Translations under genes and position numbers: made by a program
Virus record (IMG/VR): IMGVR_UViG_3300005096_000013
Location: 1 to 51,070 of that record
From: a virus
Taxonomy: Duplodnaviria; Caudoviricetes
Direction: 5' to 3' (one strand)
DNA length: 51,070 bases
The notes under the pieces: generated by a model
The model's input: only the letters and a program-made list of their open reading frames with translations
Database searches by the model: none
What the model was told of the DNA's origin: nothing
In this document: piece after piece, positions 1-51,070 of the stretch
Layout: the number at the start of each line of letters is the position of its first letter
How positions within the stretch are numbered: the first letter of the stretch is position 1

Positions 1-875
1 ATCGTCAAAACTCCAGATAATTCTCCACATTTTACCGATTTTTAACCCTGATTTTGCTGTCCGGTCTAATCATTATCTCACCGTAATACTTATCCCCACA
101 ACCACCAGCGCCACCATATACCCAGTCGCCGCCCATACAATCCGAACCGGTTCTTACCTTTTTCCGTCCGTACCTCTATTACTCCGGGCCTCCACGCCCC
201 CGCCGCCAACAACGCAGATGATGAAACCCCCCGGAGAAAATCGTGTTGAGTTGGGGAAACACCTCTCTCGTACCACAAAAGCAAGGCCAAAAATCTCAAT
301 CCGGCGCACACCCCCAAAAAAATAAAAAAGTACAGCCCAAAAACTAAACCCCCCAAATTACCCAAACCCCCACTTTAACATACCCTACCAAATTGCTAGG
401 CGAAAAAAACCCCTCTCACGCCCCAAAAATGGACCTCCTTACAGAAATATCTAGAGAGGTGTACCCCCTACCCCCCCTAGTGTAGCTTGCTAAATTATTA
501 TAAAAGACTATACCAATCCCGGCTCGGCCATACCCATACCCTCTCTAGATAAAGCTGTAACGACCCCCCTTAAAGTACCCAAAAACGCGGATTCGGCCTG
601 TTTGGACCAAATTTTCAACCCCAAAAATCGCCAAAAAAGCGTGCGCCGGATGCAAAAATGACTGTACCAATTTTTAAGTGGCCCGGCTACAACAACTTAC
701 AACCCAAAAAAGAAGCCCGGAGTGAAAAATCTTGGTCAAATTGGTCCAAACCAAGTAATTCTCACTCCGGGCTCCATCCTTTTTCATCTACCGCCTATTT
801 GACGGCTATTTGATTGGACCAAACCCGACGCCCAGCAATAGATTCACTCCGGGCTCCATCATTATGGCATTGGAT
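1..875. other. Non-coding terminal region with A- and C-tracts; candidate origin/packaging region
   Basis: No credible ORF; runs of A and C; interrupted inverted repeat at 439-459/540-560; cluster of the 13-mer motif at its right end. Function is inference. Confidence 0.45.
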
Positions 876-2063
876 TCACTCCGGGCTCCTTAATAAGTTC
901 ATGATTTCCCCCGTTCCGTTGTTCAACCAGTATCGATACCCGTTAGAAATGGGACTCAACTCCGATTTGACCATCTTCAGCAACTCTAAATCTTCCATCC
1001 AACGCTGAAAGGCCGAACTTTTAACTCCTAATGCTTCCTGCAACTGCTTCTTCGTCACCTTGCCGCTTGGTCCATTACCCCCTCTGGCTTCCATCTCGTC
1101 CAAGCAGCCCAATATATGGCTTCGTATGGATGGAATCGAGTCCATCCCTACTTTCACAACCATCCGGACTATATCCTCCGTCACCCGGCTTTGTTCACGA
1201 ACCACCGTCAGGCTCTGCGTGAGGAGCACCAACTGTTTTATCAGCCTCGTAGGTATCTCAGGTTGTGGTAGGTACATCACATCTCTTGTGAACCGTTCCC
1301 GGGAGACCGCTCCCCGGCCCGTGCTGATGAACAGGGCCAACTTTTTTAGTACATCCATTACCTTCTCCGGTATCTTGACTTCCCGAATCTCCAGTTCCAA
1401 GAGTTTGTGGGCAGCCGCCCTCAGTTCCTCTTTCAGATTGCTTTCGTGGTTGCATGCCTCATGAGCTTTCGCCATCCTCAGGAGGATTTCCTCTTGGCTG
1501 GGGTCTGGCATCCGGTAATAGAGAAATCTCTCTCCAAGGTCCGATAACAAGAGTCGATGGTTCTCAATGGCTTTGGTCACTGCGGCAATCAGTCCGAACT
1601 TTGAGGTGTAGGAAATGTCTCGGCCACTTCCGAAGCTGGCACTGATTGTTCCGTCATATGCACTGCGGAGTTGGCCAAGCACCTCCCGGACCTCATCACT
1701 ACGTTTGGATAGCATTTGAGTGAAGTCCTTTATTATCAACACTTTACCGTGCAACTTCGGGGCTAGGCTGGGGTCCTCTTTGCCCTGTGCCAACTCCTCT
1801 GCTGACATCTCCTTACCACTGACCAACGCATGGGAGGTGAGGCTGTCTCGAATATAGACTTCCGGGTGGCCGTCCGTGCTTACTGCTATTTCGGTCTTGC
1901 CCGACGATGGGGGTCCTACAAGAAAAACCCATAAGGGGATGCTGTCGTATCTGTTGGCTAAGATGGTGCCGAAGATGAAGTCGATGTATTCCCAGTTGGA
2001 GGATACTAGCCATTTCTTAGCACACTTCTTGTAGTCATCGAGTCGGGTCATGGGCTGCTCCAC
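876..2063 (-). CDS. AAA+ P-loop ATPase, MCM-like putative replicative helicase with C-terminal winged helix
   Basis: Walker A GPPSSGKT, Walker B-like LIIKD, arginine-finger-like GERFL, HTH-like C-terminus (KKQLQEALGVKSSAFQRWMEDL). Confidence 0.7.
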   Translation of the reverse strand: MEQPMTRLDDYKKCAKKWLVSSNWEYIDFIFGTILANRYDSIPLWVFLVGPPSSGKTEIAVSTDGHPEVYIRDSLTSHALVSGKEMSAEELAQGKEDPSLAPKLHGKVLIIKDFTQMLSKRSDEVREVLGQLRSAYDGTISASFGSGRDISYTSKFGLIAAVTKAIENHRLLLSDLGERFLYYRMPDPSQEEILLRMAKAHEACNHESNLKEELRAAAHKLLELEIREVKIPEKVMDVLKKLALFISTGRGAVSRERFTRDVMYLPQPEIPTRLIKQLVLLTQSLTVVREQSRVTEDIVRMVVKVGMDSIPSIRSHILGCLDEMEARGGNGPSGKVTKKQLQEALGVKSSAFQRWMEDLELLKMVKSELSPISNGYRYWLNNGTGEIMNLLRSPE

Positions 2064-2199
2064 AGATTGAGGAAAGCCCGGCAGGGCAGAGAGGGAGAGG
2101 GTACGGTTGTGGAGTTGCCCCCTCTGTAAGTCCCCGCCGGACAGACCTTTAGCTTCTTTGCAGGAGAGGAATAAATCACTCCGGGCTCCATTTTATGCT

Positions 2200-2254
2200 T
2201 TGATTGTGTAACCGTACCGTCGTATAGTGTAGGGAATTTGGGTTCGGCTGTAAA
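2200..2254. promoter_or_regulatory. Overlapping divergent sigma70-like promoters
   Basis: Plus: TTGATT(2200-2205)-17-TATAGT(2223-2228). Minus: TTTACA(2254-2249)-17-TACACT(2231-2226). Lies between the divergent helicase and morphogenesis genes. Confidence 0.5.
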
Positions 2255-2324
2255 GCATTTTTGTTTTTTTGTTGCGTATTTTCCTCTTGTGTGTTTTAAT
2301 TGTAGTGGGAAATGGAGGTTACAT

Positions 2325-2765
2325 ATGGCTAAACGAGGCCCGGACAGGCTGGAGGAAGCTCTCGCAAAGGGTGCTTCCAAGGATACTTCTATACCTAGAA
2401 TCTTTAGCGCGTTGGGTTCTGAGGCAGAATCCCCCGACCCTCCTATTATAGCACCTACTGTCGGGAAGGGGGCTTTGCCTAAGAGGGCTCATATTGGTGA
2501 TTTAGTCCTTTTGGAATTGCGGGCTGTAGCTACTCTTTTTCGGATGAAACCTTTCCAAGTCAAGAGGTTTCTTCTTTCTCATGATGTCCCCTTGTTGAAG
2601 ATAGGGAAACGGCTCTGGGTCAATGAAAAGACTCTGGAGAAGGCTCTTTCTCTTTTGAGTGATTTAGGGGCTCAAGGTATAGGGGTAGAATACGAAAGGC
2701 AATTGCCTCAGGAGGAGTCCGAAGAAGATAGGAGGTATAAGAAGAAACGGAGGGAGTATTGGTAA
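2325..2765 (+). CDS. Putative DNA-binding protein (excisionase/HTH_17-like)
   Basis: GGAGG RBS before ATG at 2325; segment LELRAVATLFRMKPFQVKRFL...VPLLKIGKRLWV resembles the Xis/MerR-like HTH-wing. Confidence 0.5.
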   Translation: MAKRGPDRLEEALAKGASKDTSIPRIFSALGSEAESPDPPIIAPTVGKGALPKRAHIGDLVLLELRAVATLFRMKPFQVKRFLLSHDVPLLKIGKRLWVNEKTLEKALSLLSDLGAQGIGVEYERQLPQEESEEDRRYKKKRREYW

Positions 2766-3343
2766 AGAAGCAAATAGAAGATACTCAATTGGTAGAAATG
2801 AAGGAGGATGCTGGGGACCTTCTATCTGAGACTGTGGAGGATGTCTTTGCGGGCAGGCCCTTAACTTCTCGTGAGATAAAAGATGTTAAGGGTCTTTTGT
2901 CTTTTCAGAATCCTTTGGCGATTGGGCGGGCTCTCCGGGACCAGGGTTTCAGTTTGGACTTTTTGTTCCGGGAACTCTTTGTCTTGTATTTGGAGAGTGA
3001 GGAAATAGCTCAGAAGTTGAAGATATTGAAAATGATGGGGAGTTGGGCGAAGGATTCGGCGGCAGATTTGGTACGTCAAATGTTGAGTAGGCAATTGGTA
3101 GCTTCAGGTAGCCGTGATGGGGAAGCTCCTCCGGAGGAAGTGCGTGTGTTGGGTACTGGTGATTTGGGGGTGCCGGGAGTTCTAAATAAATTTATGGGTA
3201 CGGAACCTACGGATGACGTAGATTCCGAGGAAGGAAAGGATTCAGATGGGAAAGAAAATGAAGAAGAAAAGAAAGAAGAAGACGTTGGAGACGCCGAAGT
3301 CAGTCTTACCGGAAGTGTCCATTTCCCCCCCGAACATAATTGA
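2759..3343 (+). CDS. Hypothetical protein with acidic C-terminus (possible small terminase position)
   Basis: ORF coupled to the upstream gene, two genes before the large terminase. Confidence 0.55.
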   Translation: MVKKQIEDTQLVEMKEDAGDLLSETVEDVFAGRPLTSREIKDVKGLLSFQNPLAIGRALRDQGFSLDFLFRELFVLYLESEEIAQKLKILKMMGSWAKDSAADLVRQMLSRQLVASGSRDGEAPPEEVRVLGTGDLGVPGVLNKFMGTEPTDDVDSEEGKDSDGKENEEEKKEEDVGDAEVSLTGSVHFPPEHN

Positions 3344-3884
3344 GTCTGACGGTATTGAATTTGTAGATGAGCCTCTACCTGTAGATGATTGTGCTCCTGT
3401 GGGAGAGATTGAGGGGGATGAGGGTATAGAGCATGTAGATGGGGAGGATTTGATTCAGGAAGAAGCCTTGGTTGATGCTCGGAGAGATGAGTTGGATGCC
3501 TCTGAAGTTTCTGGCAAAGCCTTAAGAACTTTCCAAGTGGAGAGGTATGAGGAGGAATTGGCACAGCAGGATATTCCTAAAAAACTTCTGGGCTACATAC
3601 ACATCACAGCGGCGTATTATGTGTTGGGTAAAGTTTTTGGGGCCTCACGGGCGGTTCCTGTTTATACTCTGTGGAATACAGGTTTGAACAGCGACGAGTT
3701 AGCTGCGGCTATGGTTTCTTTGGCACGTCAGCCAAAGTTTTACGTTAACTGGCTTCCTGCTCTCCGTCGTTTTTACCCCGACGGTATCGAAGTTTCACGT
3801 TCGGCGGTTGCTATTCTCCTTCTTCAGTTGGCATGCTTCGAGATTATGAGGAGCCCCGGTGTCAAAGCAGTTTCAGACAAATAA
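3246..3884 (+). CDS. Hypothetical protein
   Basis: 212-aa ORF overlapping both neighbours; start uncertain. Confidence 0.55.
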   Translation: MGKKMKKKRKKKTLETPKSVLPEVSISPPNIIESDGIEFVDEPLPVDDCAPVGEIEGDEGIEHVDGEDLIQEEALVDARRDELDASEVSGKALRTFQVERYEEELAQQDIPKKLLGYIHITAAYYVLGKVFGASRAVPVYTLWNTGLNSDELAAAMVSLARQPKFYVNWLPALRRFYPDGIEVSRSAVAILLLQLACFEIMRSPGVKAVSDK

Positions 3885-5784
3885 TAAATATTTTCCCCTA
3901 CCTGCGGATTATCCACAGTTAACTAAGGAAGGTAAGAGACAAGCTAGGGTGGCGGTTGTCAGTGACTTTCGCACTCCTCAATCAGCGACTTTGGCTTGGT
4001 TCTATTTCCGTAAGTGGTATTTAGCACCTTCTACTTCTTTCCATAAATCTTTTATTGCCAGTCCTCCTTTTCACTACCAGATATGGCATGACTTAGTGGC
4101 TTACGACTACAATGTCTTGGCTGCTCCCCGTGGTTCAGCTAAGAGTACAGTTGTAGGGACCGAGATGCCTTTGATGATTCTTTGTACAAGACCTCATTCA
4201 ACTACAACGCTCTGTTTAGCTACTGATGCAATGGTAAGGGAGCGGTTCGACCTTATCATGGAGCAGATAGCTTCCAACAAATTTATTGAGGCCGACTTTG
4301 GAACTTTGAAGACTGGTAGAAATAAAGGAGTTTGGAGTAATCACTATCTGCGGTTGGCTAATGGAGCGAAACTTAAGGGCTTTGGTGTAGGAGGGAGAAA
4401 GAGAGGGGCTAGGCCGGACCTCTTTATTTTGGATGACCCGGAGTTTGACGCAGCTAGCCCTGAGACTATGGGTAAAATCCGAGGTGAGTTTAGTCAGATG
4501 ATGTTCCAAGTCATTCTTCCTATGCTGGAAGAAGGTTCCAAGTTGTTCTGGATTGGAACTATGATTAACCGCCGGACGCTTATCTATTCGGCTTTCTACG
4601 GAGAGGACCCTCGTTTCAAGTATTGGAACAGGCGTATTCTTGCTGCCGGGGCCCGGAACGGTGATGGATTCACTAAGCTGTTGTGGCCTGAAAAATGGAG
4701 TGAGAAGTTTTTGTTACGGAGGCAGGGGGAGATGGGCTCGGCGGCTTTTTCTGCCGAATACCTTAATGACCCTGTTTCTGAGCAATCTAGATTGTTCTAT
4801 ATTGACCGAACTAAGAACCAATATCTTATCGAAGGTAAGGTTCCCCACTACCCCTTTGACGATACCGAGTCAAAAATTATAGCTTTCAAGTATGGAAAGC
4901 TAAAAGAGGATGGGGGAGAGGTGGTACAAAACGGAGTCCCTCGTAAGTGGGGGTCTATAAGTGTTAACGAGCCTTATGCCCGGTGGCTTAGAAGTCTTTA
5001 CCGTGTCATTCTGGTTGATTATGCAAAATCAGTGACCCCTACTAGTGATTCTAGTGCTGTGATAACTGTAGGTTTTGATGTTGATAACGTTATGTGGGTA
5101 TTGGATGCTTGGGTTGGGAAACAGATAGGCGATGCTCTCATCAATACCATTATGAAGTACGGGTTAAAATGGTTGCCTCATGCAGTGTGCCCTGAAGCTG
5201 TAACGATTCAAAGGCAAATGGCAGAGAATGCAGCGGCGGCTATCTACGGGCAGGCGGGAGCTACGGGCTGGGTACCTAGAGTACTTCCCCCTAAGTACCC
5301 TTCAAATATGCCCAAGGCCGACAGGATTATCTTCGCTCTTGAGCGGCGATTAAGGCGGGGAAACTTGAAGTTGCCTATCAACCCGGAGAACAATGGAGAA
5401 CTCTACGATAATGTCTCCTGTAACTCCCTGCGGATTTTAGAAAATCAGATGCAGGATTTTACCCCCGACTTGGCTCTCCTGCCTCACGACGATGCTATTG
5501 ATTGTCTCTCCATTGCAGGTTTTATCAGTTACCGTCGGGGGGTTCCTTTAGAAGACGATGAGAAAGTAGAGACCGCCAAAGAACTTATCCTAAAGGGTGA
5601 GTTGTATTGGCCGGGGACAGGTCTCCCTCTTATCGACGCAATACCTACTCAACAGCTTACAGAAGAAATACTTGCAATTTTAGAGGAAAGGGTATATAGG
5701 AGACTAAGAATGTCCCAGTTTAATAGAGGAAGGATGCCTACAGCTTTTGACAGGCAACGACATACCCTTATGAGAGGACTCTAG
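3859..5784 (+). CDS. terL: Terminase large subunit
   Basis: Walker A APRGSAKST, RGARPDLFILDDPE (Walker B), IGT coupling motif, RNase H-like nuclease motifs VDYA and HDDAID; GAGGAG RBS before GTG. Confidence 0.92.
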   Translation: MSKQFQTNNKYFPLPADYPQLTKEGKRQARVAVVSDFRTPQSATLAWFYFRKWYLAPSTSFHKSFIASPPFHYQIWHDLVAYDYNVLAAPRGSAKSTVVGTEMPLMILCTRPHSTTTLCLATDAMVRERFDLIMEQIASNKFIEADFGTLKTGRNKGVWSNHYLRLANGAKLKGFGVGGRKRGARPDLFILDDPEFDAASPETMGKIRGEFSQMMFQVILPMLEEGSKLFWIGTMINRRTLIYSAFYGEDPRFKYWNRRILAAGARNGDGFTKLLWPEKWSEKFLLRRQGEMGSAAFSAEYLNDPVSEQSRLFYIDRTKNQYLIEGKVPHYPFDDTESKIIAFKYGKLKEDGGEVVQNGVPRKWGSISVNEPYARWLRSLYRVILVDYAKSVTPTSDSSAVITVGFDVDNVMWVLDAWVGKQIGDALINTIMKYGLKWLPHAVCPEAVTIQRQMAENAAAAIYGQAGATGWVPRVLPPKYPSNMPKADRIIFALERRLRRGNLKLPINPENNGELYDNVSCNSLRILENQMQDFTPDLALLPHDDAIDCLSIAGFISYRRGVPLEDDEKVETAKELILKGELYWPGTGLPLIDAIPTQQLTEEILAILEERVYRRLRMSQFNRGRMPTAFDRQRHTLMRGL

Positions 5785-5786
5785 AG

Positions 5787-6071
5787 ATGGAAAGCATGGT
5801 CATGTATTTGTTTGCTAGTTGGATTTTTACTTCGTTGGTGTTGTGTTTCATCCACTGGAGACTACTTGTCTTGTTTGCACAGATACTACATATTGTATTC
5901 CCTGTCCTTAAACCTGTAAGGAAACCTCCAATTGTGTCTCCTGCGAAGTCTCCTAGCAACATAAAGGATTTGCTGGAAAAAATGCGTCCTGAAGCTATCA
6001 GGCCGATTCATGCAACCCCAAAGAAATCTTCGGAAGCTCCCGAAAAGTTGACTATAAAATATGGTGGTTGA
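5787..6071 (+). CDS. Small membrane protein
   Basis: Hydrophobic N-terminal ~38 aa; sits between terminase and portal. Confidence 0.55.
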   Translation: MESMVMYLFASWIFTSLVLCFIHWRLLVLFAQILHIVFPVLKPVRKPPIVSPAKSPSNIKDLLEKMRPEAIRPIHATPKKSSEAPEKLTIKYGG

Positions 6072-6089
6072 TTCTAGAAAGGGAAGATT

Positions 6090-8066
6090 ATGGCTGTTGA
6101 GCTTAGATTTCCAAAGAAAGAGGACGACCTCGTCGCGACTGTTTCCCGTATGCTCACGGACGGAGAGATTGCCAGGAAAAGAGAAAAGATTAAATGGATT
6201 CTTACTTCCCTGTATCTCCAAGGTACTCGTAATTATGAGAACGTGAATTGGGCTCAAGGGACTGTAACGGTCAACTATACGGGAATGGCAACGGATGAGT
6301 TGAATTTCCGTTATGAGGGGATTCTGGAGGTTTTTCAGACGGAACTGGGGCGGATGAGTCAGTTAGACATAACTCCAGTAGTCAAGAGTAAAGGACAGGG
6401 GTTGGATGACTTACAACATGCCAGCACTGCCCAGATAGTCCTCAACCACCAGATGAGTTCAGAGAGGGTGGAGGACCTTAAACAGCAGGCAATGCCGGTA
6501 TTTCTGAAGACCGGTACGCTTATACTTGGTGTGTTTGACAGTCCGGTGGCTGGTCCTCACGTGGAGTTGATACCTTCTTGGGAACTTTCTTCTATCCCTG
6601 CCTATCCTGTCATGGCCTCACAGGCTGATGGATATATTCGCACGAGATGGTTAACTGAAGAATGGTTGAAGTCCCGGAATTTCAAGATAAGTTCTGGAGA
6701 CAATCTGGAATTTATAGAACTGCCTATAGGTTTGGAGCCTTCAGAGGGTATGACCGGGGCCGGTACTGAAATGCTCAGTTCCTTGAGGGCCAACCAGAGC
6801 AGCCTCAATAAAAAAGAGACCCAAAAATGGTTCAGATTTACAGAGATATGGGAGAGAGATAGAGATACCAATAAATTATTGAGGTACATTGGGGTTGGGG
6901 GCAAAAAGAGATTGATAGATATAGACTATAGCGGGGAGCCTATCCCTATGCCTATCAATATTGCCCACTATATTGACGTGGGTGGTTTCTACGGGCGTGG
7001 GTTGGTGGACCAGAAGATACCCCTAAATAGTGAAATTGAGTTTATGCTCTCCCAGTTGTTCGCCAACGTGGAGAATTTTGACCAGTTTGGCTACCTCTGT
7101 ATATCTTCTCAAATGGGCCTATCCCGTGAGGAAATAATGGAGGCCCGGAGTACTGACAAGGTTTTGATTTACCAGCCTGAAGTGTATGACAGCAACATGC
7201 AGGCCCCCTTCGTCTTACAGCCTAGCAATTCCGGCAAGGCCCCTGTGGATATTGTGAACATAGGTCTGGGGCTTATGCAGGAAGGTTCTTCCCAATCTGC
7301 CCTGTTCCGAGGAGACGCACCGGGGCGGGTGGATAATGCCAGAGGCTTAAGTTTTCTCTACGAGACAGCCAATATACCTCTTTCCAGTCCAACTGAAGCC
7401 TTCTCCTCCTGCATGATTGAGACCTACAAGTCTCTGTTGTGGTTGACTCGCAGCCTGTGGACAGGGGATGAACTGGTAGGCATGACTATGGACGACGACT
7501 TGCTTGTGGGGGTCAAGTATGATGCCCACACTGGGCGGGTAGCCCTGACTCAATCCGCCATTCCCTTACCTGATGAAGTGGATATAAGTATAGGCTCTAA
7601 AACTCCGGTAAGTCCTTCACAGCAGAGGGCTGATTTGATGGACCATTTAGAGAAAGGGCTCATAACTCCCCGTGAATACAGGGTGAAATCAAGGGAATTA
7701 GGGTTGGGCCTACCATTGGGGAATGAGTATGAATGGCAGAGTTACCGCCGGGCTAAATTAGAAAATGTAGTATTGTACGGGAATGGTAAGGTGCCCGGTG
7801 AGGTCGTTTATAGTGATAACGATTTTCATGAGGTGCATCTTGAAGTACTATTACCTTTCATGGCTAGGCCGGAATATTATCTGGCTTCTCCAGAAGTCAG
7901 GGCAGCTTTTGAGGACCACAAGAAGAAACATGAGCAGGGATTGGGGCAGTATCCTGAAGCAATGCCTTATCCCGAAGAAGCAGCAATGGGCGCCATGCCC
8001 GGAGCCGGGATGTCCCCTATGGTTCCTCAAGGGGCACTATCTCAAGGCATGGCTCCTCAAGGTTAA
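6090..8066 (+). CDS. Portal protein (head-tail connector)
   Basis: 658 aa, follows terminase; GFYGRGLV motif, D-x-H-x2-H near the C-terminus and a Pro/Met/Gln-rich tail typical of podovirus portals. Confidence 0.8.
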   Translation: MAVELRFPKKEDDLVATVSRMLTDGEIARKREKIKWILTSLYLQGTRNYENVNWAQGTVTVNYTGMATDELNFRYEGILEVFQTELGRMSQLDITPVVKSKGQGLDDLQHASTAQIVLNHQMSSERVEDLKQQAMPVFLKTGTLILGVFDSPVAGPHVELIPSWELSSIPAYPVMASQADGYIRTRWLTEEWLKSRNFKISSGDNLEFIELPIGLEPSEGMTGAGTEMLSSLRANQSSLNKKETQKWFRFTEIWERDRDTNKLLRYIGVGGKKRLIDIDYSGEPIPMPINIAHYIDVGGFYGRGLVDQKIPLNSEIEFMLSQLFANVENFDQFGYLCISSQMGLSREEIMEARSTDKVLIYQPEVYDSNMQAPFVLQPSNSGKAPVDIVNIGLGLMQEGSSQSALFRGDAPGRVDNARGLSFLYETANIPLSSPTEAFSSCMIETYKSLLWLTRSLWTGDELVGMTMDDDLLVGVKYDAHTGRVALTQSAIPLPDEVDISIGSKTPVSPSQQRADLMDHLEKGLITPREYRVKSRELGLGLPLGNEYEWQSYRRAKLENVVLYGNGKVPGEVVYSDNDFHEVHLEVLLPFMARPEYYLASPEVRAAFEDHKKKHEQGLGQYPEAMPYPEEAAMGAMPGAGMSPMVPQGALSQGMAPQG

Positions 8067-8092
8067 GCAATTTCTTTTAAGGAGACCGAAGA

Positions 8093-8977
8093 ATGGACGG
8101 ACAAATACCAGAAACTACTGGCAATCTAAACCCGGAGGAACCCAACGTAACTCCAGAAGCGGTAAAGATTAAGGTAAATAAAGTTGAGAAAGAATTACCA
8201 CTCCCTGAAGTAGTAAAGTTGGCGGAAAAGGCAGCGGGGGCTGATGAAAAATTCAGAGAGGCGGCGGCTCTCCGGGAGAAGGCCAGCCAAGCTCTCGATA
8301 TTGTGGAGACGGTCAAGAAACTTCAGACCAATTTTGCCCAAGCTACGGAAGAAGAAATCAATAAATATTGTGACTTCTTTCAAATACCCGAAAAGGAGAG
8401 ACTCGAAATGCTTTATGGACCCAAGACCCCTCAAGAGCCTCAGGTTCCCACCACTCCGGGCTCCTCTGAAGTCCCTACTCCTCCTACGCCTGTAACTAAA
8501 GACCAATTGGACCCACAGTTACAGAAGGCGGTGGATGCTGCGATGGAGTTGAAGGTTCAAGAGGAGGAAAGGAAATTTACGAATAACGTAGAAAAAATGC
8601 TTGACTCCTCGGAGGAGATTGGTAAGATAGTTAAAGGATTGAGTAGTGAAGGTAAGAAAGATGTGTTTTCTTCCTTGCACGCTCAAGTTCGGAACGAGGT
8701 TATTGCCCGAATGCAGGCAGGGCAGCAGTATGGCGACTTAATGGTGAAGGAAGCCGTGGAGAATGCGGTCAAACATGTCACGAGTTTAGGTCGTCATCTG
8801 GAGGAGACCCGTAAATCTGAAGGTGTACAGCCTCCGGGATTCGGGGCGGCTCCTAACTCGCTGGGGCTTGCGTTCAAAGGTGATAAACCGCCAGAACGAG
8901 TTGCCGGTAAGGACCCCAATTACACGGAGAATTTCATTCAGAGATTAGCCTACAAGGTTATGCACTCCGGAAAGTAA
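8093..8977 (+). CDS. Putative capsid scaffolding protein
   Basis: Between portal and capsid; KIKVNKVEKELPLPEV motif, helical charged sequence; AAGGAG RBS. Confidence 0.7.
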   Translation: MDGQIPETTGNLNPEEPNVTPEAVKIKVNKVEKELPLPEVVKLAEKAAGADEKFREAAALREKASQALDIVETVKKLQTNFAQATEEEINKYCDFFQIPEKERLEMLYGPKTPQEPQVPTTPGSSEVPTPPTPVTKDQLDPQLQKAVDAAMELKVQEEERKFTNNVEKMLDSSEEIGKIVKGLSSEGKKDVFSSLHAQVRNEVIARMQAGQQYGDLMVKEAVENAVKHVTSLGRHLEETRKSEGVQPPGFGAAPNSLGLAFKGDKPPERVAGKDPNYTENFIQRLAYKVMHSGK

Positions 8978-9089
8978 TTGCTGGTTCAAAGACTCCTTAC
9001 CCAAGCGATGAGGGATGTAGTTCTAAATCGTTTTAGGGTAATAAGTTACAGTAGCACCTGTCTAGGTGCGTATGGTAGGAGTCTATAAA

Positions 9090-10631
9090 ATGGCAGCTTC
9101 AGATATTCTCGATTCTCTAAGTAATCAAATCCGTGAGGAACTCCCTTCTCTTATGTTGGAGTCCCTTCCCGCCGTGGACCCGGTTTACACCAGTGTTGTC
9201 CGGACCAGCCAACAGGTTGTCCGGGACGAAATTGGTAGGGGTTGGAAGGTGATGCACCGGTTCCGTACTTCCTTGTCTGGGATGTATGAGCCGATGGCCA
9301 CTACTGGTGGTACGCCTTATACCAATACGAACCAGTCCATTTCTTACAACACAACCTTAGGTTTCCCTGATGCGAAAAAGACACCCCACATGGGCAACAT
9401 CATCCGGGAAATCACTCTGAATGCCCACCGGGGTAACTTCGGAGTACCTCTTTTCCTCTTGAAAGCGGAGTCCCTTCAGTCTGTAGCCTTCAACGACCTC
9501 GTAGATGACCTGAAAGGTCTAGCTGAACTTCGGGCTCAGATGGAAGCCTTGAGTTTCTATATGCCCTCGGCGAAATACATCGCACTTCTTGAATCTTCAG
9601 GGGCTACGGCTGTAGAGACTACGAAGATTCGGGTGAGCGTTTCCAGTACTCGAATCCGGTGGTTCAAAGAAGGTATGATGGTGGACATCTATGATGATGC
9701 TTCAGGTACTACCCTTATTAACCAGACCACTGCCGGAGCCATTGTAGTTTTGGTGGACGCTGTGGACCGCTTGAATGGTACTATCACCTTAGCTAACCCT
9801 TCTGGAGTTGATTTGAATACAGGAGGCGGGGGCTCTACTTCAGTCTTGGCTGGTAGTGCTGTTGGTGCCGCCGACCAGTACATCTTCCCGCGAAATGCCA
9901 TAGACGGTTCGACCATCTACAGGATAGGTCATTACGGTTTGGATGACTGGATTAAGTCGTCAGGTACTTTGTTTGGTGACGCCGTAGTCTGGAACAAGAC
10001 TTCCGGGACAACTACGGCAGCCTTCGATTTGGCTACGTATCCCCAGTTCAAATCTTTGGTGACGGCCTATGGTTCAAGTACGCCCCTGACGGAACTCATC
10101 CTCACTCAGAAGCTCGGTGCATTCTTGGACGCTTACGATGGGTCGGTGGATACTATTATCACTACCCGTGGTGTGGTCCAGAAGTACTTGGAACAGGCTT
10201 ACTTGGGTGCTTCTAACGGAAGTCGAATGAACTTCGACAGGACCGGGAAAGCTACTGACTTGGTGGGTGGCTGGACTAAAGCATCCTACGAGTATGAGGG
10301 CCAGACCTATGAACTGAAGATGAGTCCTTACTGCCAGACTGGAACCCTGTACGGTATCAAGATGGGCGATGGGAACATCAAGAGGTTTGTACCTCCGGGT
10401 GCCCAAGGCGTCGGCGGTATCGGCAGTCCTGGTACGGGTATGGGTATGGACGGTGAGATTGAATTCATTGCTCCTATGGGAGGTTCTGGTTCTATCTTCC
10501 GTCTCATCAGCGACACCAGTACGGGCGGTGCCACCAATCAGGTTGAAGCTCCTTTCCAACAGTACAGCCAAGTAGCTCCTGTTGACGTGAGGGGTCTCAA
10601 GTTGAGTAACCTTACCGAGTCTATCGGATAA
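9090..10631 (+). CDS. Major capsid protein
   Basis: Position after scaffold, AGGAG RBS before ATG 9090, followed by a terminator; size and composition fit an HK97-fold capsid with an insertion. Confidence 0.8.
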   Translation: MAASDILDSLSNQIREELPSLMLESLPAVDPVYTSVVRTSQQVVRDEIGRGWKVMHRFRTSLSGMYEPMATTGGTPYTNTNQSISYNTTLGFPDAKKTPHMGNIIREITLNAHRGNFGVPLFLLKAESLQSVAFNDLVDDLKGLAELRAQMEALSFYMPSAKYIALLESSGATAVETTKIRVSVSSTRIRWFKEGMMVDIYDDASGTTLINQTTAGAIVVLVDAVDRLNGTITLANPSGVDLNTGGGGSTSVLAGSAVGAADQYIFPRNAIDGSTIYRIGHYGLDDWIKSSGTLFGDAVVWNKTSGTTTAAFDLATYPQFKSLVTAYGSSTPLTELILTQKLGAFLDAYDGSVDTIITTRGVVQKYLEQAYLGASNGSRMNFDRTGKATDLVGGWTKASYEYEGQTYELKMSPYCQTGTLYGIKMGDGNIKRFVPPGAQGVGGIGSPGTGMGMDGEIEFIAPMGGSGSIFRLISDTSTGGATNQVEAPFQQYSQVAPVDVRGLKLSNLTESIG

Positions 10632-10644
10632 GGAAGTATTTTTC

Positions 10645-10681
10645 ACTCCGGGCTCCTCTGGTGGGGTCCGGAGTTACTTTT
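10645..10681 (+). terminator. Rho-independent terminator built on one 13-mer copy
   Basis: ACTCCGGGCTCC-tctggt-GGGGTCCGGAGT stem (two G-U pairs) then TACTTTT, directly after the capsid stop. Confidence 0.7.
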
Positions 10682-10692
10682 CAAACTTGGAG

Positions 10693-11113
10693 TATGGAGC
10701 GGTTCATGTATTCTTACTTCGACCCTCAACGTCATTTATTGGCTACAGGTGAAACGGAATTGGGTCGGTGGTTGGGCAAAGAGTTCCCGGATATTCCGGG
10801 GCTCTTTGTTTATTTTCACCGTAAGACTGGCAAGTGGGTAATCGCCAAGTGGATGTCCTACCCCAAAATGTATTTCGAGGATATTCTGAACTTGGGTCCT
10901 TTCTTGCAGACTGTGAATCGAGATACAATAGGAAAATTGCGAAGTCGCTTGTGTCCGGCTATGACGCCTCATCAAATCAGTGAGGCTATCCGGGACGAGA
11001 GGTATAGAGAGTTAAGAGAGTTGGACGATAAAAGTATTCTGAGGCGGGAGAGGAAGTCTCCCTGTAAATGCAGTATTCTAGTCCCACGTTCTACTCTTTT
11101 CCAAGCGACTTAG
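10693..11113 (+). CDS. Hypothetical protein
   Basis: ORF track 10661..11113; first ATG downstream of the terminator chosen as start. Confidence 0.55.
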
Positions 11114-11133
11114 CTCAGCTTTGAGGAGACATC

Positions 11134-11604
11134 ATGTCAGACATTACAAACGGGACGTCATCTTTTGGAGGTCGTTGGGTTTGGCTACAGAAGTTCCTAC
11201 TAACTATCTCCATACCCTTTTTGGTGGGGATGGTTACTTGGGCGCTTCAGATAAATAAGCGGTTAGTCAACTTGGAGGCTTTCGCTTCTTATGGTCCCCG
11301 GTACTCATCGCAGGATGCCCGGAGAGATTTCAAAGTTTATTCTACTTCCATGGCTCAACGTCAGGTTGCTTTGGAAGGTGGGTTGAAATCTTTGGACCGC
11401 AGGGTAGTTCATTTGGAGTCGCAAGATAATCCTCCTAAATGGTTAACTGACCGAGTGGACCGGATGGAGATGAAGTTGGACAGGATAGAAGCTCTTTTAA
11501 CAAGCATGAAGCGTGAAGGGGTAATGTTTAGAATACAGAAAGGAAGTGGTTCATATGCCTTGGAGAGCCAAAGGGAAAGCTATTCAAAAGAAAGTGGGGG
11601 GTAA
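11134..11604 (+). CDS. Membrane-anchored coiled-coil protein
   Basis: GAGGAG RBS; one N-terminal TM helix followed by coiled coil. Confidence 0.6.
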   Translation: MSDITNGTSSFGGRWVWLQKFLLTISIPFLVGMVTWALQINKRLVNLEAFASYGPRYSSQDARRDFKVYSTSMAQRQVALEGGLKSLDRRVVHLESQDNPPKWLTDRVDRMEMKLDRIEALLTSMKREGVMFRIQKGSGSYALESQRESYSKESGG

Positions 11605-11701
11605 ATGGAAAACAATAGCTCACGGAAAGACGGCGGCAAGCGCTGCGGCTAGTGTACGTGCCCGGTACGCAAACGCAAAAAAGAAAGGTGGCAGATTATA
11701 A
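11555..11701 (+). CDS. Small basic protein (48 aa, below ORF-track cutoff)
   Basis: Own translation MPWRAKGKAIQKKVGGKWKTIAHGKTAASAAASVRARYANAKKKGGRL; GAAAGGAAG upstream; TAA overlaps next ATG. Confidence 0.6.
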   Translation: MPWRAKGKAIQKKVGGKWKTIAHGKTAASAAASVRARYANAKKKGGRL

Positions 11702-11865
11702 TGTGGTTTGAGTTGTGGAAAAGTAAAGACGGCTGGCGTATTCGATTAAAGGCTCGTAATGGTTGTATTCTATTATCCAGCGAAGCCTATAGCACCAAAC
11801 AGAGTGCATTAAGAACTTTAAAGATGCTTCGCCGTTCAGTAAAATTGGAAATCAGGGAAGTTTAG
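11701..11865 (+). CDS. DUF1508/YegP-like small protein (54 aa, below ORF-track cutoff)
   Basis: Own translation MWFELWKSKDGWRIRLKARNGCILLSSEAYSTKQSALRTLKMLRRSVKLEIREV matches the FE...W-x-x-RLKA-x-NG...SE-x-Y pattern. Confidence 0.75.
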   Translation: MWFELWKSKDGWRIRLKARNGCILLSSEAYSTKQSALRTLKMLRRSVKLEIREV

Positions 11866-11878
11866 AGGTTTTAGATTC

Positions 11879-13336
11879 TTGAGAGCCGACATAAGGAAAG
11901 AACTGTGGATTGTAGATAGTAGTTTTAATGGTCAACTCCAAATCGTTGATGATGCTGGTAAGACTCTATCTACAAAGTATTTTGGGGTAATCCCTCCGAA
12001 TGCTATTGATAATATTCACTACGATTGGGTTAATCAGGAATGGTGGATGAGCGAAATGGGAACCGGCACCAACAATCACATCTACCGTCTGGACCGTGCT
12101 CTAAATTTACTCAATACTTACAATATTGCTACCTCGAATTACGAACTAGAATCAGTATGCTATGACCCATCCGATGATAATCTATGGACTCTCAGCGATA
12201 AGTTAACTTTGGAAACTTTGGAGCATCGTAGCCGTTCAGACCCAACAACAGTTTTAGCGACCATCAATTTAGCTGTTCTGGGTGTCGATGGCCCCCAAGA
12301 TATTGATTATGACACTTCCGATGATACTCTGTGGATTGCGGATAATGACTCTACGGGTAACTACGTAGGTCGGCTCTACCACCTGGATAAAGCTGGAAAT
12401 ATTCTTGAAACAATTCCTATCCCTACTACCTTACATTCAGTCCTCTCCGGAAAAGTAGGTAGGTTACAGACCGTGGCTTACGATTCTCGTGATGATACAC
12501 TTTGGATTTCTGGCAGATTTAACTATATCTACCATGTAACTAAAAGCCTCGTCCTGCTAGAATCTTTTGCTTCCCCTTATTTTGGTACGGGTCCAACGAG
12601 TATTGCCTTGGTACCCTGGGGGACACGAGCTAAGGTCTTAAGTCCTACATTGAGCCTTAGAATGTATGACGATGCAACGAACACCCAAGTTGCTGCCCAG
12701 GCTGGAAGTGATGCAACTTTGGAGGGTACCGGCAATACGGAAGATAAGTCTGGGGTTGGACCTATAAAGAATGCTTTTACTTTTAATGGAACAGACAATT
12801 ATATTTCCATTTCCGAGACACTGACTCGTGCTACTGGGTGGACTGTTTCTTGTTGGGCATCCTTTGCATCTACTATATCTTATGAGGTTTTTATTGGGGA
12901 TGGAGCCACAGGAGATAATTGGATACGCCTTACTGATAATACTCGTGTTGCGGCATCTTTTAACGGATATGGTCAAACAGCTACGCCGGGGTTTTCTGCT
13001 TTAAGCCTGAATACTTGGTACCACTTTGTGTTTATCTTTGCATCTTCTAATAACCGACTTCGTATTTTCCTTGATGGTGTAGAGTATAATCCGATTACGG
13101 GGTACGGAGCTATTCCTGACACGTTGTTTACTACTGTAGGTCGAAAGCAGACGGATTATTTTGGTGGAAAGATGAGTAATCTTCTTTTGTTTAATTATGA
13201 ACTTGACCAAGATGAAATAGATTATCTTTACAATGAAGGAGCAGGGGAGGATGCTTTGGAGGAGTCTATTCCGGAGGTTATTAGGCGACAACCCCTTCAG
13301 GAATTAGTGGGTTCTCCAGTTATAGGAGCTTTTTAG
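11879..13336 (+). CDS. Beta-propeller plus LamG/concanavalin A-like protein (putative receptor binding)
   Basis: Repeated YD-x2-DDTLWI blades; C-terminal FNGTDNYI, WTVSCW, NTWYHFV, LRIFLDG LamG motifs. Confidence 0.75.
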   Translation: MRADIRKELWIVDSSFNGQLQIVDDAGKTLSTKYFGVIPPNAIDNIHYDWVNQEWWMSEMGTGTNNHIYRLDRALNLLNTYNIATSNYELESVCYDPSDDNLWTLSDKLTLETLEHRSRSDPTTVLATINLAVLGVDGPQDIDYDTSDDTLWIADNDSTGNYVGRLYHLDKAGNILETIPIPTTLHSVLSGKVGRLQTVAYDSRDDTLWISGRFNYIYHVTKSLVLLESFASPYFGTGPTSIALVPWGTRAKVLSPTLSLRMYDDATNTQVAAQAGSDATLEGTGNTEDKSGVGPIKNAFTFNGTDNYISISETLTRATGWTVSCWASFASTISYEVFIGDGATGDNWIRLTDNTRVAASFNGYGQTATPGFSALSLNTWYHFVFIFASSNNRLRIFLDGVEYNPITGYGAIPDTLFTTVGRKQTDYFGGKMSNLLLFNYELDQDEIDYLYNEGAGEDALEESIPEVIRRQPLQELVGSPVIGAF

Positions 13337-13338
13337 TC

Positions 13339-14907
13339 ATGCTTTATTATGTTTACTTTAGCGATGCAGGTGTACCTAAAACTGGTCTAACTCTTACCTG
13401 GGAATATTTAGTTACAGCTACTAACGGGACTGACAAGAGTGCCAATGCCCCATCTTTTTCCGAAATAGGGGGTGGTTGGTATTCTTTTAATGTATCCTAC
13501 GGGTCTAGTCCTTGGGATGTAACTACAGAGGATTTGATAGGTGTCGTAGACGGGGGAAGCATCTTAGATACAGCAGACCGATACCGTGCAGTGTCTATAA
13601 CTAAAAGAGGTCTCGCGCTTTCCGCTTTAACCAACGGGGTCAGCGATGAGACTCTCACTATAATGGATGATTTTATGGGCATCGGTTATCAATGCACAAT
13701 TACCCTACAGACTACGGGAGGAGATGCCATCTCCGGAGCTACAGTCTGGATGAGTACTTCCGCTACTGGTTCACCACCCTTCACTGCACCTCTGACTACT
13801 AATGCGTCGGGACAAGTGACTTTCTGGTTGACCGGTACTTCAAGTACACCTCAGAATTATTACATCTTCGCAGCGGGGGCGGGCTATAGCTACAGTAACG
13901 ATGAGTACATAACGGTTGCCGGGTCCGCTGCTAACAAGACAGTACAGTACGGTACAGTCGCAAGTAGTTCAAGCGGAGTATCAGGTGTGACCGTAACCGA
14001 CTTCCTTACTCGGACGATTACCGCAGTCCGGGCCTATGCTGATGAGCCCACTACAAACGCCAAGTATTCCGATTCAACAATCTTAGACTACATAGCCACA
14101 ACCTACGCAGAGATAATCCAAAACCTGCAACGGAACAAAACAACTCAGTTGGTATGCTCCTACTCTTTTGATTACTCTGAATCCCAGAGTGTTTACCCGT
14201 TACCCCTGACTGCTGGAACCATCATCAGTGTAGGGACGGAAGAAACCACTTACGAGTCCAAAACCTTCTTCCATAGCGGTAGTTGGCTTAACGAGTATGG
14301 TACGGGAATGACCATACAGGAGCATGAGATACACTTCCAGAAACAGTATCTCAGCGATGGAACTACCGTAGTAGTCAAGTATCTTCCTGATGGGTGTGCT
14401 ACCCTGTTTGGCGGAACCACCAGCACCTTCGATAACACAGCAGGTACTTTGCAGTTTGAAACATTGTCTGTAGGCACCCGTGATACAAGAGAAAATGCCT
14501 ATGTGGGTTCAATCCTGCGAATCTTGCCCAACAGCAGTAACGAGGCTATGCAGGAACGTGTCATTACGGCACAGTCCACAACATCTAAAACCTATGATAC
14601 TTTCACAGTGACCCCGACTTTTTCTCCTGTCCTGACAGGAACGGTAGCTTACGAGATATGTCCGCCCTTCCCGAAGGCTATGGATAATGTGGTAGCTCTT
14701 AAGACGGCCTTGCGTATCGTAGGCATAGAAGGGAACCAGACAAGATACAGAACTCTAATGAATGAGTACAAGGATGCTATGAGGTCGTTGACTCTCCAAG
14801 CAGCCAATAAGAACTTCATGGAAGGTTCCCACCGACACCGGGACGGTTTTACGGCCCTGCGTGGCAGCCGCCCCTACAGGTCTCTACTCCGTAAACGGGG
14901 GTGGTAA
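13339..14907 (+). CDS. Virion structural protein (possible head-tail adaptor with Ig-like N-terminal domains)
   Basis: Thr/Ser-rich beta region with TTNASGQVTF; helical segment ITAVRAYADEP...YSDSTILDYI resembles adaptor proteins. Confidence 0.5.
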   Translation: MLYYVYFSDAGVPKTGLTLTWEYLVTATNGTDKSANAPSFSEIGGGWYSFNVSYGSSPWDVTTEDLIGVVDGGSILDTADRYRAVSITKRGLALSALTNGVSDETLTIMDDFMGIGYQCTITLQTTGGDAISGATVWMSTSATGSPPFTAPLTTNASGQVTFWLTGTSSTPQNYYIFAAGAGYSYSNDEYITVAGSAANKTVQYGTVASSSSGVSGVTVTDFLTRTITAVRAYADEPTTNAKYSDSTILDYIATTYAEIIQNLQRNKTTQLVCSYSFDYSESQSVYPLPLTAGTIISVGTEETTYESKTFFHSGSWLNEYGTGMTIQEHEIHFQKQYLSDGTTVVVKYLPDGCATLFGGTTSTFDNTAGTLQFETLSVGTRDTRENAYVGSILRILPNSSNEAMQERVITAQSTTSKTYDTFTVTPTFSPVLTGTVAYEICPPFPKAMDNVVALKTALRIVGIEGNQTRYRTLMNEYKDAMRSLTLQAANKNFMEGSHRHRDGFTALRGSRPYRSLLRKRGW

Positions 14908-14909
14908 GT

Positions 14910-16019
14910 ATGGCTGAAGTCTATCCTCCCAATTCATTGCGGGTCAGGCCCATAAGGGGATTCCACGAACCTTCTTTTCCAGAAACTACTTCTGAAGATA
15001 CCCTGAAGGACTTGGAGGGTTCGTCCAAACCTAAGGCCCCCCAAGTATCCATAGACGAAGGGCAAGGTAAGAGTGATGATAACTCCAACAGGTATGAGGA
15101 AGTCCTGCCCAATACTCCCCGGATACCGAGAGGTTTCGGATTCACTCCGGGCTCCTCCATATTTAGAGGTGAAGTTACTCAGGATGTCCAGACAACAGAT
15201 ACGACAGTAAGAGTTAAACTCCCGGACGGTGGAGGTTCGGTTGTGGACGCCGAATATCTATTCCCGGCTTCAGCAAGTCAGGCAGGGGACATAACCCCTC
15301 TGCCTTTAACAGGTGATGAAGTTACGGTTTTGAGGACCCGTGATGATAAATGGTATCTTATCACTCCGGGCTCCTCCATATCTTCCGTGGGCAGTACTCC
15401 CCTTTATATCGCCGAGATTGATTCGGCAGCTACAGGTGGAGGTTATTACAATTGTCATCTTCAATCTCTAGATTCTACAGATTGGAATACTTCTAACAGC
15501 GACCAATTGGACCCTGTAGGTAACAGCATAGTTGTACTCAATATCGCGGAGATTGGTACTTCAAATCATGGTCTGTCTGCTGGGGACGCTATGCTTTGTT
15601 GGTCTTTTACCGATGATGAAGGAGTTAATCGTTATTTGGGTGAGCAGACAGCTACTTATAGGATACGATTTGGTAAGCCTACTGCGGCTTATTCTTCTGG
15701 GTCAAGTCTCACCCTCGACCCCTGTGATATTGCAGGTAACGATACGGGGGAAGCAAACGTAACTGTAAACATGCTGGTTGGTCCGGGAGATACCCCAATG
15801 ACCAACTCGACTTCGATAGCGGATACAACTATCTGTCCATTTTACCGTGCATCCGATGGTAGTTATTATTTACTGGGTACTCCTATTGAAGTTGTGACGG
15901 ATTATCGAGTCAACACTACGAATAAGACTCTGGAAAAAATGACCCGTAATGTGTGGGTCCTAACGGCAGGCAGCGAAAGTAGTTGGGTTGTAGTACATAC
16001 AGGAGTTGATTGTACCTGA
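14910..16019 (+). CDS. Hypothetical virion protein
   Basis: Long ORF in the structural block; ATG at 14910 just after the upstream stop. Confidence 0.55.
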   Translation: MAEVYPPNSLRVRPIRGFHEPSFPETTSEDTLKDLEGSSKPKAPQVSIDEGQGKSDDNSNRYEEVLPNTPRIPRGFGFTPGSSIFRGEVTQDVQTTDTTVRVKLPDGGGSVVDAEYLFPASASQAGDITPLPLTGDEVTVLRTRDDKWYLITPGSSISSVGSTPLYIAEIDSAATGGGYYNCHLQSLDSTDWNTSNSDQLDPVGNSIVVLNIAEIGTSNHGLSAGDAMLCWSFTDDEGVNRYLGEQTATYRIRFGKPTAAYSSGSSLTLDPCDIAGNDTGEANVTVNMLVGPGDTPMTNSTSIADTTICPFYRASDGSYYLLGTPIEVVTDYRVNTTNKTLEKMTRNVWVLTAGSESSWVVVHTGVDCT

Positions 16020-17011
16020 TGGGTAGTATCCACTTCAAAGACAATAAGATTCTATTTGACCGAGATGGCAATGTTGCTATGGATGTCAATTGCTGCTGCA
16101 TTTGCGACTGCACATGTGAAGATGGTTGTGGTACGCCTACTGCCGAAGCTGATTGTCCTTGGTGTAATTATTGTATTGTTCTTTGTAGTGATACTGAATA
16201 TTGCAGTAAGGATGGATGTGGGTATATCTCTTGGACAGGTTCATGTTCGTGGAGTGGAACATTCACTTCGGGAACCCTGAGCGGCGAATCTATACTGTTT
16301 CACTACAACAGTGCGACTAGCAAGTGGGTTTTAAATATAACTAACTGTATTAGTGGCAAAGAGATTGCTGGGTTTAGTTGTCATAACGGCTACAGCGATG
16401 CTTATATAAGAATCACGCCGGTCACGGATAAAGATGACTGTACATGCGACCACGATTGTGGATGTTATAATTATTCATCTCCAGGCACAATTGCAGTATC
16501 CTTTGCTGGTATAGATAACACATTGGGCTTGAATGAGGCCGGTGATTTGTGTTGTGATAATTGTGATGGGGGTGATTGCGGCTATGCTTGGGTGTATCCT
16601 GATTGTTGTCCTGAGAGCTACTTCAATGGTAGCACCTTTTATTTAACGATTTCAGGCTACTCTGCGTGTGGTGTTACTCAAAATTACAGTAATTGTGGTT
16701 ACCACGATTCCGACCATTACGCCTACCCTATCATATCAATTACCTTTAAAGGTAATGATTGCCAGCAAGGTTATATCTCTTTAAACGCTTACGTGTATGA
16801 ACAGCGTGCAGGAGGAACTTCAATTAACCGCAGCGTCTTTTCTAGTGGAACTATTTACTATGAAGCCTACGAAACAAGAATGTGTACAAATTCAATTACT
16901 CTGAATAACGATAACGACGGGTGCGAAGATACCGGGACTATTTGTGGGGCGTTATTCAGAAAAAATGGTGCTTGGGGTTGTAATGGTACCGCAACGGTGG
17001 AGTTGCAATGA
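16019..17011 (+). CDS. Cysteine-rich protein
   Basis: ATG overlaps the upstream TGA; NCCCICDCTC and many further Cys. Confidence 0.6.
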   Translation: MGSIHFKDNKILFDRDGNVAMDVNCCCICDCTCEDGCGTPTAEADCPWCNYCIVLCSDTEYCSKDGCGYISWTGSCSWSGTFTSGTLSGESILFHYNSATSKWVLNITNCISGKEIAGFSCHNGYSDAYIRITPVTDKDDCTCDHDCGCYNYSSPGTIAVSFAGIDNTLGLNEAGDLCCDNCDGGDCGYAWVYPDCCPESYFNGSTFYLTISGYSACGVTQNYSNCGYHDSDHYAYPIISITFKGNDCQQGYISLNAYVYEQRAGGTSINRSVFSSGTIYYEAYETRMCTNSITLNNDNDGCEDTGTICGALFRKNGAWGCNGTATVELQ

Positions 17012-17580
17012 CAAAAAAATGCAAATATAAACAATCAGATGGAAGCTGTTACCTACTAAGTAGTTTGCGGGGCAATCGTTCAATCCCCGACGACAAGTTT
17101 TGTCGGATAGTCTGTAGTCCCGAATACGATACTTGGCGTCTGCGTTGCATGAAGCAGCACTTCGATGTAACGGCAAATAGTATCTCAGAGCTAGAGAAAC
17201 AAATTGAGGAAGGAGTAGTTCAAACAACTGACGGGAAGAAACCAGCTAATCCAAAGTATAAGAGGGGCTGTGGTTCCTGTGGAAAAATAAAAAACATTGT
17301 CAAAGGATTTGGTAAACTTACATGGGAACGTGTATCTAACGGTCGTCCTGACGACGAGACAATACGGCGGGCAGAGATTTGTGCAAAATGCGAACACCGT
17401 ACATTTCTGCCGGTAACGAAATGGGCTATAGGTTCGATACAATCTGGTGACTTACCCGTCAACCATGAACCGGGACAATGGGATGCTTTGTGGTGCAGCA
17501 AATGTAAATGTTGCATCGAGGCTAAGATACGGGTACTCGAAGAAAAGTGCCCAGTAGGAAAGTGGAAGGGTGACGAATGA
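17008..17580 (+). CDS. Cys-rich putative metal-binding protein
   Basis: ATGA overlaps; RRAEICAKC...CSKCKCCIEAK...CPVGKW pattern. Confidence 0.65.
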   Translation: MTKKCKYKQSDGSCYLLSSLRGNRSIPDDKFCRIVCSPEYDTWRLRCMKQHFDVTANSISELEKQIEEGVVQTTDGKKPANPKYKRGCGSCGKIKNIVKGFGKLTWERVSNGRPDDETIRRAEICAKCEHRTFLPVTKWAIGSIQSGDLPVNHEPGQWDALWCSKCKCCIEAKIRVLEEKCPVGKWKGDE

Positions 17581-19712
17581 GCCAGTACAAAGCGGACATA
17601 GAAATTCAATATGCTATCCCCGGTGTTTATATGGACACCAATTCGGCTCCGGATAATCTACCTGTAGGTGCTTGTTTCCGCATCTCTGGAGTTGATGGTA
17701 GGTTCTCCGGTAGTCTGCATAGGTTCCCCGGAATGAAATCCGTTCTGGACCTTGACCACGGTATAGATTACAATGGAAGTTTCTTGGGAGTTAGTTTTGG
17801 GGCTTATAGGGGTTTTGTACACAGAACAAATCCTTCCTCGCCTTTCTATTTTAATAATACTACTCCTGACTGGGGGACTGCCAACTACAGTACCAATTAT
17901 GCTTCTGTTACCTCTCACGGCGACTTCGCTTATCTCTTTGCAGAAGATACTACAGGGTCTTTATTCCCCAAGGTAGTTTATGATTCGTCAGGTTTACAAG
18001 TTGAGAGTCTTGGACCTGCTTTATTAACTGGAGACCCTGACGCACCTTCTACCGCCTCGGCTGGAGGACACAGTGCGACAGAAGGGTATCTCAACTTTAG
18101 AGGAACTTACCGTGTAGCAGTAAAATATTACCATAGTACTCGACAGGTCTATACCGGACTTAGTCAGATTTTTACCCTTACGGTGGACCCCTCAGCGGTA
18201 ACTGGAGGAGTTTATTCAGGGAATAGCTACAAGTGGATGCTGGATATTTCACAGGCAGGTCTGGATTCTGATTACGACAAAATAGAAATATACCGGACAA
18301 CAAATCTAAATGACCCTATGGACCCTTATAAGGCTGGAATCTTCTTTCTCGAATCTACAGTGACGAGAGGTACGACTGCGGATTATTGGGTAGGGAAGAT
18401 GCCGGACGCCGCTTTGGTCCTTCAAAAACATTACGACCCTTGGATGGACCCGGTTCAACTACCTCCTCTATCAGGCGTTTGTGCTTACTATCAAGGCTCA
18501 ATCTTTGCAGCCCAAAGTCGCTACACCAACAACGGTTTAGGAATTGTATGGACCAATCCGGGCAGGGTCCGCCCCGAAGAGTTTGGTTCCGAATATAGTT
18601 ATCTGGGTTCTCCCAAGGATGGAAGAATACACTCCCTCGTAGTAGTCGGAGACACCTTGTGGGGTTTCAGTGCTTCTATAGCTTACCGTATAATCAAAAA
18701 TGGGGGCAGCGTATCTGTAGAGAGGATGCTCGAAGGCCGAGGTCCTCTCCATCCCGGTGCTTTAGTGTCCGTGGACCGTAGTGTAATCATGGTTACAGGA
18801 GAAGGACTAGTCATATTCTCAGAAGGCGTGGCCAAACTCATCCCTTCCGCTTCTCGTATCCTCAAAGAGGATTGGAAAGATTCTCTAGAATACATAACTA
18901 TGAGTTATGATTCCCGAATGGGTTGTGTGTTTATCCAGAATGGTTACCTTTATGAAACCCTTTGCCTGTGGACTTCCACTATGCAAATATCTCTTTTGGA
19001 AGCAACACCCTTCACCCGGACAACTAGCCTACTTGATTATGGTCAAGATACAGATTCCATCAAAGCATATTTTGTAACTAAAGACGGCAGAATTGTAACT
19101 CCTGACCATGACTTTTCAGGCTATGGAACAATGCAGGGGGGTGTCCCCGACGATAACAACATTACGCCTTCTGACAGTTACAACGCTACTCTTTCATCAG
19201 CCTTAGGCTCTAACCATATAGTCTATGTAACATCAGGGGGTGATGCGGGTTCTTGGGGCGTAACTGATGGAGCTTCCTCGATAACTAACATAACTCTCAA
19301 CACCAATGATGTTTACTCTGTTGACCCCGTAATATTCAAAGTGAGATTGGGACCCGTCAGGACAGGAGACTATCCTATCTTCAGCCGTAAAGTCTTGAAG
19401 TCTATAGGCTTAAAGATGTCTCTACCTAACGACGGTTACTTTACTTCTTTGACTACTGCCCAACGGCAGGAGGTCCGGACAACCTTCACAGTAGGGGCAT
19501 ATAGAGATACAAGTGGAGCCCGGAGTGATTCAGCCCAACGCTTCAGTGATACCATCACGGCTTCGATGAATCCTTCCGATTGCGTAGTGCACGGCTCGTT
19601 GGACGGGACTCTTGTGGAGCCCTACATAGAACAAATATCAGGCGGTTTTAATTTTGAATTGACTGGCGTGAAGGTGGTTGGTACAATGACTGTCAGTGAA
19701 AATATTGCCTGA
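17577..19712 (+). CDS. Putative tail nozzle/stabilization protein (P22 gp10/T7 gp12-like)
   Basis: 711-aa beta-rich ORF before the internal-virion genes; N-terminal GSLHRFPG motif. Assignment mostly from synteny. Confidence 0.55.
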   Translation: MSQYKADIEIQYAIPGVYMDTNSAPDNLPVGACFRISGVDGRFSGSLHRFPGMKSVLDLDHGIDYNGSFLGVSFGAYRGFVHRTNPSSPFYFNNTTPDWGTANYSTNYASVTSHGDFAYLFAEDTTGSLFPKVVYDSSGLQVESLGPALLTGDPDAPSTASAGGHSATEGYLNFRGTYRVAVKYYHSTRQVYTGLSQIFTLTVDPSAVTGGVYSGNSYKWMLDISQAGLDSDYDKIEIYRTTNLNDPMDPYKAGIFFLESTVTRGTTADYWVGKMPDAALVLQKHYDPWMDPVQLPPLSGVCAYYQGSIFAAQSRYTNNGLGIVWTNPGRVRPEEFGSEYSYLGSPKDGRIHSLVVVGDTLWGFSASIAYRIIKNGGSVSVERMLEGRGPLHPGALVSVDRSVIMVTGEGLVIFSEGVAKLIPSASRILKEDWKDSLEYITMSYDSRMGCVFIQNGYLYETLCLWTSTMQISLLEATPFTRTTSLLDYGQDTDSIKAYFVTKDGRIVTPDHDFSGYGTMQGGVPDDNNITPSDSYNATLSSALGSNHIVYVTSGGDAGSWGVTDGASSITNITLNTNDVYSVDPVIFKVRLGPVRTGDYPIFSRKVLKSIGLKMSLPNDGYFTSLTTAQRQEVRTTFTVGAYRDTSGARSDSAQRFSDTITASMNPSDCVVHGSLDGTLVEPYIEQISGGFNFELTGVKVVGTMTVSENIA

Positions 19713-19754
19713 CCACCGACACCTTTTCAGCCCTAACCAAGAGAGAGGCTAGAC

Positions 19755-22700
19755 ATGGGTCGTCGAGGCAATACACTATTGGCTCCTGTGAGAGGCTACA
19801 AATCAAGAAGTAGTGGCGGGGGGCGTCCGGCCTATCAACCTCCTGATGTATCGGTCATACCTCCTGAGGTTCTGAAGCAGGTAGCCGAAAAAATCAAGCC
19901 TTATGAGCAAGCCTTAATGAACTACGGGGGGAATGCTCAGGGTTTGTGGCACCAAGTATTGCAAGACCTGTCGAGTACCTATGGAGCCCGGAGTGGTGAT
20001 ACTCCTCTGCGTGGTCCCCGAATTGTCAATCCTTTGGTCAAACCCCGGAAGCAACCGAAAATAGATTTACAAGGGATTGTGAGCAAGTACAAAGGTCAGG
20101 CTCAACAGGCTTTTCATGCGTGGTCCAAAAAGCATACCGCAAGGCGTATGGCGGATTTTGACAAAACTCACCCTGGGGCTACTCCGGAGGAATTGAAGGC
20201 TTATGGTCATAAGCTGGGTGAGGAGATGAATCAGCTTGCGGCCAAGAGTGGCCTTGAATCCATTTACAATCCACAAGACCAAGCGAAGGCTGGGAGACAG
20301 GCAGCGTATAGCCGGGCCCAGCGGGAGCAGGCTGCCAAGACCCTGAAAAGTTTAGGTAAGGATTTTGATGCTAAGTTCTGGGAGCAGGCAGATATTCCGG
20401 GAATGATAGAGAATGGAACCCTGTCAAGGGAGGAGTTAGTTAACAATCTCTCCGGGCTCCAATCCTTGGCTACGTTGGGACGTATAGACTCTACAGCCTT
20501 GCCTAAGAATCTGAACCCCAAAAGTTGGCAAGGCCCCTTAACGGCAGCCGAGAGGGACCGGAACAATAGTACTACTTTCAGTTATGATTCTGAAGGCAAG
20601 TTGATTCCGCCTCTGGATGTCCGGCATGCCTATAACGATTCTTCCCCGGAATTGATAGACGCTCAAAGTAAATATTACGAGCAGGCAGATATTGCCCGGA
20701 AGCAATGGCAGAATCAGTTAAGGCAGCAGAATCCGGGCATGGAAAATACAGACCCTCGACTCTACCCTAAAGGATTGAACCTCACGTTTACCAGGCCGAG
20801 CCTGAATGTTCCAGGCAGGGCGGCAGGTTACAACTTTATAGGGAGCTCGGAGTATCAACCCCCCGCGGCAGAACCGGAACAAAGACAAACACCCATAACG
20901 GCGCTTCCGTCTCCCCCTCAACCGTCGGCCCAACAAACAAATTACGTCCTTCCCCGGATACCTCAAGGGGTTGGGAGGTATAATTTCACTCCGGGCTCCA
21001 ACAATGGTGGGCTGCCAAATTTCGGCTCACGAGGATATGGTGTAGGAGCATCTCAGGGGCCTCCGAGTGGTTTAAGACCTGTAAGTACGGTAGTGCCTCC
21101 TCGTCGAAGCCAGAGGGCTTTACGGGCATCTTACCAAAAACCCGTGAAAATGCTTGCAAAAGGTGGTAAAATAGATAAAGGTCAGGCTGCAATTGTGGGA
21201 GAAGGGGGTTCTCCGGAGATTGTGAGCTACAAAAAGAATGGAGAGGTACAAGTGACTCCTACAAATATGGATTTGAATAATGTCTTTGGGAATCTTGTTA
21301 CTCAGGAAACTCAGATGATTCCGGGAGCCGGGCTCAAGACTGGAACATCTTCAAGATTTGGGGGTCCGGTACATTGGAATAACAATATACCTATGGTACC
21401 TCATACTGTGGAGAAGGGTCCCACCTTGAAACAGTTGGGCCAGTTGACTTGGCAAGATATAGAGAATCAGCAGAAGGCGTTAGATGAGTTGAAACAGAAT
21501 CAGGCGAATGCTCTAGGTATAGACGTGGCCGGACTAGGCAGCATCGGAATGGCACGGAACCGGATGGCTACGAGGTTCGGAGATTTCCCTGAGACCGTGG
21601 CAGGTGACAGAGACTCGTCTTTGGGAGCCTTAGCTAGTGGGATTGCGGAGGCAAGGGGCTTACCGAGCAGGGTGGCTCAGTCAGGCAAAAATGCAATCAG
21701 GGATTTCCAAGGGGCCTCATTCAGGACCGGGAACAATATAAGGAGATTAACTTCTGATACAGAAGCTGCGGGTAGGGCGGCAATAGGAGACATAACTCAA
21801 CGGGCTGATAAAGCGATGGAGGATGCCCGGAGCCGTATGCAGGTAGGTGTTCAAACTCTGAGGGATTTGAGGGAATCTGACTTGAACAGCTATATGGACG
21901 CGACTGTTGCAACGGTCAAAAATGCCCGGATAGCTCTAGACGCTGAATATAGACAGGCTAAGGAGCAATTGATAGCGGCGAAGGGCGGACAAGTCAGCTC
22001 GGCAGAGTTGGCTCAGTTGGATTTAGACTACAACTCCAAGTTGTCTCAATTAGGTGGGCAGATTATGACCCACGTGAACGACCAGATGGCAGCCCTTAGA
22101 AGCTCCTACACCCAAATGGAATCGGTGGCTCAACAGAATTTTGCCTCGTTGGTATCCTCAGTAGATAATGCACAGAATTCGGTAGTGGCTTCACTGGCTG
22201 GGCAAAACCTCGCTGTAAGAGGTCAATTGACTTCGGCGGAAGTAGCGGCCCAAGTGTCCCGTCTAAATATGTTCGGGCAGTTGGAGGGGCAAGTAGCTCA
22301 GAATGTCAGTTATGCTGAAGCGAAACGGGCCGAGCTTGTTGCTGCATCTTCACAAGCTATGACCCAAGTGTATAATAATAGTACAAGGTGGAAGTGGGCA
22401 CAGGAGGAGTTGGAGAATAATAGTGATTTGACTTTGACTCAGTTGGAACTGGCGGGCTACAGAGAAGTGGCTGACGCTATTAGAAATAAAAACGTCAACT
22501 ACGTACCTTTGAGTCCCTATTATGCCCAACTGATGAATATCTACAGTGAACAAAAAATAAGAGATAGGCTGGACCAGCAGTATAATCAGGCGGGAATGGG
22601 AACAGTAATAAGGGCACCTCAGAATCCCTTTGAGCAATCCACTCCGGGCTTCCGTCATCCGCCCAGAGTCCCTCATCAAGCTGCACCGGCTACTGTAGTT

Positions 22701-22823
22701 CCTCAATATGCTCCTAGGGTTCATTACCGGACGGCACTCCCTGCTCTGAGTCCTAATTCTACAGGGCACTCTTTAGATAGTTCCAGCTTCCTTAATGAAG
22801 CACTCATGAAAGGTAGGAAATAA
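19755..22823 (+). CDS. Large internal virion/ejection-type protein
   Basis: 1022 aa, Ala/Gln-rich coiled coils; AKGG...IVGEGGSPEIV motif seen in tape-measure/ejection proteins. Confidence 0.55.
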   Translation: MGRRGNTLLAPVRGYKSRSSGGGRPAYQPPDVSVIPPEVLKQVAEKIKPYEQALMNYGGNAQGLWHQVLQDLSSTYGARSGDTPLRGPRIVNPLVKPRKQPKIDLQGIVSKYKGQAQQAFHAWSKKHTARRMADFDKTHPGATPEELKAYGHKLGEEMNQLAAKSGLESIYNPQDQAKAGRQAAYSRAQREQAAKTLKSLGKDFDAKFWEQADIPGMIENGTLSREELVNNLSGLQSLATLGRIDSTALPKNLNPKSWQGPLTAAERDRNNSTTFSYDSEGKLIPPLDVRHAYNDSSPELIDAQSKYYEQADIARKQWQNQLRQQNPGMENTDPRLYPKGLNLTFTRPSLNVPGRAAGYNFIGSSEYQPPAAEPEQRQTPITALPSPPQPSAQQTNYVLPRIPQGVGRYNFTPGSNNGGLPNFGSRGYGVGASQGPPSGLRPVSTVVPPRRSQRALRASYQKPVKMLAKGGKIDKGQAAIVGEGGSPEIVSYKKNGEVQVTPTNMDLNNVFGNLVTQETQMIPGAGLKTGTSSRFGGPVHWNNNIPMVPHTVEKGPTLKQLGQLTWQDIENQQKALDELKQNQANALGIDVAGLGSIGMARNRMATRFGDFPETVAGDRDSSLGALASGIAEARGLPSRVAQSGKNAIRDFQGASFRTGNNIRRLTSDTEAAGRAAIGDITQRADKAMEDARSRMQVGVQTLRDLRESDLNSYMDATVATVKNARIALDAEYRQAKEQLIAAKGGQVSSAELAQLDLDYNSKLSQLGGQIMTHVNDQMAALRSSYTQMESVAQQNFASLVSSVDNAQNSVVASLAGQNLAVRGQLTSAEVAAQVSRLNMFGQLEGQVAQNVSYAEAKRAELVAASSQAMTQVYNNSTRWKWAQEELENNSDLTLTQLELAGYREVADAIRNKNVNYVPLSPYYAQLMNIYSEQKIRDRLDQQYNQAGMGTVIRAPQNPFEQSTPGFRHPPRVPHQAAPATVVPQYAPRVHYRTALPALSPNSTGHSLDSSSFLNEALMKGRK

Positions 22824-22827
22824 AATC

Positions 22828-24117
22828 ATGGCAGTAGATAACTTAGCCGGTCCTGTGGGGCCTCCCCTTCCCCAAGTTAATCCTTTGTCAGGTGCGGGAG
22901 CTTTGTCGGGCATGGCGTCTCAGCAAATAGGCCAGAATGTAGCTCAGGGTACTCTCAATAATCAGAGAGAGGCAATGGAACTTCAGGCGGCTCATGATAA
23001 GTATATCGCCGACCAGCAGGACTCCCTTGCCCGTTTTGGGATGGGCCTTACAGATACCCTGAATAACCGTATCCTAGATATAGGAGACGACCACTGGTGG
23101 GCCAATATGGACGAGCAGCAAAGGCTTAATGACTATGCAATGTGGGCTAACACTGCACAGTTGGGAATGCAAATCTATGACCATACTACACAGACTGCCA
23201 ATGCTTTCATGGCGATGAACGAAGCGGCGAAATCCAGTGCAGAAGGCATGAAAACTCTACAGAATTTACTGAATGGAGACCGACAAACAGCATCGGCTTG
23301 GCAGCAACATAGAGATAGTGTGGATGCTTCCTTGAAACAAATGAGAGATAATTTGGAAGGTAGCCTTACTGTGGGAGGTCTCGTCCAGACAGCTGGTAGC
23401 TATTTGAACGGGACGATAGGCTGGGACACTTTAATGAAGGACCCACGAAGTGTACCTACAAATGAATTTCTACAGGAGGGAAAGCGAAGCCCCGAACAAC
23501 TAGCTATGATATATAAGCAGTTGGACACCATAGACCAAGTGGTGAAACAAAGAGTGGACCAGTTGTACCCGACTTCTCAAGATAAGGAAAAGCTAAGTAG
23601 GTCTTTCAAACAGATGGTGGAGTACGAAAAGGGAGGGGGGCAGTATGCTCTCCTTTATGATAGAGAAGGGGCAGAATCTTATTCTTCTCCTGACTCTGTG
23701 ATACCTTCTGACCTCTATAAAGCTCTCAAATTACAAAGGCAAGCAGAGAAATGGAAAACAGCCATAAACATGAAGGCGTTATCTAAGGATGAGAATGTGA
23801 AGAAACCTTTTTCCCTGGCAATGGCTATTGTAAATGGGAACCATCCCAACGATTTAATAAGTCAGCGGGTAAAAATTTCCACCAAGCCGGACGGGACGTT
23901 GGACCCGGACCAGTACCAGGCGGTGTTAAAAACACAGGCGAAGGACTATTATCCCGGTGGTCCTTCCGGAAAATATTTGGGATTATCAATGGACGAACTC
24001 GGCCCGGCCTATAAAAAGTATCTGGATTTGAGCTTTGGCGGTGAAGGCATGGGGATGTCCTTGCCCCAATTTATTGATAGTTTCTATGCTGACATGAGAG
24101 AGAATTTTCAAAGATAA
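22828..24117 (+). CDS. Putative internal virion protein
   Basis: Gln/Ala/Met-rich helical ORF; synteny. Confidence 0.5.
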   Translation: MAVDNLAGPVGPPLPQVNPLSGAGALSGMASQQIGQNVAQGTLNNQREAMELQAAHDKYIADQQDSLARFGMGLTDTLNNRILDIGDDHWWANMDEQQRLNDYAMWANTAQLGMQIYDHTTQTANAFMAMNEAAKSSAEGMKTLQNLLNGDRQTASAWQQHRDSVDASLKQMRDNLEGSLTVGGLVQTAGSYLNGTIGWDTLMKDPRSVPTNEFLQEGKRSPEQLAMIYKQLDTIDQVVKQRVDQLYPTSQDKEKLSRSFKQMVEYEKGGGQYALLYDREGAESYSSPDSVIPSDLYKALKLQRQAEKWKTAINMKALSKDENVKKPFSLAMAIVNGNHPNDLISQRVKISTKPDGTLDPDQYQAVLKTQAKDYYPGGPSGKYLGLSMDELGPAYKKYLDLSFGGEGMGMSLPQFIDSFYADMRENFQR

Positions 24118-24129
24118 GGAGGCCGAATT

Positions 24130-24567
24130 ATGACTTGGTTATGGATGGCATTACTTACTATAGGGGGTTTGGGTTTAGATTATTGGGCGAAGGCAAAAGG
24201 TTCAAGGGAACAAGCTGACGCCTTGGAAGCCTTGCTAAAAGGTAAGCAAGGGGTAGCAGATGCCCACACCAAGGCTCAGAAGATGATGCTGGACTGGTAC
24301 ACCCAACACATTCCTGAATTTCAGAAGCACTACGAGGAAGCCGTAGCGGACCAGAGAGCCTTTCAGCAGAGCATGATGGAAAGGCAGATTCAGGCAGAGA
24401 AACAACAAACTGTACTACAGGGTTTAGTTGGCCAGATAAATAAGGAGCCCGGAGTGGGGCAGGTGGTTACTAACTTACCTCAAGCATCACCCCCTGTTTT
24501 CCAGCCTATCCATACGGGTACGGTGCCTCTCGACCCCATGCTTCCCATTACTTCGCTGGCACAGTAA
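24130..24567 (+). CDS. Putative ejection protein with N-terminal hydrophobic helix
   Basis: AAGGAGG RBS; MTWLWMALLTIGGLGLDYW followed by Gln-rich helix. Confidence 0.55.
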   Translation: MTWLWMALLTIGGLGLDYWAKAKGSREQADALEALLKGKQGVADAHTKAQKMMLDWYTQHIPEFQKHYEEAVADQRAFQQSMMERQIQAEKQQTVLQGLVGQINKEPGVGQVVTNLPQASPPVFQPIHTGTVPLDPMLPITSLAQ

Positions 24568-24608
24568 AGGGCTTGGAATCACTCCGGGCTCCATAAGGAG
24601 TTTTTAAA

Positions 24609-25628
24609 ATGATAAATACGACTGGATTCAAACCTCCCTTCGTACCCTGGGGTAAGAAGCTGCGTACTGCCGTGGAAGTGGGGGTAGGCAGGGCGGGACC
24701 TTCTTTGAAGCTGACCCCTGAAGGTTATAAGGATTTGGGGCTTTTGTTGAAAGACGCCAATATAGGTAAGTTGTCTCCTCAAGCTGTGGTTAGTAGATTT
24801 AACAGCCTCGTGAAGAAGTACAAGCTGCCTGTCTCTAAGGAGCTTCTGGAAACTCAAGGGGACGTGATACAGAAGGCTCTCAAGGCTATCCGTCCTCAAG
24901 ATGTAAAGCTATTGATGGCAGGGCCGGAACCTTCTCCCTTAGCTTTAAGAGGTACTTCTTCCTTAGCTCCGAAAGGTTCTCCGTCTTGGACTTCAAAAGG
25001 TAAAGTTGTAAATATCCCTAACTTGGAGACTCAAGGAGGTCCCTTAGCGGAGAGATTAGGAGGGTCTCTAGTAAAGCGTTCTGAGAGTATATTTTCAGGT
25101 GTTAAAGGGAAAGTTGCCAAGGCGGTGAAGGCTGGAGGAGAAGCGGCGGGGGCATCCGAGGAAGCCCGTGGATTCTGGAAGATGTTGAAGGATTTCTCTA
25201 AAGGGGAGAAGGCTAAGTTTGCCTTAGGTGCTTTGTCGATGGCGATGGTTTATTTTGAGTTGCATAAGGCTATCAACTTGGCGGCACCTCCTGAGGGGGA
25301 AAAGAGATTGAGGGAGTTAGCGGGAAGTATGGCTATGCTACAATCAGGGATGCCTATAAACTTTGCTACGCAGGGTGTAAATCCCGGTACGGTGAACCAA
25401 GTAGCTCAGGGAGAATTCATGGGTAATCTGAATAAGGTTTTGGGGCAGCAACTTGCTGGGCAAATGGCGGCTATGTATAATACGCAATCTCCGGGGAGTA
25501 TAGCTCCTGTCCCAGTCAGTCCTCCTCCCAGTAACTTGGCACCCTCTGAGCAGATGATTGGAGGTGGAGGGGCTATAAGCCCTGATGCAGAACAGCAGGC
25601 TCTACTCGCTCTTTTACAGAAAGGGTAA
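24609..25628 (+). CDS. Putative internal virion protein
   Basis: TAAGGAG RBS; 339-aa ORF; synteny. Confidence 0.5.
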   Translation: MINTTGFKPPFVPWGKKLRTAVEVGVGRAGPSLKLTPEGYKDLGLLLKDANIGKLSPQAVVSRFNSLVKKYKLPVSKELLETQGDVIQKALKAIRPQDVKLLMAGPEPSPLALRGTSSLAPKGSPSWTSKGKVVNIPNLETQGGPLAERLGGSLVKRSESIFSGVKGKVAKAVKAGGEAAGASEEARGFWKMLKDFSKGEKAKFALGALSMAMVYFELHKAINLAAPPEGEKRLRELAGSMAMLQSGMPINFATQGVNPGTVNQVAQGEFMGNLNKVLGQQLAGQMAAMYNTQSPGSIAPVPVSPPPSNLAPSEQMIGGGGAISPDAEQQALLALLQKG

Positions 25629-25632
25629 GTAG

Positions 25633-28600
25633 ATGGCTGACCAAAAAGCTAGTGACCTCTACAGCTTCCCGATGAACAGCTATGACCGGGCAAGGTTGGC
25701 TTTTGCCAACGCTGCCCGTCTGGACTTGGATGGTACGGTAAGAGCTATCTTCCAGCCTACAACTCTGTCTCCCCAGCAACGAAAGTCATTCTCACAAGAA
25801 TACGCAGGAGACCCTCTGATGCAGGCGGTGGTAGATACTGCTACCAATCCCTTAGTCATTATCGGTGTTTTGCTTCATTTGAGATTTCCACTTCTTAAGG
25901 CTCATGAGATTTTCAAAATGAGGCACAGGGCTTCCCAGAGTTCCGGCCTGTCTTGGCTGGGCCGCAATATAAGTAACCTCATGTCGATATTGGATGACCG
26001 TCCTGACCTCTGGAAGATTATTTCAGGGGCTTCTAAACGAAGCAGGGGTTGGGTTCTTAATAATTATGAGCCAATCCAGAAGGCGTTCCAGACTGCCTTC
26101 ACTTCTAAGTTGGGGAGGGGACCTACTGAGGAAGAGCTTCATATCATCAGTCACATGGTGAAGGGGCATATGGAGCCTATGTCGGCGAAAGGTAACCGGC
26201 TATTCAACAATATACTGGGTACGACAGGTGTAAACCTTACAGGTAAGAGCATCCTCAATGCAGAAGCTATCAGGAAAATGCCTAGTTATGGGGCCATGCG
26301 TCATGTAGCTAATGTTGCCGGAGACCAGTTTAACAAGATGTGGGACACACTGGGTTCTGAGGAAGCTCAAGCAGTCCTCAAGGATGTACTGAAGAATCAT
26401 TATATTTATGACCCGGTAATTGGATTGGGCAGGAGTGTAAAGAGGGGGAAGATACAGCTAGGACGTAAACAGTCTAATTACCTACCGGAAATAATCAACT
26501 TGAATCCTAACAGCCTCTCTATGGAGACGCCGGATATTACACAATACTTGAAAGAGGTAGCTGCAAGGACAGGAGGTAAACAGTCAGTTTCCTCTCCGGT
26601 TGCAAAGAACTTACTGACAAGGGGGGTTAATCTTCCTGATATGGAAGAATTAGGAAGACTGGCAGATAAGGGGTTGGTTGACCCTGAAGTGTATAAAGCT
26701 ATGAAGGATTTCAAGGTAACTTATTCCGGTCAATTAGCACCTAAAATGAAGGAGATTTTTGCACATAGTCCTCTCTCTACATTGCAAAGGGACTTGACTA
26801 AGATGTTTGTAGAGGATTATCAGTTGAGTGAGGGAGTGGCGGAAGGGTTAACTTCTAGGGCTGCCTACCTTGCAAAGACAGAGGGTAGAGGCATTGCCTT
26901 ACAGGAGTTATTTGAACGGACTAAGTTAGTAGGCGAAGTCCCAGAATATAGGACTAGATTTGATGATGTATATGCCCGATATGTCCATGCGTCTGCACCC
27001 ACAGTAGGATGGACTCTGCCTCCTGAAGGAAGTCAAGCTAGCTACTTCAAGCAACTAGGCACCGGGATGCAGACTTTGGACCCTTTGCGGAAACAGATAA
27101 TCTCTGAGACCTACTTGCCTGTCCTGACGGGTCGTAAGACTGCACACCAGATTAGAACCCAGGCAATCTATCGAGATACCCGTCTGAGGTACTATGAAGT
27201 ACTACAAACTGATAAGGTTAAAAGACTGATGAGTCATATTCCGGGAGGAGAGAAGGCTCGGCAATATCTTTCAGAAAGTCTTTCACAGGCCAATACACCT
27301 ATAGACCCATACGCCCTCAACAGTAGGTTAGCTTCTTGGCTTTACTACGGGGCTTTGGGTTTTAACCCTAGCCCTGCCGCCAAAAATCTACTTCAGCCGG
27401 TTATTACTACTCTAAACGTCGTAGGGCCTCAATCTATGTCTGAAGGTCTCTCCACTCTGCTGCCTAAATTGCGAAAGATGAGGAGCATCTACAAGCAGAA
27501 GTTGGCGTCCGGGCTTGCAGCCGACATCGCAGATGAAGAAGCAAAGATGGAAGTGTTCCCTCGCTTCATGGCTGAAGACTTATCAATGCCTATGCTCCAA
27601 GATTTAACAGAAGGTTCCATAAATAAGCTCAGTACTGGAGCCCGGAGTATTATCCAGAAGGGCAAACAGGCTTCTATGAAGATGTTCAGTGCGACTGAAA
27701 CTTTGAACAGGCTCTGGACATGGGAGGCTGGGCTGGCCCATGCAAGACGGACTTCACCGGGTATCTTTACCGACCTGAAGACAGGAACCCTCAAAGACGA
27801 AGCCTACGAATTTGCAAGTAAGTTGGTCCATCAGACTCAGTTCCCTGGAGGTATCTTAGGAATACCTTCTGGTCTAGCCAATGTACCTCCACCTCTAAGA
27901 CAATTTATGCAGTTCCCCTTACGTATGGTGGACTATCTGAAATCGAGTTTGAGGTATGGTTCAGGAGTACCGGGGAAGCCCGGAGTGAATCTAGGTACTA
28001 TAGGCAGGACTATGGCCGCTAGCGGTGTAACCTATGAGGCAGCTAAACATCTCCTCAAGACCGACCTGAGCGGAGCCTTATTGTTCGGAGCCTTGCCTGC
28101 TCCCAGTTGGGAGGGTGCTCCATTCTATCCATTCCCGTTAGTCCCCCCAGCGGTGAGCATGGCAGGAAGTGCAGCCCAAGCGGTCTTATCGGGGGATTAC
28201 TCGCATTTAGGACAAGGCTTGGCGGTCGGTATGCCGGGCGGCCTTGCAGCGTATCGTGCTGCAAAGTATCTTTCACCTTACAAAGCAGATTACAGTCAGT
28301 ATTCTAAGACAGGGTTGATTCCCGTATATGACTCACAAGGTAAACTCATCCAGAATTTCACCCCTATCCAGTTGTTCGCTCGGTCAATCGGGATACGTAC
28401 TACCGACCAGACAACTCAGAATCAGTTGGCTGAATACCTTTTGAAACAACGAGATACTATCAGGGAGATTAGACGACAATTCTTAGAGGCTCTTTCACAT
28501 AACGATGTCGAGAAGGCTAGGAAGATACAAGAAGATTTCCGGCATCGCTACCCTGAACTGGGCCCGTTGAGAGTAAAGAAAACAGATTTGAAGGCTGTGA

Positions 28601-28761
28601 GCAACCGGCACCAGATGGATAGGGTGCAGCGTATCCTCTCCGGGCTCCCTGCTGCTTATCAACCGTTAATGAAAGAAGTGGTGGGGATGAGCCAGGCAGA
28701 GCAGACGGTGGGAATGATGGAGAATGGGGGGAGTCTAGGTCTTTTTCTTGGGCCTCGTTAA
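25633..28761 (+). CDS. Large internal virion protein (large polyvalent-type C-terminal region)
   Basis: 1042 aa, last gene of the structural block; LGFNPSPAAKNLLQ and TQF...QFMQFP patterns typical of podovirus ejection proteins. Confidence 0.55.
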   Translation: MADQKASDLYSFPMNSYDRARLAFANAARLDLDGTVRAIFQPTTLSPQQRKSFSQEYAGDPLMQAVVDTATNPLVIIGVLLHLRFPLLKAHEIFKMRHRASQSSGLSWLGRNISNLMSILDDRPDLWKIISGASKRSRGWVLNNYEPIQKAFQTAFTSKLGRGPTEEELHIISHMVKGHMEPMSAKGNRLFNNILGTTGVNLTGKSILNAEAIRKMPSYGAMRHVANVAGDQFNKMWDTLGSEEAQAVLKDVLKNHYIYDPVIGLGRSVKRGKIQLGRKQSNYLPEIINLNPNSLSMETPDITQYLKEVAARTGGKQSVSSPVAKNLLTRGVNLPDMEELGRLADKGLVDPEVYKAMKDFKVTYSGQLAPKMKEIFAHSPLSTLQRDLTKMFVEDYQLSEGVAEGLTSRAAYLAKTEGRGIALQELFERTKLVGEVPEYRTRFDDVYARYVHASAPTVGWTLPPEGSQASYFKQLGTGMQTLDPLRKQIISETYLPVLTGRKTAHQIRTQAIYRDTRLRYYEVLQTDKVKRLMSHIPGGEKARQYLSESLSQANTPIDPYALNSRLASWLYYGALGFNPSPAAKNLLQPVITTLNVVGPQSMSEGLSTLLPKLRKMRSIYKQKLASGLAADIADEEAKMEVFPRFMAEDLSMPMLQDLTEGSINKLSTGARSIIQKGKQASMKMFSATETLNRLWTWEAGLAHARRTSPGIFTDLKTGTLKDEAYEFASKLVHQTQFPGGILGIPSGLANVPPPLRQFMQFPLRMVDYLKSSLRYGSGVPGKPGVNLGTIGRTMAASGVTYEAAKHLLKTDLSGALLFGALPAPSWEGAPFYPFPLVPPAVSMAGSAAQAVLSGDYSHLGQGLAVGMPGGLAAYRAAKYLSPYKADYSQYSKTGLIPVYDSQGKLIQNFTPIQLFARSIGIRTTDQTTQNQLAEYLLKQRDTIREIRRQFLEALSHNDVEKARKIQEDFRHRYPELGPLRVKKTDLKAVSNRHQMDRVQRILSGLPAAYQPLMKEVVGMSQAEQTVGMMENGGSLGLFLGPR

Positions 28762-28778
28762 CACTCTGGGCTCCTTAT

Positions 28779-28818
28779 AAAATACCGGAGGTAGGACACC
28801 GAGCCCTACCCCCGATAC
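28779..28818 (-). terminator. Terminator hairpin at the convergence of the two gene blocks
   Basis: Minus-strand RNA GUAUCGGGGGUAGGGC pairs fully (with G-U) with GUCCUACCUCCGGUAU, followed by U residues. Confidence 0.7.
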
Positions 28819-28852
28819 GAAAGGAGCAAAAACCTTTTCCATTGCCTAGCAC

Positions 28853-28882
28853 GTTTCAATCCACGTCCTGTAAGAGGACGAC
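28853..28882 (-). CRISPR. Solitary type I-C-like CRISPR repeat (no array)
   Basis: Minus strand GTCGTCCTCTTACAGGACGTGGATTGAAAC: GTCG start, CGTCCT/AGGACG hairpin, GTGGATTGAAAC end. No second copy seen. Confidence 0.75.
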
Positions 28883-29072
28883 AAAAATCTAAAAGTTGAG
28901 TTGACGAGTACTCCAGGAACATCCTGAAGATTGAGAGAAAACTTACGATGCTCTGATGTTTTACATCTAGGAACTGCAGTAATTTTCATTCTGCGGTTTG
29001 GATTCATTCATTTATAAGTCTCCATTTTTAATTTCTAGCATACGCTAAAAGGTAACATCACTCGTCAACTCT

Positions 29073-29106
29073 AAAAGGATGCTGGGTGGATGAGTCCCAA
29101 CATCCT
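29073..29106 (-). terminator. Rho-independent terminator
   Basis: Minus strand GGATGTTGGG-loop-CCCAGCATCC then TTTT, directly after the 29112 stop. Confidence 0.7.
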
Positions 29107-29111
29107 CGGCT

Positions 29112-29540
29112 CTAGGCTTTGTCCGGCATAATAGGTTTAATCTTGGAACTTGCTGCCGCCTCCCTCTCCGCCTTCCGTAGCTCAGGGGCAATAGCAGTTG
29201 TCCAAACCTCTTTATTCTCGGACTTCACCTTCTCCAAGGCTTTCGCATGAGCCCTAGAACCTTTAGTCAGCCTAGCACTCCTTAAGCTAGCCCAACCTGC
29301 AAGTAACCATGGAACCGCGATAGCAAGTATTTCGTTCCATGGAGGGGGAAGAAAAGCACCCACTGCGGGAGCTATTTTCTCCGTGGCGCCTGCAATAGCG
29401 TCCCCCGTCTGCGTGACCTGCTGACTTAAACCCGTAGTCTCTGTACCTGAAGGGCTGGTATAAGTCTGGCAGCCGTAAAGGAACAGAAGAAGTACAAGGA
29501 TTAAGGAGAAGGTCAACAAATAAGACCGTCTGTTCTTCAT
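29112..29540 (-). CDS. Putative lipoprotein/membrane protein
   Basis: Signal peptide ending in lipobox-like LYGC; second hydrophobic helix; AAGGAG RBS. Confidence 0.65.
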   Translation of the reverse strand: MKNRRSYLLTFSLILVLLLFLYGCQTYTSPSGTETTGLSQQVTQTGDAIAGATEKIAPAVGAFLPPPWNEILAIAVPWLLAGWASLRSARLTKGSRAHAKALEKVKSENKEVWTTAIAPELRKAEREAAASSKIKPIMPDKA

Positions 29541-29607
29541 ATCAATCTCCTTACAAGATACAATGGACTCAACAGACTATACCATTATAGCCCGATGGAG
29601 CCCGGAG

Positions 29608-30021
29608 TCAACCATTTTTTTTGTCAGGAATCCACTTCATCGTACCCAGTACGTCACTCTCTCGTATGAAAAGTAACGTAATCTTCCCAACCACAAGAGG
29701 TTGCCCGGCCATCCGACTCATCAATACGTAATCTCCTTCCTTGTAAAGTTTACATTCGGAGCCGATAGCCACTACTCTACCGTAAGGCATGGGTTCTTGG
29801 AAGGCATTGTCAGGCATAAAGATGCCTCCCTCTGTAACCTTACGTTGTTCAATTACCTGTACCATCAAGTAATAGGGAGAAGGCATAGGCACCGAAAGGT
29901 ATCCGGGTTCCCCTTTGGACTCCACAGGGATACTGTCGGGAGACTCCTTACGTTTAAGGGCAGCCTTCGCCGTCTTAAAATTCAAGGTTGATTTTCTGGA
30001 AGTCACTTTCTTTTTAGCCAT
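29608..30021 (-). CDS. groES: GroES-like co-chaperonin
   Basis: TEGGIFMPD mobile loop, GRVVAIG, KEGDYVL, IRESDVLG; GAAAGGA RBS before ATG 30021. Confidence 0.85.
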   Translation of the reverse strand: MAKKKVTSRKSTLNFKTAKAALKRKESPDSIPVESKGEPGYLSVPMPSPYYLMVQVIEQRKVTEGGIFMPDNAFQEPMPYGRVVAIGSECKLYKEGDYVLMSRMAGQPLVVGKITLLFIRESDVLGTMKWIPDKKNG

Positions 30022-30044
30022 ACGTACATCCTTTCGTAAAGGGT

Positions 30045-30076
30045 GGGAGCCCCGGCCCACATAGACCGAGACTCCC
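30045..30076 (-). other. Strong RNA hairpin (terminator or processing site)
   Basis: Minus strand GGGAGTCTCGGTCTA pairs with TGGGCCGGGGCTCCC using G-U pairs; intergenic. Confidence 0.5.
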
Positions 30077-30101
30077 TATTGGAGATAATTAACTTGCGGG
30101 A

Positions 30102-30572
30102 CTAGAAGGGGTCTTGGCCTTTAACTTCTTCGTCAGCGTCGCCAAGGACTTCCAAGACGAACACATCAGGGATGTCCCGATTCTTGTTGGCACGTATCTT
30201 CACTTGAAGTAACTTGCCTACTACTTGGTCGAGGAGTTTGTCAGCCTTCTGAATGTCGTCAGGACACTCAGCACCTGTAGCCATATGAACCAGCGACTTG
30301 ATGTAACCGAAGTTCCAAGTAGCCGCCGAGGACATATACATGGGGAATTCGGCCCCTTGATACTCACCTTCCTCGATACACCTCAGTTGAAAACGCCATG
30401 AGGCATACTTGCTACCGTCTCTTTTTCTCTCTCTGACAGAGCGAACTATCCGGGTGAGGAGTACCACATAGGTTCCCGGCTCCGGGTAATTATCCGCTAC
30501 ACTCTCCGCTTCCGCAGCAAATACTGAATTTGCTTCCGCCAACACTTGATTAAAAACATCGGTCTGACTCAT
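30102..30572 (-). CDS. Putative single-stranded DNA-binding protein (DUF669-like)
   Basis: PEPGTYVV, EGEYQG, VGKLLQVKI and acidic C-terminus ending DPF. Confidence 0.65.
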   Translation of the reverse strand: MSQTDVFNQVLAEANSVFAAEAESVADNYPEPGTYVVLLTRIVRSVRERKRDGSKYASWRFQLRCIEEGEYQGAEFPMYMSSAATWNFGYIKSLVHMATGAECPDDIQKADKLLDQVVGKLLQVKIRANKNRDIPDVFVLEVLGDADEEVKGQDPF

Positions 30573-30625
30573 TTTTATTCTCCTTATTTTTACAGACCTT
30601 AGACGAAAGACTCTCCTGTAGAGTC

Positions 30626-31540
30626 TTAGAATACATTCTCATTCTTTCTCAAATCTTCTACTGATTTGTTATAAGCATCCTCAAATATCTTCCAGCCATT
30701 CAATCTTGGTAACTCCATGTCTGAAGGGATTTCTATCCTTTTCTTTCCCGGACATTGAGAAGAATCTCCGGGAGCCAAGACTCTGTACTTCTTCGTCTTA
30801 TTGATGGATTCCTCCCGGTACATGGTTTTACCCTTAAGAGTATATTTCTTTCTCACCTTCTCTACATAATCTTCCTCCTTTTCCATGATACCCAGTACAT
30901 AGTCGGTCTCTGCGACTATCATCTGGGCAACGGACGGGGCAAGACTGTACCGGTTAACAGTGTACTCCATACCACTAGCTGTTTTCCTTGTCTTTTCTAC
31001 AATGTGAGTTATAACTACCCAGCTATAACCCCAAAGAGTGAGCCTCTGCAATTCCTCTTGGCAGGTATTGCAAAGGATGGACCAACCCTTACCAGAAGCA
31101 CCATACTCCGTAATGGTTTTTAATCCTCGATTCCCTTCACTGTCGTACAGCTTGACCAATTCTTCATCTAGAAAGGGAAGTAGGTGGTCTAAAGGGTCAA
31201 AGGCTATACAATCGTATGTACGATTCGGCAGCTTGGCTTCTTCTTCCAGCTTGGCAATGATACGACGGTAGTGGGCCGGGCTGGTAGGCATAACCCAACT
31301 AGTTCTGGGGGAGGAAACAAATTTAGCCGAACCCTCTAAGCTGATGACTAAGCATCGAGGTCTGCTCATGATGAAGGTTGACTTACCCGCACCGGGAGGA
31401 CCTACAACCATCATCCTCAACTTAGTCGCGGGAGGAGGGTCGAAGCCTGTGGACACTCCCAGATTTTGCCAGCCAAGAGATACTGAAGGGGGCTTCGCCG
31501 GGTCAGTTTTTTGAAATACTTCCTGCTTCTCGGTACTCAT
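30626..31540 (-). CDS. AAA_24/Sak4-like ATPase
   Basis: Walker A GPPGAGKS, IAFDPL, VVITH; lies between SSB and exonuclease. Confidence 0.75.
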   Translation of the reverse strand: MSTEKQEVFQKTDPAKPPSVSLGWQNLGVSTGFDPPPATKLRMMVVGPPGAGKSTFIMSRPRCLVISLEGSAKFVSSPRTSWVMPTSPAHYRRIIAKLEEEAKLPNRTYDCIAFDPLDHLLPFLDEELVKLYDSEGNRGLKTITEYGASGKGWSILCNTCQEELQRLTLWGYSWVVITHIVEKTRKTASGMEYTVNRYSLAPSVAQMIVAETDYVLGIMEKEEDYVEKVRKKYTLKGKTMYREESINKTKKYRVLAPGDSSQCPGKKRIEIPSDMELPRLNGWKIFEDAYNKSVEDLRKNENVF

Positions 31541-31561
31541 AATTTGCTCCTTTCCGAAACC

Positions 31562-32719
31562 TTATTTACCTTCCGGCCTTACTGTAAATCGCTGGGCCAA
31601 CAACGAGGGCCACAACGCATAATTATACGTACACAAGTCCAAATATGGACAGGTCCGGCCATAGCTATCTGCACAGGAATGATGATTCCTGGGATAGTGT
31701 AAACCCAAACCTTCCTTTGTCAATGTCTCCCTCGTACTTCCAAGGAAGGCCATCCGCTTCAGCTTGTAGAGAAACTCATCCGGCAATATGGAGGAGTTTA
31801 CCCATCGAATGGAATACTGAGTGAAGACTTGCTTCCCTTTCTTTTCCTGCTCTTCATACCATTCAGTACATCTTGCTATATAGGCTCTCCAAGGGCTTTC
31901 ATACAGCCCATCTTTGTTGGAATCCTTCCCATTAGGACAGAACTTGATAGAGGGTTTGGCTATCACGTTCAACTTAAAGCCCGTCAACTTCTTCGGGTCC
32001 AAGCCTTGCGACTCCAACCAGCGGGCGCCCAACAATCTATACAGGAGACAGGCATCACTATAAGCATAGCCAGCTACAACGGCTTCAGGGGTAAAGCTGG
32101 TAGTTTTCCAATCCACAATCCAGAACTCCCCATCTTTAGTCTCCTCTATACGGTCTATTCTGCCTTGCACTAAGACGTACTCAGGATGCTTCGGGTCTAT
32201 AGGAAGTTTGATGTGAGCTTCTACTTCCTGTTCTACTGTAATAACCCTGCTGCCCATAGGCAGAGATACTTTGCGGTTCATAATCTCGGCCATCACGTGA
32301 GCTTTCTCGTAAGCCTGAGAGGTATCCCTCAGAGCCTTATCCAACCGACCGTCCAAGTCTCCTTCCCGCTCTATCTGATAAACAATATTATCTACAGACT
32401 TCTGGTATTCCTGCCCCACTATTACCCATTCACGGTAAGGCAATTCCATGAAACGGTGGAAATAAGTGCCGGTCTCCAGGGCTGGGGAAATAAAGGTCTG
32501 AGTAGGAAACAGTTTCAATCGAGACCTGTAGAGGTAACGTCGGGGACAACTGAAGTAAGCCCCAATATTGCTGGCCCGGACCGGAACAAAGAAGGGTTTG
32601 TACATGTCGTTGAGCCGGGCAAGCACAGTATCATATTTCACTCCGGGCTCCAACGATGCTCTGTCAACAAAGGGAAATGTCTGCTGACCGAGAACATCCC
32701 CCTGAGGAATCGCTTCCAT
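31562..32719 (-). CDS. PD-(D/E)xK exonuclease (Cas4/RecB-like)
   Basis: CPRRY, GTYFH, GRIDRI, IVDWKT and C-terminal C...CPYLDLC cluster. Confidence 0.85.
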   Translation of the reverse strand: MEAIPQGDVLGQQTFPFVDRASLEPGVKYDTVLARLNDMYKPFFVPVRASNIGAYFSCPRRYLYRSRLKLFPTQTFISPALETGTYFHRFMELPYREWVIVGQEYQKSVDNIVYQIEREGDLDGRLDKALRDTSQAYEKAHVMAEIMNRKVSLPMGSRVITVEQEVEAHIKLPIDPKHPEYVLVQGRIDRIEETKDGEFWIVDWKTTSFTPEAVVAGYAYSDACLLYRLLGARWLESQGLDPKKLTGFKLNVIAKPSIKFCPNGKDSNKDGLYESPWRAYIARCTEWYEEQEKKGKQVFTQYSIRWVNSSILPDEFLYKLKRMAFLGSTRETLTKEGLGLHYPRNHHSCADSYGRTCPYLDLCTYNYALWPSLLAQRFTVRPEGK

Positions 32720-32753
32720 CTCATTACTCCTTTCCAGAATAATTTATTGGAGG

Positions 32754-33728
32754 TTAAGAACCGCTATCAGTATAACCAAATACAGTAACAGTGAGAGTTG
32801 TTGAAGGGTCTCCAAACAGAGTTATACCTCGGCCACTCCCAATCTTGATGGGATGAGGAAACTCCAAGCAGCCGTCACCTTTACCTGTTAAAGGAATTTC
32901 TTCAAGTGCAGGCAGGGTATCCTTCTCACCTAAGGGGTCATCCGTTTTCCAGTTAGCACTACTGACTAGAGAGGCATTCCCCATGCCTGAAACTACACTC
33001 TCTATCGTAGCTCCTGTACCCTCCCCAAAGTTCCAAGCTGCCGACAAGTTTGTCTCGTCGCCCGAAAAAGCGTAAGGGTCTTGAACCAGTGTAGAAGCAG
33101 TTAATGAGGAGGCGATATAGATACCAAAAGGGCCGAGATATACGAGTATCCCTGTGGAGGCAGTCAAGTCGGTAGTGCCTCCAGTTATCGCACCTACTGA
33201 AGTTAAGGTACCCGATACCGTAGGGCTGTCCGCAACGCCATCGACATAAAGTACAGCGGTATCGTTTGTCCCGTCCCGATTCACAACTCCCATCAAAACA
33301 TGATGCCATGCCGAATTGGACAGTGAAGCAGTTCCGGTGATAGTAGCTGTATCAGTACCATCCCCTATAATTAACTGAATTTTCCCTGAAGATAACTTCA
33401 ATATATATTTATTATCTGCTCCATCATCCTTAGAAAAGAGAGAGGCTACAGAGTCAGAAGTCTTGAAATTAAAATCGAAAAGAAAATCAGAACTATTAGG
33501 CTTCAACGCCGCATTGTCTGCTTGTGTAAAAGTTTCTCCTGAGACTAAACCAAGTGAACCTGAACGGCAAATAGTCATTTTATTACCGGAAGCGGCGGGG
33601 TCAACCAGCAGGCCGGTCAAATAATGGCTTATCCCATGGGAAGCGGGGGCCAAGAAAGTAGCAGGGGATACAGTTAACGTCGCCGAAACAGGCCATCCGA
33701 TACTTGATTGGGGTTTACCGTAAGGCAT
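32754..33728 (-). CDS. LamG/concanavalin A-like domain protein
   Basis: WHHVLM, LYVDGV, NLSAAWNFGEGTG. Confidence 0.7.
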   Translation of the reverse strand: MPYGKPQSSIGWPVSATLTVSPATFLAPASHGISHYLTGLLVDPAASGNKMTICRSGSLGLVSGETFTQADNAALKPNSSDFLFDFNFKTSDSVASLFSKDDGADNKYILKLSSGKIQLIIGDGTDTATITGTASLSNSAWHHVLMGVVNRDGTNDTAVLYVDGVADSPTVSGTLTSVGAITGGTTDLTASTGILVYLGPFGIYIASSLTASTLVQDPYAFSGDETNLSAAWNFGEGTGATIESVVSGMGNASLVSSANWKTDDPLGEKDTLPALEEIPLTGKGDGCLEFPHPIKIGSGRGITLFGDPSTTLTVTVFGYTDSGS

Positions 33729-33795
33729 TTTAACATCCTTTCAAATTTAGAAATAAAGGAGGGAGGAGGCCAAGTCTCGCAGGCTTGTAACCTCC

Positions 33796-34326
33796 TCAAT
33801 CACTCCGGGCTCCATACAACGCATACGCTACCATGTAATGTAGCAGAAACAAACCAAGTGCACGTCTTGTTTTTATCCTCTTATTACCAGGCAGGAACAT
33901 GACAGTAAAATCTTGCTGGGCTAAAACTCTGCAAAGGTTCTGGGTCATCAACATTCCCGAACCCGTCACTACATCATCTTCTATGAAGTCTCCCGGTTTA
34001 GCTTCAATAACTAGAACGGGATACCGGCAAGCCTTCTTCAGCCGGACAAAGGCCCTTCCTTGCCTCCGGGAGTCTCTACTAGAAATATTCGAATGAAGCT
34101 CCCGTCGTCCTGATTTACGCTCTATTATAACATCGTTTGGAAATTCTGCAAGTCGATAATCCCCCGACTTCAATGCCTTCTTGACCACCTTCACCTTGAT
34201 GACTCTGGTCCGGTGGGTGAATCTGTCCTTCATCTTGAAAGTTTCGGGGAACAGGAAAGGGTACTTCTCCCTAGAATCCACTTCTACAGTAAGGGTACTA
34301 GGACAAGATTTAGAGAACAGCCTCAT
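33796..34326 (-). CDS. ERCC4/XPF-type nuclease (putative resolvase)
   Basis: VDSRE, GDY, IERKS, LVIE motifs. Confidence 0.85.
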   Translation of the reverse strand: MRLFSKSCPSTLTVEVDSREKYPFLFPETFKMKDRFTHRTRVIKVKVVKKALKSGDYRLAEFPNDVIIERKSGRRELHSNISSRDSRRQGRAFVRLKKACRYPVLVIEAKPGDFIEDDVVTGSGMLMTQNLCRVLAQQDFTVMFLPGNKRIKTRRALGLFLLHYMVAYALYGARSD

Positions 34327-34330
34327 GGAA

Positions 34331-36334
34331 TCACTTTTCCTCTATTTCGTATTTTAAGGTGACAACCAATTTCCGGCTACGTTCAAATATATCCATAATG
34401 TAAGGCCGTGGCAATACCTTTTTTAATATTTTTTTTATAAAATCCACTTCCCCACGAGGCGAATCAATCAGAATGGAATCATAGGTCTGAGCACACATAG
34501 GAGCCCGGAGTGATTCCTTCCTCATTTCCATAAGTACTTGAAACTGAGCAGCTTGCGTTATCTGTGCGGCCACCGTCTGGATTGGGAAGTTGCATATTTC
34601 ATTGATGTAAGTCCTTCTAATGGTGGCGGGGCCCCCTGAAAATGTACGGCTCCAGCCAGTTTCTACCTCCAAATACCCCTGTTCTGAAGCCAGATTTATC
34701 AGGCTTTCCTGCCAACTTCGGAACTCGTGGTAGCGGGAATCGAACCGGGACAGGACTTCGTGACAGGCCCAACGGTTCATTTTCTCCTTGACTATCTTCA
34801 GGAGCTCCACGTTCTTCATTTCTCCTGCCATCTTGATGAGGGTCTCCAGATACTTGTTGGCCCCTCCCCTGTACAGCACAAGGAAGTTAAGAGTCTTACC
34901 CATCTGCCTCCATACCTTACGAAATAAAGGGTCATCGTTCGACAGCCGTACCCCGACGGTCTCGCAAATCATCTGCCCACTTACCGAGTGCCGGTCAATC
35001 CCTTGCTGAGTCTCCTCCACCATCAACCTATCCTGACTAAGTAAGGCTGCAATATACAGTTCCAATTGGCTGTAGTCCACGGAGAGTAGCTTACCTTGGG
35101 GCCACCGGCTTTTCATACACTCTCTCACTTCCGGGGGCCAAGTTTGGAAGCCCGGCTTTGTACATGTTATCCTGCCCTGTATAGTGCCATAAGCAGTCGT
35201 CGAACCTTTATGGGCGAAGCTAGGTACAAGGTGCCAACTGGGGTAGCAGCGAGGGACTCGGTGGCTGATTAGACCTTTAGAAGGCTTATGCAATAGGGGG
35301 ACGTAGTAACTATCCAAGAGTTTCTTATGGGCCACGTGGTCGTACATAAGCTGGCAGGCTTTATATTGAGGATGTGAAGCTGGTAGCTTGGACAATAGGA
35401 GTTCCAAGTTGGATTTATTCACACAGACCTCATGTTTCTTCTCGGTAAACTGGACTTCGGGGTCGTCCAATAAACCTCCTTCCATCGCTTCCATCACTAT
35501 TTTCTTTTTGTCACCGGCAGAACCTTTACCTGAAAGGCTGATGGAGTATTCACTCCGGGCTCCTTCTTCTAGCCTCTCTACTTCTTGGGTATGTTCCAAA
35601 TGTTTCCGAAGAAGTTTGTGCAGGTCCATCTGAATACCAGATTCTTTCATTTCTAAACCTATGCGGAGGAGACAATCCCGATGAGCCTTGCAGATACTGG
35701 AGAGTTTGGCACTACCGGGCCAGCGTTCCTTTACCCTAGAGAGAAGCAATCGGTAATGTTTAAGGTTATTGACAGCGTCCTCTACGTTGTATCTCTGTAA
35801 AGTCTTGTTGTGTCCAGATGTCACAAATTTCTGGAGCTCCTTAACACTAAGTTCCCCTTGTTGGTAGTCACCCACTCCAAACAAAGTACTGAGAGTTTTA
35901 AGAGACTTCTCCGGACGCTCCTCAAAGTCCAAGAAGTTGATAATGGCTACATCATCTAGTAAGATACGAGACTGGTTAGGATGGAGCCCGGAGTGATACC
36001 TGATGCTTCCACTTGCCGCCCGAAGGTACGAGAGGTCGAACAGGGTGTTAAAACCTAGCAGCGTGCTGCCATGCAATCTCATGAGACGGAACCATTCCTC
36101 TACTTTTCTGCGGTGGTTTTGTTCTTTCCAGACATAGAGGGCAGCGTCGATACCTCCGGGGGTTTCCCAAGCAAAAGCAACTGTAACTACTTGGCACTCC
36201 GGGCTCCTTTGGTCTAGTATTTTTGATTGGACAGGGTGGAAGAATCTCTGTTGCTGGCCTTTAAGGATGCCATAAGTCTCGATGTCTATACTTACAAGAG
36301 AAGGGAAGGTTGTCTGCATGGCTACCTCCTCCAT
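34331..36334 (-). CDS. DNA polymerase family A with 3'-5' exonuclease
   Basis: Exo motifs DIET, FNTLFD, YNVED; polymerase TIQGR, DYSQLEL, RQMGKTLNFLVLY, NFPIQ, TYDS. Start may be 36319. Confidence 0.92.
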   Translation of the reverse strand: MEEVAMQTTFPSLVSIDIETYGILKGQQQRFFHPVQSKILDQRSPECQVVTVAFAWETPGGIDAALYVWKEQNHRRKVEEWFRLMRLHGSTLLGFNTLFDLSYLRAASGSIRYHSGLHPNQSRILLDDVAIINFLDFEERPEKSLKTLSTLFGVGDYQQGELSVKELQKFVTSGHNKTLQRYNVEDAVNNLKHYRLLLSRVKERWPGSAKLSSICKAHRDCLLRIGLEMKESGIQMDLHKLLRKHLEHTQEVERLEEGARSEYSISLSGKGSAGDKKKIVMEAMEGGLLDDPEVQFTEKKHEVCVNKSNLELLLSKLPASHPQYKACQLMYDHVAHKKLLDSYYVPLLHKPSKGLISHRVPRCYPSWHLVPSFAHKGSTTAYGTIQGRITCTKPGFQTWPPEVRECMKSRWPQGKLLSVDYSQLELYIAALLSQDRLMVEETQQGIDRHSVSGQMICETVGVRLSNDDPLFRKVWRQMGKTLNFLVLYRGGANKYLETLIKMAGEMKNVELLKIVKEKMNRWACHEVLSRFDSRYHEFRSWQESLINLASEQGYLEVETGWSRTFSGGPATIRRTYINEICNFPIQTVAAQITQAAQFQVLMEMRKESLRAPMCAQTYDSILIDSPRGEVDFIKKILKKVLPRPYIMDIFERSRKLVVTLKYEIEEK

Positions 36335-36528
36335 TGGGAATTGAATAGGAAGGTGTGGCTTTCCTGGTACGTCTGAAGTAGCAATTCCAATCCAGCAATC
36401 TTATCCTTGGCAGCTTGCAAATCCTGTTGGAGTTCCTCTTTATCTTGCCGAAGGTTTTCTATTGTTTCAGCCGCCTTGGTAACTTCCTTTTCTAAGTCGT
36501 AAAGTGCAGTCAACATTTTAAGGTCCAT
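36322..36528 (-). CDS. Small coiled-coil protein
   Basis: Heptad-rich 68-aa ORF with RBS. Confidence 0.55.
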   Translation of the reverse strand: MDLKMLTALYDLEKEVTKAAETIENLRQDKEELQQDLQAAKDKIAGLELLLQTYQESHTFLFNSQWRR

Positions 36529-36541
36529 GTTTTTATCCCTT

Positions 36542-36916
36542 CTATTTGCTGGAATGTTGACGTATCCAACGTCTCAAGTTGGCAGGGGTGAAGGCTCCTT
36601 GGATGTTAGAATTCCAAGTTAGGGTGGGGTCTAGCAGATTCCATCTCCATAGGAGTCTATTGTGCGATTCTGATATGTAATAAAGGTTATGGGTGCCGGA
36701 GGAGATATTCCAGCCCCGCCCTCTTACTCCACAGATGAACTGTACTGCCGTTCTCCTCACTTTTTGACTGGTAGGTACGGAGGGGTGACACTTGTCAGGG
36801 TAAAGTTCGTGGAGGATTCCGTACCACTGTTGGCTTTCTTCGTCAAAGGCTTCTAGAGCTATGCCAGTATATACTGGTGTTAGTATGGTCAGTAATTGGA
36901 TGGCTTTGCTATTCAT
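36542..36916 (-). CDS. Hypothetical protein
   Basis: Tiles with neighbours; GAGGAG RBS. Confidence 0.6.
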   Translation of the reverse strand: MNSKAIQLLTILTPVYTGIALEAFDEESQQWYGILHELYPDKCHPSVPTSQKVRRTAVQFICGVRGRGWNISSGTHNLYYISESHNRLLWRWNLLDPTLTWNSNIQGAFTPANLRRWIRQHSSK

Positions 36917-37445
36917 TGTTCTCCTCTATCTTCCTTATACATTCTTCTCGTGTCTCACCCCAGACAGAAGCATATACTGTATCATTAAGATAAGTTTGAG
37001 AATGCGATGTCCTCCCTAGTTGGAAGACGTGGATTCCTGAATCTTCCTTATGCTTCGGCCACCGTGCAAAATGATAGGCTTGAACACCTTTAACTTGTGG
37101 ATTTGCTACCCTTGCCACCCAAACTTTATGGTCAACTTCAAAATCAGGACGGTAGGGCAAGTCTATAGGTTTCGGCGGGCCGTCGAAAAAGGGACAGTCG
37201 GTGAAAAGAACAGGAATTGTGTTGCTGTCAATCCTCTTACCGTCTATCATAAAACCCATTATGCTTCCGGCCCAATCCTTATACATACAACGAATAGGGT
37301 GAGGGTCATCATATTTCTGTTCGATAACCGTTACCACTTTTATCCATCGGCTCTCCATTAGCCAATATAGCCAGTCTCCAACCTTGACCTTTGATAAGTC
37401 ACTTTTCCTAATGTCAAACTTCAACCGAAATCCGTCATTATTCAT
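36909..37445 (-). CDS. Hypothetical protein
   Basis: Tiles with neighbours. Confidence 0.6.
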   Translation of the reverse strand: MNNDGFRLKFDIRKSDLSKVKVGDWLYWLMESRWIKVVTVIEQKYDDPHPIRCMYKDWAGSIMGFMIDGKRIDSNTIPVLFTDCPFFDGPPKPIDLPYRPDFEVDHKVWVARVANPQVKGVQAYHFARWPKHKEDSGIHVFQLGRTSHSQTYLNDTVYASVWGETREECIRKIEENNE

Positions 37446-37460
37446 TTGTGGCCTGCCTTT

Positions 37461-37784
37461 CTATGAAAAATCATAAACAAAAGGTTCGTTGTGAACTAGG
37501 TTCTTATCGTTGATTAAATCTGGCGGTTGCTCTTTAGGGAGTAGCCACCAAAAATAAGAGATTCTATATGGTTCTTTTATTTGTTTAAGTATATCATTCA
37601 ATAGCTCAGCATTAACCTTCCATACTTCGGGAGCGTAAGGTTCCGGAGGAAGCAATTTTATTGTACATCTAAGGCTTATCGGGTCAAATCTTACATGAGC
37701 ATACTCATATATAGGACGACAAGAAGGCTCTTCCGGGTTATATATGAACCACAACTCAACTGTTTTTGGAATATTCAATATCAC
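37461..37784 (-). CDS. Hypothetical protein
   Basis: Tiles with neighbours. Confidence 0.5.
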   Translation of the reverse strand: MILNIPKTVELWFIYNPEEPSCRPIYEYAHVRFDPISLRCTIKLLPPEPYAPEVWKVNAELLNDILKQIKEPYRISYFWWLLPKEQPPDLINDKNLVHNEPFVYDFS

Positions 37785-37803
37785 TCTTACCTTGCCCTTT
37801 CAC

Positions 37804-37864
37804 TGGTCCCGGCAGGACTCGAACCTGCAATGCGTTTTTAAAAGTTTGCCTGTCTCTCCGGACT
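37804..37864 (-). pseudogene. Degenerate tRNA-like element (intact T-arm and 3' end only)
   Basis: Minus strand GCAGG-TTCGAGT-CCTGC-CGGGACCA; no proper D or anticodon arm. Confidence 0.5.
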
Positions 37865-37961
37865 GTCACAAAAAATATTTCGTTCTACAAGTTATTTTTA
37901 ATATTCATGAGTTAAAGGACGAGGTTTTCCCAGACATAGAGACTAAGCGTTGCTTTGGTTG

Positions 37962-38261
37962 TCATTCTGTGTCCTCTTTGTATAATAGCATGCTTATGTG
38001 ACGGATAGTTTCAAAAGATTGCATTGGTGTGTCCTTAAAAATTCCGCCCTCCAATGTCGTTATCAATGCCGGTTTCCCTATCCCTTGGTTAAAGTCAAAT
38101 TTTTTTCTTGATTGGTCTTGGATGTCACGAGCGGTTTTATAATTTTGCCCTCTGTATAACACTTGTTCAAATAACCAAAAAGGAGTTTCGTGGTTTGGTA
38201 CTAGATTCAAAGTAAGTTTAATGCAAACTCTCCATTCACCGTCTTTTTTATCTTGGTTCAT
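37962..38261 (-). CDS. Hypothetical protein
   Basis: GAAGGA RBS; 99 aa. Confidence 0.55.
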   Translation of the reverse strand: MNQDKKDGEWRVCIKLTLNLVPNHETPFWLFEQVLYRGQNYKTARDIQDQSRKKFDFNQGIGKPALITTLEGGIFKDTPMQSFETIRHISMLLYKEDTE

Positions 38262-38324
38262 TTCAGTTCCTTCCTAAATAACAATCATCGGGGCATTTGT
38301 CTGGAAAATCTATCCCTGCAATTT

Positions 38325-38615
38325 TCATTGTTTCGTTTCCTTCCTAGTTAATTTTTCTATTTCTCTGCCGATTGATACTTCGCTATCATAGATTTTGTTA
38401 AGAAGCTTCTCTATTCTCACCCAAGAAGCTGATATGTTGTTGTATTTAACCTTTATTTTATTTAAAGAGGTTATAAACTTGTCGCGTTCCTCAGTCAATC
38501 TAGCTTGATATTCACTTCCTACTGCCTCTTCTATCCCCTTCCAATCATCGGCAGTGAGATTGTCAGGAGTTTTTATCCATTCCTCTAAGAAGTCAATCAA
38601 TGGTTGGTTGTTCAT
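38325..38615 (-). CDS. Hypothetical protein
   Basis: AAGGAG RBS, ATGA overlap. Confidence 0.6.
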   Translation of the reverse strand: MNNQPLIDFLEEWIKTPDNLTADDWKGIEEAVGSEYQARLTEERDKFITSLNKIKVKYNNISASWVRIEKLLNKIYDSEVSIGREIEKLTRKETKQ

Positions 38616-38911
38616 TTCGTCTCCTTCCTAAAATCATCCAAGTTATAAACTGGCACTCTTACCCACACCGTCGTCAATTCTTTCCCTTCATCATCCGTCA
38701 GCATAATAGTTATCGTCCCGTTTTTCCCGACTGGCACTTTTACCCAGTCGAGTTTCTTGCTTTCCAACTTTCCTTGTGCAATGAACACGTGACTAACTTT
38801 AGGTTGAAGCCAGCGTTGGGAGAGAGTGGGAAGGTTGTCAAACGCAAGGACAAGGACAGTAGATGTCCCAAAAATTATTAGAAGCAAAAATATTTGCGTG
38901 GATAGTTTCAT
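38612..38911 (-). CDS. Small membrane/secreted protein
   Basis: Hydrophobic N-terminus, ATGA overlaps. Confidence 0.6.
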   Translation of the reverse strand: MKLSTQIFLLLIIFGTSTVLVLAFDNLPTLSQRWLQPKVSHVFIAQGKLESKKLDWVKVPVGKNGTITIMLTDDEGKELTTVWVRVPVYNLDDFRKETK

Positions 38912-39585
38912 TGTTCTACATCCTCCGGTTTTATGAGGACGGTCTCAGGGTCTTTTGCACCCAACGTGTCAATTCCACCACTGAAATTCTCTTGATTTAT
39001 CCACTCATTATCAGATAAGTCTCTTATCGCTTCTGCCAAGACCTCTACTGCGTCGCTAGGTGCCTTGAATCCTTGCCTTCCATATTTGTTTATCCTTTTT
39101 ATAGTAGAGAGTAGCCATTTGGGCGTCAAAGTAGCGTGATGTAGTTCCTTCGCTCTGGCATGAATCTCTGCATCTATTGTTAGCCAGAAAGCATCTTTGG
39201 ACATAGCAAACTGGCAAATTGTAAAATCAAAAGTATCCATAAGCTGAAACACATCTCGAACACCTGGACGACATTTAAGATGGTGGAGTAACCTGGAATG
39301 TCTATCCGTATATGTATCACAGAGAGTAGATGAACATTTCTTGCTTTTACTTAAAGAATTCCGTGATATAAATTCACTAAGTGAATTTTCAGAAGTAGTA
39401 AAGAAATCTATATCTATCATAGAATCAAATTTCTTTAATTCTTGACCTAGAAAAAGCCGTCGAGGTATCCCCCCAATTAGATAGATATTATTTGTCAACA
39501 CAATCCCCAACGAATTTATTACCAGACATTCTGGAGTACACGAAAAATTCCCCGCCTGCGTATGCCTATTGTATCTGCATTTCAT
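38908..39585 (-). CDS. Nucleotidyltransferase (CCA-adding/poly(A) polymerase head-like)
   Basis: YLIGGIPR, DIDFF, FDFTICQFA, RINKY..QGF motifs. Confidence 0.75.
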   Translation of the reverse strand: MKCRYNRHTQAGNFSCTPECLVINSLGIVLTNNIYLIGGIPRRLFLGQELKKFDSMIDIDFFTTSENSLSEFISRNSLSKSKKCSSTLCDTYTDRHSRLLHHLKCRPGVRDVFQLMDTFDFTICQFAMSKDAFWLTIDAEIHARAKELHHATLTPKWLLSTIKRINKYGRQGFKAPSDAVEVLAEAIRDLSDNEWINQENFSGGIDTLGAKDPETVLIKPEDVEQ

Positions 39586-39687
39586 CCTACAACCCTTTCC
39601 ACATTATATTTATTAGTGACGTTACAATCACGAACGCAACGAGCATCCAGAAGATGATGCCGGAGATTTGTAGGAATTTATGGAAGT

Positions 39688-40209
39688 TCATTTCTTTACC
39701 ATCCTTCCACAAAACACTTTACGTAAATTGAATGCTTGTATAATGTCAGTATCTTCTATCAACTCACCATCAAAGTAGCTCGGCTTATACTTTTTCATCA
39801 AAGGTAAGATATTATTAACATCTGTATCAGGAAACCAAGTTTTACAAATAAAATCAAGGGAGGCAAATAGGTCTAAAAATTGTGTGTTGTTTAATTTATC
39901 ACCTAAGAGGTTTCGGAAGTCACTAAGTTTTTTCTGGCTAGAGGAATCGAATTTCAGGTCCTTCGTCCGATATGCATACTCCGAGCTTTTAGAGTCCAAA
40001 ACTTCATAAGCATCAAAAAATAACTCAGAAGAATCAGGCCCGTAGTATGTCCAGCTAAAATCATACCTTAGTTTCACCCCGGTTCTTTGAAGTAAATAAA
40101 TAAGTCTCTGAGTATGGATATTATCAAGAATAGTTTTGCGTTTCAAGTCAAACTCTCTTGACAGCATCTTCAAAGTATCCTTAACGGTAAAATTTATTTT
40201 GCTACTCAT
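39688..40209 (-). CDS. YwgA/SocA(Panacea)-like protein
   Basis: QRLIYLLQ...YDFSWTYYGPDSSEL resembles the QKL-x-Y...YGP-x-S signature. Confidence 0.55.
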   Translation of the reverse strand: MSSKINFTVKDTLKMLSREFDLKRKTILDNIHTQRLIYLLQRTGVKLRYDFSWTYYGPDSSELFFDAYEVLDSKSSEYAYRTKDLKFDSSSQKKLSDFRNLLGDKLNNTQFLDLFASLDFICKTWFPDTDVNNILPLMKKYKPSYFDGELIEDTDIIQAFNLRKVFCGRMVKK

Positions 40210-40627
40210 ATTGTTTCCTCTCTGCGTAAGCCTCTAACTCTTCTACAACCTCATCCAAGTTGCACATCTTGACAAGCTGTTGGAACTTCCCTCCTTCATA
40301 AATATACATCCCTTTATACCCTTCCCCCTCATCAATCCACAGCATCAAATACCCGTCTTGCCAGCTATCTGTATACTGAAAATTTATGCCTAGCTCACCA
40401 TAGGGCAGCGGGTTAACCTCGGCAGTATGCAGCATATTTAATGTACGGTCAGGGATTGCACGGATGAAGTTTTCGGCAAGGCGAAATAGCTTTGAGGGGA
40501 CAGGTAACGCTTGGTATCCGTCCCAGTTCTCTTTTGCACACCCTGCTTCCTCCTCCTTGAGTTCTCGAAGTAAGGATGCTTTTAGTTTGTTAGTCATCAT
40601 ATTCAAACTCCATTTTAAGAATCTCAA
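40202..40627 (-). CDS. Hypothetical protein
   Basis: Tiles with neighbours; start may be ~40597. Confidence 0.55.
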   Translation of the reverse strand: MRFLKWSLNMMTNKLKASLLRELKEEEAGCAKENWDGYQALPVPSKLFRLAENFIRAIPDRTLNMLHTAEVNPLPYGELGINFQYTDSWQDGYLMLWIDEGEGYKGMYIYEGGKFQQLVKMCNLDEVVEELEAYAERKQYE

Positions 40628-40853
40628 TCTTCTGTTGTTCTAAGGGAACTCGGCTCCCCACCTCCAACATGTCTGTATACAACGCATGTCCTATCTCCTC
40701 AAAAGTGAGATACGATGGATTTATCACTGAATACGAACGCGTATAGGGAAACAACTTGACGTCCTCAACACGGATTTCTATGGTAGTCCTCGGAAACCCT
40801 TCCGAGGCGTCAGGCATGCAACAAGTATGACGATAAGTTACTTTACATTTCAT
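40590..40853 (-). CDS. Hypothetical protein
   Basis: Tiles with neighbours. Confidence 0.5.
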   Translation of the reverse strand: MKCKVTYRHTCCMPDASEGFPRTTIEIRVEDVKLFPYTRSYSVINPSYLTFEEIGHALYTDMLEVGSRVPLEQQKIEILKMEFEYDD

Positions 40854-40879
40854 CTCTTACCCTTTCAATAATCTTCTCT

Positions 40880-41218
40880 TTATCTTTTTGTGTTCATATA
40901 TTGATGGAGAAGCAAGCCGATTCTGTTCACGAAATCCTCCCTTCGATGTAATGGTTTTCCCTTTGTTAATTCAGAAAGATGAAAAAGTATTGCATGGGCT
41001 AACTCGTGATAAAAAGTTTGTTCTATAGTTGCCTTACTGTAACCCGCAGGGGGAAGTAGTAATTCAACTTCTTGCGTATCATGGTTAATCCTGCCCACCC
41101 AAGGTGATTCTTTAGCTCTCTTTTTAGAAACTTTGACCAGCTTCACCTTGTAAGTAAAACCGTAGAGCTTAAATGATTTAGGCACTCTAATCCCACATTT
41201 CATGTTCAAATCCTCCAT
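40880..41218 (-). CDS. Small HExxH zincin-like protein
   Basis: TFYHELAHAI followed by EDFV. Confidence 0.7.
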   Translation of the reverse strand: MEDLNMKCGIRVPKSFKLYGFTYKVKLVKVSKKRAKESPWVGRINHDTQEVELLLPPAGYSKATIEQTFYHELAHAILFHLSELTKGKPLHRREDFVNRIGLLLHQYMNTKR

Positions 41219-41529
41219 AAATCTGTACTTAAGACGAGAAACACTTCACTTATAAGATTCAGTTTTACTTCCCAGAAAGTATGTTCTCCGTTTAGCCAGT
41301 CAACTTCAGGGAAATCACCTTCTTGCCACGCTACAAGAGTACCATAGACGAGTCTATAACCTGTTATGATTCCCTTTAGCGGGCTTCCCGTAGGGTGCTT
41401 TACATAAAAGTCACGCTGACAACTCCCCTTCCTTGGAAAATCTCTAAGAGCGTAGTAAGAGTCAAACTGAACCTCTTCTCCTAACTCAAACCTCCAAGGG
41501 CATTTTGTTTTAATTTTATCCTCTTGCAT
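41206..41529 (-). CDS. Hypothetical protein
   Basis: GAAGGAG RBS. Confidence 0.6.
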   Translation of the reverse strand: MQEDKIKTKCPWRFELGEEVQFDSYYALRDFPRKGSCQRDFYVKHPTGSPLKGIITGYRLVYGTLVAWQEGDFPEVDWLNGEHTFWEVKLNLISEVFLVLSTDLWRI

Positions 41530-41558
41530 AATTGTAAACTCCTTCCATTAAAATTATA

Positions 41559-41667
41559 ATCCCGGCCAGCGGAGTCGAACCGCCGTTTCTGTCGCCCGCC
41601 TGTTTTTATTACGTGTGACATCGCACGCTCCAGCCCCAAGCGAACGCCACCAGGCCACTACCGGGAT
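41559..41667 (-). ncRNA. tRNA-like structured RNA (~109 nt)
   Basis: Terminal stem ATCCCGGT/GCCGGGAT and T-arm GGCGG-TTCGACT-CCGCT; interior is not a canonical cloverleaf; intergenic. Confidence 0.55.
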
Positions 41668-41701
41668 AAAACCGGGCTGGAAACTGTGGAACTAGATGTT
41701 G

Positions 41702-42388
41702 TCAACTGAAAACCTCTAAAGGATTTAATGCTACTTTATATTTTATTGGAGCTTGACGTGTAGATTCCCATCGACCATCAAGGTAGTCCAACAGTAAAGA
41801 CCAGTGAACTTTAACAGCTTCAACAAGATGAGGCTTCCTACCGGGCAACAATATTGCAGGGTGGTAAGTTGCAAAGAACCTTGGATTGCCGGGTAACTCG
41901 GACAACTTAGCACCTTGTGAAGCAAAACCCTCTTTAAGAATTCGTCCAGTTACAGCCCTACAAGCCACTGCTCCTTGTACGAACAAGATAAGTTCCGAGT
42001 AGTAAGTAGATAACACTTTCATATCCTCAAGGAGATAGGGACGGCAACTCTTAATCTTGGAGTTAGTCGGTGTACTGTTCTGTTCAGGTCTGCACCTGCA
42101 AGCATTCGTAAGATAAACATCCACCTTTTCAGATAACTTCACCGAGTCCAGAAATCTGCAAAGCAACTGACCTGTCGGTCCAACCCACGACTTCCCTGCA
42201 ATATCTTCATGGTAGCCGGGAGCTTCACCTACTACCAGCACGGCCTTCTCATGATGGAGCCCGGAGTGACTCTCAACTTCATGTAACCTAGTAGGGAGCC
42301 CGGAGTGAACACACTGAGTCCACAATCCACACTTCTCGTTCTTGCAGGGATATGACACTCCGAAAATGTATGGCTCTACCTGTCCCAT
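41702..42388 (-). CDS. Uracil-DNA glycosylase family 4
   Basis: N-terminal Cys cluster, VGEAPG..E..G..WVG, TNACRCRP, TYHPA. Confidence 0.9.
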   Translation of the reverse strand: MGQVEPYIFGVSYPCKNEKCGLWTQCVHSGLPTRLHEVESHSGLHHEKAVLVVGEAPGYHEDIAGKSWVGPTGQLLCRFLDSVKLSEKVDVYLTNACRCRPEQNSTPTNSKIKSCRPYLLEDMKVLSTYYSELILFVQGAVACRAVTGRILKEGFASQGAKLSELPGNPRFFATYHPAILLPGRKPHLVEAVKVHWSLLLDYLDGRWESTRQAPIKYKVALNPLEVFS

Positions 42389-42675
42389 AGTTTTTCAACC
42401 CTCTTTAATTCAACTTGGGCTGCCTCGCTGTGTCCTCGACGGTAGTTTATAACGCTCACACCCAATCTGCTCAGCCGATAACCTACTTGGCTAGGCGTAA
42501 GGCCAGTCATAGTTGCGATTGTGAAGATTGAGAAGCCTCGATTGGCAAGGCGCCTCACAGCCTTCACTGTCTCGCTGTTCCAAACCACCTTGCGGTTCTG
42601 GTCTAGACCCCTTACTGCTTTTTTTGGGGGCGGAGGTACAGTGTCGATAAACCACTTTATCTGCTGTTCTGTCAT
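42376..42675 (-). CDS. Small HTH protein
   Basis: LANRGFSIFTIATMTGLTPSQVGYRLSRLG. Confidence 0.65.
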   Translation of the reverse strand: MTEQQIKWFIDTVPPPPKKAVRGLDQNRKVVWNSETVKAVRRLANRGFSIFTIATMTGLTPSQVGYRLSRLGVSVINYRRGHSEAAQVELKRVEKLWDR

Positions 42676-43031
42676 GACTGTTTCACCTCTCTTTCCATTT
42701 CAAGTTGAGTAATGAGTGAAGTAGGTTGGCCCGGCTGCAAAGGTATCTTCATCCAGACGGGTACGTACAGATGTTGGTTAGCCGAGACAAGCACTTGGGG
42801 AGATACACTGGAAGCTACTGACACTCCGGGCTCCTCTTTTACTTTGTGTTTGTCGAAGTCTTTCTTGGCCCTTCTTCTGTTGGCAGGCGTCACAGGCAAC
42901 GAAGTGTACTCGAATTCTTGCTCACTCCTTTGCAGTTTGTGCAGCGAGATTGCATGGTTCCGGTAACCTCCAAGGCTTCCACACACCTGTCCACAAGTCA
43001 AACATTGCACGTGTTCTTCTTTCTTTGCCAT
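42672..43031 (-). CDS. C2H2 zinc-finger-like protein
   Basis: CLTC-x12-H-x4-H near the N-terminus; AAAGGAG RBS. Confidence 0.6.
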   Translation of the reverse strand: MAKKEEHVQCLTCGQVCGSLGGYRNHAISLHKLQRSEQEFEYTSLPVTPANRRRAKKDFDKHKVKEEPGVSVASSVSPQVLVSANQHLYVPVWMKIPLQPGQPTSLITQLEMEREVKQS

Positions 43032-43072
43032 TGCAAAGCTCCTTTCCCTCTCTTATTGAGAGGACTGTAGGG

Positions 43073-43435
43073 TTAGGCCCTCTTGTATCCGTGTCTGTAG
43101 GGCCGTCGTTTATTGTAAGACATCTTATCTTCGAGGGCTTGGCATAGAGGTATATTCAATTCTTCACACAGGTCGAAGATACGGATAAGGACGTCGGCAA
43201 GTTCACTGGCTATGCCTATCGGCTTACCATCGAGTTCTCTTGCAACCACCTGCATGTCATCACCTTCTCGGTAGGCTTCAAATGCTTCAGAGACTTCTGC
43301 GTGTACGTTGGCCATAAGGTCACCGAAGCTGCGTTCCTTCTCCCACCAACCCTTACTTACAGCTGTAGCGTGGGATTCCGCCATGAGGAGTTCAATTACT
43401 TGTCGTTGTACTGTCCCATCTGGTACTGATTCCAT
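43073..43435 (-). CDS. MazG-like nucleotide pyrophosphohydrolase
   Basis: KGWW, HAEVSEAFEAYR, ELADVLIR, KMSYNKRRPYRHG. Confidence 0.88.
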   Translation of the reverse strand: MESVPDGTVQRQVIELLMAESHATAVSKGWWEKERSFGDLMANVHAEVSEAFEAYREGDDMQVVARELDGKPIGIASELADVLIRIFDLCEELNIPLCQALEDKMSYNKRRPYRHGYKRA

Positions 43436-43884
43436 ATTTTTTTCTCCAATTCGGCCCGGTGTTTGAGGGCTACCCGGTGGGCCTTTTCCCTTGTAGCCAT
43501 AATTTCCAATATATCTTGAAGGTCCCTATCTTCCAACTCTTTGTACCAATAATAGAGTTTCTGAGAGTAGAGTAACAGGCTAGTATAAGACGTAGAGCTT
43601 CGTGACAATTCCCTTATGAAGTAGGGAGGTTGCTTCAGGTCGTAGCAAAATACCACGTATTTCCATATTGGGTAGGATGTGTGGTGCTTGGCGTTCCGGG
43701 CCAGTACGTAGTAGAGCGGCCCCGCCAACTTCCTACACTTGTAGCCTACTACACGAGAGACCTTTGCTGAAATGATAGAAGGTATGGGGTCCAGACGTAG
43801 AGCGGATAGCAGGACCTCGCGGGCTACTGTACGTTTGGGTTTCTTTGAATCTAGTACTCTTATCACTCCGGGCTCCTTAATCAT
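43396..43884 (-). CDS. Hypothetical protein directly downstream of E1
   Basis: Start overlaps the E1 3' end. Confidence 0.6.
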   Translation of the reverse strand: MIKEPGVIRVLDSKKPKRTVAREVLLSALRLDPIPSIISAKVSRVVGYKCRKLAGPLYYVLARNAKHHTSYPIWKYVVFCYDLKQPPYFIRELSRSSTSYTSLLLYSQKLYYWYKELEDRDLQDILEIMATREKAHRVALKHRAELEKKIWNQYQMGQYNDK

Positions 43885-44572
43885 AAGTCATTGACAATGC
43901 CAGTATGTTACAGTGAAGAACAGACTGAAGAGGCATGTAACGTAAATGTTGGGAGAAATAAGCAACCAACGTTGCTGCACACATGGAGGCACAGTAGAGA
44001 GTTGTCTTAGCGGTGCACCTGACTTTGGCTGCCTCCTCTTGGGGAAATAAGGATTTCTCATAGGCAGCGATGCTTTCAGAATCACGCTTGTAGCAAGATA
44101 ATATATCGTACTGCTCGGCGGCCAAGCGGGAGTCCAACCACAATACAGCTTCAGGACTACAGTCTTTCGATTTGAAAGCGTGAACAAAAATGCTTCGGCG
44201 GGCTGATATACTATCTACACAGCAGAAAGTGACAGCCTGTAAAGGTTTTGTAACTTCGTAACGAGTAGGTATTGCAGTCACTTCGATTTCCGGATAGATT
44301 CGGGTCATGTCATCTAGGCAGGCTGAGACTTTGAGCTGCCCTAACTGGTCAGGCCGAAAACCTTGAACCCCTAAGTTGGCTTCATCTACGGTGTCGTGGT
44401 CCCATAGGGTTATATGTTTTACACCCATAGCTGCAAGTATTAGAGCTACTTGCCTGCCTACTGCACCTACTCCGATGATTCCAACAGTTGTGTCTTGGAG
44501 CCATTGGTCGGGGAGAATATCCCACTGTCTTGCGTTACGTAATCCGAGAGTTGGTTCTTTAGTTTTTACCAT
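43877..44572 (-). CDS. ThiF/E1-like ubiquitin-activating enzyme
   Basis: ARQ, GVGAVG, DHDTVDEANL, KV, CVDSISAR, candidate catalytic Cys in RCTAK. Confidence 0.9.
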   Translation of the reverse strand: MVKTKEPTLGLRNARQWDILPDQWLQDTTVGIIGVGAVGRQVALILAAMGVKHITLWDHDTVDEANLGVQGFRPDQLGQLKVSACLDDMTRIYPEIEVTAIPTRYEVTKPLQAVTFCCVDSISARRSIFVHAFKSKDCSPEAVLWLDSRLAAEQYDILSCYKRDSESIAAYEKSLFPQEEAAKVRCTAKTTLYCASMCAATLVAYFSQHLRYMPLQSVLHCNILALSMTYD

Positions 44573-44574
44573 TG

Positions 44575-45510
44575 TTAATCCTTTCTTGTTTTTGCTTCTT
44601 CCACGCTTGCTACTTCTACAAGTTTACCTCCGACTTCTTCCTTTTCCTCCTCGAAGGACAGGTCAAAATATTCTTCAACTACGTCGAGATAGCACTTAGG
44701 ACACTTCCAATCCATATACTCCAAGGCTTTAAGAGAGATTGTAGCGTTGCAAGCCGGGCATTCCATCGTGCCCGACACTCCGAAGTCCTCTTTCAGAAGG
44801 TCTATGTAAACTTCTCTGGTATCCCAAAGTTCTTCATCATAACCTCCTTGATAACAGCCTTTAGGGTCAAAGGGAGGACATAAGAAGTTTGTAGGTGGAA
44901 GGGTTGTGACTTGCTTCTCGTAAAGCTCTTTCCAGTGCTCTTTATCTTGTTGGGAAACTCCGGGGAAAGGCTGGTCCCAAGCGATTTCGGCATGAAGGTT
45001 GATAAAACCTACCGGACTTTTGGTTGGAGAATATTGGAGTCGAATATAGGCTCCCGTGAGGTTCTGGTCAAGGATACACATTACTGCCCATGACATCTGG
45101 CTGTAAGTACGCATGAAGGTATCCTCGTCCGTACCGCTGGGGTTAGTCCCCATACCCGGATGGGTGTGTATCCAGACTCTTGAACTTCGGTAAGGAGGAA
45201 TGCCTTCAAGGGCGGCTTCAGCTATCAGGTCGTTCACGCTGTCTTGGTTGAGGTCTACGACTGCTCCCCCTACTTGTTGGACCGGCAAGAGGATGTCCTC
45301 TACACAGAGCAGGTCGTCCTCCATAGTTTGGCCAAAGCAACTCACCTCGCAATCCTCCCTCTGGTTTCGGAAGAAGGAAAGTTTTGCCCATGCGTAGGGC
45401 GTGAACCTCAAGGCCGGATTGCTGGGCAGTTTCAGGAATTGGCGGGGTTGCTGAACAGCCGAATACTGTTCCTTCTTTGACTCTTGCTTTTTCCTTTTAC
45501 CTTTCTTCAT
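44575..45510 (-). CDS. JAB/JAMM metallopeptidase with C-terminal zinc ribbon
   Basis: Glu (CEV) plus HTHPGMGTNPSGTD (HxH-x7-S-x2-D); CPAC/CPKC; ATG 45510 overlaps the upstream TGA, with AGGAG RBS. Confidence 0.9.
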   Translation of the reverse strand: MKKGKRKKQESKKEQYSAVQQPRQFLKLPSNPALRFTPYAWAKLSFFRNQREDCEVSCFGQTMEDDLLCVEDILLPVQQVGGAVVDLNQDSVNDLIAEAALEGIPPYRSSRVWIHTHPGMGTNPSGTDEDTFMRTYSQMSWAVMCILDQNLTGAYIRLQYSPTKSPVGFINLHAEIAWDQPFPGVSQQDKEHWKELYEKQVTTLPPTNFLCPPFDPKGCYQGGYDEELWDTREVYIDLLKEDFGVSGTMECPACNATISLKALEYMDWKCPKCYLDVVEEYFDLSFEEEKEEVGGKLVEVASVEEAKTRKD

Positions 45511-46811
45511 GCTTCTTGGCTCCTTTCTTCTAGACAAGTTTCGCATAATCCATCTTCTAAAGCTGTAGGACAAAATAGTTTATCACAGGACTTACAGGGG
45601 ACGAAATGTTCTTCATAACATGTGGCACAAAAGAGTTCCCCACATACATCACAATATTCTTCGCAGTCACCACATACATAGTCCGTACATTCACTGCAAT
45701 TCTTTAAGCACTCAGTGCAGAATTCTTCTTTACAGTCAACACATTCTTCCATACAGTCAGGACATGCTACATGGCCACATTCAGTACATTCTTTGGTACA
45801 GTCTGGACAAAGAGTCTCTCCACAGATATGGCAAGTGGTACGTGTGCAGAGAGTACAGACAGCTCTTCCACAGTGGTCACATGCAGTCATGCAGTCAGGG
45901 CAGGCTGCCTCATCACAGAAAACACACACTTCCAACGCCTCGTCGAGGTAGGTTTCATTACAGCAGGAACAATCCGAAGATGTATAGCCTGCCATTGTTG
46001 CAATAGTTCTATAAGCTCCTTCACGTTCGTATCCGTGCAACACTCCTATCACTATCTGGAGAGCGGGGTAGAACAGCCCTTGAGACATGAGTTGTTGGTA
46101 AGCAGCTAAGTGTTTGCCAAGACATAGGTCTCTCCCATTTGTATGGGGATGAATTTCACCGTCCTCATCCATGAAAGTCTCCTTCATGGATTCTATATCA
46201 CATTGAGAATTACTACGTGAGGTGATAAGAGGGAGGACAATACGGAAAGGCCCGAATGAGAGGCTTAAATCGTCAACTTGAGGCATGTCTTCAAAGAGCT
46301 CGAAAGCCGGTATCTCGACAGTCAAAAGGTTTGCAATAGAGGCTTCCTCGATGCTCAGAATCTCCGAACCATAATTGAGAGAAGGTGTGTTAAACAGTCC
46401 TCCTTTAGAAGTAGGAGGCTCATCCAGTATCCATTGTAGATTCTGGTAGATGTCAGATACCTGTGGCTTTGAATATTTGGAGGATGCTATAATACACCCT
46501 TTGCGGAACTCCAAGAGTTGGCTAGACCGTCGCATAAGTTCTTTGATTATTGTTCTCTGCCTTCGCAAGATAGTTCTGAAAGTTTTGTTGGAAGTGAGGA
46601 AACCCTCTGAAGGGAGTTCAAAGGGTAAAGTTGTAGAGTTTCTAGCCACATAACCCTGGGTATCCAGCCATTGGCTATTGAATTGAGCATCTGCGAAGGT
46701 GCGATGTCGAGAGGCTATCTTCTCAGCAAGTCTCCAGAGAGGTTTAGAGTAACCTCTATTCTTTGGAGGTGAACGTTTGATTTTAGGTTCTTCAATTTCA
46801 ACAGTCATCAT
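45507..46811 (-). CDS. Prokaryotic E2-like protein with C-terminal poly-CxxC region
   Basis: IHPHTNGRDLCLG matches the E2 HP-x...LCL active-site motif; ~17 CxxC pairs follow; AGGAG RBS before ATG 46811. Confidence 0.78.
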   Translation of the reverse strand: MMTVEIEEPKIKRSPPKNRGYSKPLWRLAEKIASRHRTFADAQFNSQWLDTQGYVARNSTTLPFELPSEGFLTSNKTFRTILRRQRTIIKELMRRSSQLLEFRKGCIIASSKYSKPQVSDIYQNLQWILDEPPTSKGGLFNTPSLNYGSEILSIEEASIANLLTVEIPAFELFEDMPQVDDLSLSFGPFRIVLPLITSRSNSQCDIESMKETFMDEDGEIHPHTNGRDLCLGKHLAAYQQLMSQGLFYPALQIVIGVLHGYEREGAYRTIATMAGYTSSDCSCCNETYLDEALEVCVFCDEAACPDCMTACDHCGRAVCTLCTRTTCHICGETLCPDCTKECTECGHVACPDCMEECVDCKEEFCTECLKNCSECTDYVCGDCEEYCDVCGELFCATCYEEHFVPCKSCDKLFCPTALEDGLCETCLEERSQEA

Positions 46812-46865
46812 TGGATTTGCTCCTAGTAAAGTAGGGAGGGTACCTCGGAGCACCCTCCCATTAAC

Positions 46866-47123
46866 TCAGTTGCCTTCCATCTTAGCCAAGCCAACCGTGA
46901 GAGTATCGCCCTCGTTGACTGTAGCCAAAGACTCTTCGGGATGGATAGTTTCCCAACCGGGGCAACCTGCTCTCCGGATTCTGATAGCGTGCTGGGCAGG
47001 ATTGTAACCTCCCACGTTCCCTAAAACATCATTGAGGATGTCCACTATCAAACTGTCTTCCGCGACAGCAATCCTTTCCATTCCCCCCGTTCCAGTCGTG
47101 TCAATAACCCTTACGTGCACCAT
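46866..47123 (-). CDS. Ubiquitin-like (beta-grasp) protein
   Basis: 85 aa; beta-beta-alpha pattern, EGDTLTV terminal strand, C-terminal KMEG-N; AAAGGAG RBS; first gene of the E2-JAB-E1 operon. Confidence 0.82.
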   Translation of the reverse strand: MVHVRVIDTTGTGGMERIAVAEDSLIVDILNDVLGNVGGYNPAQHAIRIRRAGCPGWETIHPEESLATVNEGDTLTVGLAKMEGN

Positions 47124-47183
47124 GGTACACTCCTTTCGTCAAAAGAAACAATTAACAATACCAAGAACGAAATACATACTACA

Positions 47184-48029
47184 TTAAAGTTTAGGGCATG
47201 ATACATCACCCCCTTTCGTTTCTTCCGGCCATGTAAATCCTAATGATTCCATAGCATCACGGAAGTCCTTGAGAAGTTGGGGTAGTCGAGCTTTGAGTCT
47301 CTCCTTTAATCCAGGAGCAGTCAGGTCCTCATCGGTAGCGTCGGGCCAGATAGCTGCCCTACGTGCTGCGTCAAGTTCACGTTCCTTACCCTTCGAGAAG
47401 GATATAGGAACCTTCTCCAGATGCCATTTGGAAGAATGTTCCAGCAACTCCTTGTATTCCTCAGCTTCCCTCCGAGTATCAAAGGAGCATTGATACCATT
47501 CTTTCGGCATCAGACAAGAGAACTCATACTTGGGCCTGTAAGGGTAATCAGAATCTTCGTGAGGAACCTCAATAACATCACCAACTTGGACTGGAGGAAT
47601 CTTATCTTGTAGAAAAGTTTCTAAGGATTTTGAAACCTTCAAACTTACAGGGAAGTTATCTACCTGTAGCAAGGTTTGCCAACTGGAGGGTTCACCCTTG
47701 CGGTGTCCCCAACAATCTTTATCTCCTGCAAGATATACCGTATTGGAGATATAGTACATCGGGCCGTCAGTACTGCATAAGTGCCACTTGATATACCTTT
47801 CGAGTTCAGGGATACGCTTGGCAATATCCTCGTGGAGACACCCTCCAGCAATCCATACCCACCTCGCCCTGTGTTCCGGAAAAGTAGATAACTCCCCGGT
47901 CAATGAAAAAGTAGCATGACCATTATGACATTCATCGTCGAAACTTGCTCTCGCTATTAAACGATACTTACGACCATCCTCATCCGCCCACGTCACTTCT
48001 CTAGTAACAGTTTGGGTAGGAATTTCCAT
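47184..48029 (-). CDS. Hypothetical phage protein
   Basis: 281 aa, GAAAGGAG RBS; GGCLHE...KWHL...GPMYY motif. Confidence 0.65.
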   Translation of the reverse strand: MEIPTQTVTREVTWADEDGRKYRLIARASFDDECHNGHATFSLTGELSTFPEHRARWVWIAGGCLHEDIAKRIPELERYIKWHLCSTDGPMYYISNTVYLAGDKDCWGHRKGEPSSWQTLLQVDNFPVSLKVSKSLETFLQDKIPPVQVGDVIEVPHEDSDYPYRPKYEFSCLMPKEWYQCSFDTRREAEEYKELLEHSSKWHLEKVPISFSKGKERELDAARRAAIWPDATDEDLTAPGLKERLKARLPQLLKDFRDAMESLGFTWPEETKGGDVSCPKL

Positions 48030-48044
48030 CTCTGTTGCTCCTTT

Positions 48045-48251
48045 CTATCCAAAGTAATCTGTAGTGAAGTCACCGCCCGGTCCAAACCTACAGAGAGGAG
48101 CCCGGAGTGAATCATTGTTTTTGTCTTCCTGCTTGGAGGGCTTTTCCTTTTTAGTCCCGTGCAAGGCTTCCATGATTTTATCTATGACCTCATCTGTCAA
48201 GATAAAGTCGTCCAGCCAAGCCCAATCATCTTCGTACCATGAGTACATGAT
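48045..48251 (-). CDS. Hypothetical protein
   Basis: GAAGGA RBS before MMYSWYEDD; 3' part of ORF-track 48045..48470. Confidence 0.5.
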   Translation of the reverse strand: MMYSWYEDDWAWLDDFILTDEVIDKIMEALHGTKKEKPSKQEDKNNDSLRAPLCRFGPGGDFTTDYFG

Positions 48252-48279
48252 GGTTCCTTCCTGTCCGATAATCGGACAA

Positions 48280-48510
48280 TTAGTTTTGATAGGCTCCAAG
48301 CCCTGCGTCCTCCGCATACTTCTCTGCTTCGTCATAATCCCAGCAGTCAGCGGTAGGGGATATACACCAAGGATGCCCACAGTAAGGGCAAGAGACAAGG
48401 TCCTGGTGAGGAGGGCAAAAGATGGTCTGGCCACAGATAGGGCAGGGGGTGGTACATTCTTGCCCCTCACGGATAAGTAGTTTGGGTCGTTTCATGGTTG
48501 GTCCTTTCAA
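48280..48510 (-). CDS. Zinc-ribbon protein
   Basis: CPIC...CPYC. Confidence 0.55.
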   Translation of the reverse strand: MKGPTMKRPKLLIREGQECTTPCPICGQTIFCPPHQDLVSCPYCGHPWCISPTADCWDYDEAEKYAEDAGLGAYQN

Positions 48511-48917
48511 ACTAGATGGATTACTTTTACCATTGTATCTAATTTGACCCCGACGTTCTCGCGATACATGCTAACGAGCTCCTCGTCATCTTTGGGAGTG
48601 GTTTCAAACTTGACAGGCACAATACCGTAGGCTTCAAAGGCTAAAGAAAGAGGGACGGTAGGTTCCAGCCAGATGGCTATCTTTCCCCGAATAAGAGGAG
48701 CCGTGGGGGTTTTATAGACAGGAATTTCAAGGTGAGATTCTCCTAATTCTACATTGAACCAGTCAAAAGCAGAGTAGATAAGAACTCTCCCCAGGTAGCT
48801 TGATGGAGTTTTAGTCTCGATGGCTGGTACAAAAGTTGCCCTCACTAAAACATTGTCCATCAACCAATTTACGGCTTGAGGGTACCGTGCGATTACAACA
48901 TACTGTTTGTTTGGCAT
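48507..48917 (-). CDS. Hypothetical protein
   Basis: GAAAGGAG RBS. Confidence 0.6.
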   Translation of the reverse strand: MPNKQYVVIARYPQAVNWLMDNVLVRATFVPAIETKTPSSYLGRVLIYSAFDWFNVELGESHLEIPVYKTPTAPLIRGKIAIWLEPTVPLSLAFEAYGIVPVKFETTPKDDEELVSMYRENVGVKLDTMVKVIHLV

Positions 48918-48971
48918 GAATGCTCCTTTCTATCCGATTATCGGACAAACATGGTTGGAGCCCGGAGTGAC

Positions 48972-49337
48972 TCATTGCTTTGATGCCAAGGCTTGTTGCA
49001 GGGCGACTCCGAGCGGTTGACCTGTGGGCAGGTCGTTTTCCACCTTTACGTGCCCACGCATGAGCCGTACCTCTCGTAGGAAGTGGGAACGCAAGGCTTG
49101 GGCGTCCTCAAGAGAGAGATAGGCTCTGGTCTTGCGTGGTATGGCCTTGCTGGTCTTGCGACCCCACGGTTTGGGGTTGAACAGGGCCACGTCCTTGCAG
49201 AGCATTGAGGAATGCCCTTTGTTGTGGTAGATGTCTGCTGTGGACGGCCCACCAGGTGGGGGCGGGATGGTCCGTACCTTGTGGACACGACCCCTACTCA
49301 TAGGGACGAGACCGTATTTCTTTGTAATGTTTTCCAT
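48972..49337 (-). CDS. Hypothetical basic protein
   Basis: GAAAGG RBS; first gene after the strong promoter. Confidence 0.55.
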   Translation of the reverse strand: MENITKKYGLVPMSRGRVHKVRTIPPPPGGPSTADIYHNKGHSSMLCKDVALFNPKPWGRKTSKAIPRKTRAYLSLEDAQALRSHFLREVRLMRGHVKVENDLPTGQPLGVALQQALASKQ

Positions 49338-49400
49338 GCTTTGCCACCTTTCAAAATGTCCGATAATCGGACAAGTTATCAGTTATCCATTGTTTGGTTT

Positions 49401-49431
49401 TGTGGATAACCTGTGGATAACATGTGGATAA
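49401..49431 (-). promoter_or_regulatory. Three tandem consensus DnaA boxes (TTATCCACA)
   Basis: TGTGGATAA at 49401, 49412, 49423 (11-bp period); weaker opposite-orientation TTATCCATT at 49383 and 49450. Confidence 0.8.
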
Positions 49432-49529
49432 CTTTTACTCAGCTATCCGTTATCCATTATTCACCGTGGCTCAAAATGTCCGATTATCGGACAAATAAAA
49501 CTATAACTTTTGAGCCATTTCATACATAT

Positions 49530-49557
49530 ATTATACCACGGATTTTAGATTTGTCAA
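49530..49557 (-). promoter_or_regulatory. Consensus sigma70 promoter
   Basis: TTGACA-16 bp-TATAAT with extended -10 TG. Confidence 0.8.
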
Positions 49558-49562
49558 GTCGA

Positions 49563-50582
49563 CGAATAAGCCTAAATTGTTGCCCTGCAAGAGTTTACGT
49601 TTTTGCTGCTTAACGTTAAGCAGTGTGTCTTTTTGAGCCATTTTGGCGCTGTTGGTGCGCTGCGTCAAGCGCTGAAAACGTGGTAGAAATATCTTGAGCG
49701 CTGAATCCGGCCGCACCAAGGGACAAACCAGCAATGCGACGACGAAAATCCACACCAAAGGTGTTTTTGGCCAAACTCTCACGCAGGACCTCTAAGTATT
49801 CGGATTCATCCAACATCGCCAGCAAGTTTCGGACTACCCAAAGCCGGGCGGCGTTGGGAAGCTCGGTAACTTGGTCAAAGAGGGTAACCCGTTGCTTGTC
49901 TAAATCCAACGACACGTCTGGCCCGCGCTTAGCTAGCTCATCGGCTTTGTCCTCGACCGATGGCTTATCCGGACCTTTTTTGTCTGGATTCTCATCCGGA
50001 CCTTTATCGTCGGGTTTTTTTGGGGGGGTTTTGGGTGCCAAGCCGTACCTTTTTAGGACGGTAGAACGGCGCTTTTTACCCTTATCCCAATATCCGGCAG
50101 CCAAGTCGGCGCGTAATTTACGCGCGTTGGCTTTGGAAAGCTTGTTGACCGGCAAAGCGACCAGTTTATCGACCTCACTTTCCGTGATTTTCAGCGCTTT
50201 CTCGGTATCGGGTTGCAATTCCAGGAGTTTCCACGAGCGGGAAAATTTGCGCCTATCAAAATCATCCAAACCTATCTGCCTCTTTGCGTAATCCAGAACT
50301 GCTTTACGCAATAATTCTGGATTGTAGTCACCTTCCCGCGCGCGGTAAACTTCCTTATACGCGCTGACCAGTTTTAGGTAAGCCCGCCCGAGCGCTGTGC
50401 CAGCTGCGCGCCAACCGCACAAAGCAGTTGAGGTAGCCTCGCGCTCGTGAGCCGATAATTCGATGATGATTTTTGCGGTTCTTGCTTTTTTTGTTGCCAT
50501 TTTTTGCTCACTTTCTGGCCAGTTGTCCGATTATCGGACAATTTCAGCCATATTGTGCAAGGCAACAATTTAGGCTTATTCG
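49563..50582. repeat. 27-bp inverted repeat pair (26/27) flanking one gene
   Basis: CGAATAAGCCTAAATTGTTGCCCTGCA at 49563-49589; TGCAAGGCAACAATTTAGGCTTATTCG at 50556-50582. Confidence 0.88.
49616..50500 (-). CDS. Hypothetical basic protein
   Basis: 294 aa, helical N-terminal part and Pro/Lys/Asp linker with KGPD repeats. Confidence 0.7.
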   Translation of the reverse strand: MATKKARTAKIIIELSAHEREATSTALCGWRAAGTALGRAYLKLVSAYKEVYRAREGDYNPELLRKAVLDYAKRQIGLDDFDRRKFSRSWKLLELQPDTEKALKITESEVDKLVALPVNKLSKANARKLRADLAAGYWDKGKKRRSTVLKRYGLAPKTPPKKPDDKGPDENPDKKGPDKPSVEDKADELAKRGPDVSLDLDKQRVTLFDQVTELPNAARLWVVRNLLAMLDESEYLEVLRESLAKNTFGVDFRRRIAGLSLGAAGFSAQDISTTFSALDAAHQQRQNGSKRHTA

Positions 50583-50611
50583 CTTATTCAATTGTTAAAG
50601 AGCCTACAACC

Positions 50612-50638
50612 ATTATACCACATGTTGCGGTAAGTCAA
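50612..50638 (-). promoter_or_regulatory. Sigma70-like promoter
   Basis: TTGACT-15 bp-TATAAT with extended -10 TG; spacer is short. Confidence 0.55.
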
Positions 50639-50688
50639 ACGCGCTGCCGGTTGTGGAGCCGGTGGCACAATTCAGCGCGCGGATGGGG

Positions 50689-51057
50689 TTATTCCCACGT
50701 TTTTTCGCGGGGGGTGAATCGGCGCGAATGTTGCCGGGTTGGACCGACAAAATCAACCCGGACCGGGTCTCCAACCCGAATACCGGCAGATTCTACGTCA
50801 TCCAATTCCCGGCCGCGCGGGGGTATTGAAAATATTATGGGGCGGATGGTCCGCGCATAAGGCGCAAGGTTCAAGGGGATATTACCGATAATATCTTTAT
50901 CGGTAATGTCACTTACCCGAGCATCCCTAATTACGGGGATAGATTCGCCCGGTTCCCCATCCGGGCTTATCCAATTGGTGAGGCCGTATAAATCAATACG
51001 GCTAGCTGGCTCATTCCAGATGGCCCGCCCAAAAAACTTGTTGGCCAACCAAACCAA
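50689..51057 (-). CDS. Hypothetical protein, possibly truncated by the window edge
   Basis: 122-aa ORF at the window end; start uncertain. Confidence 0.35.
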   Translation of the reverse strand: MVWLANKFFGRAIWNEPASRIDLYGLTNWISPDGEPGESIPVIRDARVSDITDKDIIGNIPLNLAPYARTIRPIIFSIPPRGRELDDVESAGIRVGDPVRVDFVGPTRQHSRRFTPREKTWE

Positions 51058-51070
51058 AGTGGCGCGGTGG

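Follow-up and report, generated by a model that had tools for sequence, protein, structure and literature searches.

The window analyzed here, a stretch of 51,070 nucleotides, is the genome of a complete, lytic-looking metagenomic phage that belongs to a large uncultured family with genomes of about 50 kb. The phage encodes its own PolA, UDG, SSB, Sak4-like annealase, and nucleases, a gene complement of the lytic type. Dispersed over this genome are 25 exact copies of the 13-mer CACTCCGGGCTCC, 16 on the plus strand and 9 on the minus strand, the first at 763-775 and the last at 48957-48969 (Table 1). Allowing at most one mismatch raises the number to 33 (eight one-mismatch copies), against 0.03 expected, and no copy appeared in any of 100 dinucleotide-preserving shuffles. 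The density is 0.5-0.65 per kb. Both the counts (at least 25 exact copies, 16 and 9 by strand, and about eight one-mismatch copies) and the coordinates of the original prediction were reproduced.

Table 1. Motif copies and associated features of the window
Feature	Coordinates	Strand	Basis
9-base core ACTCCGGGC alone, additional copy	181..189	+	
C/A-rich non-coding region, densest motif cluster, other short repeats (TTGGTCCAAA-type)	366..875		
One-mismatch copy (CACTCCGGGCTTC), back-to-back partner of 763	712..724	-	≤1-mismatch scan
Exact copy, left non-coding region	763..775	+	exact scan
Exact copy, left non-coding region	845..857	+	exact scan
SF3-type helicase, likely C-terminal winged helix; 5 motif copies flanking (712-889, 2177)	876..2063	-	
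Exact copy, final codons of SF3 helicase gene, antisense RSPE	877..889	+	exact scan, frame
Exact copy, between divergent gene blocks	2177..2189	+	exact scan
9-base core ACTCCGGGC alone, additional copy, portal gene	7143..7151	-	
Exact copy, scaffold-like gene, TTPGS	8452..8464	+	exact scan, frame
Exact copy 3' of capsid gene; 5' arm of terminator-like hairpin 10645-10675	10644..10656	+	
Exact copy, FTPGS	15143..15155	+	exact scan, frame
Exact copy, ITPGS	15362..15374	+	exact scan, frame
Exact copy, antisense GARSD	19515..19527	-	exact scan, frame
Exact copy, antisense GARSG	19983..19995	-	exact scan, frame
One-mismatch copy (CTCTCCGGGCTCC)	20448..20460	+	≤1-mismatch scan
Two-mismatch copy (TACTCCGAGCTCC)	20842..20854	-	
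Exact copy, FTPGS	20987..20999	+	exact scan, frame
One-mismatch copy (CACTCCGGGCTTC)	22640..22652	+	≤1-mismatch scan
Exact copy, antisense KEPGV, back-to-back partner of 24580	24444..24456	-	exact scan, frame
Exact copy, intergenic	24580..24592	+	exact scan
One-mismatch copy (TACTCCGGGCTCC)	27637..27649	-	≤1-mismatch scan
One-mismatch copy (CACTCCGGGCTTC)	27975..27987	-	≤1-mismatch scan
One-mismatch copy (CTCTCCGGGCTCC)	28636..28648	+	≤1-mismatch scan
One-mismatch copy (CACTCTGGGCTCC), directly 3' of 1042-aa gene	28762..28774	+	≤1-mismatch scan
One-mismatch copy (GACTCCGGGCTCC), intergenic	29597..29609	-	≤1-mismatch scan
Exact copy, PD-(D/E)XK exonuclease gene, antisense LEPGV	32639..32651	+	exact scan, frame
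Exact copy, ERCC4 nuclease gene, antisense GARSD	33801..33813	+	exact scan, frame
Exact copy, PolA gene, sense SLRAP	34500..34512	-	exact scan, frame
Exact copy, PolA gene, antisense GARSE	35551..35563	+	exact scan, frame
Exact copy, PolA gene, sense HSGLH	35983..35995	-	exact scan, frame
Exact copy, PolA gene, antisense RSPEC	36195..36207	+	exact scan, frame
Exact copy, UDG gene, sense HSGLH	42256..42268	-	exact scan, frame
Exact copy, UDG gene, sense HSGLP	42295..42307	-	exact scan, frame
Exact copy, 119-aa zinc-finger-like ORF, antisense EEPGV	42822..42834	+	exact scan, frame
Exact copy, antisense KEPGV	43864..43876	+	exact scan, frame
Exact copy, sense SLRAP	48097..48109	-	exact scan, frame
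Exact copy, intergenic	48957..48969	-	exact scan

Around the 25 exact copies, position -1 is T in 20, positions -2 and -3 are A/T in 19 and 21, respectively, and the base directly after the motif is A/T in 24; G is absent throughout from the three bases on the 3' side. The extended consensus is WWT-CACTCCGGGCTCC-W, near the TCACTCCGGGCTCCW given previously. Farther out, the flanks of the exact copies show no relatedness, and the copies are therefore not copies of a longer element. A technical artifact (adapter sequence or misassembly) or a miniature mobile element has only the oddity of an exact 13-mer in its favor and is extremely improbable: besides the unrelated flanks, the ORFs are uninterrupted across all 19 coding copies, independently assembled relatives have versions of their own, partly at the same protein positions, and sites are conserved among diverged genomes.

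Of the 25 exact copies, 19 fall within ORFs of at least 60 aa and six outside such ORFs. The coding copies occupy all six frames (sense 3, 2, and 4; antisense 4, 2, and 4) and write the peptides HSGL, SLRAP, TPGS, GARS, EPGV, and RSPE; the polymerase gene (34331-36334, minus strand) has four copies in four readings (HSGLH, SLRAP, GARSE, and RSPEC). The computed frames bear out the earlier statements on six-frame use, the polymerase, and the two HSGL readings in the UDG gene. When the ORFs were put through 300 synonymous-codon shuffles, an average of 6.05 exact copies remained and never more than 7, with the six intergenic copies, which the procedure leaves untouched, forming the baseline; the 19 coding copies thus stand against about 0.05 expected. 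Between relatives, the exact motif was retained at the aligned position in 204 of 307 ordered comparisons (nine loci, about 75% identical DNA; the conserved instances make up 10 orthologous groups only), compared with 5-12% for control 9-mers in the same comparison. Given the six frames, the codon shuffles, and the retention at orthologous sites, selection targets the DNA and not the protein, as had been claimed.

Most relatives examined contain their own version of the word: CTGCTGAGG occurs 54 times in 55.5 kb, CTGCGGAGG 57 times in 50.6 kb, CTGTCGGGG 52 times, TGCAGGGGC 30 times, CTGCGGGGC 29 times, CTGGGACCACC 17 times, and CGTGGTTCCAGA and CCGGGACAAGG 9 times each, with further versions in additional genomes. 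Most versions are asymmetric and G-rich on one strand, and they group along the terminase tree (47 sequences); within the CTGCGGAGG clade, phage GC content ranges from 41 to 55%. Protein alignments yielded 33 coincidences between sites of different versions versus 8.3 expected when PolA is counted twice, and an estimated 22 or so versus 6.5 without the duplicate. In the PolA alignment, the sites of four relatives fall within 4 columns, and the window's copy (34500..34512) is 5-8 columns off. The window's 13-mer is one version of a family-wide site system.

The density (0.5-1.1 per kb), the placement on both strands and, within genes, in every frame, and the occurrence of different versions are reminiscent of DNA uptake sequences (DUS/USS; PMC1939737), so that the word could have been imposed by the host, as an uptake sequence or another host repeat copied in by drive or recombination. 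We consider this very unlikely. In partial scans, the 14-mer yielded single occurrences only in 66 viral contigs and, among the matches listed, in at least 120 genome and at least 120 metagenome stretches; CTGCGGAGG was at background level throughout 5 + 151 genomes (156, a partial sample). No host repeat equal to the motif was seen in these partial scans. One version, moreover, spans phages of 41-55% GC, and uptake, as described in the available text of PMC1939737, is independent of orientation, whereas orientation here is strongly structured.

With respect to transcription, the sites of six genomes combined are 108 sense, 109 antisense, and 37 intergenic. This split sustains the mismatch noted earlier with the L5 stoperators, whose orientation follows transcription, and weighs against a phage repressor that blocks transcription across the sites, a reading of similarly low probability. 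Cluster A stoperators resemble the motif in length, copy number, asymmetry, and lineage-linked versions, as far as the available texts go (PMC6550527; PMC9283540): the window's motif has 13 asymmetric bases in 25-33 copies per roughly 50 kb, and its versions co-vary with the lineage. However, genes hold 19 of the window's 25 exact copies, no integrase, partition, or repressor family was detected among 47 ORFs, and the pairing and per-strand spacing described below play no part in the stoperator model.

On each strand, sites are spaced more evenly than random (Stouffer z = -4.77 for seven genomes and -5.29 for seven others), gaps exceeding 2.5 times the mean are scarce (7 versus 21.5 expected; second set, 6 versus 19.4), and strands alternate in excess (168 versus 138 expected, z = 3.7; 170 versus 128, z = 5.3), with the caveat that the 14 genomes are related and some have common orthologous sites, so that the pooled statistics overstate independence. 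In the window alone, the per-strand spacing is no more even than random (CV 0.94 and 0.89). Opposite-strand neighbors are predominantly back-to-back at short range (15:1 at ≤60 bp, 14:5 at 61-150 bp, and 45:21 at 151-400 bp) but not past 1 kb (49:109); their median separation is 449 bp in the back-to-back arrangement versus 1453 bp otherwise (p = 2.7e-17). Back-to-back pairs are closer in 13 of the 14 genomes, including the window (496 versus 2430 bp, p = 0.010). Thus, the sites are polar, evenly placed per strand, and arranged in back-to-back pairs. The previous description of the orientation as mixed holds in that it bears no relation to transcription but misses this structure. The family-wide versions and the polar, evenly spaced, paired organization of the sites add to what had been noted before. 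Polarity, even spacing, and pairing argue against readings in which orientation plays no role, such as compaction, uptake, or a symmetric binder that simply marks the phage's own DNA, and favor a directional DNA process.

One such process is recognition of the word, on one strand, by a translocating helicase-nuclease (a host RecBCD/AddAB-type or phage enzyme), which would be switched from degradation to recombination and so shield phage DNA from breaks in either direction. The sites are polar, asymmetric, and mostly G-rich on one strand; their presence in both orientations everywhere, with even per-strand coverage and a scarcity of long gaps, meets the needs of protection against random breaks; the family has recombination genes of its own (Sak4-like, SSB, and PD-(D/E)XK exonuclease); and the versions could follow host enzymes. 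Nevertheless, this Chi-like function appears unlikely. Known Chi sites comprise 5-8 bases, whereas the window's site has 13 fixed bases plus flanks. By our arithmetic, the mean protection is independent of the phase between the series on the two strands, so that Chi logic gives no reason to expect the enrichment of close back-to-back pairs. No helicase-nuclease is universal in the family, and the GC range of a single version and the background-level and single-occurrence results of the partial scans count against this reading as well.

Alternatively, a site-bound protein could halt or orient a translocating machine, such as an SMC-type loop extruder, a host defense translocase, or a packaging or ejection motor, in the manner of orientation-dependent barriers, which diverge at boundaries and converge across loops. 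Close divergent pairs between long convergent intervals, even coverage, and independence of genes (a gene end falls within 16 of 73 close pairs versus 21 expected) are consistent with such polar roadblocks or anchors. The capsid gene is free of sites in six of six genomes. This absence could mean that occupied sites are a burden in the most expressed gene, but protein constraint explains it equally well. No binder or motor was identified, and to our knowledge, no polar roadblock system has been described in phages, nor did a literature search reveal one; we regard this possibility as rather improbable.

We tentatively propose, at somewhat less than even probability, that a strand-specific DNA process starts or is loaded at these polar sites and that a co-evolving factor reads them. 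Selection on the double-stranded genome, apart from genes and transcription, upholds the polar sites; a single site would act in one direction, a back-to-back pair would form a two-way unit, and even per-strand spacing would leave no long stretch without a site in either direction. We infer that replication or recombination is initiated in this way, with priming of DNA synthesis, loading of a helicase or replisome, and programmed nicking that feeds replication or recombination as candidates. The DNA between the members of close pairs is not AT-rich (GC +0.7% versus the genome, p = 0.29, n = 68) and therefore does not resemble classical unwinding elements; local GC skew showed no dependence on site orientation.

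The reader would evolve together with the phage lineage and is probably phage-encoded, although it may instead be host-encoded. In the window phage, the SF3-type helicase is a candidate: its gene adjoins the densest cluster, in which 4 sites lie within 180 bp, and its fold corresponds to that of the helicase half in phage primase-helicases. This helicase is present in four of the seven complete or near-complete genomes compared, and two others (G003 and G004) have DnaB-like helicases in its place. Another candidate, ERCC4, is absent from G004 and, at E ≤ 0.001, from 5 of 10 additional genomes. The proteins common to all seven genomes are terminase, portal, capsid-module proteins, SSB, Sak4, and PolA-UDG, none with a sequence specificity known to us, and no reader was found among the proteins compared across these genomes. 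No Pfam primase family was detected among the ORFs scanned in five genomes. The four binders suggested originally (2325-2765, 42376-42675, 42672-43031, and 49616-50500) could not be tied to the motif, and only one, a putative small terminase (2238-2765), is conserved family-wide. The original interpretation is partly supported: the sites are dispersed, specific, and not assignable to a described system known to us, but the proposed binders could not be connected to them.

Programmed nicking like that of single strands in the virion DNA of T5, phiKMV-like, and tf/LUZ24-like phages, but here affecting both strands, also seems unlikely. In the phage tf, the asymmetric 9-mer TACTRTGMC occurs 14 times (0.3 per kb, near the window's density), nick-site positions of the tf type are alike in four related phages, and the main nick site differs by one base between relatives (PMC3517423). 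In every case described in the available text of that source, all sites are on one strand, whereas here both strands are used (16 versus 9 copies in the window, a ratio near 1:1 in relatives). With up to 57 sites, some 23-60 bp apart on opposite strands, the DNA would be fragile, and no nickase is known or was found. The phiKMV nick consensus, CGACxxxxxCCTA/CTCCGG, includes ACTCCGG, identical to seven bases of the window's motif (PMC3517423; 10.1101/619015); this match could be due to chance, at an estimated few percent given the number of motifs compared.

If the sites are start units, 15-28 two-way units in 50 kb would be without precedent; if they are nicked, persistent nicks on both strands would endanger genome integrity. 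Chi, uptake sequences, stoperators, and one-strand nick sites each fail a defining test, and the evidence points to a dispersed, site-specific, DNA-level system that matches no described one. In favor of the proposed start or loading sites, the motif has in common with the known phage nick-site systems, as presented in the available text of PMC3517423, asymmetry (a 9-mer in tf), versions that differ among relatives, and conserved positions. Like the window, tf has convergent gene blocks.

The 13-base word CACTCCGGGCTCC occurs in 25 exact copies in the window (16 on the forward and 9 on the reverse strand) spanning positions 763 to 48969, whereas 100 dinucleotide-preserving shuffles yielded none; allowing one mismatch adds eight copies, for 33 against 0.03 expected. 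Alignment of the exact copies gives the extended consensus WWT-CACTCCGGGCTCC-W, with T at position -1 in 20 of the 25, A or T immediately after the motif in 24, and no G in any of the three bases that follow. The word differs from its own reverse complement and is thus non-palindromic. Beyond three bases, the flanks of the copies show no relation to each other, so the motif is a site and not a repeat element; a miniature mobile element or longer repeat was ruled out on the same ground and because the open reading frames (ORFs) stay open. Nineteen exact copies fall within ORFs of 60 aa or longer, where all six frames are represented, and the family A DNA polymerase (PolA) gene alone holds four, with four different readings. 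The original prediction of a genome-wide word written through coding sequence in all six frames, four times in differing frames in the polymerase, is therefore borne out. It also holds against codon-shuffled genomes: 300 synonymous-codon shuffles left a mean of 6.05 copies (maximum 7), corresponding to the six intergenic copies that the shuffle does not touch, so that protein sequence and codon usage account for none of the 19 coding copies. The motif is real and strongly non-random, as well as more general and more structured than could be seen from this one sequence.

The copies are mostly dispersed (28 of the 33). One dense group comprises four sites in 180 bp within a C/A-rich non-coding region that contains other repeats, and together with a fifth copy it flanks a gene for a putative superfamily 3 (SF3) helicase (see the table of window features). 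The left region shows a GC skew of -0.22 over the first 2 kb and harbors several other short repeats, including TTGGTCCAAA-type palindromes. A motif copy directly after the capsid gene pairs with a degenerate inverted copy into a 12-bp hairpin, of which it makes up the 5' arm, and a U-rich tract comes next (-23.4 kcal/mol, z -4.6). This hairpin, a rare close face-to-face motif pair, looks like an intrinsic terminator made from the motif.

Features of the window, with coordinates and strands
Feature	Position	Strand
C/A-rich non-coding left region	366-875	
TTGGTCCAAA-type palindromes	600-613, 738-751, 811-823	
Densest motif cluster	712, 763, 845, 877	-, +, +, +
Putative SF3-type helicase	876-2063	-
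Fifth motif copy near the helicase gene	2177	
Capsid protein	9066-10631	+
Hairpin resembling an intrinsic terminator	10645-10675	+
GroES (Cpn10) homolog	29608-30060	-
Acidic concanavalin/LamG-like protein	32754-33728	-
PolA	34331-36334	-
Uracil-DNA glycosylase (UDG)-like protein	41702-42388	-
Small basic HTH/zinc-finger ORF, weak GcrA-like match	42376-42675	
Small basic HTH/zinc-finger ORF	42672-43031	
MazG-like protein	43073-43435	
Ubiquitin-like conjugation gene set	43877-47123	-
ThiF-type E1	43877-44572	-
Protein with JAB motif HxHx7SxxD and weak IBR match	44575-45573	-
448-aa protein, CxxC zinc-ribbon-like repeats in C-terminal third, 39 Cys	45507-46853	-
85-aa ORF	46866-47123	-

The large terminase has more than 150 metagenomic homologs with 35-49% identity, and many of these lie on 45- to 56-kb contigs. 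Using an alignment of 26 homologs, 559 related stretches were recovered from viral contigs; 80 of them were retained for k-mer counting. The original prediction had left it open whether related phages would carry the same or a different dominant word; most of the relatives have a dominant GC-rich word of their own, as whole records confirm, and less than one copy is expected in every tabulated case. Compared to the window, with its 13 invariant bases and flank preferences, the words of the relatives are shorter, at 9-12 bases.

Dominant words in relatives of the window phage
Relative	Word	Copies	Length (kb)
G001	CTGCTGAGG	54	55.5
G002	CTGCGGAGG	57	50.6
G003	CTGCGGGGC	29	52.2
G004	CTGTCGGGG	52	47.1
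G005	TGCAGGGGC	30	59.5
G011	CTGGGACCACC	17	54.4
G012	CGTGGTTCCAGA	9	36.7
G015	CCGGGACAAGG	9	18.6
G166	GGCCTCCGCAG	22	52.0
G167, G168, G171, G172	CTGCGGAGG	35-43	42.6-56.7
G169	CTGCTGAGG	48	53.7
G170	TTGCAGGGG	29	54.0

Among the remaining relatives, G173 has only a sparse longer word (ACCAGCCTCA, seven copies) and G174 a modest one (CTGGTGGA, 18 copies). No clear word was detected in the distant relative G175 or in the 24 kb examined of G013, the closest terminase relative of the window phage (50% identity). G173 and G175 (loci L304-L309) contain tandem arrays instead of a strong dispersed word, of the GGTA type and the GGTCGAGGTCG type, respectively. The versions of the word group into clades on a terminase tree of 47 sequences, and the clade of the window has the longer and rarer words; GC content ranges from 41% to 55% among the phages of the CTGCGGAGG clade. 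The versions resemble each other (TCTG-y-N-G-r-GG and derivatives) and have a flank preference in common: T stands at -1, and G is nearly absent from -3 to -1. On sequence grounds, they look like one recognition sequence drifting over time. Two terminase homologs (P0008 and P0106) exceed 1,000 aa and contain intein/LAGLIDADG-type domains (PF14528 and PF14890), indicating inteins in the terminase of some relatives. The terminal repeats of 114-127 bp in the relatives labeled "DTR" are read as assembly overlaps and not as true genome ends.

The positions of the sites are partly conserved. Nine CTGCGGAGG-clade loci, which are about 74-76% identical over 8-12 kb, were aligned pairwise; of 307 ordered comparisons, 204 (66%) showed the exact motif where the alignment places it, compared to 5-12% for control 9-mers irrespective of their GC content. 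The raw count overstates the sample size, since the conserved instances fall into just 10 orthologous site groups, but the difference is large. Between lineages, protein alignments placed sites of different versions within four alignment columns 33 times against 8.3 expected, a comparison that counts the polymerase twice because PolA and UDG of the window both map to the fused gene of the relatives; discounting the duplicate set, we estimate about 22 against about 6.5. Near the C-terminus of PolA, four relatives (G001, G002, G003, and G005) have their own versions at the same alignment columns and in the same orientation, where they read LLR, LRR, LRG, and LQG, respectively; the window copy that reads SLRA lies 5-8 columns from this shared site. 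Since different versions coincide in PolA, the word has changed and at least some of the sites have changed along with it in place. Selection acts on the sites, in part at fixed positions. No site occurs in the major capsid gene or its orthologs in any of the six genomes compared, although one or two would be expected in the denser ones. An apparent asymmetry between 5' and 3' flank divergence in 40 instances of conserved sites is not established, given that these represent six independent site groups, five of them negative (Wilcoxon p 0.09).

The orientation of the sites bears no relation to transcription. Summed over six genomes with our own crude ORF calls, 108 sites are sense, 109 antisense, and 37 outside ORFs; for the 9-base core in the window, the corresponding numbers are 11, 15, and 6, and the strand split in the relatives is near 1:1. 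With both strands pooled, the spacing is near random or only mildly regular (CV 0.58-1.01). Along each strand, the sites are spaced more evenly than random (Stouffer z -4.77 for 14 strand sets from seven genomes and -5.29 for seven further genomes): very short gaps are under-represented and long ones more strongly, with 7 gaps exceeding 2.5 times the mean against 21.5 expected in the first set and 6 against 19.4 in the second. The strands also alternate more often than under permutation (168 against 138.1, z 3.7; 170 against 128.3, z 5.3). In the window alone, even per-strand spacing was not seen (CV 0.94 and 0.89).

The strongest pattern is the arrangement of close neighbors on opposite strands, which are preferentially back-to-back, that is, in the 5' to 3' direction of either strand, a reverse-complement copy followed by a forward copy, with the TCTG ends (TCAC in the window) facing each other. 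In 16 genomes, back-to-back neighbors outnumber the opposite arrangement 15 to 1 at distances up to 60 bp, 14 to 5 at 61-150 bp, 45 to 21 at 151-400 bp, and 51 to 35 at 401-1,000 bp, and the ratio is reversed beyond 1 kb (49 to 109). The median distance is 449 bp for back-to-back and 1,453 bp for convergent (face-to-face) neighbors (169 and 164 intervals, Mann-Whitney p 2.7e-17, a pooled value that overstates independence because the genomes are related and some share sites). Back-to-back neighbors are the closer ones in 13 of 14 genomes, and the window follows with medians of 496 and 2,430 bp (p 0.010). The pairing recurs in lineages with different versions of the word, namely, the window, G001, G003, G004, and G170. 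It is unchanged by reverse-complementing the genome and hence independent of the deposited strand; the window fits it with CACTCCGGGCTCC taken as forward, which supports aligning that orientation with CTGCGGAGG. Three tests of the idea that the pairs are origins gave no signal: the DNA between paired sites is not rich in AT, no switch of GC skew with orientation was seen, and gene ends are not preferentially enclosed by pairs (16 of 73 pairs, with 21 expected).

Any model of these sites has to explain a polar site with no link to transcription, even coverage in each direction with few long gaps, an approximately twofold enrichment of close back-to-back pairs, strong conservation, and versions that drift with the phage. 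One possibility is a process that would start or load at the site and move one way. Two sites placed back-to-back would then act as a two-way unit whose products travel in opposite directions until, in the long convergent intervals, they meet products of neighboring units; close face-to-face sites would collide at once. Given suitable polarity, template-strand priming, helicase loading, and nicking followed by extension or resection could all fit. Such one-way starting or loading is the simplest model that predicts both the per-strand coverage and the pairing, and we put its chances at somewhat below even. Nicks that persist on both strands would be prone to break up the genome. Per-strand coverage is also what a Chi-like signal predicts, but, by our own arithmetic, a preferred phase between the series on the two strands is not; DNA uptake, compaction by a symmetric binder, and plain self-marking are blind to orientation and so make no prediction of strand-wise order. 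A broader proposal for this large uncultured phage family, which we regard as less likely than not, is that polar, lineage-specific pairs every 1-3 kb on both strands organize replication or recombination of the entire chromosome from many two-way start units and without a recognizable primase, or else act as oriented barriers that fold or shield the genome, while the factor that recognizes them re-tunes its specificity for 9-13 bases along the phage tree and dozens of sites follow in place. If so, the system would define a new class of viral chromosome architecture and not a variant of stoperators, nick sites, or Chi.

The window, the entire 51,070-bp IMG/VR virus record, is estimated to be 97% complete and consists of two convergent gene blocks. 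The forward block encodes a putative small terminase, large terminase, portal, scaffold, and capsid proteins, followed by large virion proteins; the reverse block, with the early and replication genes, encodes PolA, a separate family-4-like UDG, an ERCC4 nuclease, a PD-(D/E)XK exonuclease, a Sak4-like annealase, SSB, a GroES homolog, and a MazG-like pyrophosphatase. Small HTH and zinc-finger ORFs are present, but none of the 47 window ORFs scanned matched integrase, partition (ParAB), or repressor families. There was no hint of an RNA guide in the window (no Rfam family at the gathering score and no tRNA gene). No cultured phage matched the window at near identity, and all protein-level matches to cultured phages were below 27% identity; a search of viral contigs with PolA as the single query gave no match.

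The UDG-like protein is encoded about 5 kb from PolA in the window but is fused to the PolA N-terminus in all six relatives compared (open frames of 866-903 aa); its family-4 motif GEAPG is intact in the window and varies in the relatives (GQHPG, GQSPG, and GMAPG). The window has a ubiquitin-like conjugation gene set, and ThiF and JAB pairs are found also in G003 and G011. A concanavalin/LamG-like protein is encoded within the replication module, between the exonuclease and ERCC4 genes, and likewise in G003. The GroES homolog carries a basic N-terminal extension of about 60 aa, and G011 has a 95-aa GroES homolog adjoining the portal gene. Four relatives (G001, G003, G004, and G011; loci L268, L274, L277, and L282-L283) encode nucleotide-pool enzymes, namely, dATP/dGTP diphosphohydrolase, a nucleoside 2-deoxyribosyltransferase-like protein, dNMP kinase, NT5C, and MazG, which hint at modified or policed DNA precursors. 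The same four encode DNA methyltransferases of three different families, which are missing in the window, where the MazG-like gene is the only nucleotide-pool gene.

All seven complete or near-complete genomes share the terminase, portal, scaffold, a 150-aa head-module protein, two large virion proteins, SSB, Sak4, and PolA-UDG, and most of them also have the capsid protein, the putative small terminase, the exonuclease, and ERCC4. Searches of Pfam, NCBIfam, PHROGs, and PDB sequences, and of Atlas for ORFs of no assigned function, revealed no protein that is both universal and sequence specific; they identified an SF3 helicase and a weak GcrA-like HTH protein (E 0.008). The putative helicase of the window has a Walker A motif, and in its Atlas model the fold corresponds to the helicase portion of fused phage primase-helicases (TM 0.88-0.91 by query). 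We interpret the protein as a helicase of the SF3 type; a C-terminal winged helix is predicted from the sequence. This C-terminal domain is a fair candidate for the factor that recognizes the word in the window phage, and the two small basic HTH/zinc-finger ORFs, one of them the GcrA-like protein, are other candidates. SF3-type helicases are encoded in the window, G001, G005, and G011, and DnaB-like helicases instead in G003 and G004. No Pfam primase family was detected in the scanned ORFs (47 of the window, 75 of G001 and G003, and 67 of G004 and G011). The ERCC4 gene adjoins the polymerase gene in most genomes; as a universal enzyme, ERCC4 was ruled out, being not found in G004 or in 5 of 10 further genomes.

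The word could also be specified by the host. Single copies of the 14-mer TCACTCCGGGCTCC were found in each of 66 other viral contigs, in a scan that ran to completion, and in each of at least 120 genome stretches and at least 120 metagenome stretches; among the matches listed, no record except the window contains multiple copies. The word CTGCGGAGG is at background level (0-186 copies, similar to the reversed-word control) in 5 diverse and 151 Bacteroidota genomes. The word length in the window, the persistence of one version across phages of 41-55% GC, and the tracking of the phage tree all favor a phage-encoded factor, which we infer to be the more likely alternative by a clear but not overwhelming measure, in a comparison that covers samples of genomes. 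A cluster look-up yielded Bathyarchaeota, from a labeled MAG, as the sole host name, which we do not accept.

Dispersed sequence-specific sites in phages are rare and poorly understood. To our knowledge, stoperators are the only well-explained case, and the role of nicks in T5, phiKMV, and tf has been a question for decades. In the phages described here, one site system exists in a natural series of at least 10 versions, spread over many complete or near-complete genomes. Its measurable rules, namely, polarity, coverage of each strand, back-to-back pairing, and co-evolution in place, make the question testable: from the versions one can predict which protein residues have to co-vary, and from the pairing rule in which direction the process runs. 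Should the sites start or steer replication, they would represent a new viral way to copy a 50-kb chromosome; if they are nick sites, they would be the first two-strand case and might explain the purpose of such nicks. A compact protein that recognizes 9-13 bases with re-tunable specificity would be of practical interest.

We found no description of a two-strand, pair-organized phage motif system in the openly accessible literature; searches for dispersed or evenly spaced phage motifs and for nick-primed replication gave no matching system, and those with the words themselves returned only primers. Each of the known families compared differs in at least one testable defining feature, so we file the motif under none of them. 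Known Chi sites are host-specified words of 5-8 bases. Like Chi, the phage word is polar and strand specific, is required in both directions, and has a coverage that matters; unlike Chi, it is longer (9-13 bases or more), follows the phage lineage, occurs in back-to-back pairs, and was not seen enriched in the genomes searched. At the origins of SF3-helicase initiators, such as the P4 alpha iterons and the SV40 T-antigen pentamers, short asymmetric sites in inverted pairs load helicases that move apart; these sites group at one or two origins and keep a fixed spacing. The SF3 helicase gene next to the densest site cluster of the window recalls this arrangement, but here the sites are genome-wide and variably spaced, and some family members lack an SF3 helicase. 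The uptake sequences DUS and USS and the HIP1 element show a similar density of about one per kb, location inside genes in all frames, and versions, but they are properties of host chromosomes, whereas the present sites belong to phages, are polar, and are organized by orientation. According to the available text of PMC1939737, DNA uptake is independent of orientation, in contrast to the strand alternation (z 3.7 and 5.3) and the closeness of back-to-back pairs (p 2.7e-17) found here, and HIP1 is described in the accessible part of PMC4390886 as a palindrome, unlike the window motif.

The stoperators of Cluster A phages (L5) are asymmetric 13-bp sites in tens of copies over about 50 kb, with versions that co-vary with lineage, as far as the accessible part of PMC6550527 describes them, and the window motif is alike in length, number, and co-evolving versions. 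In the same part of that account, stoperators are co-oriented with transcription and serve lysogenic immunity (PMC6550527), whereas the orientation of the present sites ignores transcription, most of them lie within genes, and no lysogeny genes were found among the 47 ORFs.

Closest in form are the nick sites of T5-, phiKMV-, and tf/LUZ24-like phages. In the available portion of PMC3517423, those of the tf/LUZ24- and phiKMV-like phages are short asymmetric words, over-represented and running through genes, at similar positions among relatives and with a one-base difference in the word between relatives. The window and its relatives likewise have an over-represented asymmetric consensus at positions conserved among relatives. 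The phiKMV consensus, given as CGACxxxxxCCTA/CTCCGG in the parts available of PMC3517423 and 10.1101/619015, has ACTCCGG in common with the window motif, and tf has convergent gene blocks, as does the window (PMC3517423, available portion). The nick sites described in that portion, 4-14 in number, are all on one strand (PMC3517423), whereas the window has 16 forward and 9 reverse sites, and the complete or near-complete relatives with a clear word have 17-57 copies at near 1:1 between strands, in back-to-back pairs and evenly spaced along each strand. This dispersed, lineage-specific phage site system is of a kind that has precedents, and its rules are without precedent.

Follow-up and report, generated by a model that had tools for sequence, protein, structure and literature searches.

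Viral mini-CRISPR arrays have a repeat-spacer-repeat structure and are used in conflicts between viruses. Such arrays are mentioned in the introduction of the study by Camara-Wilpert et al. 2023 (PMC10651486), which reports that solitary repeat units of viruses act as RNA anti-CRISPRs (Racrs) and lists 2,103 such units on viral sequences. The validated type I-C case described there, RacrIC1, is located 11 nt after a homologue of acrIC5.

Another described group is that of the viral Cracr RNAs (10.1101/2024.10.29.618823). One of them, CracrVA1, has a lone pseudo-repeat that is followed by a pseudo-spacer and a rho-independent terminator, and type I-C candidates have been reported. By the definition given in that work, a Cracr has at least nine PAM-proximal matches to host CreR/CreA spacers or to the promoters of cas genes or creT, and the pseudo-spacers of type I-E Cracrs are 21-24 nt long. 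In hosts, solitary type I-C repeats give rise to crRNA-like RNAs of 48-50 nt that carry an 11-nt handle and have their 3′ end inside a hairpin (10.1101/2024.12.27.630466). These RNAs regulate the Nezha, Gabija and ‘CRISIS’ systems, and their PAMs are TTC or TTA (10.1101/2024.12.27.630466).

The structural basis for recognizing such units has been described for type I-C. The repeat forms a 7-bp stem with a pentaloop, flanked by overhangs of 2 nt and 11 nt; recognition by Cas5c is centred on the U-G-G right after the cut and does not involve the loop or the 5′ overhang, and the mature crRNA is made of the 11-nt handle, the spacer and a 21-nt stem-loop (PMC8524198). In the assembled Cascade, Cas5c and one Cas7 clamp the 5′ handle and seven Cas7 subunits follow, with no Cas6 at the 3′ end (PMC7684278). 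Since nucleation takes place on the handle only and without Cas6, one upstream repeat suffices to load type I-C Cascade.

Here we describe a unit of this general form in IMG/VR virus record IMGVR_UViG_3300005096_000013. The whole record, 51,070 bases, was analysed and is called the window below; it is classed as linear and is an estimated 97% complete. On its minus strand a lone type I-C repeat is followed by 34 nt and a hairpin (Table 1). Our tentative reading, and the most likely of those considered, is that the phage carries a crRNA mimic of the Racr (solitary-repeat) type, which serves as a decoy for host CRISPR proteins; we give this reading a probability of roughly 40%.

Table 1. The lone repeat and neighbouring features, in window coordinates
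Feature	Position	Strand	Remarks
1042-aa ORF	ends 28761	rightward	last ORF of the structural module
16-bp hairpin (28782-28818, 4 G-U pairs) with U-rich tail UUUAUA	28776..28818	(-)	from fold
34-nt spacer-like stretch (pseudo-spacer), GTGCTAGGCAATGGAAAAGGTTTTTGCTCCTTTC	28819..28852	(-)	between repeat and hairpin
Solitary type I-C-like CRISPR repeat (pseudo-repeat)	28853..28882	(-)	from pattern searches and fold
53-codon ORF (MNPNRR...WIETC) through the repeat	28846..29007	(-)	open frame with ATG
Hairpin followed by UUUUAG, possible partial terminator	29076..29106	(-)	-19.3 kcal/mol, z -3.1; just past the 142-aa ORF
Orphan 142-aa ORF	29112..29540	(-)	directly upstream of the unit
Sigma-70-like promoter, TTGACT-16-TATAAT, 11/12	29584..29611	(-)	best nearby; in the gap before the 142-aa ORF

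A single type I-C repeat

The initial annotation of this locus had noted a 30-nt repeat on the minus strand, and the repeat, GTCGTCCTCTTACAGGACGTGGATTGAAAC, is indeed present as described. It is single-copy in the window even when three mismatches are allowed, and none of 100 shuffled sequences contained a match. A general type I-C pattern, GTCG-N13-19-CGTGGATTGAAAC, likewise has this repeat as its sole match in the window and found nothing in 100 shuffles. When only the 13-nt tail of the repeat was searched with two mismatches, one further site appeared in the window, which is the level expected by chance.

Folded in isolation, the 30-mer is predicted to form a 2-nt GU overhang, a 6-bp stem (CGUCCU/AGGACG), a 5-nt loop (CUUAC) and an 11-nt tail, UGGAUUGAAAC, with a free energy of -7.5 kcal/mol. 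Everything in the published type I-C anatomy is thereby retained except one stem pair (six base pairs instead of seven). The tail is exact and places U-G-G directly past the predicted Cas5c cut site, which by the rule given in PMC8524198 falls between 28864 and 28863. The type I-C form assigned earlier is therefore confirmed by the fold, the GTCG start and the tail.

A comparison with repeat databases had been proposed as a check. At gathering thresholds an Rfam search of the window returned no match; the top entry, CRISPR-DR9, reached 16.1 bits (E = 0.7), where the gathering score is 45, and so stays below the curated cutoff. Agreement came from array repeats that we collected, in which the 13-nt end is identical in 24 of 24 distinct sequences, these repeats having been ascertained by that same end. 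A MAFFT alignment of the 24 repeats was not in structural register.

We conclude that the feature is a real copy of a type I-C repeat, beyond chance. Its single copy, type I-C fold and intact tail argue for the decoy reading.

No Cas family was detected among 56 ORFs scanned against Pfam, in keeping with the earlier statement that a cas operon is missing. The locus has the properties of a solitary repeat unit: a single copy on a virus record, no cas genes and an overlapping ORF that scores as non-coding (see below). With one repeat only and Cas families absent from the 56 ORFs, it does not qualify as a CRISPR array or CRISPR-Cas locus. Nor does it qualify as a viral mini-CRISPR array, as a second repeat is absent in the window and a protospacer is absent from the viral collections searched.

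The 34-nt segment and the hairpin

The 34 nt and the 16-bp hairpin that follow the repeat were found exactly as first annotated. To place the length of the segment in context, we used 37 array loci collected with the same repeat ends. Their spacers are 34 nt long in 119 of 354 cases and 33-36 nt long in 76%. Thirty-four nucleotides is therefore the commonest spacer length in these type I-C arrays and the phage segment has the modal length.

The hairpin is far more stable as minus-strand RNA (-27.6 kcal/mol, z -7.0) than as plus-strand RNA (-14.4 kcal/mol), and thus is an element of minus-strand RNA. It likely forms the 3′ end of leftward transcripts. With the repeat and the segment before it, the hairpin completes the layout by which Cracrs are recognized, namely pseudo-repeat, pseudo-spacer and then a hairpin or terminator.

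The unit had also been described as lying between two terminators. A strong hairpin is indeed present on each side, one being that just described and the other lying just past the 142-aa ORF. The designation as terminators did not hold to the same extent, as only about four U residues follow each hairpin and a consensus terminator scan called neither of them.

The hairpin occupies the place that the hairpin of a second repeat would have, and it starts with GU. These two features, together with the exact modal spacer length, suggest another reading, in which a lytic phage carries a one-repeat guide gene with a full-length 34-nt guide and a terminating hairpin that replaces the second repeat. 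Host Cas5c would produce the 5′ handle of this guide. Host Cascade-Cas3 would then be armed against a rival phage or plasmid or against a host (defence) locus, and the outcome would be cutting, which goes beyond decoying or repression. That only the 5′ handle is specifically recognized in type I-C Cascade (PMC7684278) also favours a guide of this design. The searches reported below, which bear on its target and on its layout, make this reading quite improbable.

Setting in the phage genome

The unit is positioned at the convergent junction of two modules, a structural one running rightward and a replication one running leftward. The leftward module encodes a family A polymerase, an ERCC4-like nuclease, a PD-(D/E)XK exonuclease, a Sak4-like ATPase, an SSB and a Cpn10-like protein. 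None of the 56 ORFs matched an integrase or recombinase family in Pfam or PHROG, and no tRNA genes were found in the window. That a virus record estimated to be 97% complete has neither a Cas nor an integrase family among its 56 ORFs is a further point for the decoy reading.

The same result bears on the possibility that the repeat is an attachment site through which the phage integrates into a host CRISPR array. The idea is mentioned for viral solitary repeats in PMC10651486. For the phage studied here its likelihood is next to negligible, given the lack of integrase and recombinase families among the 56 ORFs and a replication module of lytic style (family A polymerase, Sak4-like protein, exonuclease and SSB).

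Related-locus searches with the 142-aa ORF, the polymerase and the terminase recovered no phage relatives. A tblastn search with the terminase and the polymerase gave matches at 23-27% identity only, and blastn of the locus against phage records produced a single 23-nt chance match. Related phages that would show conservation of the unit were thus not found in these searches, and this counts against the decoy reading. Moreover, a hairpin is expected at a convergent junction of modules with or without a repeat, which likewise speaks against that reading.

Both of these observations, along with the lack of a dedicated promoter (see below), would suit an inert relic, in which the repeat was acquired by recombination with a host array, or remains from a mini-array that decayed, and now lies within untranslated sequence at the 3′ end of the leftward module. 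The state of the repeat makes this rather unlikely: decaying sequence would not be expected to keep 13 of 13 tail bases, the GUCG start and a perfect 6-bp stem, as this repeat does, and neither a second repeat nor a remnant of cas genes could be traced in the window.

Several other genes of this phage deserve mention. The Cpn10/GroES-like gene (29608-30060, minus strand) has a 60-aa N-terminal extension. A MazG-like pyrophosphatase is encoded beside a ThiF-family protein (43073-44572, minus strand), and a gene of the uracil-DNA glycosylase family is also present (41702-42388, minus strand). Two proteins with a Laminin_G_3 (concanavalin-like lectin) domain are present, one in the structural module (11879-13336, plus strand) and one inside the replication module (32754-33728, minus strand).

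Transcription and the overlapping ORF

No promoter was found directly upstream of the repeat, where the best candidate matches 7 of 12 consensus positions, and this is evidence against the decoy reading. The best promoter nearby is the sigma-70-like site in the gap before the 142-aa ORF. Promoter-like sites occur at chance frequency across the region (29 found, 27.4 expected), so this site is a lead only. It would likely be the source of read-through transcripts that reach the repeat.

The 142-aa ORF between this promoter and the unit matched only itself among 5.8 billion clusters, and had no sequence match in the PDB and none in Pfam or PHROG. The nearest Atlas clusters are hypothetical proteins of viruses. 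That it might be an anti-CRISPR protein is speculation only.

The 53-codon ORF that runs through the repeat raises the possibility that it is a real small protein gene and that the repeat-like bases are simply its 3′ end. Its open frame begins with ATG, and a GGAG is present upstream. However, 12 nt separate the GGAG from this ATG, and its placement better suits a 14-codon ORF starting at 29011. The codon score of the 53-codon ORF, -0.037 per codon, is lower than that of every one of 54 assumed genes, for which the minimum is -0.013 and the median 0.14. It coincides with the median of 137 spurious ORFs, so that half of these have the same score or a higher one. Homologues were absent from 5.8 billion clusters in the length range searched, and no family in Pfam or PHROG matched. 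Also, a full type I-C repeat inside the ORF is not explicable by chance. A small protein gene is thus highly improbable, and by these measures the 53-codon ORF is probably not a gene.

If it is not, positions 28883-29070 are probably an untranslated leader. The initial annotation had stated that conservation of the segment as protein would count against its proposal; the ORF proved to have no homologue and a non-coding codon score, and the searches above had found no related phage in which conservation might be seen. Together with the minus-strand specificity of the hairpin, these properties of the overlapping ORF favour the decoy reading.

The 14-codon ORF itself (28967-29011, minus strand) has its ATG 8 nt past the GGAG, a better placement than that of the 53-codon ATG, and could be a leader peptide or a chance occurrence.

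Searches for a host and a target

A mimic of this kind predicts a host with a type I-C system. The exact repeat was absent from the viral contigs searched, and the repeat with a free loop was absent from the genomes of 185,579 species. A relaxed 30-nt pattern recovered 37 genome stretches, among which the closest array repeats differ from the phage repeat at 5 of 30 positions, including a compensating change of a stem pair. No host array with a close repeat was therefore found in these genomes, a point against the decoy reading. Comparison of 396 spacers from the collected arrays with the phage gave a longest match of 16 nt with one mismatch, and two Atlas look-ups returned viral clusters only, with no host lead.

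The initial annotation had suggested that BLAST searches with the 34-mer, and a search for a TTC PAM, might reveal a target. None was found in phage records, viral contigs, the phage’s own genome or five candidate genomes. The exact 34-mer was absent from the viral contigs, as were its first 23 nt with every sixth base left free. Against 50,697 phage records only chance matches were obtained (E = 4), and the best match in the phage’s own genome, 21 of 34 positions, was the same as for shuffled sequences. These results speak against the reading as a full guide. They fit the decoy reading.

The search results also bear on another possible function for the RNA. As a regulatory mimic of the Cracr type, the PAM-proximal bases of the 34-mer would pair with a promoter in the type I-C locus of the host, be it that of the cas genes, of a CreT toxin or of a defence system under CRISPR supervision, and the loaded host Cascade would silence that promoter without cutting. 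The layout of the unit is that of CracrVA1, and type I-C Cracrs are among those reported, as noted above (10.1101/2024.10.29.618823). Moreover, the host crRNA-like RNAs made from solitary type I-C repeats have an 11-nt handle and a 3′ hairpin (10.1101/2024.12.27.630466).

However, TTC followed by the first 11 nt of the 34-mer did not occur in five genomes chosen for the nearest type I-C repeats and a fitting base composition. In addition, of 665 14-mers located downstream of repeats in the collected loci, none had more than four leading bases in common with the 34-mer. The published pseudo-spacers are also usually shorter, at 21-24 nt in type I-E (10.1101/2024.10.29.618823). We rate a Cracr-type function as rather unlikely; two lone units in other contigs, described in the next section, speak in its favour.

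Lone repeats in other contigs

When viral contigs were scanned for all repeats of the form GTCG...CGTGGATTGAAAC, at least 116 stretches were returned. Among the matches listed, we examined 92 stretches with one match (91 loci and the window), and 83 of these 92 have no second repeat-like copy within 300-400 nt on each side. Lone type I-C-like repeats are therefore common in viral contigs, which is consistent with the decoy reading.

Among the matches listed, 77 lone repeats had enough flanking sequence for their surroundings to be compared with antisense controls. A hairpin with a T-run starting 20-50 nt downstream is present in 6 of 77, against 4 of 77 controls, so the succession of repeat, spacer-length segment and terminator is not a general property of lone type I-C-like repeats. 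This absence of enrichment argues against the full guide, since the spacing in the phage may then be coincidence. By the same approach, and again among the matches listed, a promoter of at least 9/12 ending within 20 nt of the repeat is found in 5 of 77 lone repeats and in 0 of 77 controls, an observation that supports the decoy reading.

Searching metagenomes with a free loop and one free stem pair identified four stretches, none of them identical to the phage repeat. One (L005, a metagenome contig) is a real type I-C array with 34-nt spacers. Another (L002, a sediment metagenome contig) carries a lone repeat at 345-374 on the minus strand whose first 11 bases are common to the repeat of the window. 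This is a self-contained unit: a TTGACT-16-TATAAT promoter ends 8 nt before the repeat, which is followed by 26 nt, a 9-bp hairpin and eight T.

A scan for repeats starting with GTCGTCCT added two further lone units. The first (L159), on a 39-kb viral contig, is a lone 29-nt repeat at 1501-1529 on the plus strand with the same stem as the repeat of the window. TATAAT is found 6 nt upstream, and downstream there are 32 nt and then a hairpin of 12 bp (-21.9 kcal/mol), which lacks a T-run and faces the end of an opposite-strand ORF of 470 aa. The second (L160) is a lone unit in front of a gene. The layout seen in the window thus recurs in two lone units with the same first eight bases (L002 and L159, 26-32 nt and then a hairpin), and it is this recurrence that lends some support to a Cracr-type function. 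The four lone units that start with GTCGTCCT have no similarity outside the repeat.

Other arrangements came to light among the collected loci. In the array of L005, adjacent repeats vary in stem and loop while the 13-nt tail is kept. A Latescibacterota assembly (L130) has two type I-C repeat look-alikes 12 nt apart (about 1000-1075, minus strand), directly before an ORF with a GTG start and away from any array; the pair looks like a host crRNA-like regulatory mini-array. Two more Latescibacterota assemblies (L131 and L144) have a lone repeat that, together with the next 14 nt, is the same as in L130. On a metagenome contig (L003, about 1945-2030, plus strand), two repeat look-alikes 19 nt apart just past the end of a long ORF are another short-spacer mini-array of CreR/CreA style.

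A 30-mer with the type I-C pattern is also present in a Desulfovibrio MAG (L132, 1001-1030, plus strand), inside a 559-aa ORF on the opposite strand. It may be a coincidence, with an estimated 0.3 or so chance matches expected in the collection. A tblastn match of a frame of the window to this locus was rejected, because the 559-aa ORF is on the other strand and the match is in a different frame.

A proposed decoy RNA

The decoy reading can be stated as a sequence of steps. Leftward transcription would start at the promoter before the 142-aa ORF, and the transcript would read through the weak hairpin after that ORF, cross the repeat and end at the strong hairpin. If the host has a type I-C system, its Cas5c would cleave this transcript between 28864 and 28863, where the repeat stem ends on its 3′ side, giving a product composed of the 11-nt handle, the 34 nt and the hairpin. 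Cas5c and Cas7 would assemble on the handle, and because they do so the RNA would take up Cas5c and Cas7 (and Cas8c and Cas11c) in complexes that contain no host spacer. With complexes occupied in this way, CRISPR interference against the phage would be lowered. The Cas5c cut, the handle-nucleated assembly and the Racr effect are taken from the papers cited; for the phage unit we infer its transcription, its processing, the CRISPR type of its host and its inhibitory effect.

The premise that solitary repeats can act as RNA anti-CRISPRs is well founded in print, and the validated RacrIC1 and the 2,103 viral solitary repeats (PMC10651486) support the decoy reading, as does the nucleation of type I-C Cascade by the 5′ handle alone (PMC7684278). 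The initial interpretation is thus supported in part. The handle-34 nt-hairpin RNA that it proposed is a reasonable product given such nucleation; a matching host array and a target in the sequences searched, and a promoter directly upstream, were not found. Two further points weaken the case for a decoy. The exact repeat of the window does not occur in the supplement text that was searched from the Racr paper (PMC10651486), and a segment of the modal 34 nt would give a complex of normal size, unlike the aberrant one described for RacrIF1.

Discussion

The unit adds one more lone type I-C repeat to a published class, from a phage without known relatives or a catalogued host. It illustrates a known principle and adds none, as the principle and even the layout are already in print. 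Its simplicity, with one repeat, a modal 34 nt and a hairpin, makes it a clean object with which to test whether type I-C mimics are plain decoys or directed guides. Which of the two they are matters for the extent to which host CRISPR proteins can be reprogrammed by phage RNA, and for compact one-repeat guide designs in type I-C tools.

Among the systems described, viral mini-CRISPR arrays resemble the unit in that a spacer-length segment is carried by a phage beside a repeat of host type. They differ in that the window has one repeat, and a matching protospacer is absent from the viral collections searched.

The host crRNA-like RNAs of type I-C (10.1101/2024.12.27.630466) are closer in form, each with one unit that resembles a type I-C repeat, a handle of 11 nt left by Cas5c cleavage (predicted in the window) and a 3′ end at a hairpin. 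As described, however, these host RNAs are located in cas operons, between defence genes and cas5c, and partly match a nearby promoter, whereas the unit in the window is borne by a phage and has no detectable target. Viral Cracrs (10.1101/2024.10.29.618823) share with the unit both the viral location and the arrangement of pseudo-repeat, pseudo-spacer and hairpin or terminator, type I-C examples included. In contrast to these, the 34-nt segment exceeds the 21-24 nt reported for type I-E, and a PAM-proximal match was not found in the sequences searched.

The Racrs, and RacrIC1 in particular, provide the remaining comparison (PMC10651486). RacrIC1 resides in a Bifidobacterium prophage and shares one transcript with the acrIC5 homologue, whereas the orphan ORF of the window is 230 nt upstream of the unit with a hairpin between them. 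Compared with RacrIC1, the unit of the window has a 30-nt repeat with a 6-bp stem. In both, a lone repeat look-alike is found in a phage with no cas genes or other repeats, and the repeat is of type I-C form with its hairpin and tail intact.

What the first reader, a model, noticed from the sequence alone, without database searches (positions are those of the whole stretch)
43877..47123. Phage-encoded complete ubiquitin-like conjugation operon (Ubl-E2-JAB-E1)
Seen: four co-oriented genes, the last three translationally coupled, with intact catalytic signatures: Ubl ending KMEG-N, E2-like HPHTNGRDLCLG, JAMM HTH-x7-S-x2-D, and ThiF GxGxxG with RCTAK. Established: bacterial Ubl/E1/E2/JAB operons exist, and Bil and CBASS Cap2/Cap3 use this chemistry against phages. 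The single residue after the Gly fits JAB-dependent maturation. No thiamine or molybdopterin genes are nearby and an E2 is present, arguing against sulfur transfer. Inference: the phage runs its own protein-tagging pathway early in infection, for host takeover, counter-defence or exclusion of competing phages. From memory the proteins resemble operons in Planctomycetota; this is unverified.
Basis: partly seen in the sequence, partly recalled or inferred. Interest (0 to 1): 0.9.

Follow-up and report, generated by a model that had tools for sequence, protein, structure and literature searches.

The report
Phage ubiquitin-like protein-tagging gene cassette
A bacterial virus carries four adjacent genes that together look like a complete ubiquitin-style protein-tagging machine; the same cassette recurs in many viruses and mobile elements of Planctomycetota, and what it tags is still unknown.

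Summary
On the minus strand of a near-complete phage record lie pro-Ubl (46866-47123), E2-like (45507-46853), JAMM peptidase (44575-45510) and ThiF-type E1 (43877-44572), tightly packed (ATGA overlap, 2-nt gap). The 85-aa protein models as a beta-grasp matching NEDD8/SUMO/ubiquitin. The E2-like core has the UBC fold (Ube2S Z 6.2, 124 residues), and its profile hits almost only E2 enzymes (59 of 60). All catalytic residues are family-invariant. The cassette is not a one-off: 32 of 38 related viral loci carry all four genes in this order, as do most of 80 bacterial loci, 77 of them planctomycete. The conserved Gly is always followed by 1-26 residues (97 of 101), so JAMM maturation is obligatory. 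It resembles Type II Bil but fails two Bil features: the E1 is a minimal single domain, and the E2 keeps an HPN-like HPH motif and adds a coiled coil and a zinc-knuckle array. Conjugation chemistry is well supported. The target and the biological role (takeover, counter-defence or exclusion) are untested. I rate it a new variant of a known kind.

The parts
46866..47123 (-). pro-Ubl, 85 aa, beta-grasp; conserved Gly84 followed by one residue (Asn85)
   Evidence: AF2 with a 26-row alignment: pLDDT 86.7. Foldseek PDB: NEDD8, SUMO2 and ubiquitin, E about 3e-4, 28 matches at E<=0.001. Family C-terminal motif K-h-x-G plus 1-26 residues in 97 of 101 homologues. AGGAG ribosome-binding site upstream.
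45507..46853 (-). E2-like protein, 448-aa ORF (likely start ATG 46811): coiled coil + UBC core + zinc-knuckle array
   Evidence: AF2: pLDDT 83.0. Alignment A3: invariant H235, P236, C244, G246.
46473..46745 (-). N-terminal long helical (coiled-coil-like) region of the E2-like protein, residues 37-127
   Evidence: Helices 37-74 and 90-127 in the model. Only generic helical matches, Z 7-8.6.
45978..46472 (-). UBC-fold catalytic core, residues 128-292
   Evidence: Profile A4 against PDB sequences: 59 of 60 listed hits are E2 enzymes, best E 0.0038, with HPH/HPN, Cys and the SP motif in register. VIA second look: Ube2S 5bnb_C Z 6.2, rmsd 3.8, 124 aligned; seven UBE2L3 entries Z 5.5-6.0. Atlas structure neighbours are UQ_con, Prok-E2_D and Atg3-like clusters.
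46116..46151 (-). E2 active-site motif HPHTNGRDLCLG (catalytic Cys244)
   Evidence: HPx..CxG is present in 108 of 112 family members (HPH 104, HPN 2, HPY 2); the 4 misses are truncated ORFs.
45510..45977 (-). C-terminal Cys-rich array, 17 CxxC motifs, about 8 repeats of CxxC-x4-CxxC
   Evidence: pLDDT above 90. Foldseek finds only tandem LIM/PHD-type zinc fingers, E>=3.6e-3. At least 4 CxxC in 101 of 108 homologues.
44575..45510 (-). JAMM/MPN+ metallopeptidase, 311 aa from the ATG that overlaps the E2 stop
   Evidence: 797 homologues. Invariant E55, H115, H117, S125, D128. HxHx7SxxD in 118 of 118 loci. Best solved relatives are the Caldiarchaeum Rpn11-like protein (2.7e-4) and Rpn11. Pfam Prok-JAB is below its cut-off (16.7 vs 25 bits).
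45127..45168 (-). JAMM motif HTHPGMGTNPSGTD
44692..44769 (-). C-terminal CxxC...CxxC zinc ribbon of the JAMM protein
   Evidence: Weak Pfam IBR_1 hit, E 0.0011.
43877..44572 (-). Minimal ThiF-type E1, 231 aa, single adenylation domain
   Evidence: Pfam ThiF 1.5e-23, above cut-off. Invariant R15, G34/G36/G39, D58, D60, K81, D120, R149, C186. Best solved relatives are Uba1, UBA6, MccB, ThiF, UBA5 and MoeB.
44015..44017 (-). E1 Cys186 (in RCTAK), candidate thioester cysteine
   Evidence: Invariant in 32 of 32 aligned E1s.

Best explanation
The four genes encode a self-contained ubiquitin-like conjugation cascade carried as a mobile cassette by phages and integrative elements of Planctomycetota and related PVC bacteria.

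Inferred order of events:
1. The 85-aa beta-grasp protein is made as a precursor (KMEG-N).
2. The JAMM peptidase removes the residue(s) after Gly84. It can probably also remove the tag from targets.
3. The 231-aa ThiF-type E1, probably a homodimer like MoeB/ThiF, adenylates Gly84. It probably forms a thioester on its invariant Cys186.
4. The Ubl passes to Cys244 of the UBC-fold core.
5. The E2 then transfers it to a lysine of a target. The target is chosen by the E2's own coiled coil and zinc-knuckle array, since no separate E3 is encoded.

In this phage the cassette sits in the replication/early gene block. It is therefore most likely used during infection on host, rival-element or replication/repair-linked proteins.

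Shown here: folds, motifs, conservation, gene order and distribution. Inferred: every enzymatic step, the target and the timing.
For: - Ubl fold: beta-grasp model, pLDDT 86.7, matching NEDD8, SUMO, ubiquitin and Caldiarchaeum Ub.
- E2 core by sequence: the profile hits E2 enzymes in 59 of 60 listed PDB sequences with the active-site motif in register. Pfam UQ_con is hit by 3 of 29 members and no Prok-E2 family is hit.
- E2 core by structure: all 8 rows covering residues 128-292 are E2s, with Ube2S at Z 6.2 over 124 residues.
- Catalytic residues: HPx..CxG in 108 of 112 members, the JAMM motif in 118 of 118, GxGxxG in 112 of 113. E1 Cys186 and the ATP/Mg residues are invariant.
- Ubl precursor: the conserved Gly is never terminal (97 of 101 with tails of 1-26 residues). 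JAMM-dependent maturation of such tails is experimentally shown in Type II Bil and in Caldiarchaeum.
- Gene order: Ubl-E2-JAB-E1 in 32 of 38 viral loci and in most of 80 bacterial loci. Translational coupling in the window.
- No sulfur-transfer or cofactor genes among 52 window ORFs.
- Placement: among PolA, PD-(D/E)XK nuclease, Sak4-like, ERCC4, UDG and MazG-like genes in the window. In other viral loci, beside SbcC/Rad50-like, SNF2/ResIII helicase, RNase H, UDG and RNA ligase genes.
Against: - There is no biochemical or expression evidence of any kind.
- The UBC match is modest (Z 6.2; best sequence E 0.0038), and Pfam UQ_con is below threshold for the window protein.
- The E1 lacks the separate catalytic-cysteine domain and the E2-binding UFD of canonical and Bil E1s, so how it hands the Ubl to the E2 is unexplained.
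- The Ubl has a single Gly, not Gly-Gly.
- No target is identifiable, and no neighbour outside the four genes is conserved with the window.
- In bacterial genomes the cassette sits at the edge of integrated elements with methylases and recombinases. That setting equally fits a defence cargo.
- One close relative (L002) has Val in place of the Gly.
Confidence: 0.75

Rival explanations
1. Same chemistry, opposite purpose. The cassette is a Bil-like anti-phage or superinfection-exclusion system carried as cargo by phages and integrated elements. It tags structural proteins of competing phages.
For: - Gene order and the Gly-plus-tail Ubl are as in Type II Bil.
- Bil tags a phage central tail fibre (abstract and passages).
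- Bacterial copies lie at the edges of integrated elements. They sit next to serine recombinases, N6/Eco57I-type methylases and DUF2958, and many genomes hold two copies.
Against: - No integrase was found among 52 window ORFs.
- The cassette sits inside replication modules in diverse viral contigs.
- PADLOC found no defence-system model for the Ubl or E2. For the other two genes it found only generic CBASS JAB and E1-E2 similarity.
- The E1 and E2 architectures differ from Bil.
Confidence: 0.3
2. This is not protein conjugation. The ThiF-like enzyme and the beta-grasp protein form a sulfur-carrier (thiocarboxylate) or small-molecule/peptide-modifying pathway. The JAMM protein only matures the carrier.
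For: - The E1 is a minimal ThiF/MoeB-like domain. Its best NCBIfam rows are ThiF/MoeB, all far below cut-off.
- The Ubl profile's weak PDB hits include ThiS and MoaD (E 0.56-0.6).
- One relative's Ubl hits Pfam ThiS.
Against: - A UBC-fold protein with an invariant Cys is always present.
- There is no rhodanese, sulfurtransferase or cofactor gene nearby.
- The Ubl has a single Gly, not Gly-Gly.
- The Ubl model matches NEDD8, SUMO and ubiquitin best.
Confidence: 0.07
3. The JAMM/Ubl pair serves only as a processing or assembly device, as proposed for the lambda tail-assembly proteins I and K. On this reading the E1 and E2 homologues are non-catalytic scaffolds.
For: - A JAB plus Ubl association in phage tail-assembly clusters is described in Iyer et al. 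2006 (passages).
- In Flavobacterium and crAss-like phages the Ubl-like domain is fused to a larger protein.
Against: - All E1 and E2 catalytic residues are invariant across more than 100 loci.
- The cassette lies in replication modules, not tail modules.
Confidence: 0.05

Closest known systems
Type II BilABCD (formerly 6C/CEHH operons; Chambers et al., preprint passages read)
   Same: Gene order Ubl-E2-JAB-E1. A single beta-grasp Ubl with a conserved Gly followed by non-conserved residues that the JAMM peptidase must remove. A stand-alone E2 and E1.
   Different: [quoted passage not shown] Bil E2 has Cys and a downstream His (CEHH) and no HPN; here HPH precedes the Cys, no downstream His is invariant, and a coiled coil and zinc-knuckle array are fused on. 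Bil is chromosomal defence; this cassette is phage- and element-borne in PVC bacteria.
Caldiarchaeum/Asgard ubiquitin operon (Ub, E1-like, E2-like, small RING E3, Rpn11-like; Hennell James et al. 2017, passages read)
   Same: A pro-Ubl with a C-terminal propeptide removed by an Rpn11-like JAMM peptidase. A canonical-type E2. The window family's JAMM profile is closest to the Caldiarchaeum Rpn11-like protein, and its Ubl model matches Caldiarchaeum Ub.
   Different: Gly-Gly versus a single Gly. A separate RING E3 there, whereas here there is a fused Cys-rich array of unproven E3 function. Archaeal chromosome versus phage or mobile element.
Type I Bil (Collimonas; Hor et al., preprint passages read)
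   Same: A four-gene Ubl/E1/E2/DUB system, with conjugation to a protein target demonstrated.
   Different: The Bil Ubl has two beta-grasp domains ending in a terminal Gly. Its function is defence against phages.
Bub operons and CBASS Cap2/Cap3 (passages read)
   Same: E1/E2/JAMM chemistry in phage-bacterium conflict. PADLOC CBASS E1-E2 and JAB models give partial hits to the window E1 (4.3e-15) and JAB (2.9e-4).
   Different: Those systems use fused E2-E1 or Ubl-E2 proteins, a serine protease (BubE), or a CD-NTase as the 'Ubl'. None of these is present here.
ThiF/ThiS and MoeB/MoaD sulfur-carrier pairs
   Same: A minimal single-domain adenylating E1 with a Cys after the crossover region, and a small beta-grasp substrate.
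   Different: Those pairs have no E2 and no JAMM, a Gly-Gly terminus, and metabolic neighbours.

Membership tests
Type II BilABCD | Gene order Ubl-E2-JAB-E1 | tested here: met
   (32 of 38 viral loci).
Type II BilABCD | Ubl with conserved Gly followed by up to about 9 non-conserved residues | tested here: met
   The window Ubl ends G-N. 97 of 101 homologues have tails of 1-26 residues.
Type II BilABCD | E1 with tandem IAD-AAD plus CYS domain and a PF14459 N-terminal domain (as described) | tested here: not met
   231 aa. Pfam finds ThiF only, residues 24-211, and no PF14459.
Type II BilABCD | E2 with catalytic Cys and a conserved downstream His (CEHH), no HPN | tested here: not met
   The invariant columns are H, P, C, G with HPH upstream of the Cys, and no invariant His after the Cys.
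Type II BilABCD | Recognition by defence-system or Prok-E2 profile models | tested here: not met
   PADLOC and NCBIfam gave nothing for the Ubl or E2. No Prok-E2 Pfam family was hit by 29 members at E<=10. I do not know whether PADLOC 2.0.0 holds Bil models.
UBC / E2 superfamily (Pfam UQ_con PF00179) | UBC fold (helix, four-strand meander, active-site loop, two helices) | tested here: met
   Secondary structure. Ube2S Z 6.2, rmsd 3.8, 124 of 148 residues, plus seven UBE2L3 entries. Atlas neighbours.
UBC / E2 superfamily (Pfam UQ_con PF00179) | HPN motif about 8 residues before the catalytic Cys | tested here: met
   Present as the variant HPH (104 of 108), with HPN in 2. It aligns with HPNV..GSICL of solved E2s.
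UBC / E2 superfamily (Pfam UQ_con PF00179) | Score above the Pfam gathering threshold | tested here: not met
   The window protein has no UQ_con hit at E<=0.1. 3 of 29 members hit it, best E 0.0027.
JAMM/MPN+ metallopeptidases | Glu ... HxH-x7-S-xx-D zinc site | tested here: met
   E55, H115, H117, S125, D128 are invariant. The motif is present in 118 of 118 loci.
JAMM/MPN+ metallopeptidases | Pfam Prok-JAB above the gathering threshold | tested here: not met
   16.7 bits against a cut-off of 25.
ThiF/E1 adenylating enzymes (PF00899) | Pfam above threshold; GxGxxG, Arg finger, Mg-binding Asp | tested here: met
   83.7 bits against a cut-off of 28.1. Invariant R15, G34/36/39, D58/D60, K81, D120.
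ThiF/E1 adenylating enzymes (PF00899) | Thioester-forming Cys | tested here: inconclusive
   Cys186 is invariant, but whether it forms a thioester cannot be told from sequence.
Ubiquitin-like beta-grasp modifiers | Beta-grasp fold with an exposed C-terminal Gly after processing | tested here: met
Caldiarchaeum-type Ub operon | Separate small RING-finger E3 | tested here: inconclusive
   There is no separate gene. The fused Cys-rich array matches only LIM/PHD-type zinc fingers weakly. RING or E3 activity was not tested.
ThiS/MoaD sulfur carriers | Gly-Gly terminus and sulfurtransferase or cofactor-synthesis neighbours | tested here: not met
   The residue before the Gly is Glu in 65 of 97 and Gly in 1. 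No such genes were found in the window.

The most novel reading that the evidence does not exclude
Tailed phages, here of Planctomycetota and in diverged form perhaps also Flavobacterium and crAss-like Bacteroides phages, run their own complete ubiquitin-like conjugation pathway as part of the replication/early programme. It uses a near-canonical (HPN-type) E2 that is fused to its own substrate-selecting zinc-finger array, and it tags host or rival proteins. That would turn chemistry so far known in bacteria only as anti-phage defence into a viral weapon. It would also make viruses a reservoir of eukaryote-like E2 and Rpn11-like components.
Probability: 0.3. Interest if true: 0.85.

Novelty: new variant of a known kind. 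Interest (0 to 1): 0.7.

Why it matters
Bacterial ubiquitin-like conjugation has been shown experimentally only in host defence: CBASS Cap2 and Bil, plus Bub, whose biological role is still open (passages read). A complete cascade would raise a symmetrical question: do viruses tag host proteins? This one is conserved across dozens of viral contigs. It is also found at several hundred sites in bacterial genomes, where the ones I examined lie in integrated elements.

The family also combines a minimal ThiF-like E1 with an E2 and a JAMM peptidase whose nearest solved relatives are eukaryotic and Caldiarchaeum proteins. That bears on how canonical E2 chemistry can work without a large E1, and on where eukaryote-like components circulated.

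My seven topical searches of the held library listed no paper describing this phage-borne family. Burroughs et al. 2011, which may cover related operons, is not held. Supplementary tables of the Bil/Bub papers were not read.

Tried and rejected
- Word-index homologue search of E2 residues 1-300: none.
- Viral-contig scan seeded with the E2: none.
- Exhaustive phmmer of E2 residues 1-290: only 5 weak hits, E 2e-4 to 7e-4. Four of them share the HPH..C motif.
- Pfam, PHROGs, NCBIfam and PADLOC on the Ubl and E2: no family.
- Foldseek of the whole E2 model returned only zinc-finger proteins. VIA wide search returned only helical matches to residues 34-144. The UBC match came from the second-look search.
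- Complex prediction of E1 (A5) with the E2 core (A4): no verdict, after many queue-full answers.
- Sequencing runs: none was listed and no RNA holder was listed.
- tblastn of the JAMM protein against GenBank phages: no match at 1e-5.
- Conserved neighbours from other loci (AAA ATPase, the 319-aa protein, DUF2958, recombinase and others) are absent from the window. Only UDG is shared.
- The E1 quick tree leaves the window on a long unresolved branch. No donor or direction is claimed.
- The crAss/ThiF literature searches were uninformative.
- PRTRC membership was considered and dropped: TIGR03736 scores 48.9 bits against a cut-off of 144.75.

Full report
**What is there.** The window is a whole IMG/VR virus record of 51,070 bases, with a CheckV completeness estimate of 97%. 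Structural genes lie on the plus strand, including a terminase large subunit (phrog_38, 1.2e-57). A long minus-strand block holds replication and repair genes: family A DNA polymerase, a PD-(D/E)XK nuclease, AAA_24/Sak4-like, ERCC4, UDG, MazG-like and Cpn10. No integrase family was found among the 52 ORFs scanned, and there is no tRNA gene.

Inside that minus-strand block lie the four reported ORFs:
- 46866-47123, 85 aa, ending KMEGN.
- 45507-46853, 448 aa.
- 44575-45510, 311 aa from the ATG.
- 43877-44572, 231 aa.

The E2 stop and the JAB start share ATGA. Two bases separate the JAB stop from the E1 start. The E2 probably starts at ATG 46811 rather than GTG 46853 (the Atlas holds it from residue 16).

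**The Ubl.** No profile library recognised the 85-aa protein. In related loci, however, the small ORF upstream of the E2-like gene forms a clear family (alignment A2). With that alignment AlphaFold2 gave a beta-grasp (mean pLDDT 86.7, pTM 0.75). Its best solved matches are NEDD8, SUMO-2/3, ubiquitin and Caldiarchaeum ubiquitin (E from 2.8e-4; 28 matches at E<=0.001).

Across 101 homologues, 97 carry the motif K-hydrophobic-x-G. It is followed by 1 to 26 further residues and never by none. The residue before the Gly is Glu in 65. The family is therefore always made as a precursor.

**The E2-like protein.** Sequence searches with the single protein almost failed. Homologues from the related loci gave alignment A3, with invariant H235, P236, C244 and G246. 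The model (pLDDT 83.0) has three parts:
- A long helical region (residues 37-127).
- A core (128-292) made of a helix, a four-strand meander, the HPH...C loop and two helices.
- A confidently modelled Cys-rich tail (293-448) with 17 CxxC motifs.

Whole-model fold searches were swamped by the tail and by the helical region. Three other results speak for a UBC domain:
- A profile of the core alone (A4) searched against all PDB sequences listed 60 hits. Of these, 59 are ubiquitin-conjugating enzymes (best E 0.0038). HPH aligns to HPN, the Cys to the catalytic Cys, and 'ynedSP' to 'PNPNSP'.
- Pfam UQ_con was hit by 3 of 29 core sequences (best 0.0027), and no Prok-E2 family was hit.
- In the VIA second look, every one of the 8 rows that cover residues 128-292 is an E2. 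Ube2S scores Z 6.2 (rmsd 3.8, 124 of 148 residues), and UBE2L3 entries score Z 5.5-6.0.

Atlas structure neighbours (UQ_con, Prok-E2_D, Atg3-like, CENP-O/RWD) point the same way as leads. HPx..CxG occurs in 108 of 112 family members, and the four misses are ORFs cut by contig ends.

**JAMM and E1.** The JAMM protein has 797 homologues at E<=0.001. Glu55, His115, His117, Ser125 and Asp128 are invariant, and the motif is present in 118 of 118 loci. Its closest solved relatives are the Caldiarchaeum Rpn11-like protein and proteasomal Rpn11.

The E1 is a bare ThiF domain (Pfam 1.5e-23). It has an invariant Arg finger, GxGxxG, acidic and Lys residues, and an invariant Cys186. Solved relatives range from Uba1/UBA6 to MccB, ThiF, UBA5 and MoeB. 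It lacks the second adenylation domain and the separate Cys domain described for BilD.

**Distribution.** A scan of IMG/VR with the JAMM alignment returned 38 loci. Profiles of the four families found all four, in the order Ubl-E2-JAB-E1, in 32 of the 38. Four of the six incomplete loci are cut by contig ends.

A scan of one genome per prokaryotic species found 510 relatives. The best 80 were kept, and 77 of their titles name planctomycete taxa. The other three are a Victivallales, a Verrucomicrobiota and an unnamed bacterium. Among those 80 loci the Ubl, E2 core and E1 were found in 67, 75 and 77.

In long bacterial contigs the cassette sits at the edge of co-oriented element genes: a classic AAA ATPase in 22 loci, serine recombinase in 9, plus DUF2958 and N6/Eco57I-type methylases. 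Ordinary chromosomal genes lie on the other side. In viral contigs the neighbours are replication and repair genes: SbcC/Rad50-like, SNF2/ResIII helicase, RNase H, UDG and RNA ligase. Only UDG is shared with the window.

A quick E1 tree shows deep, long viral branches and a shallower bacterial cluster. The window is unresolved, so I draw no direction of transfer from it.

**Mechanism.** By analogy with two experimentally characterised systems, the most economical reading is a five-step relay: pro-Ubl maturation by the JAMM peptidase; adenylation of Gly84 by the E1; a probable thioester on Cys186; transthioesterification to E2 Cys244; and transfer to a target lysine. The two systems are Type II Bil, where JAB cleaves after the conserved Gly and conjugation is E1/E2-dependent, and the Caldiarchaeum cascade, where Rpn11-like cleavage of pro-ubiquitin is required before E1 activation. 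The fused coiled coil and zinc-knuckle array would stand in for an E3. None of these steps is shown here.

**Comparison with known systems.** The cassette works like Type II Bil and shares its gene order and its Gly-plus-tail Ubl. It fails two defining Bil features, the E1 architecture and the E2 motif, and no defence-system or Prok-E2 model recognises it. Its E2 and JAMM proteins are nearer to canonical and Caldiarchaeum proteins by sequence profile. I therefore file it as a distinct family within the known kind 'prokaryotic Ubl-conjugation operons'.

**Role.** The position in the replication/early block favours use by the phage itself. So does the lack of any terminator-like site on the minus strand between a perfect sigma-70 consensus promoter (49557 to 49530) and the cassette. 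These are consensus scans and gene neighbourhoods, not expression data. A Bil-like exclusion role remains a serious rival, given the element-edge position next to methylases in bacterial genomes.

**Literature.** Seven full-text searches on the topic and passages read in seven papers and preprints turned up no description of this phage-borne family. Two further searches on crAss-like phages and ThiF were uninformative. Burroughs et al. 2011 is not held, and what I say of it is recalled. Supplementary tables listing Bil/Bub operons were not read and might include members.

Noticed in passing
window 49530-49557 (- strand): A perfect sigma-70 consensus promoter (TTGACA, 16 nt, TATAAT, with TG; 12 of 12) heads the minus-strand block that leads into the cassette.
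   Followed up: partly
window 48262-48278, 48931-48947, 49357-49373, 49477-49493, 50524-50540: Five copies of a 17-bp palindrome TGTCCGAT(A/T)ATCGGACA, against 0.11 expected by chance. All lie between genes upstream of the cassette, and one lies about 40 nt downstream of the consensus promoter. They look like operator sites for a repressor.
   Followed up: partly
L120 (Flavobacterium phage FpV4) 565-4576; L121 (crAss-like 'bajarodcaudo virus 1') 475-4606: The window E1 hits 71 GenBank phage records: 29 Flavobacterium, 26 Bacteroides (crAss-like genus names such as Kehishuvirus appear among the other records) and 16 others. Only FpV4 and one crAss-like record were opened. In both, the gene upstream of the E1 carries a JAMM motif. 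The gene before that has an HSH...C-x-GS motif reminiscent of HPH...CxG. The first gene starts with a Ubl-like domain ending K-x-K-S-G-G/A, fused to a larger protein. UDG or primase lie alongside. This is possibly a diverged form of the same cassette in cultured phages. My Ubl and E2 profiles did not hit them.
   Followed up: partly
L114:1604-3094 and 21 other loci; L099:928-1887 and 21 other loci: A classic AAA ATPase (PF00004, phrog_8638) and an unannotated protein of about 319 aa recur upstream of the cassette. Each occurs in 22 loci, viral and bacterial. Both are absent from the window.
   Followed up: partly
L002:4177-4461: The Ubl of the viral locus whose JAMM protein is the best viral match to the window's (lowest E-value) ends KLKVA, with Val where the family has the conserved Gly.
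   Followed up: no
L029:2538-9558; L020:3818-5987; L039:3867-5980: Some viral cassettes carry two or three tandem E2-like paralogues. One of them has HPN. L029 also has a 1333-aa JAMM protein.
   Followed up: no
L009:3150-3887: A 245-aa Ubl with two beta-grasp regions (Pfam ThiS at the N-terminus, Ub-Mut7C at the C-terminus). It recalls the multi-domain Bil Ubls.
   Followed up: no
L004:3713-4009 and 5677-7401; L031:3542-3985 and 5599-7587: In these loci the Ubl tail and the C-terminus of the long JAMM protein end in similar P/A-G-F-A/L-G-like strings (PGFLKR/PGFAGP in L004; PGFAG/AGFAGP in L031). This is unexplained.
   Followed up: no
window 43396-43884 (-): A 162-aa ORF of no known family starts 8 nt before the E1 stop, so it may be co-translated with the cassette. 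It has no homologue in the related loci.
   Followed up: partly
window 29608-30060, 40880-41218, 43073-43435 (-): The phage also encodes a Cpn10/GroES-like protein (6e-11), a weak SprT-like match (5e-4) and a weak MazG-like match (0.015) in the same minus-strand block.
   Followed up: no
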